Source: Raillietiella orientalis (lineage: Eukaryota). From it: DNA of 64,000 nt. Shown here piece by piece: positions 1-64,000 of the stretch (position 1 is the first letter of the stretch; every line of letters begins with the position of its first letter). The stretch lies in NCBI GenBank assembly GCA_036172245.1, contig JAYWIR010000050.1:1-64000 (forward strand), given 5' to 3'. The position numbers and the translations under genes are program-made. The notes beneath the pieces were generated by a model that was given only the letters and a program-made list of their open reading frames with translations, did no database searches and was not told where the DNA came from.

Positions 1-36
1 TTAAAAAGAAACGCCCCGGGCGTACCCGGATTTAAA

Positions 37-1876
37 CCTCCAAGGCTGGCAAGAAGGCCGTAAGGCGTCCGGCCTCCCCTCAGGAGTCCCCCACTTCCGA
101 CCCCGAGGTGAAGGTCCGAAGAGTAGCCTCCGTTTCCACGGCACCGCGCAAGAAGGCTGGACGTAAGTCCACGAAGCCAAGGAAGCTCGTCTCCCCCGTC
201 GAAGGGGAAGAGAAGGCTTCCGCAAGCGAGGGTGCCATGAGCGTGGGAAACTCTCGGGATCCGTCGCTCGAGAGACTCCCACGCACGGACACGTACGGGA
301 TGGAGAGGGTGGAGGCCAAACAGGTGCCTCAGGTGCCTGAGAAGGACGAAACCCCCATGAACATCCCTCCCGCCTCGCAAGAGGAGGGCTCCCCCACAAC
401 TTAATCTTCCCAGCAGTAATGCCGGTAATCTCCTCCCGCCGTCGTCTGCGCATCGCCGTTTGGAACGTGAACGGCATGACAGACGCCGGCAGGAGACGAG
501 ACATGGCCGCCCTTCTGGAGTCCTACGACCTTGCGCTGCTGCAGGAGATCCACGTGATCTCTGCAGAACAAGCGCAAGAAATCGAACGGATCTCCGGAGG
601 GCGGCTATGGTACAGGTGTGGGAGAGCGAAAAGTTGCGGTGTCGCCTACCTGCTTCGGCCAGCCGTCGAGGCCGCGGCTCGGGGCGTGCGGTTCGACGAT
701 CACGGTCGTGTCGCCCAGCTGACACTCAGGTGGTCCGACTCGATCGATCTGATCGTCACGAACGTGTACGCACCGAGTGGCGCGGACCTGATGAACAGGA
801 GGGCGAGGAAAGAGTTTTTCCTTGCCCTCCGGCGAGACTCGCTGACCGAAGCAGGCGTGCGGAATGCCCATCTGGTTGCAGGCGATTTCAACGTTCGCCT
901 GGAACCAGATGGGCTGAACCCCGAGCGTGACCTGGTCAACGAGGTGTGCATGGCGGTGCACACCTGTAATTTGTTGGCCAGTGCACCGAAGATGGAAGAC
1001 AGCATTGACCACGTGTTTCTTGACGAACATCTGTGCCCTCGCTTGGGCAGGCGCGGCAAGTTACCGTGCGAGCTGTCCGACCATCCCCCGCTAGTCCTCG
1101 AGATCCATCCGCGCGACAAAGGCCCCCCCTCGTCAGCGTGGCGTCTCCCAAGGGACTGACTGAAGCCCCTGGACGCGGCGGAAAATCTCCGCACGTTCAT
1201 ACAGAGCCTCAGGCTGCGGACACTCCAGGATTGGGACCGCTTCAAGCGGTCGGTTTAGGAGTTCTGCAACCAGTTCCCTCTGCACCGCCTACCTACGGGT
1301 TTTGGGACCGGGGTCCGTAACGAACGAGTTTACCTGCAGGCCCGTCGTTACGCCAGGACCCCCGACATCCGCAGGCTGGCGGAATACAAAGCGGGAACCG
1401 AGAGGCAAGCCTGGCAGTCCGGATTGGCCAGCTTACTAGACGATCAGGGCCAGAAGCACTCGGCACCTGCCACAATCCGCGGCCTGCTGCGGAGTTACTA
1501 CTCCTCCCTGTATGCCAGGGCACCTCCGGAGAGGAACGTCTCACGACTCCTGCTTCCGGAAGGCGCTCCAGCGATCGGGGAGGAGCAGAGAAAGACCATC
1601 GACGAGCCTTTCACGATGGACGAGATCCTCTCGGCCATAGGAAAGCTCAAGAGGGGCAAGGCTCCACGGGAGGACGGCCTGCCCGCGGTGTTTTACCAAA
1701 CTTTCGCTGCTGAGCTTACCCCCTTGGTACATCAACTCACCTGATACGCGAGACAGGTGACGTTCCCGCCTCGTTTCGTTCGGCAAAGGTTCGTCCCCTC
1801 CCTAATGGAGAAGATCTGAGGAGCATGAACAACTGGCGTCCCATCACAATAGTGAATGCGGACGCCAAGTTGCTGG
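37..1876 (+). mobile_element. L1/Tx1-like non-LTR retrotransposon, family A, internal fragment (ORF1 C-terminus, APE endonuclease, start of RT)
   Basis: ORF 419-1159 has APE motifs WNVNG, LQE, NVYAP, GDFN, IDH and SDH. Downstream are KAP-EDGLP and NWRPITIVNADAKLL (RT N-terminal motifs). Internal stops at 1157-1159 and ~1256. Confidence 0.92.
419..1876 (+). pseudogene. ORF2 N-terminal part (APE endonuclease to RT motif 2), disrupted and truncated
   Basis: ATG at 419, EN motifs present, nonsense codons and a frameshift, ends at an insertion junction. Confidence 0.9.
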
Positions 1877-3966
1877 TTGCCACCCGCTCACGCAGGGGCG
1901 TTTATTACAAATTCTCTATGATTCGTGGTACAAGATTCCACTACGGTCAACTCAACTGGACCTGCCGGGTCGCCGGTACGAAGACCGGCGCGAGTCTCCT
2001 CGGCAGCGGAAGGGGGTGGGGGAAAAAACAAAAAGAAAAATAAAACATAAAAAACAAAAAGATTTGGGAGGGTTGGGGGGGATCACTGACCACTGTGAGG
2101 AGGGTCCATCCTTTGCAGGATACCCTCGAGGTCTGTATGGTTCTCAGGTGGGGCCAGTCTGGTCGCAATCCGCAGGTAGCGGACTGCAAGTACGACGGCA
2201 TCCCTGTCGTGGCTGGGTCTTCTGACGTCGCTCCAGCACGTCACAATGCCGCGCGCGCAGCAAAGTGCAGCCAGGGCAGCGGCTGGAGGCAGGGCATCCT
2301 GCACGATCAGAAGCCGAAAAACGTCTCGGGGCTGGCTGCCCTCCTGGATCCGTAGGGAGGCACTAAGACGTTCCCACAGAGGTCGGAGGGCAGCACAATC
2401 AACAAGGAGGTGGGGTAGGGTTTCTCGTTCCCCACACCTGATGCAGGTAGGAGTTACTTGACCCCTGGTCCAGTGGTAACGGCATGCGTTGCAGGGTGGA
2501 CCCCAATGCAACAACAGAAGCGCCGACTCCTGCCACTTCAGGGGGAGGATCCTAGAACCGATTGATACCGGGGGCCACTTCAGATCATCCGGCTGGACGC
2601 CGAGTAGCTCGCTCGATCTCTGAAGTCCTCTCGGCTGGACACTAGGGGTAGTGGCGTCCGCAAGTTCCCCCGTGGACCAGCCGCTCATCAACTTCTCTTT
2701 GCCTGCGATGCAACAGGACACTTGCCACCTAGGCTTGCGGCTGCTGGAGAGCGCCCTCCTGAGATAGTGCATCGCCGTAGCTAGAGGGGTTGTCTCTGCC
2801 CACGTGCTTCTCGCGAGACACTGGAGAATCTTCCGCAGAGTGCAGCGGGAACAGGCGCCGCGTCGCAGGCAGTTCCACATCTGTCCGTTCTTCCGGTTTA
2901 TCTTCGACCACGTGCCAGCTGTCTCCTCCAGCCATGCGGAGGAGTTGGCAGTGCTGCATACCATCCAGCCGTTTTCCTTAACCAGAGTTGCCATTCGTCC
3001 CAGGAGAAGTCTGCATCTCTTGATCTTCCTGCTACGGCACAGAAGATAGGACGCGAGAACCTCCGTCCCGGATACACGGCTGGCAAGGAGTCGGGCCGGA
3101 ACGCACCAAGGGGTGCTCCATAACTTCGCTGCGATGGCGAGGTTTCGCCACCGCATCTGAATCTCTACTCGTTCCGTCATCAAGAGGCCAAGACCGCCAT
3201 CGCGACGTGGAGCACACTTGTCCTTCAACGGGACTCGTGGTCTCCCTCTTCCCCAAAGGGCAATTCTCTGGAGGTCCTTCGTCCGTTTCTTCATCTCTCT
3301 GGGGACGGGGCAAACAAAAAGTAGGGGGCGGAGGATAGGAGCCGCAAATGCGTTCCATACCGCGGCCCGTTCCGAAAGGAGAAACTTGTCTTCCAGGAAC
3401 GGGCCGATCGCCGTTTCCACTTTTTGGAGGCAGCCGGACCACGCTTTCGCAGGGGAGTAGTCCCCCAACGGCACATCAAGCTACTTCAAGCACCTCGCCG
3501 TGGGGATCTTAAAGCGGACCAAGTCCTGCTGCCCAGCATACGTCGCAATGACTGGAACCACCGTCGACTTAGCCCTGTTCACCGTAAGTTCGGTCCCGCA
3601 GGTAAGTAGATCGAAGAAATCCCCGACCGTCTTTGCCGGGGTGGACATCGGCAAAAGAAGCAGAAGATCGTCGGCTTACGCTGCTACGGCGAGCGTGCCG
3701 GGGCACGAGCTCGGCAAGGGGTCCAAGGTCACCCTGGACGCTCTCCGCATCAACTCAAAGTAGGTGCTAAAGAGCAGGGGACTAAGGCTGTCGCCCTGCA
3801 GCATGCCCCGACGTACAGGCACGCCGTACGCCATTTGACCTCTGAAAGAGATATTGATCAGCGCGCTGCGCCAGCAAGAGCGTAGGTAGGTCAGTAGGGA
3901 TGGAGGGAAGCCCATTCGTTCCAGGAACTCAAGCAGGAGATCCTAGTCCACGCAGTCAAACGCCTT
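1877..3966 (-). mobile_element. Non-LTR retrotransposon 3' half (RT from the RKAFD motif, zf-RVT-like finger, structured 3'UTR), probably family A
   Basis: RRGMLQGDSLSPLLF; ADD motif with a frameshift; RRDGGLGL; CIRCGERETLPHLLVDC in ORF 2083-3474; AATAAA on the minus strand at 1901-1906. Confidence 0.92.
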
Positions 3967-6212
3967 GCGCGCTCCAGGGTGTACGTGTTTTCTAGGTGCT
4001 CCTCCTGCCAGGAAGTCTCCCCCAGTGCAAGCGTCGTGTGGTTCGGTGGTCGATCAGGCAGCGATGCCTGACGCGACCATTAGGGATGGCCAGGGCGCAG
4101 CGGCAACGTCGCCCCCAGAGGCGATGGAGGTGGGGGCATCCGCCCCCACAGAATCGGTCCCCGCTGCAGCGCGGGCGTGGAGCGCCGTTGTGTCGGCGCC
4201 ATCGCCTGCAGCCGCGGCGGAACTGTCGGCCTATGTGGAGGAGGGGTACAACCCCTCATTGTTTTACAAGGTAGGCAATTTATATTCTTTAGAGAGCGCG
4301 CGCACCTTCTCGGAGGGCATGCGCGCTCTCGATGTGAAAGAGGAGGAGCTTACCGCTATGATTATCCGCAGCGGGGGTCAGTACGTTGAGGTCATCTGCA
4401 AACATGCAGAGCTGGCCCAACGACTGCTTAAAACCCCCGTTGTTATGGGGACCCGCAGGCTTCTCCCCACTACGGCGGACCGTAGCATGGTGGTCCACCT
4501 TTTAGGCGTGACCGCGCGAATGCGCAAAGAACAGATTCACGCCGCTTTGGAACAGTTTGGAACGGTCCACGCGCAGTGGACGAAAGTTAGTCCTTTCGAG
4601 GACTACATGGGGCTTTAACACGGCCTCACGGCTGCGCGCGAGACCATTCGGGAGGGCTGCACTCTTCCCCACAAACTGGTGGTCGAAGGCGAAACCGTCG
4701 ACCTCTGGTATGTGGGGAAGCCGAAATACTGTGGCTTCTGCAATACGTCGGGCCACCTCAAAAAGAGGTGTCCCAATGTGCAGTGCCAAGTATGCGGCAC
4801 AATGGGCCACACGAGGGAGGTGTGCCCAAAAGCAGCAGTGCGGGTGGTTTCCAAGAGAAACCTTAAAAAACGCGCCCGGCTTCTGCAGAAAAGGCTGGCG
4901 GCGAAAGCTGCCGCGAAGGCTGTGCCACCTGCGCCCAAGACCCAGGCCGCACCCGAGACCCCGGCGACCAACGCCGAAAAAGTTGATGGAGCCGGCCAGG
5001 AGACTGGGTGCCAAGTGGCAACGACCAAAAATTCAAAGAAGGAGAGGAGGATGGAAAAGAAAATCGCCTACCAACAGAAGAAGAAAGAGCAGGGTAGCGC
5101 GATAATTAAAGAGTGCAGCGTCGTTGTCGAACGCGTTCTCGATGTTGCCGAACGCTGCCGGAAAGAACTCGCCGCTACCGACGACCTCCCCTCTGTTGAC
5201 ACTGTCAACAGCGAGGGGAGCGAGCCGACGGCGGCGTCCGTCATCGACACCACCATCGATGACGTAGCCTTCGCGCGAGCCGCGGAGGAGCTGGCAGCCT
5301 CGTTGCAGCCAGAACCCTCCAAGGCTGTTAAGAAGGCCGTAAGGCGTCCGGCCTCCCCTCAGGAGTCCCCCACTTCCGACCCCGAGGTGGAGGTCGGAAG
5401 CGCAGCCTCCGTTTCCACGGCACCGCGCAAGAACGCTGGACGTAAGTCCACGAAGCCAAGGAAGCTCGTCTCCCCCGTCGAAGGGGAAGAGAAGGCTTCC
5501 GCAAGCGAGGGTGCCATGAGCGTGGGAAACTCTCGGGACCCGTCGCTCGAGAGACTCCCACGCACGGACACGGACGGGATGGAGAGGGTGGAGGCCGAAC
5601 AGGTGCCTCAGGTGCCTGAGAAGGACGAAACCCCCATGGACATCCCTCCCGCCTCGCAAGAGGAGGGCTCCCCCACACTTTAATCTTCCCAGCAGTAATG
5701 CCGGGAATCTCCTCCCGCCGTCGTCTGCGTATCGCCGTTTGGAACGTGAACGGCATGACAGACGCCGGCAGGAGACGAGACATGGCCGCCCTTCTGGAGT
5801 CCTACGACCTTGCGCTGCTGCAGGAGATCCACGTGATCTCTGCAGAACAAGCGCAAGAGATCGAACGGATCTCCGGGGGGCGGCTATAGTACAGGTGTGG
5901 GAGAGCGAAAAGTTGCGGTGTCGCCTACCTGCTTCGGCCAGCCGTCGAGGCCGCGGCTCGGGGCGTGCGGTTCGACGATCACGGTCGTGTCGGCCAGCTG
6001 ACTCTCAGGTGGTCCGACTCGAGCGACCTGATCGTCACGAACGTGTACGCACCGAGCGGCGCGGACCTGATGAACAGGAGGGCGAGGAAAGAGTTTTTCC
6101 TTGCCCTCCGGCGAGACTGGCTGACCGAAGCAGGCGAGCGGAATGCCCATCTGGCTGCAGGCGATTTCAACGTTCGCCTGAAACCAGATGGGCTTAATCC
6201 CGAGCGTGACCT
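3967..6212 (+). mobile_element. Family A 5' part: 5'UTR, ORF1 and partial APE endonuclease
   Basis: ORF1 with two CCHC knuckles, then ORF2 starting MPGISSRRRLRIAVWNVNG. Near-identical to 37-930 over the shared stretch. Confidence 0.92.
4064..5683 (+). pseudogene. ORF1 gag-like nucleic-acid-binding protein (two CCHC zinc knuckles), one internal stop
   Basis: CGFCNTSGHLKKRC and CQVCGTMGHTREVC. TAA at 4616-4618 where the 13.4-14.7 kb copy encodes Gln. Confidence 0.88.
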
Positions 6213-6560
6213 TTCAATCCCGGCGAGAATTTCTTCGGTGGTAAAAGGCTAGTCGAGGCTTTCCTTCTCCTCCTTCCCTATTGCCGGGGCACCCTCCGGA
6301 AGCAAGCGCCGAGAGACATCTTGGTCTCGAGGCGCCCTGGCGTAAAGGAAGGAATAATAACGCCGCACGAGGTGCCGTATTCTAGCCGGAGCCGAGTTCT
6401 CTTGGCCTTGGTCGTCCAGCAAGCTTGCCGACCCGGATTGCTAGGCTTGACGTTCGACCTTGTCTGGGTACTCTGCCAGGCGACCGACGGTCGGGTCCTT
6501 GCGTAACGGCGGCCATACAAGTACACCCGTTCGTTACGGACCCCGTCTCTGAATCCGGAA
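6213..6560 (-). mobile_element. ORF2 fragment (EN-RT linker) of a related family
   Basis: GVRNERVYLYGRRYART...AWQS and RAPRDQDVSRRLLPEGAPAIGKEE are homologous to the family A linker. Confidence 0.75.
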
Positions 6561-7010
6561 TTTCCACCCGGGTATGACCGGGGCGTTTATGAAAAAATAA
6601 AACTCTACAAGACGTGGTACGAGGCCCTACTAACGGCCTAACTACACCGGACCTGCCTGGACGACGGGACGCAGCCCTCCGTGACTCTCCTCGGTAGTGG
6701 AGAAGAATGTGGGAGAAAACAAAAAATAAAATAAAAACAACGCAAAAACAAAAAGTCTTTCGAGGGAGGGTAAGGGATCGCATTTCACTGGGAGGAAGGT
6801 CTAACCTTCGCAGGATTCCCTTGTAGTCCATTAGCATTGAACCCAGCTGGAACCATCCTGTAGCTCCCCGTATATTGCAGACCGCATAAGGGATGACATC
6901 TCTCTCGATAGCGTCCAATCCTCCGTCGCATGCATCGCTCCAGGCCGCCACGATGCCTCGTATAAAGCACAATGCTGCCAAGGCTGCGGCTGGCTGCAGG
7001 GCGTCACGCA
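6561..7010 (-). mobile_element. Family B 3' end (ORF2 C-terminus and 3'UTR)
   Basis: DALQPAAALAALCFIRGIVAAWSDA C-terminal block, plus the conserved 3'UTR and terminal motif at 6561-6712. Confidence 0.8.
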
Positions 7011-7024
7011 GCCGTAGTAGTCGT

Positions 7025-8006
7025 GGCAGTTACAAGCTGACCCACCCGTCCGTATTCATCAAAGCGAACACCACGCACCGCTTCCGCGATTTTTCCTCTT
7101 ACGAGGAACGCGACGCCGCACGTTCGCGCGTCGCCGCACCGCCAAAGTAGCTTTCTGCCTGCGCGATTCTCGACTTCCGCAGCCTGCTCGTCGGAGATTA
7201 CGTGAATCTCCTGCAGGAGCGCGAGGTCGAAGGGGCGCAGGGCGTTGGCTACCAGTCGTCTCTTTTCGTCGTTCTGCAGTCCGTTCACGTTCCAACACGC
7301 AACGGACAGGCGACGACAAGAAGATATTCTCCGCATTACTGCTGGGAAGTTGGCGGCATTTTGCCCGCTTTTACCGGCGAGCGGACGGTAAGCAGCACTG
7401 CTGGCTGGAGATCACGGTCGCCACCGTCCTTCCTGGTGCTGCACTAATTCGAGTGCTCGTCTCCGGGTAGCGTCGTTTGATGGTCCGGGGTGAGCTCTTG
7501 CTCCTTCGCGGCCGGCGCTGCGCGCCTCAGGGCCTTAGCCCGGCGCGCTACGGCTTGCTGAGCGGGTGATCCGACGTGCGGCGGTGATCTCAGACTCCAT
7601 TTCTCAGTCTGACTGAAGCGCGGTCGCTTCACGACTCACCTGTCGTGTCGATTCGGAGATGCACGCGGATAAGATCGCGGATACTTCCTTTTTGGAGATC
7701 ACCGGAACATCGTTCCTGGCGATCACAGCTTTCGCGCTATGCGCGACTGCGGCGGTAGCCTTCCCATCGGCATAGGGAATTTTCGAGCGAGTCTTCTTCA
7801 GCGGGCTACTGTTTCTTACCTTGAAGAGGCTCTTGCAGTTAGGTTGCGGAGAATTTTGGGGAGATTTTGCTTTTCTCCCTTTCTCCACAACCTTCCACCC
7901 ACCTTCCATTCCCTCGGAACACTCCTCTACTTTCGTGAGAGACGCCTGCGGGCTTTCCTCCCCAACCGCCTGGGGCGCAGCTTTCGCAGCAGCCTTAATA
8001 GGCGGC
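7025..8006 (-). mobile_element. Family D fragment: ORF1 C-terminus and start of APE endonuclease
   Basis: ORF2 ATG at 7336 reads MRRISSCRRLSVACWNVNG...LQEIH. The ORF1 tail is homologous to 26250-26915. Confidence 0.85.
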
Positions 8007-11000
8007 GTTTCCACCTGGGTACGCTCGGGGCGTTTATTTATAAACTCACCAATGCGTGGTACAAGGTCCCACCACATCCATGGACACAACGACCTGTAGG
8101 GACACCGGGACGCAGCCCGGTGTGGCACTCCCCGACAGCGAAAGGGGATGGGGGAAAAACAAAAAGAAGAATAAAAGAGATAAACAAACAAACAAAGTTT
8201 GGAGGGTAGGGAAGGGATCATCGGATGCTGTGAGGAGGGCCCATCCGTCGAAGGAAGCCCTCGAGGTCTGTCCGCATACTTCCCAGATGGGGCCATCGGG
8301 CAGCTCTCTGCAAGAAGCGTACTGCGTGCTGGATGATCTCTCTCTCTCTCGTTCCAATCTTCATCTTTGCTGCTGGCATCGCTCCAAGCCGCCACGATGC
8401 CTCGAACGAAGTACAGGACTGCGAGGGCTGCTGCTGGCTGCAGGGCGTCCCGCACAAAGAGAAGGCGCAAAACGTCTCTGGGTGCACTGCCCGTAGGGAG
8501 CCCAAGGGTCGTCCCGAACCGTTCTAAACGGGTCGGAAAGCATCACAATCAAATAAAAGGTGGGGAAGCGATTTCTGCTCCCCACACCTGGCACACGCAG
8601 GATCCACAACTCCCATCGTCCAATGGAAGCGGCGTGCGCTGCAGGGTAGACCCCAGTGCAACAGAAGCAACGCCGACTCTTGCACTTAAGGCTCAGGATC
8701 CTGGATTCCTTCATTACTGAAGGCCACTTGCGCTCATACCTGGGGATGGCGAGCAGCTCGCCCCATCTAAAGATTCCACGCGTCTGGACGCTCGGGGTCG
8801 TGGCGTCCGCCAGTTGACCCATGGTCCAGCCGCTCATCTTCTTCTCCCGTCCCTCGATGCAGCAGGAGACTTTCCACCTCGGCGTCCGGCTGCTGTGAAG
8901 TGCCCTCCTCAGGAAGGGCAGCGGCTTAGCTAAGCAGGTCGTCTCTACCCACGTGCATTTTGCTGGACTATCCAGGAGATTCCGCAGCGTTCAGCGGGCG
9001 TAGGGGCTGCATCGGAGACGATTCCACGTTTCGTGGCTCCTCTGGTTTACCGCTGCCCACGTTCCAATATTCTCCTCCAGCCAGGCGGGGGAGTTGGCGG
9101 GGCAGCAAACCATCCAGCTGTTCTCCTTGGCCAATGTTGCCATGCGCCCGAGCAGTAGGCCGCATCTTCGGATCTTCCTGCCGGGGCACAGAAGAAAAGA
9201 CGAGAGTCCCTTGCACCGGGACACACAGCTGGCAAAGAGGCGTGACGCAATGCAACATAGGGTGCTCCATAGCTTCGCTGCGATGGCCATGGTGCGTCAT
9301 CGCAGCTGTATGTTTAGGCGCTCCAGCGTCAGGAGGCCAAGACCACCGTCTCGACGCGGAGCGCATAAGTCATTTAAAGGCTCACGTGGCCTCCCGCTGC
9401 CCCAGAGAGCGATGCAGAAAAGGTCTTTGGTCCTCTTATTCAAATCACGGGGGACGGAGCAAACAAAAAGCAGGGGGCGGAGGATGGGAGCCGCGAACGC
9501 GTTCCACACCGCAGCCCGTTCCGGTAGAAGAAACTTGTTTTCCAAGAACGGGCCGATTGCCAAGTCTCCTTTTGGAGATGACCTGACCAGGCTTCAGCGA
9601 GACAGAAGTCCCCCAATGGGACACCCAGGTACTTCAGGCACCTGGCCGCGAGGATCCCCAAGCGGATCCAGTCAGGCCGTCCAGCCCACGTCGCCCCCAT
9701 CGGTACCACCGACGACTTCGCGTTGTTCACCCGCAATCCAGTCCCACGGCTTAGCAGGTCGAAGAAGTCCTTGACTGCGGCTGTCGAAGCGGACATGGGC
9801 AACATCAGCAGAAGATCGTCGGCGTATGCTGCAATGGCGAGCGTACCGAGGCACCAGCTAGGCAAGGCAGCCAAGATTGCCCTGTACGCTCTAAGCACCA
9901 GCTCAAAGTAGGTGCTAAAGAGCAGGGGACTGGAGCTATAGCCCTGCCGTATGCCTCGTCGCACCAACGCGCCATACACCTGTTGACCTGGAAAACTGAT
10001 ATTAACAATGGCGTTGCACCAGCAGGAGCAAAAGTAGGAGAGAAGGGAGGGTGGGAAGCCCATGCGACCAAGGAGCTCCAACAGTAGCTCCTGGTCCACC
10101 CAGTCGAACGCCGTTTGCAGATCGACCGCGATCGCTAGGGCGCCCTTCCCAGCCCCGGTATTCATTCCCAGCCCAGCTGGCGGACCCAAAGTTGAGCTGC
10201 CAATCTTGGCCCCGGTTTCGTTCGGACAACGCTGCGCATGGAACCATATGCTCGCGAAGAACAGGTTGGCATCCATACTACGCCCGGGAACAGCATATGT
10301 CTGTTCCGTGCTAATTATGGAGACTGACACCTGTCCTAAACGCGAAGCCCACAGCACAGCAATTAGCTTGGCGTGCGTATTCACAATTGTGATGGGACGC
10401 CAATTGCTGAGTTGTCTTAGCTCTCCTCCCTTTGGGAGGAGCCTCAGTTGGGCTCACCGAAACGAGGCGCGAACTTTGCCTTCGTCGCGGATCAGCACGG
10501 TCAACTGAAGCACCAAGGGGGCAAGCTCTGTGGCGAAGCATTGAAAAAACTCCGCGGATAGGCCGTCCTCCTTCGGCGCCTTACGACTCTTGAGCCTTTT
10601 AATACCGGTAAGAATTTCGCCGGTTGTAAAAGGTTCGTCGAGGATAATCAACTCTTCCTCCCCTATTGCCGGGGCTTCGTCCGAAAGCAGGAGCCGCTTG
10701 GCAACCCTCTGTGGGGGTGCCCTGGCGTGGATGGAGCAATGAAATTGCCGTACGAGGTGCCTGATCACGTGTTGGGCCGCGCGCTCCCGACCCTCGTCGT
10801 CCAGCAAGCTGACTGACCCAGATTGCCAGGCTTGGCGCTCGGCCCCGGCTCGGTATTCAGCCAGGCGACGGACGTTGGGGGTTCTATCGTACCGGTGGGC
10901 CTGTAAATAAGCTGTATGCTTGCGACCTTCTTTCCCAAATCCGAGGGGCAGACAGTGCAAGGGGAACTCCTCGCAGAACTCCCAAACCGAGGCCTTAAAT

Positions 11001-11150
11001 AGGTCCCAGTCGGCGAGATTCCAGAGGTTGACGCCTTTCAGGAATTGACGAAGGTGTTCTTTCGCAACTGGAAGTCGCATCCAGTCCCCAGAAAGCCGCC
11101 ACGTCCTGGACGGGGGTCCCTTGTCGCGCGGGCATACCTCGAAGGAATGG
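8007..11150 (-). mobile_element. Family C, 5'-truncated and decayed ORF2 (end of EN, RT, zinc finger, 3'UTR)
   Basis: KAPKEDGL, WRPI, DLQTAFD, RQG..SPLLF, YADDLLL, KYLG, RRDGGLGL, followed by the 3'UTR structure and terminal motif. Confidence 0.9.
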
Positions 11151-11239
11151 TCAGACCTAACCTGGAATGGACGACAGCGTCGACGAAGCGCCAGCAGGAG
11201 AGCAGGTACACCAGGAAGATGGACAGAAATACCAAGCGT

Positions 11240-14200
11240 CCCAGGTCGAAGAACTCCTCGACCGCCGATGCCGGGGTGGACGTAGGAAGCAGCAGCAGTA
11301 GGTCGTCCGCATATGCTGACACCGCGGGCGTACCGGGATAGTCGCGCGGCAGGTGCGCCAAAGTTCCCCTGTACGCTCTCAGTACCAACTCGAAGTAGGT
11401 ATTGAAGAGCAAGGGATTCAGGCTGTCTCCCTGCCGGATCCCACGCCGCACCGGCACGCCGTGCACGGTCTGCCCGTTGGAAGAAACGTTGATGAGCGCG
11501 TCGCGCCAGCAGGAGCGCAGATAGGCCACTAATGAGGACGGGAAGCCCAAGCGTTCCAGAATCCCCAGAATGAGATTCTGGTAGACGCAATCGAATGCTT
11601 TGCGCAGTCGATAACGACCGCAAGGGCTCTCTCCTTCATCCGACCATCCAACCCCTTCCCGGCTCATACACCGGAATTCCCGCTGCGCACCAAGCTCCTT
11701 TAATGATGGAGTTCTAGCTAGGTGGAAGCGTGGAACAGGTTCAACTCCATGCTTCGCCCAGGAACAGCATATGTCTGTTCCGGGCTCATGAAGATGTTGG
11801 CAACCCGTCCCAACCTCTCTGCCCAAACCTTAGCTAGCAACTTGGCGTCCTCATTCACTATTGTGATAGGACGCCAGTTGTGCATGCTCTTCAGATCTCT
11901 TCCCTTAGGGAGCAACCGCACCTTTGCCGAAAGAAACTAGGCGGAAACGTCAACTGTCTCGCGTATCAGCAAGGTGAGTTGCTGTACCAGGTGGTAAGCT
12001 CAGCCGCGAAAGTTCTGCAAAACTTCGCGGGCAGGCCGTCCTCCCCTAAGGCCTTGCGACACTTGAGCTTTCCGATGGCCGAGACGATCTCGTTCATCGT
12101 GAATGGCTCGTCGAGGGTCTTTCTCTCCTCCTCCCCGATCGCTGGAGCGCCTTCCGGAAGCAAGAGTCGTGAGACGTTGCTCTCCGGAGGTGCCCTGGCA
12201 TACATGGAGGAGTAGTAACTCCGCAGCAGGCCGCGCATTTGGGCGGGTGTCGAGTGCTTCTGGCCCTGATCGTCCAGCAAATTGGCCGATCCGGACTGCC
12301 AAGCTTGCCTCTCTGCTCCCGCTTTGTATTTCGCCAGCCTGCGGATGTCGCGGGTCCTGACGCAACGATGGGCCTGCAGGTAGGCACGTTCGTTACGGAC
12401 TTCAATCCCAAAACCCGTAGGTAGGCGGTGCAGATGGAACTGGTCGCAGAACTCCTGGACCGACCGCTTGAAGCGATCCCAATCCTGGAGTGTCCGCAGC
12501 CTGAAGCTCCGTATGAACGTGCGGAGATGTTCCGCCGCGTCCGGGAGCTTCAGCCAGTCCCCTGGGAGACGCCACGCTGACGAGGGGGGGCCCTGTCGCG
12601 CGGATGGATCTCGAGGACTAGCGGGCGATGGTCGGACAGCCCGCACGGTAACATGCCGCTCCTGCCCACGCGAGGGCACAGGTGCTCGTCAAGAAACACG
12701 TGGTCAATGCTTTCTTCCATCCCCGGTGCCTTGGCCAACAAATTACAGGTGTGCACCACCATGTACACCTCGTTGACCAGGTCACGCTTGGGATTCTGCC
12801 CATCTGGTTTCAGGCAAACGTTGAATTCGCCTGCAAGCAGATGGGCATTCCGCACGCCTGCTTCGGTCAGCCAGTCTCGCCGGAGGGAAAGGAAAAACTC
12901 TTTCCTCGCCCTCCAGGTCATCAGGTCCGAGCCGCTCGGTGCGCACACTTTCGTGACGATCAGATCGATCGAGTCGGACCACCTGAGAGTCAGCTGGCCG
13001 ACACGACCTTGATTTTCGAACCGCGTCCCCCGAGCCGCGGCCTCGACAGCCTCCCGAAGCAGGTAGGCGACAGCGCAACTTTTCGCTCTCCCACACCTGT
13101 ACCATAGCCGCTCTCCGGAGATCCGTTCGATCTGCTGCGCTTGTTCTGCGAAGATTACGTGGATCTCCTACAGCAGCGCAAGGTCGTAGCACTTCAGAAG
13201 TGCGGCCATGTCTCGTCTCTTGCCGGCGTCTGTCATGCCGTTCACGTTCCAACGGCGATGCGTAAACGTCGGCGGAAGGAGATTTCCGGGAATACTGCTG
13301 GGAAGATCAAGGTGTAGGGAAGCCCGCTTCTTGCGAGGCGGGCGGGATATCCACGGGGATTTTGACCTTCTAACGCACCTGACGCACCTGTTCGGCCTCC
13401 ACCCCCTCCATCCTCTTTGTGTCCGCTCGTGGGAGTCTCCCGAGCGACGGGTCCCGAGAGTTTCTTACGCTCATGGTACCCTCGCTTGCGGAAGCCCTCT
13501 CTTCCCCTTCGACGGGGGAGACGAGCTTCCTTCGCTTTGTGGACTTACGTCCTGCCTTCTTGCGCGGTGCCGTGGAAACGGAGGCTGCGCTTCCGGCATC
13601 CACCTCGGGGTCGAATGTGGGTGATTCCTGTGCGGAGGCAGGACGCCTTACGGAGTTCTTGCTAGACTTGTAGGGTTCTGGCTGCAACGAAACAGCCAGT
13701 TTCTCCGCGGCTCTCGCGAAGTCTACGTCATCGATGGTGGTGTCGATGACGTACGCCTCAGCCGGCTCGCTTCCCTCGCTGTTGACAGAGTCAACAGAGG
13801 ATCTGTCGTCGGTAGCGGCGAGTTCTTTCTGGCAGCGTTCGGCAACATCGAGAACGCGTTCGAGGACGACGCTGCACTCTTTAATTATCGCGTTACCCTG
13901 CTCTTTCTTCTTCTGTTGGTAGGCGATTTTGTTTTCTATCCTTCTCTTCTTCTTTGATTTTTTGGCCGTAGCCACCTGCCACCCAGGCTCCTGGCTAGCT
14001 CTTTCGACTTGTTCGGCGTTGTTCGCCGGGGTCTCGGGTGCGGCCTGGGCCTTAAGCGCGGGTGGCACAGCCTTCGCGGCATCTTTCGCCGCCAGCCTTT
14101 TCTGCAGTAGCCGGGCGCGTTTTTTAAGGTTTCTCTTGGAAACCATCCGCACTGCTTCTTTTGGGCACACCTCCCTCGTGTGACCCATTGTGCCGCATAC

Positions 14201-15019
14201 TTGGCACTGCACATTGGGACACCTCTTTTTGAGGTGGCCCGACGTATTGCAGAAGCCACAGTATTTCGGCTTCGCCACATACCAGAGGTCGACGGTTTCG
14301 CCTTCGACCACCAGATTGTGGTTAAGAGTGCAGCCCTCCCGAACGGGCACGCGCGCAGCCGTGAGGCCGTGTTGCAGCCCCGTGTAGTCCTCGTAGGGAT
14401 TAACTTTCTCCCACTGCGCGTGAACCGTTCCGTATTCCTCCAACGCGGCGAGAACCGGTTCCTTGCGCATCCGCGCGTTAACACCTAACAGGTGGACCAC
14501 CATGCTGCGGTCCGCCTTAATAGGGAGGAGCCTGCGCGTCCTAATCACCACGGAGGTTTTAAGCAGTCGTTGGGCCAGCTCTGCTTGTTTCCAGATGACC
14601 TCAACGTACTGACCCCCGCTGCGGATGGTCATAGCGCTGAGCTCCTCCTCTTTCACATCGAGAGCGCTCATGCCCTTCGAGAAGTCGCGCGCGCACTCTT
14701 AAGAATATAAATTGCCTACCTTGTAGAACAATGAGAGGTTGTACCCCTGCTCTACATAGCCCGACAATTCCGCCGCCGCTGTAAGCGATAGGGCCGACAC
14801 AACGGCGCTTCACGCCCGCGCTGCAGCGGGGACCGATTCTGTGGGGGCGGATGCCCCCATCTCCATCGCCTCTGGGGGCGGCGTTTCCGTTGCCCCCTGG
14901 CCATCCCTGGTGGTCGCGTCAGGCATCGCTGCTGATCGATCACCGAACCACACGTGGCTTGCACTGGGGGAGACTTCCTGGTACGAGGAGCACCGAGAGA
15001 ACACGTCCACCCTGGAGCA
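11240..15019 (-). mobile_element. Family A copy: 5'UTR, ORF1, EN, and RT through YADD; 3'-truncated and decayed
   Basis: ORF1 13370-14671 with CCHC knuckles; EN 12550-13270; RT motifs LRKAFDCV, RQGDSLNPLLF, YADDLLL. Confidence 0.9.
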
Positions 15020-17100
15020 CGCAAGGCGGTCCACTGCGTAAATGAGGATCTCCTGCTGGAGCTGCTGGAACGCCCCGGTCTCTCGGCGCACCTCGTGGCG
15101 TATTTGCGCGCTTGCTGGCGCCACGCGCTTATTTCCATCTCTTTCAGCGGCTACCACGTGTACGGCGTGCCGGAGCGGCAAGGCATCAGGCAGGGCGACA
15201 GTTTAAGCCCGTTGCTTTTCAGGATCTTATTTGAGTTGGTGCTGAGGGCGTACAGGCTGACGCTGGCCAACCTGTCGAGCCTTTGTCCTGGAACGCCCTC
15301 CGTGGTGGCCTATGCTGACGACCTGCTTCTCCTCTTACCCTTGACCACCGCGGCGTCCAGTCTCCAGGATTTTTTCGAGCTGATCAGCCGGGGAGCCGGC
15401 ATGAGCGTAAACAGGTTCAAGAGCGTGGTCGTACCTATTGCTGCGGCGTGAAAGGGGCAGTCCGACTGGATCCGCCTGGGGATCCCGGCCGCTTCGTCCA
15501 CTTAATATCTGGGCGTTCCGCTAGAGAACATCAGCCCAGTGGAAGTGTGGTCGGACTGCCTTCAGAAGGCTACGAGTGCGCTGAGCCCGTTCCAGCATGG
15601 CAGATTCCTCCTGTTGGAGCGGGCCGCGATATGGAACACCTTCGTAGCGCCCCTCTTGCACCACCTGTTTTATGTTTGCCCGCCTTCCTACTCGGCGAAG
15701 CTCCAAGCGCACATCCTGTTGAGGAACGCTCTGTGGGGTCCTGCAAGGTCTAAGATCCGCCTGAAAGACTTGGCCACTCCGCGTCGGGATGCTGGATTAG
15801 TCATCCTGACGCTGGAGAGAATCGAGCTGCAGCTGTAGCTTCGAATGTTGGCCCTGTGCGCCAACCTTTGGTCCACTCCGTGGTGCGCTCCTGCGCGCCT
15901 GCTCCCGCGCCGCTGCACAGGCAGCGATGGACTTCTGTCGCTGCGTCCGCACACGGAGCACCCCACGACAAGTTTCGGTTTCCCGTTGAAACCCCTCTAC
16001 CGGCACCTGGCAGCCCAGGAATGGATCCTCTGCCGCCCAACGAACTTTCAAGCCTGGCGGCAGGAACCGTTGTATGGCTGGGCAAAGCACCAGGATGTTT
16101 CTTTCCTGGAACTCCGTTGCGTTCACCTCTCCCCGTACTGCACGGTGGATGAGGTCTGCAGCAGCCAGGAGAAGTGGACCGGCCTGTCCCTCAGCCCCCT
16201 TGCCGACGCACTGTCAGCCCTCAGGGCAAGAGATGACAGCTGCGAACCGGCGAGATGGGAGGTCGCCTGCACCATTGCAGGAACAACACGACCTATTGCC
16301 GGCTGGAGGACTCGCGAGCTGGCAGACGCCGCCACGCCTCGTCACATCTCGAAGGGACTCCTTCGATGGAGCGAACACTTGCGTGTGCCCTTCGAAGAAC
16401 TTGTGGTCCTTCCCTCCTGTTTGAACACTTCTGTGTTCTCCCTTTCGTGAAAGCAGGACGTCATCATGCTGGTGCATTGGGGTTTTCACTCCAACCAGCG
16501 GAAGAACCGTGTTTCCTGGGTAGTCGTCTAACCAAACTGTAAGCGGTGCGGGGAAGTGGAAACGCTCCCGCACCTGCTTTTGGACTGCGGTGCCCTCCAA
16601 AGACTTTGGCGGAGGCTGGCCTCAGCTCTCCTGCACCAGGGGGACGCCGCGAGGGAATTGATGCGCCGCTTCTTCACGCCAGTCTTTGGGTGCTGTCGTT
16701 GCAACCGTGTGTTGCATTCGCGCCATCATCAAGGCCCATTGAGAGTTGGAGAGGCTGGCCATCGTTCGTCATCCCACCGGATTAGCCAGCGCAAGCATGT
16801 CGTCGGCTGCCGAGTGGGCACATCTTCCACAGGACGTAAGGAGAGAGAACGCCGGCATCCATCACCGGTTTTGAAAGGAAGGAACGGACTCACCAAAGAC
16901 TCCTATCATCTGCCCTCCATATTTTTATTTTTATTTTTTATAGTAGTGTATTTGTGGTCCCATCCCTACTGTTCCGGACTTTCAGCATATCGACCTGCCT
17001 GTCGGGAATCCCACTTCCTTCGTATCTCGTTTTCCCCTTTGTCCGGGAACTCTGTTCCCGGATAGTTTGTAATAAACGCTTCGGCGCACCCGGGTGACAA
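15020..17100 (+). mobile_element. Family E 3' half (RT from RKA to 3' terminus)
   Basis: RQGDSLSPLLF, YADDLLL, RRDAGLVILTLERI, ETLPHLLLDC; AATAAA and terminal motif at 17071-17096. Confidence 0.9.
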
Positions 17101-19110
17101 ACAACCGACCCCCCGCGATCGTCTTGATCTCCTGTGCGTCTGCCGCGGTGATCACGTGGATCTCCTGCAGCAGGGCCAGGTCAAGCTTACGCAGGGTGTC
17201 GGCCGTATCTCGCCTGTTACCGTCGTCGCGCATCCCGTTGTCGTTCCAACAGGCGGCGCGAATCCGACGGCGACTGGCGAGCACCGGTGTTACTCCTGGA
17301 AAGATGGCGATGCGGCGTCCGCCACCTAATGGTGCGGGAAGCTAGGTGGAGGAGGAGGGTCAGGCGTTGCGTGCACCTGGTCTTCCTCCTCCATGGATAA
17401 CGGCCCCTCGAGCGGGTAAACCTCAGGTGGGTTCGCGCCTACCTATTGGCCCTCCTCCATGGAGGCGGGCTGTTCAGGCTCCGCGACTGCAGGGAGGACT
17501 TCGCTTTCCTGCTCACCCTTTTCCAGCGGGGTGGCCGACTCGACGGCTTTCGAGCGTGGGAGTTCCCCTTCCTGGATTCCCACGCTTCCGCTACCTTCCT
17601 GCTTCTACTCGCTGGTGGAGGGAAGGCGCCTCCTGGGCTTCTGAGACTTGCGTTTCGACTTCCTGCGGGGTGCCTCCGAGGAGGAGGATGTACTTCCGTC
17701 CCCCAGGTCCAACTCACCTTTAGGAACCGATTTTGCGGAAGACGGCCTTCGCACGGCCTTGCGCGAGTGGTTCTCACGCTCGGCCGGCGTGGCCGCGAGC
17801 TCCTCCGCCGCCGGCGCGAACGCGGCGTCCTCGACTTCGACCGTCGCTATTTCGCGCGGCTCACCCTCTGTTTAAACAGAGGGTTCGCCGTCGCGAACCT
17901 CGGGCGCGGCGGAAACGGCGAGAGGAGGCTCGTCGTCCCGGGTGGCAGTCTCGGAAACGGCTATGCGTTCCAGTGCCATTGTACATTCCCGCATGGTTTT
18001 GGAGAGCGGCCCAGGTTTTTCCGCCTTGCCGACTGTCTTTTTGACCGCTTTCGCGTGTTCCGCTGGGGACACCTTTTTCTCCTTCCTGGCCTTAACTAGC
18101 TGCCAGCCGTCCTGGACTCCCGCGTCTTCGGAAGGTTTTTCTTCCGACGCCTGTGTCTGAGGAACGGGGGCTAGCGGCTGCTGCCAGCCAGTATCTCCCT
18201 TTGGTGTTTCGACCAATTTTCCGCGTTTTGCCTGCGCTTTTTTTGCGGCAGGTGGCACCGGAGTGGGGCGTTTAGGGCATACGCGGCGCACGTGGCCCTT
18301 CTCCCCGCATAAGTGGCACACAATGTTCGGGCACCGCTTGCAAAAGTGTCCTACTGCATTGCAGTAGCCACAAATGCGGGGTTTCCCCACGTACCAAAAG
18401 TCTACGACTTCGTCATTGACCTCTAGTTTGTGGAAAATCCCACTATCCTTCTTCACCGTCACACGCGCGGCGGCCTGCCCTCCGAAAAGGCTACCGTAGC
18501 CATAAAAGATTGTGGCCTTTGGCCATAACGCGTGAACTTCTCCGTATTTTTTCAGCTTATCATCAAACGCAGATCGCGTCATGCGGCTGGTGATCCCTGT
18601 CAGATGTACCACTACGGAGCGGTCCATCGTGACTGGCAGGATCTTGCGTCCGCCCACGTTCAGCGGGGTAGTAATCAAGCTTTGCGCCAAGGTGATGTCC
18701 TTGCAGACAACCTCGACGCGCTGACCCCCGCTGAGCACGGATAGACCGTCAAGATCCTTCTCTAATACGTTGGCGTTCTGCAGCGCCTTCGAAAAAGCGC
18801 GTGCAGTTCGCCCGTCGAAGAGATTGTCTACCTGGTATGCCAGAATGGGCTTGTACCCAGCTGCCCGGTAGGCTGTTATCTCGGCCATGGTTTCTGCGCT
18901 CGGCGCGGCCACCATGGCGCTCCAGCTCCTTGCCTTGAGCGGCGAGAACGATTTCGGGGCGGACGACCCTGTTTCTGTAGGCTCTGGGGATGGGCAAGCC
19001 TCCCTCACACCTACCTACATCGTGGTGTCGTCAGGCATCGCTGCCATCGGACACCAACGATGTTCCACACAAAAAAACACACAGAAAAAACCGCTTCCTG
19101 TTGACTCACT
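17101..19110 (-). mobile_element. Family G 5' part: ORF1 (two CCHC knuckles) and start of EN
   Basis: ATG at 19038 in the same GGCAGCGATGCCTGACG context as family A. CGYCNAVGHFCKRC and CHLCGEKGHVRRVC. EN start RIRAACWNDNG...LQEIH. Confidence 0.88.
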
Positions 19111-19129
19111 TGGGATCTAAGTAAAAACA

Positions 19130-20555
19130 CGTCCTTCCGTAACGAAAGAGCGTAGTTGTATGCCCGTCGTTACGCGAGGAACCCCAATGTCCGTCGCCTG
19201 ACAGAGTACCGAGCCTTGGCCGAACATCAAGCCTGGCAATCCGTGTCGGCCAGCTTGCTTGACAGCCAGGGCCGGAAGCACTCGGCTCCCGCTAGGATAC
19301 TCAGCTGCGATGGCGAATCCTCGCCATCTCAGCGAAGTTATGGAGCACCCCTTGGTGCGTTGCGGCCCGACTACTTGCCAGCCGTGTATCCTGGACGGAG
19401 GGTCTCGCGTCCTATCTTCTGTGCCGTGGCTCGAACATCAAGAGATGCGGACATCTTTTGGGACGCATGGCAACTCTGGCTAAGGAAAACGGCTGGATGG
19501 TACGCAGCCCCGCCAACTCCTCCGCATGGCTGGAGGAGACAGCTGGCACGTGGGCGAAGACTAATGAAAGAAATGAAGAAATGTGGAACTGCCTGCGACG
19601 CGGCGCCGATTCCCACTGCACTCTGCGGAAGATACTCCAGTGTCCCGCGAGAAGCACGTGAGCAGAGACAACCCCTCTTGCTACGGCGATGCCCTTCCTG
19701 ATGAGGGCGCTCTCCAGCAGCCGCAAGCCTAGGTGGCAAGTCTCCTGTTGCATCGCAGGCAAAGAGAAGTTGATAAGCGGCTGGTCCACGAAGGAACTGG
19801 CGGAATCCACTACCCCTAGTTTCCAGCCGAGAGGACTTCAGAGATGGGGCGAGCTACTCGGCATCCAGCTGGCTGACCTGAAGTGGCCTCCGGTATTAAT
19901 TGGTTCTAGGATCCTCCCCCTGAAATGGCAGGAGTAGGCGTTTCTGTTGTTGCATTGGGATCTACCCTGCTACGCACGCATCCACTACTGGACCAGGGGT
20001 CGAATAGATCCTACCTGCATCAGGTGTAGGGAACGGGAAACCCTTCTACACCTTGTTGATTGTGCTGCCCTCCGACCCCTGTGGGAACGTCTTCGTACCT
20101 CCCTATGGATCCAGGAGGGCATCCAGCCCAGAGACGTTTTTCGACTTCTGTTCGTGCAGGATGATATGCATCCCGCCGCTGCCCTGGCTGCACTTTGCTG
20201 CGTATGCGGGATTGTGACGTGCGGGAGCGACGTCAGACCGAGCACGACTAGGATGCCGTCGTACTTGCAGTCCGCTACCTGAGGATTGCGACCAGATGGC
20301 CCCACCTGGGAACCATACGGACGGACCTCGAGGGCATCCTGCAAAGAATGGACCCTCCTCCCAGTGTTCAGTGATCACTCCCCAACTCTCCCAAATCTTT
20401 TTGTTTTTCCCCCCACCCCCTTCCTCTGCCGAGAAGAGTCGTGCCGGTCTTCGTACCGGCGACCCGGCAGGTCCAGTTGAGTTGGCCGTAGTGGAGCCTC
20501 GTACCACGAATCATAGAGAATTTGTAATAAACGCCCCTGCGTGACCGGGTGGCAA
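19130..20555 (+). mobile_element. Short linker fragment plus a 3' part (ORF2 C-terminus and 3'UTR) of the same family as 1877-3966
   Basis: 19310-20555 is the reverse-complement homologue of ~1877-3150, including the 3'UTR hairpins. Confidence 0.88.
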
Positions 20556-21548
20556 CCAGCATCTTGGCGTCCTCATTCACTACTGTGATGGGACGCCAGT
20601 TGTTCATGCTCCTCAGATCTCCTCCCTTAGGGAAAGGCCGCACCTTTGCCGACAGAAACGAGGCGAAAACGTCAACTCTCTCGCTTATCAGCAAGGTGAG
20701 TTGCTGTACCAGGTGGTAAGCTCAGCCGCGAAAGTTATGTAAAACTTCGCGGGCAGGCCGTCCTCCCCTGGAGCCTTGCGACTCTTGAGCTTTCCGATGG
20801 CCGAGAGGATCTCGTTCATCGTGAAAGGCTCGTCGAGGGTCTTTCCTTCCTCCTTTCCGTTTGCTGGAGTGCCTTCCGAAAGCAGGAGTCGTGAGACGTT
20901 CCTCTCCGGAGGTGCAGTGGCATACAGGGAGGAGTAGTAACTCTGCAGCAGGCCGCGGATTTGGGCGGTTGCCGAGTGCTCCTGGCCCTGATCGTCCAGC
21001 AAGCTGGCCGATCCGGACTGCCAGGCTTGCCTCTCGGCTCCCGCTTTGAATTCTGCCAGCCTGCGGATGTCGCAGATCCTGGCGTAACGACGGGCCTGCA
21101 GATAGGCTCTTTCGTTACGGATCCCGGTCTTAAAACCCGTAGGTAGGCGGTGCATAGGGAACTGGTCGCAGAACTCCTGGACCGACCGCTTGAAGCGGTC
21201 CCAATCCTGGAGTGTCCGCAGCCTAAAGCTCCGTATGAGCGTGCGGAGATGTTCTGCCGCGTCTAAGTGCTTCATTAAGTCCCCTGAGAGACGCCACGCT
21301 GACGAGGGGGGCACTTGTCGCGCGGATCGATGTCGAGGACTATCGGGCGATGGTCGGAGAGCTCGCACGGTAACTTGCCGCGTCTGCCCACGCGAGGGCA
21401 CAGGTGATCGTCAAGAAACACGTGGTTGATGCTGTCTTCCATTCCCGGTGCACTGACCAACAAATTTCAGCTTTGCACCCTCATGCACACCTAGTTGACC
21501 AGGTCACGCTCGGGATTCTGCCCATCTGGTTTCAGGCGAACGTTGAAA
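20556..21548 (-). mobile_element. Family A internal fragment (end of EN to RT motif 2)
   Basis: INHVF..SDH, KAPGEDGLP, NWRPITVVNEDAKML. Confidence 0.88.
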
Positions 21549-24500
21549 TTTTTCACCCGGTCACTTTGGGACGTCTATTGACATAAACGAGCTGGAAACA
21601 ATTGTTTCGAGCTCTCAACTCTGAAAACATGCATCGGAGATTCACCCCTGGCACGCAGGCCAGGAAAACGGAAGAACATGGACGACTGAGGGGAGTCCAA
21701 AAAAAAAAAATTTGTGAATGGGAGGAGTGTTCCAGGGAACTTTGGTGTTGCTCCGCACTCACCGGGAAACTCAAAAGTTCTAGCACCAAAAGGACTGCGG
21801 AGCGTATCGGGCAAAGGACGCGAGAACAAAAAAACCAGTCGAAAATAAAATGAGGGCGGATCATTGATTTCGTCGTTCTAAGCCGTTGCTGATCCGGCGG
21901 TGGATAACGGTTAGCTCCTCCGTTGTGTCCTCGTATAAGTGTCGCCACCCAGTTGCCGACCTTATGAAGTCAGCTGCCTTCTTGGTGACACAACATTGCT
22001 GTCCAGTATTCTCCAGCACGTCTCGGACCGTGACGATGGCGCGGATGCAACCAACAGTGGAAATCGTCGCAGCCATCGAAAGTCCTTGTGTCTGGAAGAA
22101 CCGTCGCAGCACTTCTCGAGCGGTGTCTCCTGGTGACGGAAGAGCTGCTGCTAGCCTCCTTTACAGTTCCTGGATGGCACCGCAGTCCATAATAAGGTGC
22201 GGTAACGACTCCGTCGCTCCGCACCGGGCACAGTAGGGAGAAGCCACGCAACCGGAAACTCGGTGGCGCCGCTGGTTGTAGCGCAATCCCCAGTGCAAAA
22301 AAAGCAAAACATCTTGCATTCATGCAAGGGGAAACACCGAACCGTCCAAACAGCAGAAATGGACTATCAGTTCCTCGGGGGCAACACCAAGAGCTTCTCC
22401 CCACCGAAGAAACCCCTTTGATGTAGCACGAGGAGTGGCGGCATCCGCAAGCTGGCTCGTGGTCCATTCGCCAACTGGTTTTTTTCTTCCTGCGATGGTG
22501 CAGGAGAACTCATACCTTGCCGGCTTGCTACTGTCATCTCGAGCCTTGAGAACAGACAGTGCTTCGAGAAGGGGGGTGGCGGCCAAGAAGGAAAGCTTCA
22601 CCTCGTCATGCATGACATCTTCGAGTGACCAAGGCTGGAATCGACGTACGGGGCGAAGATCTTCACGGCTCATTCCTAAGAATGCAGCCCACGAATCAAT
22701 TGATTCCTGCTTCCAAGCATTATAGTTCATTGGGCGGCAGGTAATCCACGTACTGGCTTTCAATAGGGTGGCGATTTTCCTCAAAGGATAGCGAAATCCT
22801 TGTTTCCTGTGGCGCAAGCCAGGCAACAAAGAAAGTAATCCTTCACTGCCTGCACACTCCCTTAGGAGAATGCGCGCAGGAGCACACAGAGGGAAAGTCC
22901 ATAGCTCGGCACAAAGTGCGAGCATCCGGAACTGCACTTGCAGTCCGATTCTCTCCATCGTCAGGATGACAAGCCCAGCATCCCGACGTGGAGCAGTGAG
23001 GTCTTTCAGGCGGATCCTGGATCGCGCCGGACCACAGAGAGCGTTCCTAAACAGGCGTTTTGCCCGCTCTTTGGCCGCATAGGGGGGGTCCAAGACAAAA
23101 AAGAGTGTTCCGAGGAGGGGGGCTACGAAGGTGTTCCAAATAGCCGCCCGTTTCGGCAAGCTGAACTTGCCTTTAATGAACGGTCTGGCGGCCAACTCGG
23201 CCTTATGAAGGCAGTCCGACCACGCCTCGGCAGCGCCGAGGTCGCCCAACGGAACCTTAAGGTACTTGAAGTACCCCGACGTGGGGATTCCTAGGCGGAT
23301 CCAGTCGGACTGCCCCTCCTACGACGCACCCACAGGAACGACCACGCTGTTCTCTCTGTTCACGCTCACGCCCGCTCCCCGACGAATCAGGTCGAAGAAA
23401 TCTTCGACACTGGACGCCGGGGTGGACATGGGGAGCAGAAGAAGCAGGTCATCTGCATAGGCAGCCACGGCAGGCGTTCCCGGGCAAGAGCTAGGCAGGA
23501 ATTCCAACGTCAGCGTGTACGCTCTCAGCACCAACTCAAAGAAGATGCTGAAGAGCAACGGGCTTAAACTGTCACCCTGCCTGATTCCCCTGCGCACGGG
23601 AATACCGTACACGTGGCAGCCGCTAAAAAAAATGCAAGTTAGCGCGTGGCGCCAGCATGCGCGCTAACACTTGAGTAGTTGAGCCGGGAGACCTAGGCGT
23701 TCCAAGAGCTCCAATAGGAGTGCTTGGTTCACGCAATCAAACGCCTTGTGGAGTTCGACTGTGACCGCCAAGGCACCCGGCGTACCCTCTTGCCGCTTCT
23801 GTCGATACCGTGTGCCTTGAGCAGTGGCATTTGTCACGGATCGACTTTGCTGCGCGACGCGCTCCGGCAGCTGCATCCAGGTGCGTGCAAACAGGAGGTT
23901 CGCGTCCATGGATCTCCCGGGAACAGCGTAAGTCTGCACCGGGCTCACCAAGGACGGCGCGATTCTCCGTAGGCGCGCAACCCACATCTTGGAGAACAAC
24001 TTGACGTCCGAGTTCACCAAAGTGACCGGACGTCAGTTGTTTAAATGGCGTGCGTCTCCACCTTTCGGAAGGAGACGCACCCTCGCTGAGCGGAAGGAGT
24101 TGGGGACATCCCCCGAAACCCTCATCAGCGACGAGAGGCGATGCAGCAGGGGGACGAGCTCCCCCGCGAAGCACTGATGAAACTCCGCAGGCAGCCCATC
24201 CTCGCCTGGCGCTTTTCGTCTCTTGAGCTTCGCTATTGCGGAGGAAATTTCCTCCTCCGTGAAGGACTCGTCAAGACGTGAGCGTTCCTCTTTGCTAACT
24301 ACAGCAGCAACCTGGAAAAGCAGTATCTCCGAAAAGATAATTTCCGTTGGTGCTTCCGCGTATAGCGAGGAGTAATAACTTTTTATTATGCGGCGAATAC
24401 CGGCTGGTGCCGAGCATTCCAGGCCTTTTTCATCGAGCAGGGAAGATGCTCCTGACTGCCAGTCCTGGCGCTTGGCTCTCGCCCTGTATTCCGCAAGTCG

Positions 24501-26915
24501 GCTGACATCCGCGCGTCTCGAAAAGGTGCGCGCCTGCAGGAAAGTCCTGCTGTTGGCGACCCCTTCTCCAAAGCCTCGTGCAAGCCGGTGCAAGAAAAAA
24601 CGTTCACAGAACTCGCGGACTGAACTCTTTAAATGATCCCAGTCCGCGAGTTCGCGGATGACGAAGGTCCGGAGGTGCTGACGGAGATGATCCGCCGCCT
24701 CCGGATGGCTAAGCCAATCCGCCGGCATCCTCCAGTTCTTTAACGGAGGCCCCTTGCCTGGCAGAAGGAGCTCGAACTCCAACCTGTGATGGTCAGAGAG
24801 AGCGGACAACAATCTTCCTATTCTTCCCACACGAGGGTGCAGGTTTTCATCAAGGAAGATGTGATCCGGCGACCTTTTCATCTCAGGTACGCCGACCATC
24901 AAGTTGAAAGCGCGTACTGACGCGCACATCTCGATGGCCTACGTGGCTCCCTCGGGCAGTTCCAATCGTCAGAGAGCAGGTGGACGTTAAAGTCCCTTGC
25001 GACGAGGTGCGCCACTTGGGAGCCGGAGTTGTTAAGCCAGTGGCATTTCACTTCCTCAGAGAGCGCAATTCTTTCTTCGAAGTAGCGAGAGCCACTCGGA
25101 GCGTAGATATTCGTTACGACAAGATCGATGGACACGGACCACTTGACAACAAGTTGGACCACGCGTCCGTCTCCGTCAAATCGAACACTACGTACCGCTT
25201 CCGCCATTTTTCCTCTTACGAGGAACGCGTCGCAGCACGTGTGTGGGTCGCCGCACCGCCAAAGTAGCGTTCCGCCTGCGCGCTCCTCGATTTCGGCTGC
25301 CTGCTTGTCGGAGATTACGTGAATCTCCTGCAGGAGCGCGAGGTCGAAGGGGCGCAGGGCGTTCGCTACTAATCGCCTCTTCTCGTCGTTCTGTAGTCCG
25401 TTCACGTTCCAACACGTTACGGACAGACGACGAGAAGACGCGATTCCCCGCATTAATGCTGGGAAGTTTTTCACCCGGGTAAGCCGGGGCTTTTATTACT
25501 AAAATTTTGAAATCACAAAATTTTGTAACAAAGTCTATGTTGTTAGAATTTTTCCTTTTACGACGTCAGAAGTTCAGTTCAGAAGTTCAGTAGCACTTGT
25601 CCTTACCGACCCGGAGGTCGATAAGGTCCTTCACTGGCGCCGGGACGGGAAAAATAAAACAAAACAAAAACAAAAAAAGAAAAACGTCTGGAGGGCAAAG
25701 TTTTCTGGGAAGGGGGAGGGAGGGAGGGGATCACGGTGCGCTGTGAGCAGGCCTTTGCATCCGGTTTCGGATGCGAACAAGTGCTGGCAAATGTTTTTGA
25801 AGTCGGCGCCAACGGCACGCTTTCTCCAAAGAGATCGCTGCCCAGTGGATGGCATTCCGGCTGGTCCTTCCTCTCCTAGACGCGGTCCACTTCTCCAGGA
25901 TACCGCGTATGCATCAAAGCACTGCTACGCTCCCGGAGGCTGGCAAGCCGTCTCGCGTCAGAAGGCGTCTGAATAGATTTTTCGGGTCACCCTCCGGAAT
26001 GTTGAGGATCGACGAGAGTCTGTCCCACATTTCGTGGAGGGCAACAAACTCCAGAATCAAGTTGGGGAAGGTCTCCCTTTCCCCGCACTCTGCACAACTA
26101 GCATCCACATTTCCCGATGTCCAGCGAGACAGGCGTGCTCTGCTTAAAAGTCCCCAGTGGAGCAGAAGCAACGCCGTCTCCTGCCACTGCAGGGGAAGGG
26201 TGCCGTTGTCCCATGACGCTGGGGGCCACTTCACCTCCTCCGGAGGTAGAGAAGTTGGCGGCATTTTGCCCGCTTTACGCGGCAAGCGGGCGGTGAGCAG
26301 CACTGCTGAGTGGAGATCACGGTCGCCACCGTCCTCCCTGGTGCTGCACTAATTCGAGTGCTCATTTCCGCGTAACGTCGTTTGACGCTCTGGGATGAGC
26401 TCTCGCTCCTTCGCCACCTGCGCTGCGCGCCTCAGGGTCTTAGCCCGTCGCGCTACGGCTTCCGCGCGTGTGATCCAACGTGCGTCGGTGATCTCAGACT
26501 CCGTTTGGGAGTCTGATTGAAGCGCAGGCGCTTCGCGACTCACCTGCTCTGTCGGTTTGGAGGTGCACGCGAATGGAAACGCGGACACTTCCTTTTTCGC
26601 GATCACCGGAACATCGTCAATAGCGATCGCAACTTTCACGTCATTCGCGACCGCGGCGGTAGCCTTTGCAGCGGCAGAGGGAACCTTCGCGCGAGTCTTC
26701 TGCATCGCGCGACTGTTCTTTGCCTTGGAGAGGCTCTTGGAACTAGGTTGCGGTGAATTTCTGGGATATTTTATTTTTCTCCCTTTCAACGCAACCGTCC
26801 ACCAACCGTCCGTTTCTTCTGAGCGCTCCTCGACTTTCGTGAGAGACGCCTCCGAACGTTCCTACCCAACCGTGTTGGGCGCAGCTTTCGCTGCACCCTG
26901 AAAAAGCGGCGAAAG
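21549..26915 (-). mobile_element. Family D element (ORF1 C-terminus, full-length decayed ORF2 ~25453 to 21861, 3'UTR), interrupted by an insertion at 25469-26248
   Basis: ORF2 begins MRGIASSRRLSVTCWNVNG; then SDH, KAPGEDGLP, HKAFD, RQGDSLSPLLF, YADD, finger CARCGATESLPHLIMDC. Terminal motif at 21549-21580. Confidence 0.88.
25469..26248 (-). mobile_element. Family J 5'-truncated insertion with target-site duplication
   Basis: CAECGERETFPNL finger and 3' terminal motif. Flanked by GGGAAGTT (25461-25468) and GAGAAGTT (26249-26256). Confidence 0.82.
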
Positions 26916-27132
26916 CGCGGCCTACGCGACAGTTGGTAGATTGCTCCTCAACTGCCGAGTCGGTGAACTCGCTTCGCGGCTCGGAGCATTGTGCGCACGA
27001 CAACTTAATCAGTTAATTGTGCTCGTGTGTGCCCGGAGAGGGGAAGTTTCCAGACGAAACTACAAAAGAAGCGCCGAGGAGATCTCGGCGGAAGACCTGC
27101 AGTGGTCCCGTGCAGCAAGACCAGCTGCCAGG

Positions 27133-28893
27133 ATGCAGGCACATAGAGGACGAGTGGAGAGACCGTCGTCCCCCATGGAAGCCATGCAGGTAACGTGCGG
27201 CAACGGCGAGGTGGCGGCAGGCATGCCGAGGTTCGCGCCCGCGGCGGGCTTTGCTGCGCCGGCGGCGCCGATGCCAAGGGTCGTGCCCGCGGCGACGACG
27301 GCGGAGGTCGTGCCCGCGGCGAGGAAGGTCGCGCCTGCGGCGGCGATGCCGAGGGTGCCGCCCGCGGCGGTAACGGCGGCAACGTCGAGGTTTGCGCCCG
27401 CGGCGGTGGCGTCCCAGGCGGGACCCGCGGGCGTCCACGTGGTGCAGGGAGCGACGCCATCTTGTTCGGCTGCGGCGTCGCAGCCCTTTTCTTATGCGTC
27501 GGTGGCGGCTGGACAGACGAGTGTCCACCCACCTAGGAAATTCGCTAAGCCACTTAGCGGAAAAGTTCTAAAAGTGGACCGACCAATAGTCGAAATAGGC
27601 CCCAACGTGAAGCCCATTATCTTCAAGACGGGGCTAATAAAATTTAATAACATCAGGGAGGTCTATTTGTCCCTCGACAAGACGGACATAGACTTTGATC
27701 GCATTCAGACGATCATTCCATCGAACAACGGGTTCACAGTCTTTACAGACTGTGAAAACATTAGAGAGCGATTGATCCAGAAGGGGATCAATATACAAGG
27801 ACGGATGGTTTGTGGTATTGGAGAGATGCCATACACAACCGACTTTTTAAACGGCATCTCCATCCTCACACCGCAACTAGCGGTGTGGAATTACTTGGAC
27901 CAGTTTGGGGAAGTTCTGGACCTTGATTTCCAGAACTTCTCTGGAAACATATTTTCTGGCGACATGATCGCCAAGATGAAATTGAGGGAGGGAGCGGTGA
28001 TCCCTGGATTGGCCGTTATTGACGAACAATCTTAGGGAGTGAATGTGCGTTACCGGCAACAATCGGTATTCTGCACCGGGTGCAAGCAGTTCGGCCACAG
28101 AGCCGGCGCTTGCCCAACGTGTCGTTGTTTCCGCTGCGGCAAAGTAGGACATCAAGTCCGAAACTGCCCGCAGCCGGAGGTGTGCTCCTTCTGCAAGAAA
28201 CACGGACATGCGAAATGGAGCTGTCCGGAGTTTGAAAACTGCAGAAGGATTCGAAGTCTCTCTCCCGTGAGAGAGAGAAACATCAAGGAATCCGAACAGC
28301 CTCAGAAGGCAGGAAGGCAGAAAAAAGTGAAAGAAGCCGTCCCGGTGTCGGCGGACGGCTTCATAGAAGTGGGAAAGAAGGGAAAGAGGAGGATGCTCGT
28401 CAAGGAGCAAGGAACTCCTCAAATCCTGGAAGCAGCAGAGCAGGAAGGCGAGAAGATGGAGGTAGCGCAGGAAGGTGCGAAGGAAGAGAGACAGGAAGCC
28501 ACTAAAGTGTCGCAGGAGACTCTGCAGACTACGGAGGAGATGGCAACACTGGCGGAGGAGATCATGGAGGTGCAGAGAGGTCCTCAGAAAGAGAAAATCT
28601 TGCAGAAGATCTGCACTGCACAAGAGAACATCAACCAGGTGGTGGAGGTCGCTGAACGCGAGAAGTTAGAGGAACAGCTTCTCGACGTGAAGGCGAACTT
28701 TTGCGCCAAGGTCGAGATAGAGGCGCTATCTCGAAACTTGATCACGCAGGCGGAACACTCTACGGAGGAGGCGGAAATTACCGACCTCACAGGTACGGAG
28801 AGTGACGCCGGCAGCGAGAAGCCCGCTGCTTCTTCATTGTCTGGAAGAGCACGCTCTCTCAGACAGAAGAAGCTCAGGAAGGCCAAAAAATAG
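27133..28893 (+). pseudogene. Family L ORF1 (Ala/Pro-rich N-terminus, three CCHC knuckles, acidic helical tail), one in-frame TAG
   Basis: CTGCKQFGHRAGAC, CFRCGKVGHQVRNC, CSFCKKHGHAKWSC. TAG at 28033-28035 is CAG in copy 2. Confidence 0.88.
27220..27430 (+). repeat. GC-rich coding minisatellite in family L ORF1 (AGGGTCGTGCCCGCGGCG-like units)
   Basis: Imperfect units encoding RVVPAA/EVVPAA/KVAPAA. Unit number differs in copy 2 (32830-33060). Confidence 0.75.
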
Positions 28894-28906
28894 GTCTTCC
28901 TTTTTT

Positions 28907-31900
28907 ATGGCCTCTTCCCTATCGACCGCCAGGAGGATGAACATCGCCTCCTGGAACGTAAACGGTGTGGTCGACCAGGGAAAAAGAAGAAGGATTGTGC
29001 GGACCATCGCACAACAAGACATCGTGTGCCTGCAGGAGACCCACAGGATGGGTCTGGAGATAAGCCAGCGAATGGAACGGCGATTCAACTAGCAGATGTT
29101 CGTCAACGAAGGAGAACGGAACACGAAGGGTGTGGCGGTGCTAATAAAGAACCACTTAGCCCCCACTATTCTGGAAGTGTTCTGTCCCCAACCCGGACGA
29201 ATCATCGGCGTGCGACTGGCCTGGTCCGCAACTGTTCACCTTATCCTGGTGAACGTGAACGGGCCGCACAGGCTAAAACATCGTTGTGCGGAGGCGCTGC
29301 ATAAAACACTCCGGCAAAAGGTCGCCCCTAAGCACGTCGTGATTGTTGCTGGCGATCTCAACATCTTGGATGAGATCATTCATTCGGAAGACGCCAGAGG
29401 AAGGACGGCGTATCGACGGCTATCCGAGGAGATCAGACTGGTCTGGCGAACAGCAAGCCACAAGCCAATCGATCACGTCCTGCACAGCACCGAACTTGGG
29501 AACCGCATCCAGGGGTTTCGCGACACTATGACTACGGTGTCCGATCACCCCCTGGTGCGGTTTTCCCTAAGAACGGAGAATCCTCGGCGGAGGCAAGGCA
29601 CCAGGGCAGCGCTCATCAGCATGCCCGCCTGGTTCGAAACCCATCCCGGACATTAGGCTGTCCTGGAGGCGATTCTGAGAACAACAACAATCCGAAGAGT
29701 CGCCGACTGGGACAGCCTGAAACACAGGATACACCTGTTTGCGAACATGCAGTTCGGGGATAGGCGCTTGAGGCAAGAGGCGTACCGGGAGCTGAACATC
29801 CAAGATCGCTCCCTCTCAAAGTACTTCGATCAGTACGAGAGTCGGTACGTCCTCAATAACATAAAAGGAAAAGTCGGCGTGCTGGAGAAGAGAAATCTGG
29901 CAACAGATATCTTCTGCATCCAGTACGACGGCCAAAAGCGACAGTCGTCTGAGGACATCGTGGATGCCTTTCACAGGCATTACACGAAACACTTCAGGCG
30001 ACAACAGCTGTATCGCTATAGTCAACAGGCCTTCTTGAGCTATCTCGAGAAGAGGACCGACGACCTCCAGCGGAACAGACTGGAGGAGGAGTTTTCCGAA
30101 GAAGAGGTGAAGACTGCGTTTGGGCAACTTCGCAAGGACGTGGCAGCGGGCCCTGACAGTGTACCCATCACGCACTATCAGCGGTACCTGCACGCCTACC
30201 TGCGCTTGTTCCACCAGTTGACCCTCTGCATCCGGGAAGAAGGCAGACTACCTCAGTCCTTCTACGAGAGTCGAATGAAATTGCTGCCGAAAGGAAGCGA
30301 CTCTACCCAGATCGCCCAATGGAGGCCAATCTCGATCCTAAACTCCGATGCCAAGTGGTTGGCGAAGATCTGGTCCAACCGCTTAGGCAAGGTCATGTCG
30401 AGGCTGATCTCTCCGGTCCAGACATGTGCAGTCCCAGGACGACATGTGTCGGACAATGTCAAGTGTGCCCAGGCCACTGTTGGACTCAGTCGATACGTCG
30501 GCGAGAACCTGGTGCTGGTGTTCACTGACATGGAGAAGGCCTTCGACTCCATCGACCATGGGATGCTGCTGAAGGTTCTGGAGAAGCTAGGGCTTCCGGA
30601 ACACTTCAGCAACTTCGTGAGGGTGGTACTCCAGAACCAGTACTGCCGGATCAAGATCAACGGCCAGGAGACGGCAGCAATCCGGATGGAACGGGGAGTC
30701 CGGTAGGGCGATTCGCTAAGTCCGATGCTGTTCGTCATCTACATGGAGGCGTTGTCGTCCTTTATCGAGAAGAGCGGACGACTGCAAGGCATAACAATCG
30801 ATGGCCAGCGTCTTACCCATCTGGCATACGCCGATGATCTACTCTTTTTCATCAAGGGAGAGAAAAATCAGCGTGCGTTTCTGGATGTGGTGGACCTGAT
30901 GGAACAGGGCTTGGGCTTAAAAATCAATTCGCAGAAGAGCCAGCTTTTGCCCGTCGGAATACTGGATCTCTCCACTCTAACGGGTAGTGGATTCCGTACG
31001 GTGGTCACGGCCAAGTACCTGGGAGTCTACATCGGCGACGGCTCTGCGTCGAAGCTGCTGTGGAAGGAAATCCTGGGGAAAACGGCCGAGGAAGCAGCCA
31101 AGTACACCCGAACGGACCTTGGGATGAAGCGAAAGGCCAACATATGGAACGGAGTCCTCCTTCCGAAAGTGCTCTTCGGGGCGGCCTTCGCGAGGATGAA
31201 CAAGGACACTACTAGGGAGTTCGACAAGCTGCAAAGAAAAACACTCTGGGGCCACTATCGCCCAAGAGTAAAACTGAAACCCCTGTGTCGTCCCAGGGAA
31301 GAAAGCGGTTCCGGGATGAAGTCGCTTGCACATTCCATGGAAATCATGGATACGCGACACATCCTGGACATTGCCACTTACTGGGATGACTGGCCGTATG
31401 CGGCGCACAGGGCCTACGCGTTGTTGCTTAACAACTCGAAAGGCGTGATGACTGCGCTGCTAAGCAAAGTAGGGGAATGGATAACAATCGACCCGACCTG
31501 GAGGAGGAAGCAACGGCTGGTGCGGAAGCACCAAATCAAGATCGTGCCGCGAAGCAGGGAACTCTGGCAGGACGAGTCCATCCTTGTGATCCCTTGGTTG
31601 CTTCCTGTCCCTCCGGACACGAGAAGCTGGATCTACCAGCGGTCCAGAGTTACCCTACTGCAAATCCAGGTGTGGAGGCGAGGAGGCTACCTACATCAAA
31701 CACGTATACTTTGGTATACAGAGATGATGTTAGGAAGGTTTACCCACAGGACCCGCGAAGTGTGGTTCAACCACAACGACTTCGCATGGTCGAGGGTAAC
31801 CAGAACAAACCTCCGAAGGCTTATCCAAGAAAACGACCATGACACCAGTGCCCTCCAGGAAGCCACCGAACGCTACGGGAGTGAACGGTTCAACCTGTTA

Positions 31901-32425
31901 GCGATCGGCACGACGCTCTGGAGGAGTGACCTCCCGCCGGGCACCCAGGATGACCTCCTGATGTTTTATCACGGGGGAATCCAGAGTGGGTCCCGATTGC
32001 AGCACTTCACAGGAAGACGGGAAGACCGAGACTGCGCAGCATGTGGCGACGACGACACGAGACTTCACGTCTTGACGTGTCCCACACTGCTGCATGACTG
32101 GCTGATCCTGAAAAGGATCATCGGACTCACCACCAGTTCCGTAATGGAGATCCTCGCCGGGATGTTTCATGGGGATGGTAATGTTCCCTGTTACAATCCC
32201 ATGGTGAGGACGACCATAGCCCTCTTCATCACCGCCATACTTGTGCGGTGGTGGAAAATGAGGAAAGCCAGGAGAGCCGCACCACCGATGGAGATCCTAC
32301 AAGGGCTCTTGAAGAAGGAAATCGGCATCAGGAACTGCGGGAAGATCCACGCCTGGACGTACCGATTCATCCTGAAGAGGATCCAGGACGACGCCCGGGA
32401 CCATCCAGCTGGAATTCCCCCCTGA
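28907..32425 (+). pseudogene. Family L ORF2 (1172 codons; APE endonuclease, RT, zf-RVT-like finger), three in-frame TAG
   Basis: WNVNG, LQETH, GDLN, IDH, SDH, QWRPISILN, DMEKAFD, YADDLL, KYLG and CAACGDDDTRLHVLTC, all in a single frame. Confidence 0.92.
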
Positions 32426-32560
32426 AAAGCAGAACTCTAGTGCAACCCAAGGACCCCAAAGTGCAAAATGTTTGTATTGAGTGAATGAGAGTGCGAATGT
32501 AAATTTTGTATTTTTATAGAAAAATAAACTTACCCTACCCCTTGTGGGACTTGGGGAAAC

Positions 32561-35500
32561 CTGCCGAGTCGGTGAACTCGCTTCGCGGCTCGGAGTATTG
32601 TGCGCACGACAATTTAATCAGTTAATTGTGCTTGTGTGTGCCCGGAGAGGGGAAGTTTCCAGACGAAACTACAAAAGAAGCGCCGAGGAGATCGCGGCGA
32701 AAGACCTGCAGTTGTCCCGTGCAGCAAGACCAGCTGCCAGGATGCAGGCATCTGGAGGAGGAGTGGAGAGACCGTCGTCCCTCATGGAAGCCATGAAGGT
32801 AACGTGCGGCAACAGCGAGGCGGTATCAGGCATGCCGAGGATGGCGCCCGCGGCGGGCTTTGCTGCGCCGGCGGCAACAATGCCAAGGGTCGTGCCCGCG
32901 GCGACGACGGCGGAGGTCGTGCCCGCGGCGGTGACGCAGAGGATCGTGCCCGCAGCGGGGTAGGTCGTGCCTGGGGCGGCGATGCCGAGGGTGCCGCCCG
33001 CAGCGGCAACGGTGGCGAAGTCGAGGGTTGCGCTCGCGGCGGCGGCGGCCCAGGCGTTACCCACGGGCGTCCACGCGGTGCAGGGAGCGACGCCATCTTG
33101 TTCGGCTGCGGCGTCGCAGCCCTTTTTTTATGCGTCGATGGCGGCTGGACAAGCGAGTGTCCACCCACCAAGAAAATTCGGGTAGCCGCTATGCGCCAAA
33201 GTCAAAAGGTGGATCGGCCAATCGTGGAATTAGGGTCGAATGTGAAGCTTCTCATTTTCAAGACTAAACTGATCAAATTTAATAATATCAGAGAGGTGTA
33301 TCTGTCCCTCGATAAAGCGGATATCAATTTTCATCGCATACAGGCGATCATACCGGCAAATAACGGGTTCACAGTCTTCACAGACTGTGAAAATATTAGA
33401 AAGCGATTGATCCAGAAGGGGATCAATATACAAGGGAGGACGGTTTGTGGTATTGGCGAAATGCCATACACAACCGTCTTTCTGAACGGCATCTCCATCC
33501 TCACACCGCAACTAACGGTGTGGAACTTTTTGGAGCAGTATAGGGAAGTTCTGGACCTTCAATTCCAGAACTTCTCTGGAAATATATTTTCTGGCAACAT
33601 GATCGCCAAAATGAAGTTGAAAGAGGGAGCTGTGTTCCCTGGATTAGCCGTTCTTGACGAACAATCCCAGGGAGTGAACGTGCGATACCGGCAACAGCCG
33701 ATATTCTGCACCGGGTGCAAGCAGTTCGGCCACAGAGCCGGCGCTTGCTTAACGTGTCGTTGCTTTCGCTGCGGCAAAGTAGGACATCAAGTCCGAAACT
33801 GCCCGCAGCCGGAGGTGTGCTCCTTCTGCAAGAAACACGGACATACCAAATGGAGCTGTCCGCAGTTTGCAAACTGCAGAAGGATTCGAGGTCTCTCTTT
33901 CGTGAGAGAGAGAAACAATAAAGAGGCGGAACCGCCTCAGAAGGCAGGAAGGCCGAAGAAGGTGAAAGAAGCCGTCCCGTTATCGGAAGACGGCTTCATA
34001 CAGGTAGGGAAGAAAGAAAAGAGGAGGATGCTCGTCAAGGAGCAAGAAGCTCCTCTTATCCTGGAAGATGAAGAGCAAGAAGGCAAGAAGATGGAGGTAG
34101 CGCAGGAAGGCGCGGAGGAAGAAATAGCCGAAGCCACTCCGGTGTCGCAGGAGGCCCTGCAATCTACGGAGGAGCTGGCATCACTGGCTAATGAAGTCCT
34201 AGAAGTGCAGAGCGGTCGTCAGCAAGAGAAAATCTTGCAGAAGATCTGCAATCCACAGGAGAAGGTCAACCACGTTGTGAAGGTCACCGAGAGCGAGAAG
34301 CTGGAGGAAGAGCTTCTCGACGTAAAGGGGAACTTCTGCGCCAAGGTCGAGATAGAGACGCTATCTCGAAAACTGATCGCGCGGGTCGAACACTCAACGG
34401 AGGAGGCGGAAGTAACCGACCTCACCAGAACAGAGAGTGACGCCGGCAGCGAGAAGATCGCTGCTTCTTCATTGTCTGGAAGAGCACGCTCTCTCAGACA
34501 GAAGAAGCTAAAGAAGGCCAAGAAATAGGTCTTCCTCTTTTATGGCCTCTTCCCTATCGACCGCCAGGAGGTTGAACATCGCCTCCTGGAATGTAAACGG
34601 TATGGTCGACCAGGGAAAAAGAAAAAGGATTGTGCGGACCATCGCACAACAAGACATAGTGTGCCTGCAGGAGACCCACAAGATGGGTCTCGAGATTAGT
34701 CAGCAAATGAAACGGCGATTCAACAGGCAGATGTTCGTCAGCGAGGAAGAACGGAACACGCAGGGTGTGGCGGTCCTAATCATGAAAAACTTGGCCCCCA
34801 CTATTCTGGAGGTGTTCTGTCCCCAACCCGGACGAATCATCGTCGAGCGACTGGCCTGGTCCGCTACTGTTCACCTCATCCTGGTGAACGTGTACGGGCC
34901 GCACAGGATGAAACATCGTTGTGCGGAGGCACTGCATGCAGCACTCCGTGAAAATGTTACCCCCAAGGACGTCGTGATTGTGGCTGGCGATCTCAACATC
35001 TTGGATGAGATGACTCACTCCCAAGACGCCAGAGAAAGAACGGCGTATCGGCGGCTATCCAAAGAGTTCGGACTGGTGTGGCGAACTGCAAGTCACAAGC
35101 CGATCGATCACGTCCTGCACAGCACCGAACTTGGAAATCGCATCCAGGGATTTCGAGACATTATGACCACGTTGTCCCATCACCCCCTGGTGCGGTTTTC
35201 CCTAAGAACGGTAAATCCTCGGCGGAGGCAATGCACCAGGGCGGCGCTCATCAGCATGCCCGCCTGTTTCGAAACCCATCCCGGAAATCAGGCTGTCCTG
35301 GAGACTATTCTGAAGGCAACAACAATCCCAAGAGTCGCCGACTGGGACAGCCTGAAACACAGGATACACCTGTTCGCAAACATGCAGTTCCGGGATAGGC
35401 GTTTGAGGCAAGAGGCGTACCGGGAGCTGAGCATCCAAGATCGCTCACTCTCGAAGTACTTTGATCGGTACGAGAGTCAATACGTCTTCAAGAACATAAA

Positions 35501-38199
35501 AGGGGAAGTCGGCGTGCTGGAGAAGACAAATCTGGCAACAGATATCTTCTGCATCCAGTACGACGGTCAAGAGCGACAGTCGTCTGAGGACATCGTGGAA
35601 GCCTTTCACAGGCATTACACGAAACACGTCAGGCGACAACACCTCTGTCGATCTAGTCAACAGGCCTTTCAGAGCTATCTCGAGAAGAGGACCGACGACT
35701 TCCAGCGGAACAGACTGGAGGAGGAGTTCTCCGAAGACAAGTGAAGACTGCGTTTGGTCAACTACGCAAGGATGTGGCAGCGGGCCCTGACAGTGTACCC
35801 ATCAGGCACTATCAGCGGTGCCTGCAGGCCTACTTGCGCTTGTTCCACCAGTTGACCCTCTGCATCCGTGAAGAAGGCAGACTACTTGGGTCCTTTTACG
35901 AGAGTAGGATGAGATTGTTGCCAAAAGGAGGCGATCTAACGCAGGTCGCTCAATAGGGGCCAATCTCGATCCTCAACTCCGATGCCAAGTGGTTTTCGAA
36001 GATCTGGTCCAACCGCTTAGGCAGGGTCATGTGGAAGCTCATTTCTCCGGTCCAAACGTGTGCAGTCCCTGGACGTCACATGTCGGACAATGTCAAGTGT
36101 GCCCAGGCCACTGTTGGATTCAGCCGATACGTCGGAGAGAACCTGGCGCTGGTGTTCACTGACATGGAGAAGGGTTTCGACTCCATCGACCACGGGATGC
36201 TGCTGAAGGTTCTGGAAAAGCTAGGCCTTCCGGAACACTCGAGCAACTTTGTGAGGGTGTTACTTGAGAACCAGTACTGCCGGATCAAGTTAAGCAGCCA
36301 GGAGACGGCAGCAATCAGGATGGAACGAGTAGTCCGACAGGGCGACTCGCTAAGTCCGATGCTGTTCGTCATCTATATGGGGGCATTGTCGTCCTTTATC
36401 GAGAAGAGCGGAAGACTGAATGGAATAATCATTGATGGCCAGCGTCTTACCCATCTGGCATACGCTAATGATCTTCTCTATTTCATCAAGGGAGTGAGAA
36501 ACCAACGAGCGTTTCTGGATGTGGTAGACCTGATGGATCAAGGCCTGGGTCTAAAGATCGACGCCCAGAAGAGCCAGATTTTGCCCGTCGTAATCCTGAA
36601 CCTCTTCACTCTCACAGGGAGTGGATTCCGTTCGGTGGACACTGCCAAATACCTGGGAGTCTACATCGGCGACGACTCTGCGTTGAAGCTGCTGTGGTCC
36701 GAAATCCTGTGCAAAACGTGCAAGGAAGCAGCGAAGTACACTCGACTGGATTTGAACATGAAGCGGAGTGCCAACCTATAAAACAAGGTACTTCTTCCAA
36801 AAGTACTCTTCGGGGCGGTCTTCGCTAGAATGAAAAAAGAAACCACGAGAGAAGTTGCGAAGCTGCAGCGCAAAACATTGTAAGGCCACTATTGCCCAAG
36901 AGTTCGTCTAAAACTCCAGTGTCGCCCCAGGAAAGAGGGCGGTTGCGGAATGAAATCGCCTGCACATTCCATGGAAATCATGGATACGCGACACATCCTG
37001 GACATTGCCACTCACTGGGATGACTGCCCGTATGCGGCGCACAGAGCCTACGCGTTGTTGCTGAACAACTCGAAAGGCCTGATGACTGCGCTGCTAGGCC
37101 GAGCAGGGAAATGGATAAAAATCGACCCAACCTGGAGAAGGAAGCAACGGCTGGTGCGAAAGAACATAATCAAAATCGTGCCGAGAAGTAGGGAACTCTG
37201 GCAGGACGAGTCCATCCTGGTGATCCCTTGGATGCTTCCTGTCCCGCCGGACACGAGAAGCTGGATCCACCAGCTGTCCAGAGTTACCCTACAACGATTC
37301 CAGGATTGGAAACGAGGAGGGTACCTACATCACCCTCGTATACTTAGGTATATAGAGATTATCTTAGGAAGGTTTACCCACATGGCTTGCAAGGTGTGGA
37401 TCAACCACAACGACTTTGCGTGGTCCAGGGTAACCAGAACAAACCTCCGAAGACTAATTCAAGAAGAACACAGTGATATTAGTGCCCTCCAGGAAGCCGC
37501 CGATCGCTACGGAAGTGACCGGGTCAACCTGTTAGCGATTGGCACGATGCTCTGGAGGGGTGACCTTCCGCCGGGCACCCAGGATGACCTCCTGATGTTT
37601 TATCATGGAGGAATCTAGAGTGGGTCCCGATTGCAGTACTATATTGGAAGACGGGAATATTGAGACTGCACGGCATGTGGAGACAACGACACGAGACTTC
37701 ACGTCTTGACGTGTCCCACATTGCTGCATGACTGGCTGATCCTGAAAAGGATCATCGGACTTACGAACAGATCCGTAATGGAGATCCTCGCCGGGATGTT
37801 TCAGGGGGATGGTAATGTTCCCTGTAACAATCTCATGGTGAGGACGACCATCGCCCTCTTCATCACCGCCGTACTTGTGCGGTGGTGAAAAATGAGGAGA
37901 GCCAGAAGAGCCACACCACCGATGGACATCCTACGAGGGCTCCTTAAGAGGGAAATCGGCGTTAGAAACTGTGGAAAAATCCAAGCCTGGACGTTCCGAT
38001 TCATCCTGAAGAGGATAGAAGACGACGCTCGAGACCAAACAGCAGGAAACCCACCATGAGTGCAGAACCTGTGAACCCATGGACTTCAGATCGGTAAAGA
38101 CAGTGCAAATGGTATGAATAAGACTGTAGAGTGATTGTTTTTGTAGAAAAATTTTTGAAAAATAAATTTATCCCACCCCTTGTGGGACTTGGGGAAACC
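32561..38199 (+). mobile_element. Family L copy 2, head-to-tail with copy 1 and more decayed
   Basis: Colinear with 26952-32561; ORF1 to 34528, ORF2 from 34542 with stops and frameshifts; same terminal motif at 38161-38199. Confidence 0.94.
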
Positions 38200-39480
38200 T
38201 GTCTTGTTGGAGAGGACGCAGCTGGTTGCTGCGTGTTTTGAGGCGACGCAACGCTGCTTTCGTTGGCTTTTTTCGACGGACCTGCAGACGCCTTCGAGAG
38301 GTTTCCGAGTGAAGCCTCCGAAATGGACAGAGCCCTCAAGGAGACGGTTACCACGCAATTCTCTCCCACGTATCCTTCTTTCGCCTTGTCGCACGGAGCG
38401 ACTGGTTTAACTGATTCCATTTCGCGAGTAGCGTTTCCTCGATCAGCTACTGGGACAGTAACGGTACGCGCGGAGCCCTCTCGCCCTTTTTTAAATGGCT
38501 TCTTTACCGCGCGATTGCTCTTTTTGGGCTTTGATGCTGAGGGAGCCAACTTTGAGACCGCGTTCGGGCCTTTTTTATCTTCGGCCTTTCGCGAGCCTCC
38601 CTGTTTTTTTTTTTTTGAGGATGCTGTTTCCTCCTCTGCGAACTCTTTGGCACGCCGAAGTCTATCAGCCTCCTTTTTTTTTCTTTATGTCCGGGCACTT
38701 TCTAATTTAGTGCCCGGACTCCTTACAGTAGCGGCACTTCGGGGAAGGGCATTCTTTACCTCGATGCCCTTCTTTGCCGCATTGCTCGCACGCGCAAGTT
38801 TTGCCAACGAACCACAGGTGAACGACCGTGCCGTTGACCTGTAACGTGGCAGACAGCGTGCGGCGGTTAGGAACGGTTACCCTAACCGCAGCAAATTCTG
38901 TGTGTACGGAAGGGAATTTCCTGTAGGAACTCTCCTTCCTCCACAACGTATGAACGGTTGCGAATTTCGCCAACCCGTCCATCAACTGTTTGTCGTTGAT
39001 CTCCGGCTCCACGGCCGAGAGAACAACGACAAAGGACTCGTCCATCGCGGAAGGAAAAACTTTCTTTCCGCGGAAGGACAAAGGAGTGCGGAGGAGCCTC
39101 TGCACAAGTGCAGCCTGCTTGCATCGGACCTTCACATAGCCCAATGCTGGAACAGGCATGAGTGCTATGAGGTCCTCTTCTCGCAATTCCACACGGTAGA
39201 GTTCGTCCGCGAACTACTCCATAGCCTTACCTACCCCACATACGTTATAGCGGAGAGCATGCTTGTAGCCCTGGGCTACATAGGCTTGCATCTCCGCCTA
39301 GTCGGGGAGGCATCCTTGTACGGCTGCAGAAGCAGCCACGTCCGCAAAGCTCCTGGCCGGTGGCGCGGGGCTCGCACACGTTGTCGCTATCACTCTAGCT
39401 GCGGGAAGTTCCTGAACCACAGGCTCGAGGTCCTCCACGTTGCGTTGTTCACTGCTCATCCTTAGATATGTGCAGTGGGA
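38200..39480 (-). mobile_element. Family H ORF1 (N-terminal region and knuckles), decayed
   Basis: ARSFADVAAS, HLWFVGK, CEQCGKEGHRGKEC, CRYCKESGH; homologous to the A and G ORF1. Confidence 0.8.
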
Positions 39481-39544
39481 TTCACAAACACAGCCAAACA
39501 GCGGAACCACGGAGCGACACGAAATCATGTCCGACTCGTATGTA

Positions 39545-40600
39545 GGCGACCGTTGAAATCGCCTGCAAGGAGATGGGCATTCCGCACGCCTGCTTCGGTC
39601 AGCCAGTCGCGCCGGAGTGCAAGGAAAAACTCTTTCCTCGATCTCCTGTTCATCAGGTCCGCGCCGCTTGGTGCGTACACGTTCGTGACGATCAGACCGA
39701 TCGAGTCGGACCACCTGAGAGTAGGTTGGGCGACACAACCGTGATCGTGGAACCGCATGCCCCGAGCCGCGGTCTCTACGGCTGGCCGAAGCAGGTAGGC
39801 AACACCGCAACTTTCAGGTCTCCCACACCTGTACCCTATCCGCCCCCTGGAGATCCGTTCGATCTCTTGCGCTTGTTCTGCAGAGATCACGTGGATCTCC
39901 TGCAGCAGCGCAAGGTCGTAGGAATCCAGAAGGGCGGCCATGTTTAGTCTCCTGCCGGCGTCTGTCATGCCGTTCACGTTCCAAACGGCGATACGCAGAC
40001 GACGGCGGGATGAGATTCCCGGCATTACTGCTGGGAAGATTAAGGTGTGGGGGAGCCCGACTCTTGCGAGGCGGGAGGGATGTCCATGGTGGTTTCGGCC
40101 TTCTCAGACACCCGAGGCACCTGTTCGGCCTCCACCCCTTCCATCCCCTCCATGTCCGCGCGTGGGAGTCTCTCGGGCGACGGGTCCCGCGAGTTTCCCA
40201 CGCTCATGGCACCCTCGCTTGCGGAAGCCATCTCTTCACCTTCGACGGGAGAGACGAGCTTCCTCGGCTTTGTGGACTTACGTCCAGCCTTCTTGCGGGG
40301 TACCGTGTAAACGGACGCTGCGCTTCCGGCCTCCACATCGGGGTAGGAAGTGGGGGACTCCTGAGGGGAGGCCGGACGCATTACGGCCTTCTTTCCAGCC
40401 TTGGAGGGCGACCGATTCCGTGGGGTCGGATACCTTCACCTGCATCGCCTCTGGGGGAGGCGTTGCCGCCGCCTCCTGGCTCTCCATCGCCTCTGGGAGC
40501 AGCTTTGCCGCTGCCCTCTGGCCATCCCTGGTGGTCGCGTCAGGCATCGCTGCCTGATCGACCAATGAACCACACGACGCATCCACTGGAAGAGACTTCC
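39545..40600 (-). mobile_element. Family A copy with a large internal ORF1 deletion, retaining the start of EN
   Basis: ORF1 start MPDATTRDG is joined at ~40404 to the ORF1 C-terminus; EN 39545-40025. Confidence 0.85.
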
Positions 40601-40689
40601 CTAAGCATCTTAGCTTTGCGAAAGAAACAGTCCTCCCCCTCTTTCTTGTGCATTCGACCGCCTACTCAGCGGAGCGCTAGGTGGGACGT

Positions 40690-41900
40690 CTGATGAAGAA
40701 CGTCCTCTGTGGACCCGCTTGGTCCAGGTACCGTCTCAAGGATTGTTTGGCTTCGCGTCGAAATGGCAATTTAAGCATCCTGATGTCTCGATGATCGGTC
40801 AGCAGGTGCAGTTCCGCATGTTAGCTCTTTGTGCCAAACTTTGGCCGACCCCGTGGTGTGCTCCAGAGCGCCTGATACTGCGGTGCTGCACCGGCAGCAA
40901 TGGACTGATCATGTTGCTGCCACACATTGAACGAGCCACAAGGGGATTCGGTGCTCCCATGAAACCACTTGAGAACACCTTGGAAGACCCTCCTTGGATT
41001 TCCTGCCGCCCAGACAAATTGAACTACTGGCGGTAGGAAGCCTTATCGTCCTGGGCAACGCATCAGGAAGTGCTGCTGATCTCACTTCGTTGCGTGCATT
41101 TTCCCTAGTTTCTTCCAATGGAAGATGGAAGATGCGATTCGACACCACGTGAATTGGACTAACATGGCCCCACGTTCTTAGTCGCAACGTAGTCCACCCT
41201 GAGGGCAAAAGAGGACAGTTACCTACCAGAAAGGGGAAACTTCGTCTGCATGGCTGCAGGCGCAACTCGACCCAGGGACGGAGGGAGGACAGGCGAACTG
41301 GCAGACGCCGCCATGCCCCTCAACGTTCCTAAGGGACTACTTGGATGGAGCGAACATCGTAGTGTGCCCCCCGAACAAATTCTGATCCCCCTCTCGTGAG
41401 CCTAATCTTCAGTTCTGCTTCGGCCTTGGAAGCAGGACGTGCTCTTGCTGGTGCTTTGGGGCTTCCATTGCAAGCAGCGAGCAAACAGTGTTAACGGGAA
41501 AGTTGCGTCTGCGAACTGTGGAAAGTAAAAGGCCGTATAAACGCTCACGCACCTGCCCTTTGAAGGCAGTGTCCACCAAAGACTGGGGCAGAGGCTGCTC
41601 ATCAGCACTCGTTCGTCAAGGGGACACCGCAAGCACTCGAATGCGCTGCTTCTTCACGCTCGACGATTTGTCGTTAGGTGTGGTCGTGGAAACTTTGTCA
41701 TGCATCCGCGTAATCGACAGAGCCCGCTGACGGCTGCAGTCGGTGGCGATTTTACTAAAGCCCACCAGATGAGACCCTGAGGACATCACGTTGCCTGCCA
41801 GATGGATTTATCTTCTAGAAAACGCGAGAAAGGAGATCTTCGGCACACAGAACTCGTTTTGAAACAAACCTACGGTTAAAGCCAAAAACTCCTCTTTCTA
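40690..41900 (+). mobile_element. Decayed E/D-like ORF2 C-terminal region
   Basis: QVQFRMLALCAKLWPTPWCAP, ELADAA and WKQDVLLLV match family E. Confidence 0.75.
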
Positions 41901-43319
41901 ACCAAACTCACATTCTGGTTTAAACCTTTTTGAATATTTTTTTGTGATCTCCTACCTTCCGATCCCGACTTCAAGGCTCCACGACCAGTGTTTTGTATTT
42001 CCTTCCCTTCGTTTTTTCTGTATTCTTTGTCCGCGAACTTTGCAGACCTGCCGAGAACAATAGCCGGAAGGCATTTCTGCAACCGAAGCCTTTTGTGAAC
42101 TATGAAGAAGTAGCGAGGCGACTGAGTGGGCATGCAGACCATGCAGAACATTCCCAGGCATAACAGCCAAGGCAATTATGGCAAACGTTCGCCGGAACTC
42201 GAAAACAACGTGGCAAAACGTGAGTCATGCAGAAGGGAAGCGAAGTGCCCACGCGATTCACGACACCGCCATTGACCCGAAATTGCGGAAACTCTGGAAA
42301 AGTTCCATCCCCCTGGAATGAACTGGGGAACGGCGGGTCCATGGCAATCCCGTCTACCGCTTCCGACCTTCGATTCCACATTCACAAGGAGAACAAGGGA
42401 TTCGGTTTGGGGTACGCGGCCGAGATGAAGTAGCAGCCTACTGCGCCAACGTTTTGGGACGAAAGGAACAACCACTGAATTGGCGCTCCTTCTTGCAACA
42501 GTCGCTTTCATCGGAAGAGGGCACCCACGACGCCGTCCTCGCGGACCATCTCGGAAGACCTTCCTCTCCAAGTGCGTGACTGCAGTAACGGAAGACACAA
42601 ACATCCTCACCATGCTCGGGTTCGGGACGAGCGTTCCGCCTGAAACCTTCTGCATCGTGTCCCGCTGTTTCCTGGAGCCATCCATGGTCAAAAGGATTCC
42701 GAAGAGAGAAAGTAGGGGGTGGAAGCTTTCCTTCCTCCGCGCAAGTCTTTCAATTGCTGCGAGAGGTGCTGCCAGCTCACCGCCAACGAAGGCTATGCGA
42801 GATCTTTGAGCCACTTGAGTGCAAGTCGTTTCCCTGTGACTTCTCCCCGAGAGGTCGCAGCAAACCTCGGAGATCACCAGCGATTGTGCCGAAGACGAAA
42901 AAGATTCCTACTATTGCCTTTGCGATCCAAAAGCCTCGCATCAAGGGCACGGATAAAGGCGTGGCATGCGGCCGTTCACCTGGCACAGGAAAGTCGCGCC
43001 CGCTGGCATAGAACTCCGCGTCATCTCAACCCTCCGCGGTCAAGATGCCCCAGGCGCCTACTGCCACCAGCACACAGCCTGTAAACGCACATACCTCGCG
43101 CGCGAACGCAGCGCCCGCCGCGACCACAGAGGAAACTGTTAAGGCGGATTCGACAGCCTCAGCAGCATTCCAAACGACCGCAAAGGCTGTGCCTCTTACA
43201 CCCGCGGACGCAGCGTCATCTCCGGAGGGAGAACCTAACTGCCACGCGCAGGAAGATGCCTGGTCGGAGTAGAGAAGGAAGAAAATGCAACCATATAAGT
43301 CGTCACAGCTCCGCGTCAC

Positions 43320-45850
43320 GGTACTGGTGCCAGTACGAGAGCCGGTACGTCATCCGCAACGTCAAAGGGGAAATAGGCTTGCAGGAAAAAAACCATCTGG
43401 CGACCGATATCTTCGGCGTCCAGCACGGAGACCACCTAAGACAGACGTCGGTAGAAAAAATGGAGGCGTTGCACCTCCCTCTTTGGACGTCGAGATCTGT
43501 TCAGTGGTGAGCAAGAGGCTTTCCTACGACACCTACAGAAAAGACTTACCAGACAACAGAAGGAAAGACTAGAAGAGGAAATTACGATAGAAGAAGTCAG
43601 GCAGGCATTCGGAGGACTCCGCAAGGATGTGGCTGCAGGCTCTGATTCCGTGCCCATCTCCTACTATCAGCAGTACGTGCACCTGCGGCTCCTTCGCGAG
43701 CCGGTGATTCCCATTCAGTAAGAACGAAGGATACCCGAGTCGTGATACTAGAGCAGGATGAGGCTGGTAAATGGAGGAGATCTGACCAAGGTCACCCAAT
43801 GGCGACCCATCTTCATCATGAACACGGACGCCAAGTGGCTGGCAAAGATCTGGGCCAACAGCTTGAGCAAGACGCCCTCATCGGTCATCTCTCGAATGCA
43901 GACTTGGGCGATGCCCGGACGCAGAATGTCTGACAACGTGAAGTGTGCTCAGGCCACCATAGGTTACAGTCGCTACGTCGCCGACAACCTGGTGCTGGGC
44001 TGCATGGATATGGAGAAGGCGTTTGACATCGTGGACCATAGGATGCTTCTTCTGAAGATTTTGAGGAAAGTGGGCTTACCGGGATACTTCGGCGGATACA
44101 TGGAGAAGAATCTCGAAGGACACTACTGTAGGATAACCATCAACGTGCAAGACACGTCTGTCTTCAGGATGGAGAGGGATATCCGCCAAGGAGACGCTTT
44201 TAGTTCGATACTGTTCCTGGTGTCCATAAACACAGTGTAGTACTGGTGCACTGTGGTGGCCGTTTTTCAGTACTTTGACTAGGCGAAGACAGACTGATGG
44301 ACCTGGTGCATGCCGACGATCTCCTTTTCTTCCTAAATGGAGAGAGGCAACAGTAAACGGTCCTCGATGCTGCTCAAGTCCATGGAAAGAGGTCTGTGCT
44401 TGAAGATCAACGCTCACAAATCGCAGCAATTGCCCATCGGAATTCTGGACCTTTCCACCTTAACGGAGACAAAATTGTGAGTGGTGGACGACATCACGTA
44501 CCCGGAATCCACATTGATGCCGCCTCGGCTTTGCAACCCACGTGGAAATAAATCTTGGGGTAAACAAGAGAGGCGGCTGCAAACTACGTCCCACCCGACC
44601 TTTGTCTGAAGCAGAGGACAAGCCTTTGGAAATGTATCCTCCTTCCCAAGGTTCTCTTCAGGGAGGCCTTATGCCGACTGGACGAAGCAATGAGCGAGGA
44701 GTGGAACCGCAGCAAAAAATACTTTGGAGAGAGTTTAAGCCGCAGGTAAGGCAAAAACTGCTGTAACGACCGCGAGACAAGTGCGGGACCGGGATGAAAT
44801 CGCTCGAGCGATACGTGGATCTGCAGGACGTGTGATAAATCCTAAATCTGGCCACTTAATGGGACAAGTGTAAGTGTGCGGTACAGCAGGGAGCCCAATC
44901 GCAGTTGCAAAGCAATTCGGGAGGTCTGAGATCTGTCAATATTAGGAAAAGATGCACAGGAGGGGAACATCGATTCCACATGAGAACGCGAACAGGCACT
45001 GGTGAACACCCACGGTCTCAAAATGGTGCCTAGAAGTAAAAACATATGAAGAGACCAACTGATGAATATTATCCCATGCTTCCCGCGCGTCCTTCGGGAC
45101 ACCCGATAGTGGTTGTTGGACAGGCCAAAGCTGACCATGAAGGACTGCGTACAGTTTGAGACCAATGACGATCGCAGGAAAATGCGACTGTGACGCCTCA
45201 TTAAGAAAATAATGAGAAGATTTACTTACAATATCCAAAACTCTAAAGGAATCAGGAATCCAAATGATGACGCCTGATCCTTAGAGGAAATATCCGAGAT
45301 GCAATAAAGAAGAATCCAGACGACCACGTCTCTCTATCTGTGGCGGTCAGCCGCTACGCGTGCAGGGAGGTGAACCTTCTTTCGGCTGGAACCACATTCT
45401 GAACAAGCGATTTGACACCAATCACCCAAGATGATCTCCTGATGTTTTATCACGAAGGCATCCTGAGGTGCACGAGGACAAGGCACTGGTCAGGGAAGGC
45501 GCAAGACGAGCTATGCTAGACCGGTTGAGCCAGGGAAACCCAACTATACATCATCACTTGCTAGACGCCGCTCCAGGACTGGGCGAAGCGGAAGGAGGTG
45601 ACAGGCCTGCAGAGGATATACAACATGGAGATCTTGGCAGGGAAGTTTAAAGGGAACAGCGCTGTTTTACGATACAACCCAATGGTCCGAATCACCGTCG
45701 TCCTCTTTATAACGAGCATCGTTGTGGGAAGAGCAAAAATGAGGATCCTAATGTGCGCCAGCTGTGGAAATACTGAAAGGTCCATTTAAGAAGGAAATAG
45801 CCATAGGAAGTTGTGCAGCACTTTGACGTTCTCTTACACCCTGCGAAGGA
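43320..45850 (+). mobile_element. Old L-related element, ORF2 fragment (linker, RT, C-terminus)
   Basis: QYESRYVIRNVKGEIG, QWRPIFIMNTDAKWL, DMEKAFD, RQGD, ADDL, QDDLLMFYH, YNPMVR. Confidence 0.85.
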
Positions 45851-46499
45851 TTAAGAAACATAGTTTAGTGAGTGAATTCTTCACGCAATCTTAATGACCT
45901 GATGCCCGAAGACTAATCTTGAAAGTGAGATCTTAGAACTAGTGACCATACAGAACACTTCCATAAAAAGATGTTGAAAATTGATTTACCACACTGCATG
46001 TCGGAAAGGGGAAAAACGAGGAGGTCGGAGGGCTGCTGACTGCCTGAAGCGTGCTCGATCCTGGAGGCTAGTGGTCATTGCCGGCTTTTGCTGTCACATG
46101 CATACATTCTTTGGTATTTATGACTTGAAACGTCAAGGAGCGGCTCATGGCCTGCGAACCGTTCCTTACGTGAACGAGTCCGCTTGTTCGGAATGTCACT
46201 TCAGATCGCTATGAGTCCGAACGCTGCTCCTCGTTGTCAGGAAAGCAGCTCTGAGGGACTCCTGAGGACTTTTCCGCAGTTAGCACGCTCCCTTCCAGGA
46301 AATCCGTGAGGCACCCATTTATCCGCATGTATGCTGCACGTGGAGATTCGAACCCAAAACGCTTCGTGGCATAACGGATTTTGCGGTTACGCGGCCGGCT
46401 GCCTGTGTTTCCCTGTTCTTCACTCAGATGGTCGTCGTAGGTGCCGTCGTAGAGTGCGATCACATCCGCGACGGAGTCCCTAAAGGTCATGGCGGATAT

Positions 46500-48560
46500 A
46501 AGGCCCTCTGTTTCAATATACATCTTGATGTTTTTCAGTTCCACTTGGCTTCCACCCGAGGCTCCTCAAAGAGCGCGCAGAAAGCGCCTCCTGGGAGTCG
46601 GGCGTCTACGGGAGCTGCTCCCATTCCTTCGCCTACTTTGACCATGGCGACGCGGGAAGGGAGCTTCCGGAAGGTCATCCCTTGACGGCCGCTCATGCTG
46701 CACTCCGTTTTCCCTGCGGTGTGACGCACCGCCAGTAGCAGTTCTCCCGTTACTACGGTGCTGCCCTTTTCATTTCGCGTGCACCGTGGTCTCTTCAACT
46801 TCTGCTTGCTCTGCCGTTGCGCCGGGCTGCCCTGCTTTTTCCCCGCGAGATTTGGTGGCCGTTCGGGGTCGTTCCGCGTGTTTCTCCGCCGCTTTTCTGT
46901 CGCGCAATCCTCGGCACGCACACCGCAGGAGAGCACGGTGACCCCTTCTGAGAATTTTGTTCCGCTTCCTGCGGGATTCCTTCCGAGCGTCCTTTGCAGT
47001 TTTCGGGGCGTTCTTTATTTTTTCCGCAATCTCTTTACCGCGTTTCACTTTTATGGCGGCACTTTTGCTAGCAAGTTCAGGACACTTCCTCAAGTCTTTT
47101 CCGGACATCTTGCAATATCGGCATTAACCAGGGGGGAATTTTTCGTTGCGATGCTCCTCTTCACCGCAATGCTTGCAAGCGCTCTCCTTTTCTGCGTACC
47201 ACGGGTGAATGACCGCATCGTTCACCCTTAGACTCGCAAATAGCGATAGGCGGTTCGCCATGGTGACCCGCGGCGATTCTGCTGTGTAGAGACCGAAAGT
47301 CCTTGAAGGTGCCCTCAACCCTCCACAGAGCATGGAAGGTGACGAACTTTGCTAACGCCTTTCTTGGGCCGCGGTCTGAGAAGTCCGACTCTAGGTCTCA
47401 CATCTTTACAACGAAAGGATCATCCATGGGTTCGAGAAAACCTTCTTGCCACGGATGGACACTGTGGTGCGAAGCAAGCGCTGCACCAGTGCCGCGTCAT
47501 TGCATCGCAAATTGAAGTATCCTAAGCCCTCAACAAGCAGTATTGCGAAAAGGTTGTCTTCCCGCTAGCGTATGCGGATGAATTCGTCGTTGACTTGACC
47601 CCCGTCGAGAGCAGAAAGAAACATAGTCACCTAATAACGGAGTGCGAAGTGGTAGCCTTGCCTTCGTAAACATGCAACTCTGATTCAACAAGGGGTCCCT
47701 CTTTGACAGCTGTGGCCGCAGCGAAGTCAGCAAAACTTCTCGCCGTTGACCAGGAAGACAAAATGGAAGCAACCGTGCGTTCCACTGCTCGTTGAAATCC
47801 TTGGAAATCAGGTTCGCCTTGAGCCCGCCCGCTTCGATCTTGCATTTGCGTCTCAGACAAGAAATAATCTTTTCTTGCCTATTGGTTTAAGGCGCTACTG
47901 CCGCCTGGAGGGTATAAGTTAGTGACGAGCAGGTCGAGGGAGTCGGACTAACTGAAGGTCAGCTGGCCGACGCGACCGACACCATCGAACTGCCCGCCCT
48001 TTGCCGCGGCCTCGATTCCTGGCCGAAGCACGAAGGCGACGCCACAAGCTTTGACGTTACCACAACGAAAGAGCAGCCATCGAACCGTGTGTGGCTCGAT
48101 CTCCCGTGCTTGGTCTGCAGAGACCATGTGGATTCCCGTCATGAAAAACTGCTAGGGTAGCGGCCACGTCTCGTCTGCTGCTGTCGTCGCTCAGCCCGTT
48201 CACCTACCAGCAAGCGATCCGCATCCGACGGTGGTATGCGCTTTCCGGCATTAAGGCTTGTAAAGTAGCACTTGAACACCTGGCAAGGTGCAGGTGGGCG
48301 AGATGTCCACGGAGACGATGGCCTCCTCGGGTCCCTGAGGCACCTGAGACACGGTCTCTCTACCACCTTCAACGCTTCCATGCTTGAGCGTGGGATTTTC
48401 TCGGGCTACGGTTTCCGGAAGTTCCTTAGACTCATCGCACTATCGATTCCGGAGATCATTTCCTTCTCTTCCAGTGGGAGCATGATCCTCCGGGGAGCCT
48501 TGAACTTGCGTGTAGTCTTCCGGCAGGGTGTCGCGTCGACGGGAGGTCTCTCTCCCGCTT
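46500..48560 (-). mobile_element. Highly decayed ORF1 (46.5-47.8 kb) and ORF1-tail/EN-start fragments (47.9-48.5 kb)
   Basis: ARSFADFAA, HPWYAEK..CKHCGEEEH; IHMVSADQAREIE..RCGNVKACGVAFVLRP. Confidence 0.65.
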
Positions 48561-48820
48561 CCTCATCGCAGTATCAGATCACCGAGAATACAATGGAAGA
48601 TGAACACCTCAGGAATGTTTTCGTTACCTTGGGAGGTTTCTGCAGAGAGGCAGGAAGCTCCTCGCCAGTTCACTCGTTAGCGACGCCATTGAGCGCGGGC
48701 TCGGTGACGCACATTAAAAGCACCGTACTTCTCATTTTTTGTCGCCGAGAGCGGGTACTCATAGCATACTTCCAGCCTCTGGTATCCCAATCCTCAAAGA
48801 TGTCCTTGTTTCTGCGAATC

Positions 48821-50850
48821 TTTCATCCGGGTAAGCCAAGGCTTTTATTATTTGAAAAACATTTTTACCATTTTTAATTGCTGTCAATTATTAATTACTT
48901 GTATTTGTGTTCCTGTCAGAACACATTGTTCTTATTAGCTTATCTTTTGCACTTGTCCTTTCCGACTGGTATGCCGGTAAGGCCTTCTCCTCTGGCGAAG
49001 GGGACGGGAAAAAGAGGAAAAAAAAACCAAAGAAATAGAAACGCTTGAGGGACAATGTTTATGGGGAGGGGAGGGAAGGTAAGGGATCACTGTTCGCCGA
49101 GGGAAGGCCTCTGCATTTGGTTCCGGATGCGAACAAGTGGTGGCAGAATATTTCTCATCCGGCGCCAACGAGAAGCCTTCTCAATGGAGATGACTGCTCA
49201 GTGGATGGCATTTCGATTACTGCAGCCTCATATTGATGCGTTCCACTTGTCCAATATTCCTCGTATGCAGCCGTGAGCTGCAACACATACGACACCTAGC
49301 AGCGAGTTCCGCATCAAGAGGGGACGGAACATATTTCTACGGTCGCCCATCGCTTCGTTTATGGCCGACGAGAGTCGATCGCACGTTCGGCGGGGAGCAA
49401 CACATTCGATGAGTGAGTGGTCTCCGTTTCACCACAGTTTGTACAATGAGCAGCCAATCTCCCCAATGTCCAGTGAGACAGGCGTGCTCTGCTCAAAACT
49501 CCCCAATAGAGCACAAGCAGCGCCGTCTCCTGCCAATCCAAAGGGAGGGTGTCACTGTCCCAATACGCCGGGGGCCACTGAACCGCCTCCGGAGGCATAT
49601 CTGGCATCTCGTTCCAGCGCACAAGACCATTCGGGATTGTAGCGTCCGCTAGTTCCAGGGAAGTCCACACCTTCATTAGTTTTTCCCTGCATAAGATGAG
49701 GCAGGATACTTCCCACGATGCCTCCTGTTGGCTGTCCCTAACTTCCCTGAGGGAGGGCAGCACGGGGGCAAGGGGGGTGAAGGCAGCCCACATAAGTTTC
49801 CGTGGGTTGCAAACGATCTCCTCAGAGGCTGGCCAGCGTTCCTGCCTCGACGGAGGTAGGAGAAGTCCACAACGCTGGATCCGTTGATTTTTGCCCACGC
49901 GGAAACGGACTCCGGGAGCTAGGTAGTCCTCCTTGCGGGGCTGCAGGAGATCCACGGGTTGCTCCTCACCAGGGCTACCAATGACCGAAGCTGAAACCTA
50001 CAATCGTACAGTCTAAAGTCGTTGGCTACGAGGACTGAAGTCAGTCCGCCGCATCCGGTTGCCCAGTGGGCGAGGAGGCGTATGGGCGCACACCATGGTG
50101 CTGTCCAATATTTTGTCGCAAGGGCAAGTTTCCTTATTTGGAGCTGACGCTCCATGCGCTCCAACGTCAGGAGACCAAGTCCACCGTCCCTGCGTGGAGC
50201 GCACTGGTCTTTCAGTCGGACGCGGGGTCTCCGGTTACCCCAAATTGCTTTTCTGATGGGGCCCCTTGTCCGTGTCTTAATTTGGAGAAAGGCGAAGCCC
50301 ACAAAAAGTAGAGGGCGAAGGAGGGAGGCCGCAAAGGCGTTCCACACCGCGGTCCGTTCCCGCAAGTAAAGCTCGCTGTCCCGGAACGAGCCGATCGCTA
50401 ACTCCACCTTTTGAAGACGGTCGCACCACGCTTCTGCAACGCAGAAGTCCACCAGCGGAACGCCAAGGTACTTGATGTTCTTGCCGGTGGGGATCACCAA
50501 ACGGATCCAATCCGACCGTCCTTCCTGCGACGAGTCCGAGAAGATGATCGACGACTTCGTCCTGTTCACCTCGAGGTCTGTCCCGCGGCGCAGCAACTCG
50601 AAGAACTCCTCGAGCGCCGATGCCGAGATGGACTTGGAGAGCAGGTGCAGAATATCGTCGGCATAGGCCGACACGGCGAGCGTGCCGAGACACGGGCTCG
50701 GCAGGGTTGCCAAAGTCTCCCTGTATGCTCTCAGCACCAACTCAAAGTAGATACTGAAGAGCTGGGGGCTGAGGCTGTCGCCCTGCCGTAACCCGCGGCG
50801 CACCAGCACGCCGTACACGTGTTGCTCTCTAAAAAGGATGTTCCTTGTCA
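48821..50850 (-). mobile_element. Family J-like 3' half (RT to 3' terminus)
   Basis: RQGDSLSPQLF, YADD, KYLG, RRDGGLGL, CTNCGETE; 3'UTR homologous to 25470-25760. Confidence 0.88.
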
Positions 50851-50949
50851 AGGTGCAGCAGCAGGAGGATAGTTAAGCCGTAAAGGCGGTTGGGAAGGCA
50901 GGTCGACTTTGCAATCCTCCCCGACGAGGAGACTTGCCGAGTCGCACGT

Positions 50950-51160
50950 GGTTTCACACCCAGGTTTGCCAAGTACTTTATTATTTCAAAAAAAGTAACG
51001 AGCATGTGCAGGACCACTGGCCGTTTATTGTCCGAAAGAGTTCGGAACCTGCCGAGGCACCGGCACGCAGGCCGGCGAGTTTCGCCTCAGCAGCGGAGGG
51101 GGAAGGGACAAAGAAATACACACTGTTTACAAAAATATGGGGAGACTGGGGGAAGAGATC
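50950..51160 (-). mobile_element. Family F 3' terminus (3'UTR structure and terminal motif)
   Basis: TGCTGAGG...GCCGGC-CTGCGT-GCCGGT...CCTCGGCA stem-loop, AATAAA and GGGTGTGAAACC on the minus strand. Confidence 0.7.
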
Positions 51161-51699
51161 CCAGGTGAGGATTCTGGATTTCTGCTGCTTCGAGCCACTT
51201 TGCCTGCTTGGTGACCCTTTTCTTCGTGTCCACTGCCACCCACTCCGGAAAAGAAACATCGCGTCCGCGGCCTACGCGCAGCCGCCGCGTGTTCGAAGCC
51301 CGCCCGAGGGAGGGTCAACTCAGAACGGAAGAATGCACCGTGAGTTTCGGGCCTCCTTGCTGAATGACGCCGGTCGTCCTCGGTCTGCTGCAGATGTGCT
51401 CTCTGACGAATGCTGATGGCATTTCAAGTCGACTTTCCACAGTCCTTTCTGGCCATCAAGTAGTCCCCCGAGGCTTCCTGTCGGCGTTGAAAATGGAGAC
51501 TTTCCCCCATTGAGGGATCCATCATCCGCTCATTCCGGGGCATTTTGGGACATGTGTAGGACCATCGGCCCTACTCTATCCGAAAACGCTTGCAACCTGC
51601 CGAGTCACCGGCATGCAGGCCGGCTAGGATTGCCTCGGCAACGGATGGATAGGGGCAAACGAAAATTAAAAAACATCTAGAAATCAATAATAAAAAAAG

Positions 51700-53045
51700 A
51701 ACTCAGGGGGTCAAGAAATGGGATCAGTGTCTGCTGGTGGGTATCCTATGCATTCTTGGATGCCGACAATTTCCTTTTGATTATGTCCCATATTGAGTCA
51801 TCTTGCTGCCGTCCTCAGGAAATGCAGGGTAAAGCACATGATATCCCTGTCGCGTCGGCCTTTTCTTGCATAGCCTCAGGCCTCTACACTCTCACATAGG
51901 CAGCATAGGGCTTCTAGGGCTCGAGCAGGCGAAATGGCATCGTGCACGAAGAAGTGTTTGATCACGCCTTCGGAGTAATTCGTTTGGGTACCTAGGGTCG
52001 TTGCGGAACTCAAGAACAGAAGTCGGAGGGCAGCACAGTCAAGAAGCAGATGGAGCAGGTATTCCCGTTCCCCAAACCTGCATCAATTGGAAGACACAGT
52101 CCCCAGGGTCCAATGAGATGGGCAAGCGTTGCACAAATGTCCCCAGTGCAACACCAGAAATGCCGACTCCTGGCACTCCAGGAGTAGGACCCGTTGTTCT
52201 TTAGTGCTCTGTTCTTCATCACTCTAAGGCCTCCTGCGCAATGACCATCAGTTCGCTCTAGAGCAATAATCCTTCAGGTAGAGCAATAAAGGTCACAATG
52301 TCCCTGAGATGACCCGTGGTCCAACCACCCATTTTTCCCGTCTTCTGACTGATTTCACAGCCGACCTCTCATTTAGGCAGCTAATTGCTGCCCAGCTAAT
52401 TGCCGCTCTCAGGAAGGGCAGTGCCGCAGCTAGCGAGGTTATTTACGCCCCCGCACACGTGGCAGGCTGCGCCATTACGTCCTGCAGTGTAGAAGGGAGG
52501 GCAGAACTCGCTGTCACATCTCCTAAATCGCTTCCTTGTCCTGGAACCGACCTAAAACCAAGCACTACTCCCTTCGGTCAGCCTGACCACTCGCCGAAAC
52601 TCCATAACTCAGCAGGACACGTTACGTTTTCTCTGCCGTTCCAGGAACGAAGAGAGTCCCACGTAACCGGTGGCTCGCCTGACCGGATGTTGTGTATCAG
52701 CGGGTGGTTCACATCTTCGCTACTAGGGCGACTACTCTCCACAGGAGCTGTCGCTTCGGACATTCTAGCTGCTCCAACGTCAAGAGGCAGAGGCGCCCGT
52801 TGACACACGGAGCGCACAGGTTCTTCAGGCGGACTCAACGCCTCCCACTGCCTTACAGGGCGATTCTCAGGAGATCCTTCGTCCTCATTTTTATAGTTCT
52901 CGGTGGAGGGAAAACAAAAAACAGAAGGCGGAAGAGAAAAGCTACGAGCGTGTTCTACACCGCGACCCATTCGGTCAGAGAAAACCAGTCTCTTTGGAAC
53001 GGGCCGATCGCCCGTTCTGCCTTCTGAAGGCAGCTGCACCACCCC
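51700..53045 (-). mobile_element. Decayed ORF2 C-terminal region of a related family
   Basis: CLQKAERAIGPF; remnants of LEcQESAFLVLHWG and a CxxCGE..YLLHLLLDC finger. Confidence 0.65.
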
Positions 53046-53677
53046 TCTCCATCTTGCCCCTGGAAAGTTGCATCAAAGCCGCCGGTGCGTCGTGGCTTCC
53101 CCGGAAAACCCGTTTGCCTCCTTTCGAAAGCTGCCGCTTCTATCCTACCAAGAGTCCCGGGCAGGGTTCCTCCCAGGACGTGCGTCTGGATCGAAAGGAA
53201 CTGAGCGCACGCATCGCGACCTTGGTGGCGTGGCGCTTCTTGGAGGCGATGGAACGGCGCGACCGCTTCCGTGCATGCGTCGAGGGTTTCGACAGGAAAC
53301 AGAGCCAAGCAATCGAGGGGCGATCGCAAAGCAAGCGATCCCCAAGCATCTTCTGGTGCAAGACTGCCGGGCAGAGAGCCAAAAAAAATCGCCGCGACGG
53401 CGCTTGGGCGATCCCGGTTGCGTGAGTGGACTGTGACGAAAAATCAGCAATCAGAGGGACACTCAAGGGTGAGAGCGTCTCGGAAGAAGGGTGGAGTCCG
53501 AGATCGCTCGGCCCACCACGGGTTTACTCTTTGCGGGAGCTCGGAATAGTCAGGACCGCGTGCTGAGCACGCGGGTTCAAAACCTGGCGCACGCGCGCTC
53601 GTTAAGAAAGACGTTCCCCATGTCTCTTGAAACCCCCATCTTAGTATGCGGAAATGTCGGTGCAACGGTATACGGTG

Positions 53678-53941
53678 AAGTATTAAGGGGGTGAGTCAAT
53701 TTCCAAATCCTCCTATTATGGCAGGTATTACTAGGAAGAAGATTATGATTAGGGCATGTGTGGTGATAATGATATTGTAGAGTTCGTTGTTGTGGATTGT
53801 GGGTCCTGGTTGTGAGAGTTCTAGTCGGATGATGAGTCTGAGGGAGGTGCCCAAGATACCAGCTCAGGCTCTGAAAATGAAGTATAGAGTTCCGATGTCT
53901 TTGTGATTAGTGGATATGAGTCATCGTTGAATTATTTTCAT
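53678..53941 (-). pseudogene. cox1: Cytochrome c oxidase subunit 1, 5' fragment truncated at the junction
   Basis: [24 protein letters not shown]...MPAMMGGFGNWLTPLML, after which homology stops. Confidence 0.95.
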
Positions 53942-53996
53942 AAGATTTTATATTTTTAACTTTGAAGGTTAATAGTTTATTTAACTTATAATCTTA
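53941..53996 (-). tRNA. trnW: mt tRNA-Trp (UCA), T-armless
   Basis: TAAGATT/AATCTTA acceptor stem; TTAAC-CTTCAAA-GTTAA anticodon arm. Confidence 0.88.
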
Positions 53997-54000
53997 GGGT

Positions 54001-54060
54001 GGTAAAATGGCTGAGAAAAGCGGTAAATTGTAAATTTATTTATGATGGAATCTTTTATCA
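54001..54060 (+). tRNA. trnY: mt tRNA-Tyr (GUA)
   Basis: GGTAAAA/TTTTATC acceptor stem, TGGCTGAG D-arm, GTAAA-TTGTAAA-TTTAT anticodon arm. Confidence 0.9.
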
Positions 54061-54076
54061 TTAATTTAGTATGAAT

Positions 54077-54120
54077 ATTCTTGAGTTTATAGAATTGCAA
54101 GTTCTATGTTATATAAGAAT
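54077..54120 (+). tRNA. trnC: mt tRNA-Cys (GCA), lacking both D- and T-arms
   Basis: ATTCTTG/TAAGAAT acceptor stem; TAGAA-TTGCAAG-TTCTA anticodon arm; 6- and 7-nt connectors. Confidence 0.75.
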
Positions 54121-54133
54121 TGATTGAGTAGTG

Positions 54134-54200
54134 GTACAAGGTAGTGTAAGATGCACACTAAAATTAGAGTTTAGGGGATATGTTGAATGTAACTTGTATT
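54134..54200 (+). tRNA. tRNA with a trnQ-type body but a UAG (Leu) anticodon
   Basis: GTACAAG/CTTGTAT acceptor stem; GTGT-AAGAT-GCAC D-arm typical of arthropod trnQ; CTAAA-ATTAGAG-TTTAG anticodon arm. Confidence 0.75.
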
Positions 54201-54215
54201 GTATATTAATGGAAA

Positions 54216-55166
54216 TTAGGATAGTAGGGATAGTGGTAAGAGCATAAGGAAGTAAGAGATGGAGATTGGTATGAGAGATGTTTTGTGGTGGGTTTGTGGT
54301 TTGTTTATTGGGAGAGTAGTAAAAGATGGTAGTCTAATGTTGAGATAGATTAGGAGAGAGATTGAGGAGGAGATGATTAATGTGATTGCTAGGGGAGTAG
54401 GGACTAAATCTAGGGTTATTCATTTTGGGAGGAATCCTGGGAGAGGTGGTATACCGAATAGATTTAGTAGTGTTAGAAATATTACGGGAGGGGTAAGGGG
54501 GGAGTTGAAGATTGGGATGTGAGTTAATGACTGTATGTTCCTTTTTTGAAAGATTGTGATGGATGCGAGTGTGTTAATGGAATAAATGATTAAGTATGAG
54601 GATCATATTTTAGAGGATGTGTTTATTGAAGATGTTATTCATGCTATGTGGGAGATAGATGAATAGGTCATAAGTAATCGAATAGAGGGAGTGGTTAATC
54701 CTATGATGGGAGCTATTATGGCTCTAAGGATTGTTGAGATTAGGATAATTGATGATGATGATAATAAGGAAATGATGAATACGGGAGCTAGTTTTTGTCA
54801 TGATAGTAATATTTTAGTTGTTGTTCATGAGGAATTATTAATGATGGGTAATAATCAATAGTGGAATGGTAATATGCCTAGTTTTACTAGTATGATTATT
54901 GCCATAGTATTGGATATGATAGAGGGGAAGGAGTTGAAAATAATGGAAATTATTAGGAATATTGAGGATGAAACTGCTTGGATTAGGAAGTATTTTATTG
55001 TGGAATGTGTTGATGAGGCAGTGGTGGGGGTTGCGATAATGGGACATATGGAGATTGTGTTGATTTCTAAACTTATTCATATTATTAGTCAATTGTTGGT
55101 CGATAGTGTGATTAGTGTTCTAAAGAAGACTAAAGGTAAGAATATTAACGATGGAAGGGAGAGGAT
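54216..55166 (-). CDS. nad2: NADH dehydrogenase subunit 2
   Basis: ATC start; WLMMWMSLEIN and KYFLIQ motifs; start and TAA in frame over 317 codons. Confidence 0.9.
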
Positions 55167-55172
55167 AGGGGG

Positions 55173-55234
55173 ATCAAAGAGAACGTGTCATGAATGGGGT
55201 ATGAGCCCATCAGGTTGGTTAGCTTATCTTTGAT
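55173..55234 (-). tRNA. trnM: mt tRNA-Met (CAU)
   Basis: TAAGCTAA D-arm; ATGGG-CTCATAC-CCCAT anticodon arm. Confidence 0.9.
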
Positions 55235-55257
55235 TTTTGTGTGTGTGTGTGAGGTTA

Positions 55258-55319
55258 AAGTAATGGTGTATTAACATGCTATCTTTATCGAAGAAATCCT
55301 TTTTTTAAGGTACATTACT
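55258..55319 (-). tRNA. trnI: mt tRNA-Ile (GAU)
   Basis: AGTAATG/CATTACT acceptor stem; loop TCGATAA. Confidence 0.82.
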
Positions 55320-55331
55320 CTTTGGTTATAG

Positions 55332-55389
55332 CAGGTTGAGTAAAATTTTTATTTTCAAGATAAATGTTTTTGTTAAACTAGTCAACCTG
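55332..55389 (-). tRNA. trnS2: mt tRNA-Ser (UGA), T-armless
   Basis: CAGGTTGA/TCAACCTG acceptor stem; TTTAT-CTTGAAA-ATAAA anticodon arm. Confidence 0.75.
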
Positions 55390-55898
55390 AGCATGGTTGG
55401 TAGGGAGATATTGGAAGGAAGGAATGTTTGTGATGGATTTAATTATTTTTTATACGACAGAATAGAATTATTTCTTTATTTTATTCTAAAATAATTTAAA
55501 GTTTTATTTTAATGGTTAAGTTTACGAATTATTTAATTGGTGCAGTTATATATTCATATATATATATATATATGTAATTACATATGTATATATGTGTTAT
55601 TGTATATAATATCTTCTTATATATGCATATTATATATAATGTAACATAAAAATTTTTCAATACATTAATTATTTGTTATAATAAAATATTAATTTTATAC
55701 CTGACATGTAATATAATAATTATATTAAATTCTTAAAGTGAAAGAAAATATTCTTTGATTTATACATAATCCCAAATGTTTTATATAATAATCATTTATT
55801 GTTATTACTATAAAATGTAATACTTTTAATACAATAAAATTAATTCTTAGAATATTTTTAATTTGAAAAAAAACAAATCTAAAATTTATTTTTTATAA
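55390..55898. promoter_or_regulatory. Mitochondrial A+T-rich control region with a (TA)n tract
   Basis: Non-coding and extremely AT-rich, (TA)n at ~55557-55573, located between the rrnS 5' side and the trnI cluster. Confidence 0.82.
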
Positions 55899-55951
55899 AA
55901 AGAAATAGTTTAATGAATATTTTGTTTACATCAAAAAGGAAAACTTCTTTA
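55899..55951 (+). tRNA. trnV: mt tRNA-Val (UAC), T-armless
   Basis: AAAGAA/TTCTTT acceptor stem, TAGTTTAATGAATA D-arm, TTTTG-TTTACAT-CAAAA anticodon arm. Confidence 0.75.
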
Positions 55952-56694
55952 TGCTAATATGACAGAAATATATGTATTAAATTTAGGATTTAATTATGCT
56001 TCACGTCAAAGCTATTCGCCATGATTTTTGCATGAGGTTTAATGTTAATTGAAACAATAAGCTATATATAAATCTTAGAAGTAAATGTATAGCATTTAAT
56101 TTTACTTAGAAAAAAGATTTGAATTAGTAATTGTTTGAGGCTTCAGAAATATGCGTGCCAGCAATAGCGGTTAAACGTGAGAGTTAAATTAACATTGATG
56201 TCTTATTAATTTAATATAAGAATTTCTGGTTCGATTAATAATTGTTAATTTTTTGTGAGCTACTGTTAGTAAAATAGAATTAGGTACTCTAATATAAATA
56301 GTGGATATTAAAAGATAGGGAAGGGGACTTATATGAATTGGTGGTAATGAGTATTATTAGAGGAGTTTGCTTAATAAACGATAATCCGCGAGGAACTTAC
56401 TTTTTTTAGTGTTTGTATATCGTTGATTTGATTATTTAAGAGTAATTAATTTTCTTAATAAATTGTAATTAAAAGTTCTAATCAAGATGCAGCATAAAAA
56501 AGAATGATTTGTGAACTACATTATGTTAAATTTGGATGTGTTGAATGTAATTTTACATTGAAATAGGATTTAATTGTAAATTTGTTTGAGAAGAGCAAAT
56601 TGAATTTTATAATCATTAAATACAAATCGCCCGTCGCTCTGATATAATATTAGATAAGTCGTAACATAGTAGATGTACCGGAAGGTGTATCTAG
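55952..56694 (+). rRNA. rrnS: mt small-subunit (12S) rRNA; ends approximate
   Basis: GTGCCAGCAATAGCGGTTAAAC, TACAAATCGCCCGTC and AAGTCGTAACATAGTA plus the terminal helix. Confidence 0.93.
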
Positions 56695-57870
56695 GCAAGG
56701 GGGTAATCTACTAGTAAGTGTAGAAATTGACTTGATGTTGATAATTATTTAAAGTTTTGTTGAATTTGAGTATGAAATTATTAGTAAAAAATTTTATTTT
56801 ATAGTGATAGTAAAAAGTACTGAAAAGGATTGTTAATAAATAATGATGAAGTCATTAAAATTAATTATCTTTTGTATCAGAGTGGAATTAATTGAAAATT
56901 TATATTTAATATTCGAATGTTAATGAGTTAAATAAAATGGTTGTTTTATATGACAAAATATAATGAAATTTTATTTAGGGGTGATATGCTGACAAATTAA
57001 TATTTCTAATTATTAGTAAGTAAAAATTAGGGATAAGCTTAGTTTATTTATAAATACAATGATGGGTATAAATTATGAGCTTTGAAGTAGCTATTATAAA
57101 GTTTTAATACTAAGTTAATGTAGATTTTTAAAGTATTATTATAATGTAATGTAATTAATAATAATTTATGTGAAATAATGTTTCAATTAGTAAGATATTA
57201 GGTAAGATTAAATTGTAAAGTGAGAATATTATAAGGAATTCAGCAAAAATTTGTTTAAACTGTTTCTTAAAGACATTTCCTTATGAGTAATATAAGGTAT
57301 AATCTGCCCGGTGTATAATAAACAGCTGCGGTATATTGACTGTACTAAGGTAGCATAATAATTAGTTATTTAATTGGTAACCTGAATGAAAGATTGTATT
57401 AAGCAAGACTGTCTCATTTTGTGTATTTGAATTTTATTTTATAGTGAAAAGTCTATAGTGAGTTTAGGGGACGAGAAGACCCTTTAGAACTAGTGTCTTT
57501 GAATAAATTGAAAATGTGGTAGTAAGCGTAGATTTTGATGAGATGTTATCTGGGGCGGATAATGAGGAATTTATCTTCGTAGTTTAATAATTATATATTA
57601 AGTAATGTTGATCTTGAAATGAAGAAAAAGTTACCTAAGGGATAACAGCGTAATTTTCATGGAGAGTTCTAATTGATATGAAATTTTGCGACCTCGATGT
57701 TGAATTAGGTATCTATAAGATGAATAAGGTTTATAGTAGCAGTCTGTTCGACTGAAAATCCTACATGATTTGAGTTTAGATCGGCGTAAGCCAGATTGGT
57801 TTCTATCTTTAAATAGTAATATATTTTCTTAGTACGAAAGGATTGGAAAATTAAAATATTTTTTTAGGTA
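56695..57870 (+). rRNA. rrnL: mt large-subunit (16S) rRNA; ends approximate
   Basis: AAGGTAGCATAATA, GACGAGAAGACCCT, GGGATAACAGCG, CGACCTCGATGTTG, TAGTACGAAAGGA. Confidence 0.95.
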
Positions 57871-57943
57871 AGGAAAGATTTTAATATCTATGAGTTATGG
57901 AATTATTTGAGTAGTTAAAATTTCTTAGTATTAATGATTGGAA

Positions 57944-58904
57944 ATGTCAGGTATTTTGAAAATTAATGTGTTAATGATTGTTCAAAGAGTATTTGTGATG
58001 TTGATAGTATTGGTCAGTGTATCTTTTGTGACTCCGGTTGAGCGTAAGGTTTTGGGGAGAGTACAATGACGCGAGAGGCCGGGTAAAGTAGGGGTTGGTA
58101 TTTTTCAACCTACTGTTGATGGTTTAAAATCGTTAAACAAGGAGTATTATGGTTTGATAGATAGGAATAAGGTTGGTTATAAGTTGGGTCCGTTGATTAT
58201 GGTGTCAGTGATGGTGGGAATATGAGTGATTTATCCTAGAGGTTGGGGATTGGTGGGAGGAGTAATGGGTTTAATGTTGTTTGTATGTTATTTAACGGGG
58301 AGAATGTATGGGGTATTGATGGGTGGTTGAGCTAGTAATAGGAAATATAGATATATTGGGGTGGTGCGTTCGGTAGCTCAAATGATTTCGTATGAGGTAT
58401 GTATGATTGTTATATTGATGGGTACAGTAGTGTATTTAGGTGGATATGAATTGGATATGGAAGTAGAGGGTTGGTTGGTATTTTGTAGGGCAGGTGGATT
58501 GATTGTATGGATTATTGTATGTTTAGTGGAGGTTAATCGTTTACCGTATGATTTTTTAGAAAGTGAATCTGAGTTAGTATCTGGATATAATGTAGAATAT
58601 GGTGGTGTATTGTTTGTCTTTTTATTTTTGTCGGAGTATGGATTTATTGTTTATTGAAGATTAATTACAAGATGGTTATTTTTGGGGGGTTGTTATATGG
58701 TGAGAATTAAAAGTTTATTTGTAATGTATGTGATTCTTTGATTACGAGGGGTATTACCTCGTTATCGTTATGATAAATTGATATATTTATGTTGAGGTGT
58801 TTTATTGTATTGTGTATTTTATTTTTTATTGTGGGGAGGAGGAGTAAGGATGGCAAGAATGAATGGATATGATTTAATGGTGAGAATAAGGGGGTATGTA
58901 ATGT
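57944..58904 (+). CDS. nad1: NADH dehydrogenase subunit 1 (open frame, incomplete stop T; atypical N-terminal residues; start uncertain)
   Basis: ERKVLG, RSVAQMISYE, EVNRLPYDFLESESELVSGYNVEY, LPRYRYD. Confidence 0.9.
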
Positions 58905-58958
58905 CAAGAATTAGTTTATAAGAATACTAATTTTGGGTGTTAAAGGATTATTTCTTGA
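58905..58958 (+). tRNA. trnP: mt tRNA-Pro (UGG), T-armless
   Basis: CAAGAA/TTCTTG acceptor stem; loop TTTGGGT. Confidence 0.82.
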
Positions 58959-58970
58959 TAAAGGGTTATT

Positions 58971-59025
58971 GCCTTTAATTTATTTTTGATTTACAAAATC
59001 AATGTTTTAATTAAACTAGTAAGGC
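58971..59025 (-). tRNA. trnT: mt tRNA-Thr (UGU), T-armless
   Basis: GCCTT/AAGGC acceptor stem, TAGTTTAATTAAAACA D-arm, TTGAT-TTTGTAA-ATCAA anticodon arm. Confidence 0.85.
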
Positions 59026-59080
59026 TGGTATTGCGAGTGGGAGTAATGGGGGCTGATGCACTTTGTTTGTAATGTATTAT

Positions 59081-59134
59081 TGTTTTAAAATTTATTGATT
59101 TAAAAAATCAATGTTTTAATTAAATTAATAAGGT
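59081..59134 (-). pseudogene. Degenerate duplicate of trnT (anticodon now UUU, acceptor stem broken)
   Basis: Shares AAAATCAATGTTTTAATTAAA and flanking similarity with 58971-59025. Confidence 0.75.
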
Positions 59135-59139
59135 TGGGC

Positions 59140-60225
59140 TTAGAGGGGGAATACGATGAAAAATAGGAAGTAGACAATTGATGCTGCTTGTCTAAGAGGT
59201 AATATGGATGAGGTAATGGTTTGGGTTCCTAATCATGTTAGAATGGAGAATGAGGATAGTAGGAATGATAGAAGGATTTTTTTTCTGAAGTAATAGTGGG
59301 ATGATGGTAAGGTTGGGGATTTGTGTATGGGTAGGGTAAAGAGAATGAGGATACTGGAGATTAGTGCAATTACTCCTCCTAATTTGTTGGGGATTGATCG
59401 TAGGATAGTATAAGCGAATAGGAAGTATCATTCAGGTTGAATGTGTGAAGGAGTTATTAGAGGGTTAGAGATTATGAAATTTTCTTCGGATATAAATATA
59501 TAAGGGAAGAAAGTGGATGTAAATAGGAGGAGTGTAATAAGTGGTAGAAGGCTTGTTATGTCTTTAATGATGAAAAATGGTCGGAAAGGTAGTATGTCTA
59601 GGTTTCTTTTAGTGCCTAGGGGGTTTGAGGAAAGGGTTTTGTGTAGAAAGAATAGGTGTATTATGGAAATGATTACTATGATGAAAGGTAGAATGAAGTG
59701 TAATGAGAAGAATCGGTTGAGGGTGGGATTAGACACGAAGAAGTTTCCCCAAAGGAATGAAATGATGTGTTGGCCAATGAGGGGGATGGCGGAGAATAGG
59801 TTAGTAATGACTGTGGCAGCTCAGAAAGATATTTGTCCTCAGGGGAGAACGTATCCTAAGAATGATGTTATTATAAGTAGGATTAAGAGAAGTAATCCTG
59901 AAAGTCAAGTTATAATGTTCTTGTAGGAAAAGAAGTATAATGCACGGAAGGTGTGTAGGTAGATTGCCATGAAGAAAAAGGAGGCAGTGTTAGCGTGAAT
60001 ATAACGTATGAGTCATCCGTTGTTGGTATTGTGTATTATATTGATGATTGATGAAAAGGCTTCTGAGGTGTGGGGGGTGTAGTGCATGGAGATAATGATG
60101 CCTGTAATTAGTTGATTAATTAAAAGGATTCCTATTATGGAGCCTAGATTTCATGAGTAGGAGATGTTTGATGGTATGGGTAAGTTGATTATGTGTTTGA
60201 GTTTTTTATTAAGGTTTGTTATTAT
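59140..60225 (-). CDS. cob: Cytochrome b
   Basis: [43 protein letters not shown]; 362 codons from ATA to TAA. Confidence 0.95.
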
Positions 60226-60656
60226 AGGAGGGAACGGAGTGGTGCTTTATTTTGTAAGGTTATGTATGGAATAATGATTAATGTTAGTCTTAGGAAGGAT
60301 ATGAGAAATCAAGTTATTGGGATGTTAGGTAGTGATAATATAATTTTTGATGTACATGATGAGGAGGGGAAGGTGGGCTGGAGCGAGTGAGGTAGGAGGA
60401 ATAGTAGGGGAATGAGGATGAGTGGGGTTTTGTTGAATGTAGATAGTTCATTATATGTTAGGGATGTTATATAGGAGAAGATGATTAAGATTCCTCCGAC
60501 GTAGATGAGAAATATGATAATGGCGTACCATGATGATATGGAAAGGAGGTTGATAGTGATAGCAATGGTTAGTGAAGTTATTGCGAGAAATAAAGCTATG
60601 ATTATTGGGTTTGTATATGAGCAGTAGAGGAGGGATGTAATTGTAACTATGAGTAT
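60222..60656 (-). CDS. nad6: NADH dehydrogenase subunit 6
   Basis: SWYAIIMFLIYVGGILIIFSY motif; ends APLRSLL*; 145 codons. Confidence 0.88.
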
Positions 60657-60716
60657 GCAAGGGGTTGATGATTATGCTCTGGAGATTTGTTGATAAATAG
60701 TCCAGGACTAAAATTA

Positions 60717-61000
60717 GTGGTAGAAATAGGTATAGTAATTGTATTTATGTTAGGTTTATGGAGATTCTTTATGAATAAGCGGCATGTTTTAAGAAGGTTA
60801 TTGAGGTTAGAAATGATGATGTTAGGTGGTTTGGGTAATTTTTTTTGGTGGAGATAAGTGTAAGTGGCAGTGGGTATGAAATTTTGTTTATAATAGTGTC
60901 GAGTATTTGTGAGGGAGCTATGGGGTTGTGTTTGATTGTTCTTATTAGTCGAAGTGTCGGTAGTGATTATTGTAAATCTATTAGTATTATTGGATGTTAG
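60717..61000 (+). pseudogene. nad4L: NADH dehydrogenase subunit 4L with a 1-nt frameshift
   Basis: HVLSSLLSLE lies in one frame and CEGAMGL..SRSVGSD in another; TAA at 60855-60857; ATGTTAG overlap with nad4. Confidence 0.85.
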
Positions 61001-62260
61001 GAATTATGGTGTTTGCGCTATTTATGAGGGTAGGTATTGGGTATGGTTGGGGGATGGTGTGTTGGGGTATTATGTTTTTGTGAGTTATAGGGTGTATATG
61101 TAAGGAGCAATGTTTGGGTAGGGGTGGTATGGTTGATAGAGTGAGATATTGTTTGTTATTGATAAGTGTGGTGTTGTTTTTTTTAGTGATGCAAAGTAAT
61201 ACGGCCGTTAATGGGGAAGTGGTGTTGAAGGTGGCGGTGTTGATTTTGGGTGTGTTTGTGATTTACAGGTTTGTGAGGGTTGATTTTTTTATATTTTATG
61301 TATTTTTTGAAGGTAGAATAATTCCTATGGTTTTAATTGTTGTTTGATGAGGCTATCAAAGGGAGCGGTTTAGAGCTAGTGTTTATATATTTGTTTATAC
61401 GGTTTTTATGTCTTTGTGATTTTTAATTGGTATTGTTAATTTTGTGGATGATAGGTTAGTTGTTAGAATATTGGATGAAAAAATGGGGTTGGAAGGTTTA
61501 GTATTGGTGGGGGGTTTTTTTGTAAAATTGCCAGTTTATGGGGTTCATTTGTGGCTTCCAAAGGCTCATGTGGAGTCTATTTCTTATGGTTCTATAATTC
61601 TTGCTGGAGTTATGTTGAAATTGGGGGGCTATGGAATAGTACGATTATTTGTGAAGTATAATTATGGGGTTATAAGATTGTGATTGATGGGGGTGAGAAT
61701 AGTGGGTGGTGTAGTAAGTGGCTTGATGTGCTTTCGACAAGTGGATTATAAAGTAATTATGGCTTATTCATCAATTTGTCATATGAGAGCGATTGTAGGG
61801 GGGAGATTGGTAGGAGGTGAAATGGGTTTAATGGGGTGTGTTTTAATGATGGTGGCACATGGATATGTATCTTCTGGTTTATTTTTTATTAGTGGTTTAG
61901 TGTTTGAGTTGTTGGGGAGACGGTCGATGTACTTGAGGGGTGGGATGAGGTTGAGTTGTAGTGGGATAGGGGGTTTGATTATGGTTTTGTGTTTTTTAAA
62001 TATATCATGTCCTTTAAGATTGGGCTTGTTAGGTGAAATTATAATGTATATGGGGATGGTGAATGTGGTGATGTATGTGGTATTGTATTTAGGTATTATT
62101 ACTATAGTTGGGGGAGGTTATAGAATGTATATGTTAAGAATATTGTGTCATGGGGATATAGCAATGGATGTAAATTTTATATTAATGATGAAAGATTTTT
62201 ATGTTGTTATAATGTGTATGGTGGCTAGGGTAGTAAGGATAATAATATTTTTATGTTGAT
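60994..62260 (+). CDS. nad4: NADH dehydrogenase subunit 4 (incomplete stop T)
   Basis: [31 protein letters not shown], all in one frame. Confidence 0.93.
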
Positions 62261-62321
62261 GTCAAGATAGTTTAATAAGAATAACGATTTGTGGTATCGT
62301 AGGTAGTTGTTGGCTTTGAAT
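62261..62321 (+). tRNA. trnH: mt tRNA-His (GUG)
   Basis: ACGAT-TTGTGGT-ATCGT anticodon arm; canonical position between nad4 and nad5. Confidence 0.85.
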
Positions 62322-62324
62322 TAT

Positions 62325-63938
62325 ATAGTGGTATTGGCTAGGATGATAGCCGTGAATGTAAGTTTGTGATTTATTTGTTGAGGTAGGGTGATGATGATGG
62401 AATGATCATTGATAAGGTTAGGGGGAATGGAATGAGGTTTGTTGTTTATTTTGGATGATAAATGTTTATTGTTTATGAGGTATGTAATGGTTATTTCTTT
62501 TTTAGTGATGGTGTATAGATGGGAGTATATTGAGTGGAAGAAGAAGTGGTTTTTTGTGTTAGTGTTTTGGTTTGTGGTGAGGATGTTATTGTTAATTATG
62601 AGTGGTAGTTTAGTAACTATTATTTTGGGTTGAGATGGACTGGGTATTATTTCGTACTGTCTAGTTATTTTTTATGTAAATTGTAATTCTAATTATGGGG
62701 GTATGATTACTTTTTTGAGTAATCGTGTGGGAGATAGAATTTTATTGATGGGTATTGGGTGGTTGTTGATAGGGGGTACTTGGAGGTTTAGCAGGTTAGA
62801 TGCGGGTGGCTGATGTTTTTGAATTGTGGTGTTAATGAGAATGACTAAGAGTGCTCAGCTGCCCTTTAGTGCGTGGTTACCAGAGGCTATGGCAGCGCCA
62901 ACGCCAGTGTCGGCTTTAGTTCATTCATCGACGTTAGTAACTGCAGGAGTGTATTTGATGATTCGGTTTAATGAAATTGGGATGGTGAGTAATGTGGTAA
63001 TTTATGGGGGTCTTTTAACGAGGGTATATTCGGGGTTGATGGGGAGATTAGAGGTTGATGTAAAGAAGATTATTGCATATTCGACGCTGAGGCAGTTGGG
63101 CATGATGTTTATGGGGTTGGGGTTAGGTATAGGAGTGTTAGTATATTATCATTTATTGATTCATGCTGTGTTTAAATCATTGATGTTTATGTGTGCAGGA
63201 TTAGTTATTCATATACATGATGGAAGGCAAGATTTGCGAGTTATGGGGGGTACAAGTACAGTTAATGTGGCTTTGAGTGTTATCTATAATGTAAGGATTA
63301 TGGGATTAGTGGGGTTTCCTTTTTTGAGGGGTTATTATAGGAAAGATTATTTAGTGGAATGGATATGATATTCTATGTGGGGGGGTGTGGCGGAAGTTTT
63401 TATTTTTGTTGGGTTGGTATTAACGGTGGTTTATGGATATCGAATATTAGGTAGAGTAGTGGGTGGTGCTGGTAATGTAGAGAGAAATGTTAGTATAAAT
63501 GATGGATATTATATTGTATTAATGAGGTTAAATTTTATAGTGGTAGTAGGAGGTATATTAGTCGTGGAGGAGGTTGAAAGATTTGTGTTGTTTTTTATAG
63601 AGAAATATGCAGCAATTGTAAGAATAATTGTTGGTTTATTATTTGTGGGTATTGCAAGTTTGTTTGTAAGTTGGGGGGATGTGGTGGTGGTAGTTATGGG
63701 TTTGAAGTTGATAAGGGGGTTGATGTTGAGAAATTGATTAATGTATGTTGGCATGGTGGTGGAGATGGTTGATAAGGGGTGAATGGAGTGAGGGGGTGTG
63801 TGGTATGTGGGGATAATTGATACTGTAGGTAAGAAGAGTATTGCGTATAATGTTATGGAAGGTAAATATTTTATTGGTTATTTTATTATGTGTTGTTTGA
63901 TGTGAATGATTCTTGTGAATGATTTTTTATGGAGTTAA
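62325..63938 (+). CDS. nad5: NADH dehydrogenase subunit 5
   Basis: [43 protein letters not shown]; 538 codons from ATA to TAA. Confidence 0.95.
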
Positions 63939-64000
63939 GATTGAATGGTTGGAGTTGAGAGATTGGGTTATAATTGGTGTTATGTTGGTATTTTATGGGG

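Follow-up and report, generated by a model that had tools for sequence, protein, structure and literature searches.

L1-type elements are the textbook 'relaxed' LINEs, whose reverse transcriptase (RT) uses any polyadenylated RNA, and few LINE lineages recognise their own 3' end instead. The window analysed here, the whole stretch of 64,000 nucleotides from Raillietiella orientalis, contains L1/Tx1-like elements that end without a poly(A) tail. The reading we prefer, with a rough probability of 0.55, is that several diverged L1/Tx1-like families carry, in place of poly(A), a 'stringent-type' 3' end. The premise of the initial annotation, that elements of the L1 clade typically finish in poly(A) or short repeats, was too strong: families without 3' repeats have been published (PMC3472496).

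The twelve 3' ends located by the initial annotation do carry the motif that it described: AATAAA or some variant of it, a block of about 20 nt rich in G and C, and A2-5, to which C or CC is often added. All of them are tail-less, as had been reported (A-run longer than five in 0/12, simple-repeat tail in 0/12); the letters attached to its examples were out of step with its own coordinate order. A nhmmer profile of the terminal block, built from these twelve ends and run on the window, returned exactly the same twelve (E 1e-10 to 3.8e-4), and the other 16 matches listed had E values of at least 0.66. Two extra, degenerate ends (M and N, coordinates approximate) lie beyond those twelve. Ends B and F belong to a single insertion within a duplicated block (885-3160 versus 21549-19301, 88% match); one insertion was later duplicated, so that the twelve ends represent 11 independent events. 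The sample comprises 14 ends and 10 hairpin copies from one 64-kb window, many of them decayed and with B and F as duplicates. The terminal blocks are the following:

7-38, + strand: end A (nhmmer); the element body precedes the window
1875-1906, - strand: end B, AATAAA..GGGTGGCAACC, same insertion as F (nhmmer)
6561-6590, - strand: end C, stem 1 decayed (nhmmer)
8007-8038, - strand: end D, the last C is the target's (motif and junction comparison)
17071-17102, + strand: end E (nhmmer); junction too diverged from the host element for it to be resolved
20526-20557, + strand: end F, duplicate of B (block alignment)
21549-21580, - strand: end G, final letters GGGTGAAAA(A), without C (target duplication)
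25466-25497, - strand: end H, sole copy with both proposed stems intact
32523-32561, + strand: end I, of element I
38161-38199, + strand: end J, of element J
45978-46016, + strand: end M, degenerate, I/J-like (..GGGGAAAAAC), following an ORF2 that shares about 50% identity with the ORF2 of I
48821-48849, - strand: end K, stem 1 AAGC/GCTT (nhmmer)
50950-50983, - strand: end L, stem 1 absent (motif inspection)
51519-51548, - strand: end N, degenerate, missed by the initial annotation (nhmmer E 0.66)

The block belongs to the elements, as had been claimed, and not to the host target, because comparisons with empty sites, possible for B/F, G and H, place it inside the insertion. For end H an empty paralogous site is present, with a target duplication of 4-6 bp: the insertion spans approximately 25466-26250, the duplicated (AA)CTTC lies at 25463-25468 and 26251-26256, and a public contig crosses the site without the insertion, joining 25462 to 26251. 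This contig comes from a DNA run that contains 9% of the words; most of the run's contigs, aligned at 80% likeness, were diverged paralogues. End G is flanked by a target duplication of 14-15 bp (21535-21548 and 39545-39558), and B/F was inserted into the RT domain of another element. At the junction between end A and element Y, the letters AACC are common to uninterrupted Y copies. Overlaps between element ends and targets measure 1-4 nt. A C follows the A-run in 9/12 ends (binomial p of about 0.001 at C = 0.28) and CC in 5/12; the caution of the initial annotation that this terminal C(C) is partly confounded by microhomology with the target was justified, since an overlap was found in 3/5 resolvable junctions. 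In A, D and H the terminal C's also occur in the target; ends C, G and K have no terminal C; and in B/F the C's belong to the element only, the final CC of B being missing from the paralogous empty site. A CCA or ACC(A) terminus encoded by the elements was not found among the ends of the window, which read A2-5, A2-5C or A2-5CC.

The coding regions are best seen in two elements arranged head to tail:

26952-32561, + strand: element I, almost complete; CCHC knuckles in ORF1, ORF2 of APE-RT-CCHC order with three stops
32561-38199, + strand: element J, directly behind I and 87% identical to it

ORF2 matches an APE endonuclease (PF03372, 1.4e-14) and RVT_1 (down to 1e-20), in APE-then-RT order by tblastn; two families have a CX2CX8HX4C motif at its C-terminus, with a weak PF13966 match (0.027). 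ORF1 gave zf-CCHC matches and contains three CX2CX4HX4C knuckles, an RRM not being detected in it; such combinations fit the Tx1-type ORF1 as it is described in PMC5203782. Between families, the nucleotide identity of ORF2 is 65-72%. The best match among solved structures was human L1 ORF2p (7e-29, versus 3e-15 for R2) in a PDB that holds no other APE-LINE clades. The 30 nearest representatives all combine PF03372 and RVT_1, 23/30 have zf-RVT (PF13966) and 0/30 have RNase H. Relatives recovered by word-based protein searches were all at most 31% identical and almost none was named, and the atlas search returned 'reverse transcriptase' clusters only; because the protein relatives are so distant and nearly nameless, the clade placement rests on architecture, and this supports L1/Tx1-like APE+RT LINEs without poly(A) as the probable identity of the elements. 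In metagenome contigs the strict motif pattern had 0 matches, and among 80 metagenomic relative loci, distant ones gathered with a four-sequence protein alignment, neither the terminal block (best nhmmer E 0.3) nor the hairpin domain described below (0 matches at E <= 1) was found.

Mean pairwise identity among the 3' ends is 66.5% in the terminal block, compared with 27% in the adjacent spacer and 34% upstream. Conservation of the block so far above the spacer makes a structured RT-recognition signal plausible at these ends, as a candidate only, and the alignments support the view that the 3' UTRs of these LINEs carry selected signals. The group-1 3' UTR has a constant order: a T-rich tract, a stem-loop, a variable spacer, AAUAAA, the GC-rich block of about 20 nt, and A2-5, usually with C or CC. 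The stem-loop, absent from the initial annotation, lies 95-141 nt upstream of the end and consists of an 8-bp stem, P2, closed by a hexaloop with the consensus CUGCGU, to which some families add an outer helix, P1. The copies are:

1960-2008, - strand: P1-P2 domain of B (CM R1 54.6 bits; MFE fold)
6651-6699, - strand: P1-P2 domain of C (CM 49.6 bits)
8092-8140, - strand: P1-P2 domain of D (CM 53.2 bits; MFE fold)
16970-17018, + strand: P2 hairpin domain of E (CM 32.4 bits)
20424-20472, + strand: P1-P2 domain of F, duplicate of B (CM 52 bits)
21635-21683, - strand: P2 hairpin domain of G (CM 34 bits)
25593-25641, - strand: P2 hairpin domain of H, extended to 10-11 bp (CM 35.9 bits; z = -3.28)
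48949-48997, - strand: P2 hairpin domain of K (CM 32.4 bits)
51047-51095, - strand: P1-P2 domain of L, 9 + 6 bp (CM 50.1 bits; z = -3.14)
51595-51643, - strand: P1-P2 domain of N, untrained copy (CM 35.8 bits, E 2.8e-7)

P2 is predicted by RNAalifold, with 7/8 pairs compensated. Measured against shuffle controls, which take no account of relatedness and whose counts are not probabilities, 90.6% of the P2 cells are paired versus 70.7% (reached by 0/500), and the covariation score is 0.732 versus 0.311 (again 0/500; slid controls 0.12-0.16); P1 and P2 together show double changes in 12/16 pairs (0/500 shuffles), with P1 paired in 61% of cells only. Folds of single copies by MFE recover the helices, both of them in B, and a covariance model (CM) built from nine copies found those nine and the untrained copy of N, the next match having an E value of 0.19. 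The predicted RNA structure that is well supported is therefore this hairpin, about 100 nt upstream of the end, and not the proposed terminal pseudoknot. In the I/J family the 3' UTR is short and lacks P1-P2, which means that not all members of the lineage carry the hairpin; the role of this hairpin could alternatively be in RNA stability, export or ORF1p binding, and not in RT recognition.

By analogy with other stringent LINEs, a protein of the element may bind the stem-loop and/or the terminal block, and this binding would set the RT at the extreme 3' end, where the nicked target would prime on the terminal A(n)C(C) via short microhomology; with priming at that position, no long A-tail would be copied.

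A more specific proposal, made by the initial annotation, was that the last 25 nt or so form an H-type pseudoknot (stem 1 ACGC/GCGU, whose C-rich loop pairs with a downstream GGG run) that acts, together with a templated AAAC(C), as the signal for RT recognition and priming; we consider this unlikely. Most copies allow both stems to be drawn, with 82.5% of the cells paired and slid controls at 14-49%; however, shuffles of ten ends give 78.7% and 31/500 reach the observed value, and the covariation score (0.239 versus 0.187, ten ends) is reached by 39/500. In stem 1, double changes affect 2/4 pairs; H and K have a change of the transversion type, and in G and N other pairs take the place of the usual ones. 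The compensatory change of ACGC/GCGT to AAGC/GCTT that had been claimed is indeed present in H and K, but it amounts essentially to one transversion-type event: these copies come from related families, and the double change is counted once. The U-A pair of N could have arisen by deamination at two CpGs once the copy was dead. Stem 2 shows double changes in 0/4 pairs, with one-sided C>U changes only. The I/J family, although unalignable, has the same topology (a 6-bp stem 1 and CCC/GGGG), and the pseudoknot of H was matched by only 2/300 shuffles; yet both stems are fully paired in just 1/11 group-1 copies, that of H, no pseudoknot was obtained for D, G, L and M under the criteria used, and pseudoknots of equal size appeared in 8-40% of dinucleotide shuffles for 8/9 of the copies having one (all but H). 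The connecting loops would measure 0-1, 0-1 and 3 nt, and loops of 0-1 nt would be tight for a 4-bp stem 2. For the terminal block, RNAalifold chose stem 2 as a simple hairpin. A nested single-hairpin fold of the block was drawable as well (78.6% paired) and was rejected for its zero double changes, and single-sequence folds were not unusual compared with shuffles (z -2.3 to +2.0). The 'conserved H-type pseudoknot' was thus an interpretation and not an observation, since shuffles nearly reach its pairing and covariation and stem 2 is uncompensated.

That C or CC is enriched behind the A-run is in line with a templated AAAC(C). The tymovirus tRNA-like end and the CCA end of the Mauriceville retroplasmid resemble the ends of the window solely in the notion of a terminal pseudoknot set beside a C-containing 3' end. 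The ends of the window differ from both in having no detected tRNA-like fold and neither CCA nor ACC(A), and the suggestion of a tRNA-like 3' end found no backing: ARAGORN returned 0 genes, and Rfam gave no match at any end, either at the gathering threshold or at E <= 5. In a broader version, the terminal block would be pseudoknotted, or would switch between stem-1 and stem-2 hairpins, and would form with P1-P2 a two-part RT-binding signal presenting the templated AAAC(C) to the nicked target, which we think improbable. If true, it would mean an APE-type L1-like element with an R2-like, poly(A)-independent and microhomology-guided start of reverse transcription, and the two-part signal would agree with the published idea of a template-specific ancestral L1.

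The terminal block could instead be mainly a 3'-end processing module and not an RT-binding structure: AAUAAA would direct cleavage 25-33 nt downstream, at the element end, the RNA would then be polyadenylated, and the RT would start where the tail begins, which would leave the copies with 2-5 A's only. The AATAAA hexamer or a one-off variant does stand at a fixed distance before every end and all ends finish in A2-5; moreover, 11/22 metagenomic relatives (those with an intact ORF2 and enough flank) have an A-run of at least 8 downstream, most of them close behind a hexamer resembling AATAAA. If the RT started non-specifically on a tail, variable and long A-runs should nevertheless result, and these occur in 0/12 ends; a poly(A) tail would not be expected to yield the enriched C/CC or the non-target CC of B/F, and the model leaves unexplained that the sequence of the 20 nt between hexamer and end is conserved, so that we give this explanation a low probability. 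That the shared end has no function, reflecting common descent of related families or host target sequence, fits the relatedness of the families in ORF2 and the decayed motifs of several copies, but is very improbable and already largely refuted by the sequence comparisons, given the contrast in identity between terminal block and spacer, the pairing of P2 kept through changes on both sides, and the position of the block inside the insertion at empty sites.

The preferred reading, a stringent-type end in L1/Tx1-like families, has counterparts among known systems. The monocot stringent L1 lineage (the LINE1-1_ZM group with ZmSINE2/3; Ohshima 2012, PMC3472496) is likewise of the L1 clade, with a 3' end far more conserved than the remainder of the element and a 3' hairpin with compensatory stem changes and a conserved loop, which was read as specific template recognition by the RT. 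It belongs to another host group and its hairpin sequence is unrelated; in the window, the hairpin lies 95-141 nt from the end, a second conserved block occupies the terminus, and no short element (SINE) carrying the block or the hairpin was seen as a partner within the 64 kb. L1-clade LINEs, even stringent ones, mostly keep poly(A) (PMC3472496), whereas the window elements have none. A stringent L1 with a covarying 3' hairpin is already known in one plant lineage, and on the best reading the elements of the window have a signal of this kind, but no poly(A).

In UnaL2 of eel and ZfL2 of zebrafish, as PMC3472496 and PMC4176376 describe them, there is also no poly(A) dependence and a conserved 3' stem-loop, which the ORF2 protein recognises while the terminal nucleotides prime; these elements are of the L2 clade and end in short tandem repeats, unlike the A2-5C(C) of the window, and their function was shown by experiment, whereas that of the window elements is deduced. 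R2, in the account of PMC12222951, is similar in that a non-LTR protein binds a folded 3' UTR and copies lack a templated poly(A), and the 3' UTR of R2Tg is pseudoknotted, so that pseudoknots can serve protein recognition; R2, with one ORF, uses a restriction-like endonuclease and is specific to rDNA, whereas the window elements are APE-type, with two ORFs and varied sites.

Only three L1-tailed SINEs were found among more than 800 L1-clade entries (Ohshima 2012, PMC3472496). If the stringent reading is true, the window adds an animal L1-like data point, outside plants, for stringent recognition as ancestral in the clade, and few processed pseudogenes made by these elements are predicted. The RNA signal is short and well defined, which makes it accessible to TPRT assays.

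The 3' ends analysed here belong to non-LTR retrotransposons nested one inside another, which occupy bases 1-53,600 of the window (self-BLAST and tblastn map; GC about 55-60%). ORF2 encodes a PF03372 APE endonuclease (1.4e-14) and a reverse transcriptase (RVT_1 down to 1e-20), with a C-terminal CX2CX8HX4C motif in two families, and ORF1 carries three CCHC knuckles. The top solved-structure match was human L1 ORF2p (7e-29, compared to 3e-15 for the best R2 protein), a match that is insufficient on its own to fix the clade, since no other APE-type clade is represented in the PDB. PF03372 and RVT_1 were present in all of the 30 nearest representatives scanned, zf-RVT in 23 and RNase H in none. 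RRM/zf-CCHC combinations are reported in the ORF1 proteins of non-mammalian L1/Tx1 elements (PMC5203782). Because of these domains, the Cys-His motif, the knuckles, the L1 ORF2p match, the domains of the relatives and the ORF1 literature, we accept "L1/Tx1-like" as a putative, architectural label.

The twelve ends of the initial annotation (A to L) were all present at their coordinates, and in the 64 kb a profile built from them matched exactly those twelve, at E values of 1e-10 to 3.8e-4; the 16 further matches listed all had E values of at least 0.66. The initial observation was largely right. Every one of the twelve has at most 5 A's and no simple repeat. B and F are not independent: they represent one insertion in the RT domain of Y (an element interrupted by other insertions), within a block duplicated at 88% identity. 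Two degenerate ends were added:

M, degenerate end following an ORF2 that shares about 50% identity with the family I ORF2
N, degenerate end at about 51519-51548

Wherever a comparison was possible, the ends proved to be genuine boundaries of insertions: for H, an unoccupied paralogous site exists and the duplication measures 4-6 bp, and a public contig spans the empty state (25462 joined to 26251); for G, the target duplication is 14-15 bp long, its two copies lying at 21535-21548 and 39545-39558.

When the 3'-terminal 226 nt of eight families were aligned, a common 3' UTR layout emerged, in which a T-rich tract is followed by a hairpin at 95-141 nt from the end; this stem-loop domain had been overlooked in the initial annotation. 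RNAalifold gave an 8-bp stem (the inner helix, P2) capped by a hexaloop of consensus CUGCGU; of its eight pairs, seven are maintained through two-sided changes. P2 was paired in 90.6% of the cells compared to 70.7% in shuffles (0/500 as high), with 16 doubly changed cells compared to 4.9 (0/500) and a covariation score of 0.732 compared to 0.311 (0/500; slid controls, 0.12-0.16). The outer helix, P1 (CUGCCG..CGGCAG), was found in some families only and, taken alone, was paired in only 61% of the cells; P1 and P2 together showed double changes at 12 of 16 pairs (0/500 shuffles). The helices were recovered in MFE folds of individual copies (z down to -3.3), and a covariance model trained on nine copies matched those nine and the untrained end N (E 2.8e-7, 35.8 bits), the match after that being at E 0.19. 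The domain was absent from the family of I and J (related elements standing head to tail), where the 3' UTR is short. In all the group-1 families, those of the stem-loop domain, the ORF2 stop is closely followed by a T-rich or pyrimidine tract, which leads into a C-rich run and then into the domain (alignment columns ~55-100, e.g. window 2020-2060, minus strand). An extra block (..TGTACCACG..) with a possible GTGG/CCAC stem is common to B/F, C and D between the hairpin and AATAAA (1925-1945, 6615-6635 and 8055-8075, minus strand), and is not conserved in other families.

The terminal block (the GC-rich ~20 nt after AATAAA) showed a mean pairwise identity of 66.5%, compared to 27% in the spacer upstream of it, and is, judged from the alignment, under constraint. 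The H-type pseudoknot proposed for it is possible, and the claim was unsupported by pairing and covariation, both near shuffle level: in ten alignable ends and 500 column shuffles, its two helices (stems 1 and 2) were paired in 82.5% of the cells compared to 78.7% (31/500 as high), with a covariation score of 0.239 compared to 0.187 (39/500 as high). Two pairs of stem 1 had changed on both sides (to A-U in H and K, which are related; to U-A in G), and stem 2 changed solely by C>U, yielding G-U. With N added, stem 1 was fully paired in 6/11 rows, stem 2 in 4/11 and both in 1/11, H alone. A nested hairpin can equally be drawn for the block (78.6%), without double change, and the RNAalifold choice was a plain stem-2 hairpin. 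Single-sequence folds of the terminal ends gave z values of -2.3 to +2.0; by enumeration, pseudoknots of the observed size or larger appeared in 25-119 of the 300 dinucleotide shuffles made for each of eight copies and in 2/300 for H, and none was enumerated in D, G, L and M. No L1/Tx1-like element with a terminal pseudoknot was found in the literature surveyed, which comprised published papers, mostly open access. The proposed tRNA-like, CCA-like end was left without support, ARAGORN detecting no tRNA, Rfam giving no match at any end (at gathering threshold and at E <= 5) and nothing resembling CCA occurring at the element ends. What stands of the initial interpretation is the existence of a structured 3' signal under selection; the strongest evidence favours a structure other than the terminal pseudoknot.

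The base after the A-run was C in 9/12 independent ends and CC in 5/12 (p about 0.001 each, local composition). The simplest reading is a template ending in A(n)C(C), nicks whose 3' end anneals to A(n)C(C) being favoured. The enrichment may also arise if the endonuclease prefers certain targets. At five junctions judged against uninterrupted paralogues, element end and target shared AACC (A), AAC (H) and C (D), the G junction was without C, and CC was absent from the target at B/F. In another explanation, AAUAAA would cause the RNA to be polyadenylated where the element ends, and the RT would begin at the base of the tail, which agrees with the hexamer lying at a fixed distance, whereas the uniformly short A-runs, the C enrichment behind them and the conserved 20 nt argue against it. 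Besides the layout, covariation, conservation, tail absence, target duplications and microhomologies, which are direct observations, we infer for the template ending in A(n)C(C) a mechanism in which the ORF2 (or ORF1) protein would recognise the stem-loop and/or the terminal block, placing the RT at the element terminus, and the nicked target would then prime on the last A(n)C(C).

Neither the terminal block nor the hairpin domain was found in eighty L1-like metagenome loci (RT identity 23-38%), and an A-run of at least 8 was present in 11 of the 22 metagenomic relatives whose ORF reached 1000 aa and whose downstream flank reached 300 nt, mostly shortly after an AATAAA-like hexamer, indicating that the tail-less structured 3' end is, among the loci retrieved, specific to the window lineage. 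One distant metagenomic relative has, ~340-400 nt behind the ORF2 stop, AATAAA, a short C-run/G-run hairpin, GGGGAAAAC and a 14-A tail; tail aside, this end resembles those of I/J and M, a single case that may be due to chance. L1 families without 3' repeat were described in flowering plants (9/233) and green algae (5/15), together with a monocot L1 lineage in which the terminal 45 nt are conserved and fold into a hairpin that shows compensatory changes, and ancestral L1 recognition was proposed to be stringent (Ohshima 2012, PMC3472496); a 2013 review agrees (PMC3747384). R2 proteins are reported to bind a pseudoknotted 3' UTR (PMC12222951). Compared to Ohshima's stringent L1, this is a known kind of system, here in a new host group; particular to the window elements are the lack of poly(A), the hairpin set back from the end and the separate conserved terminal block.

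The last 10 kb of the window (53,660-64,000) are mitochondrial-type DNA (GC 26-36%, strong G/T skew), adjoining the LINE nest within cox1 and therefore reflecting either a large insertion of mitochondrial DNA into the nuclear genome or a join made during assembly. Open frames under code 4/5 correspond to a cox1 N-terminal fragment, nad2, nad1, cob, nad4 and nad5, with a large-subunit rRNA match at 57470-57807; the gene order is similar to the arthropod ground pattern. For cob, the product reaches at most 56% identity to any protein listed, the best being from a pentastomid.

Around I and J (26,949-26,954, 32,559-32,566 and 38,197-38,205), CTG is found where I starts, where I meets J and immediately after J, with no longer target duplication flanking the pair; the arrangement may stem from two insertions at the same position, from template jumping or from unequal exchange. 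Y together with its B insertion forms a composite of which a second copy exists at about 88-92% identity (34-3160 versus 40407-39544 plus 21549-19301). In this second copy, Y was later split by the element ending in G (duplication of 14-15 bp), inside which the H insertion and the I-J pair are located. Two Y copies are 96.7% identical over 900 bp (34-933 versus 5313-6212) compared to ~84-89% elsewhere, which suggests a recent conversion or duplication.
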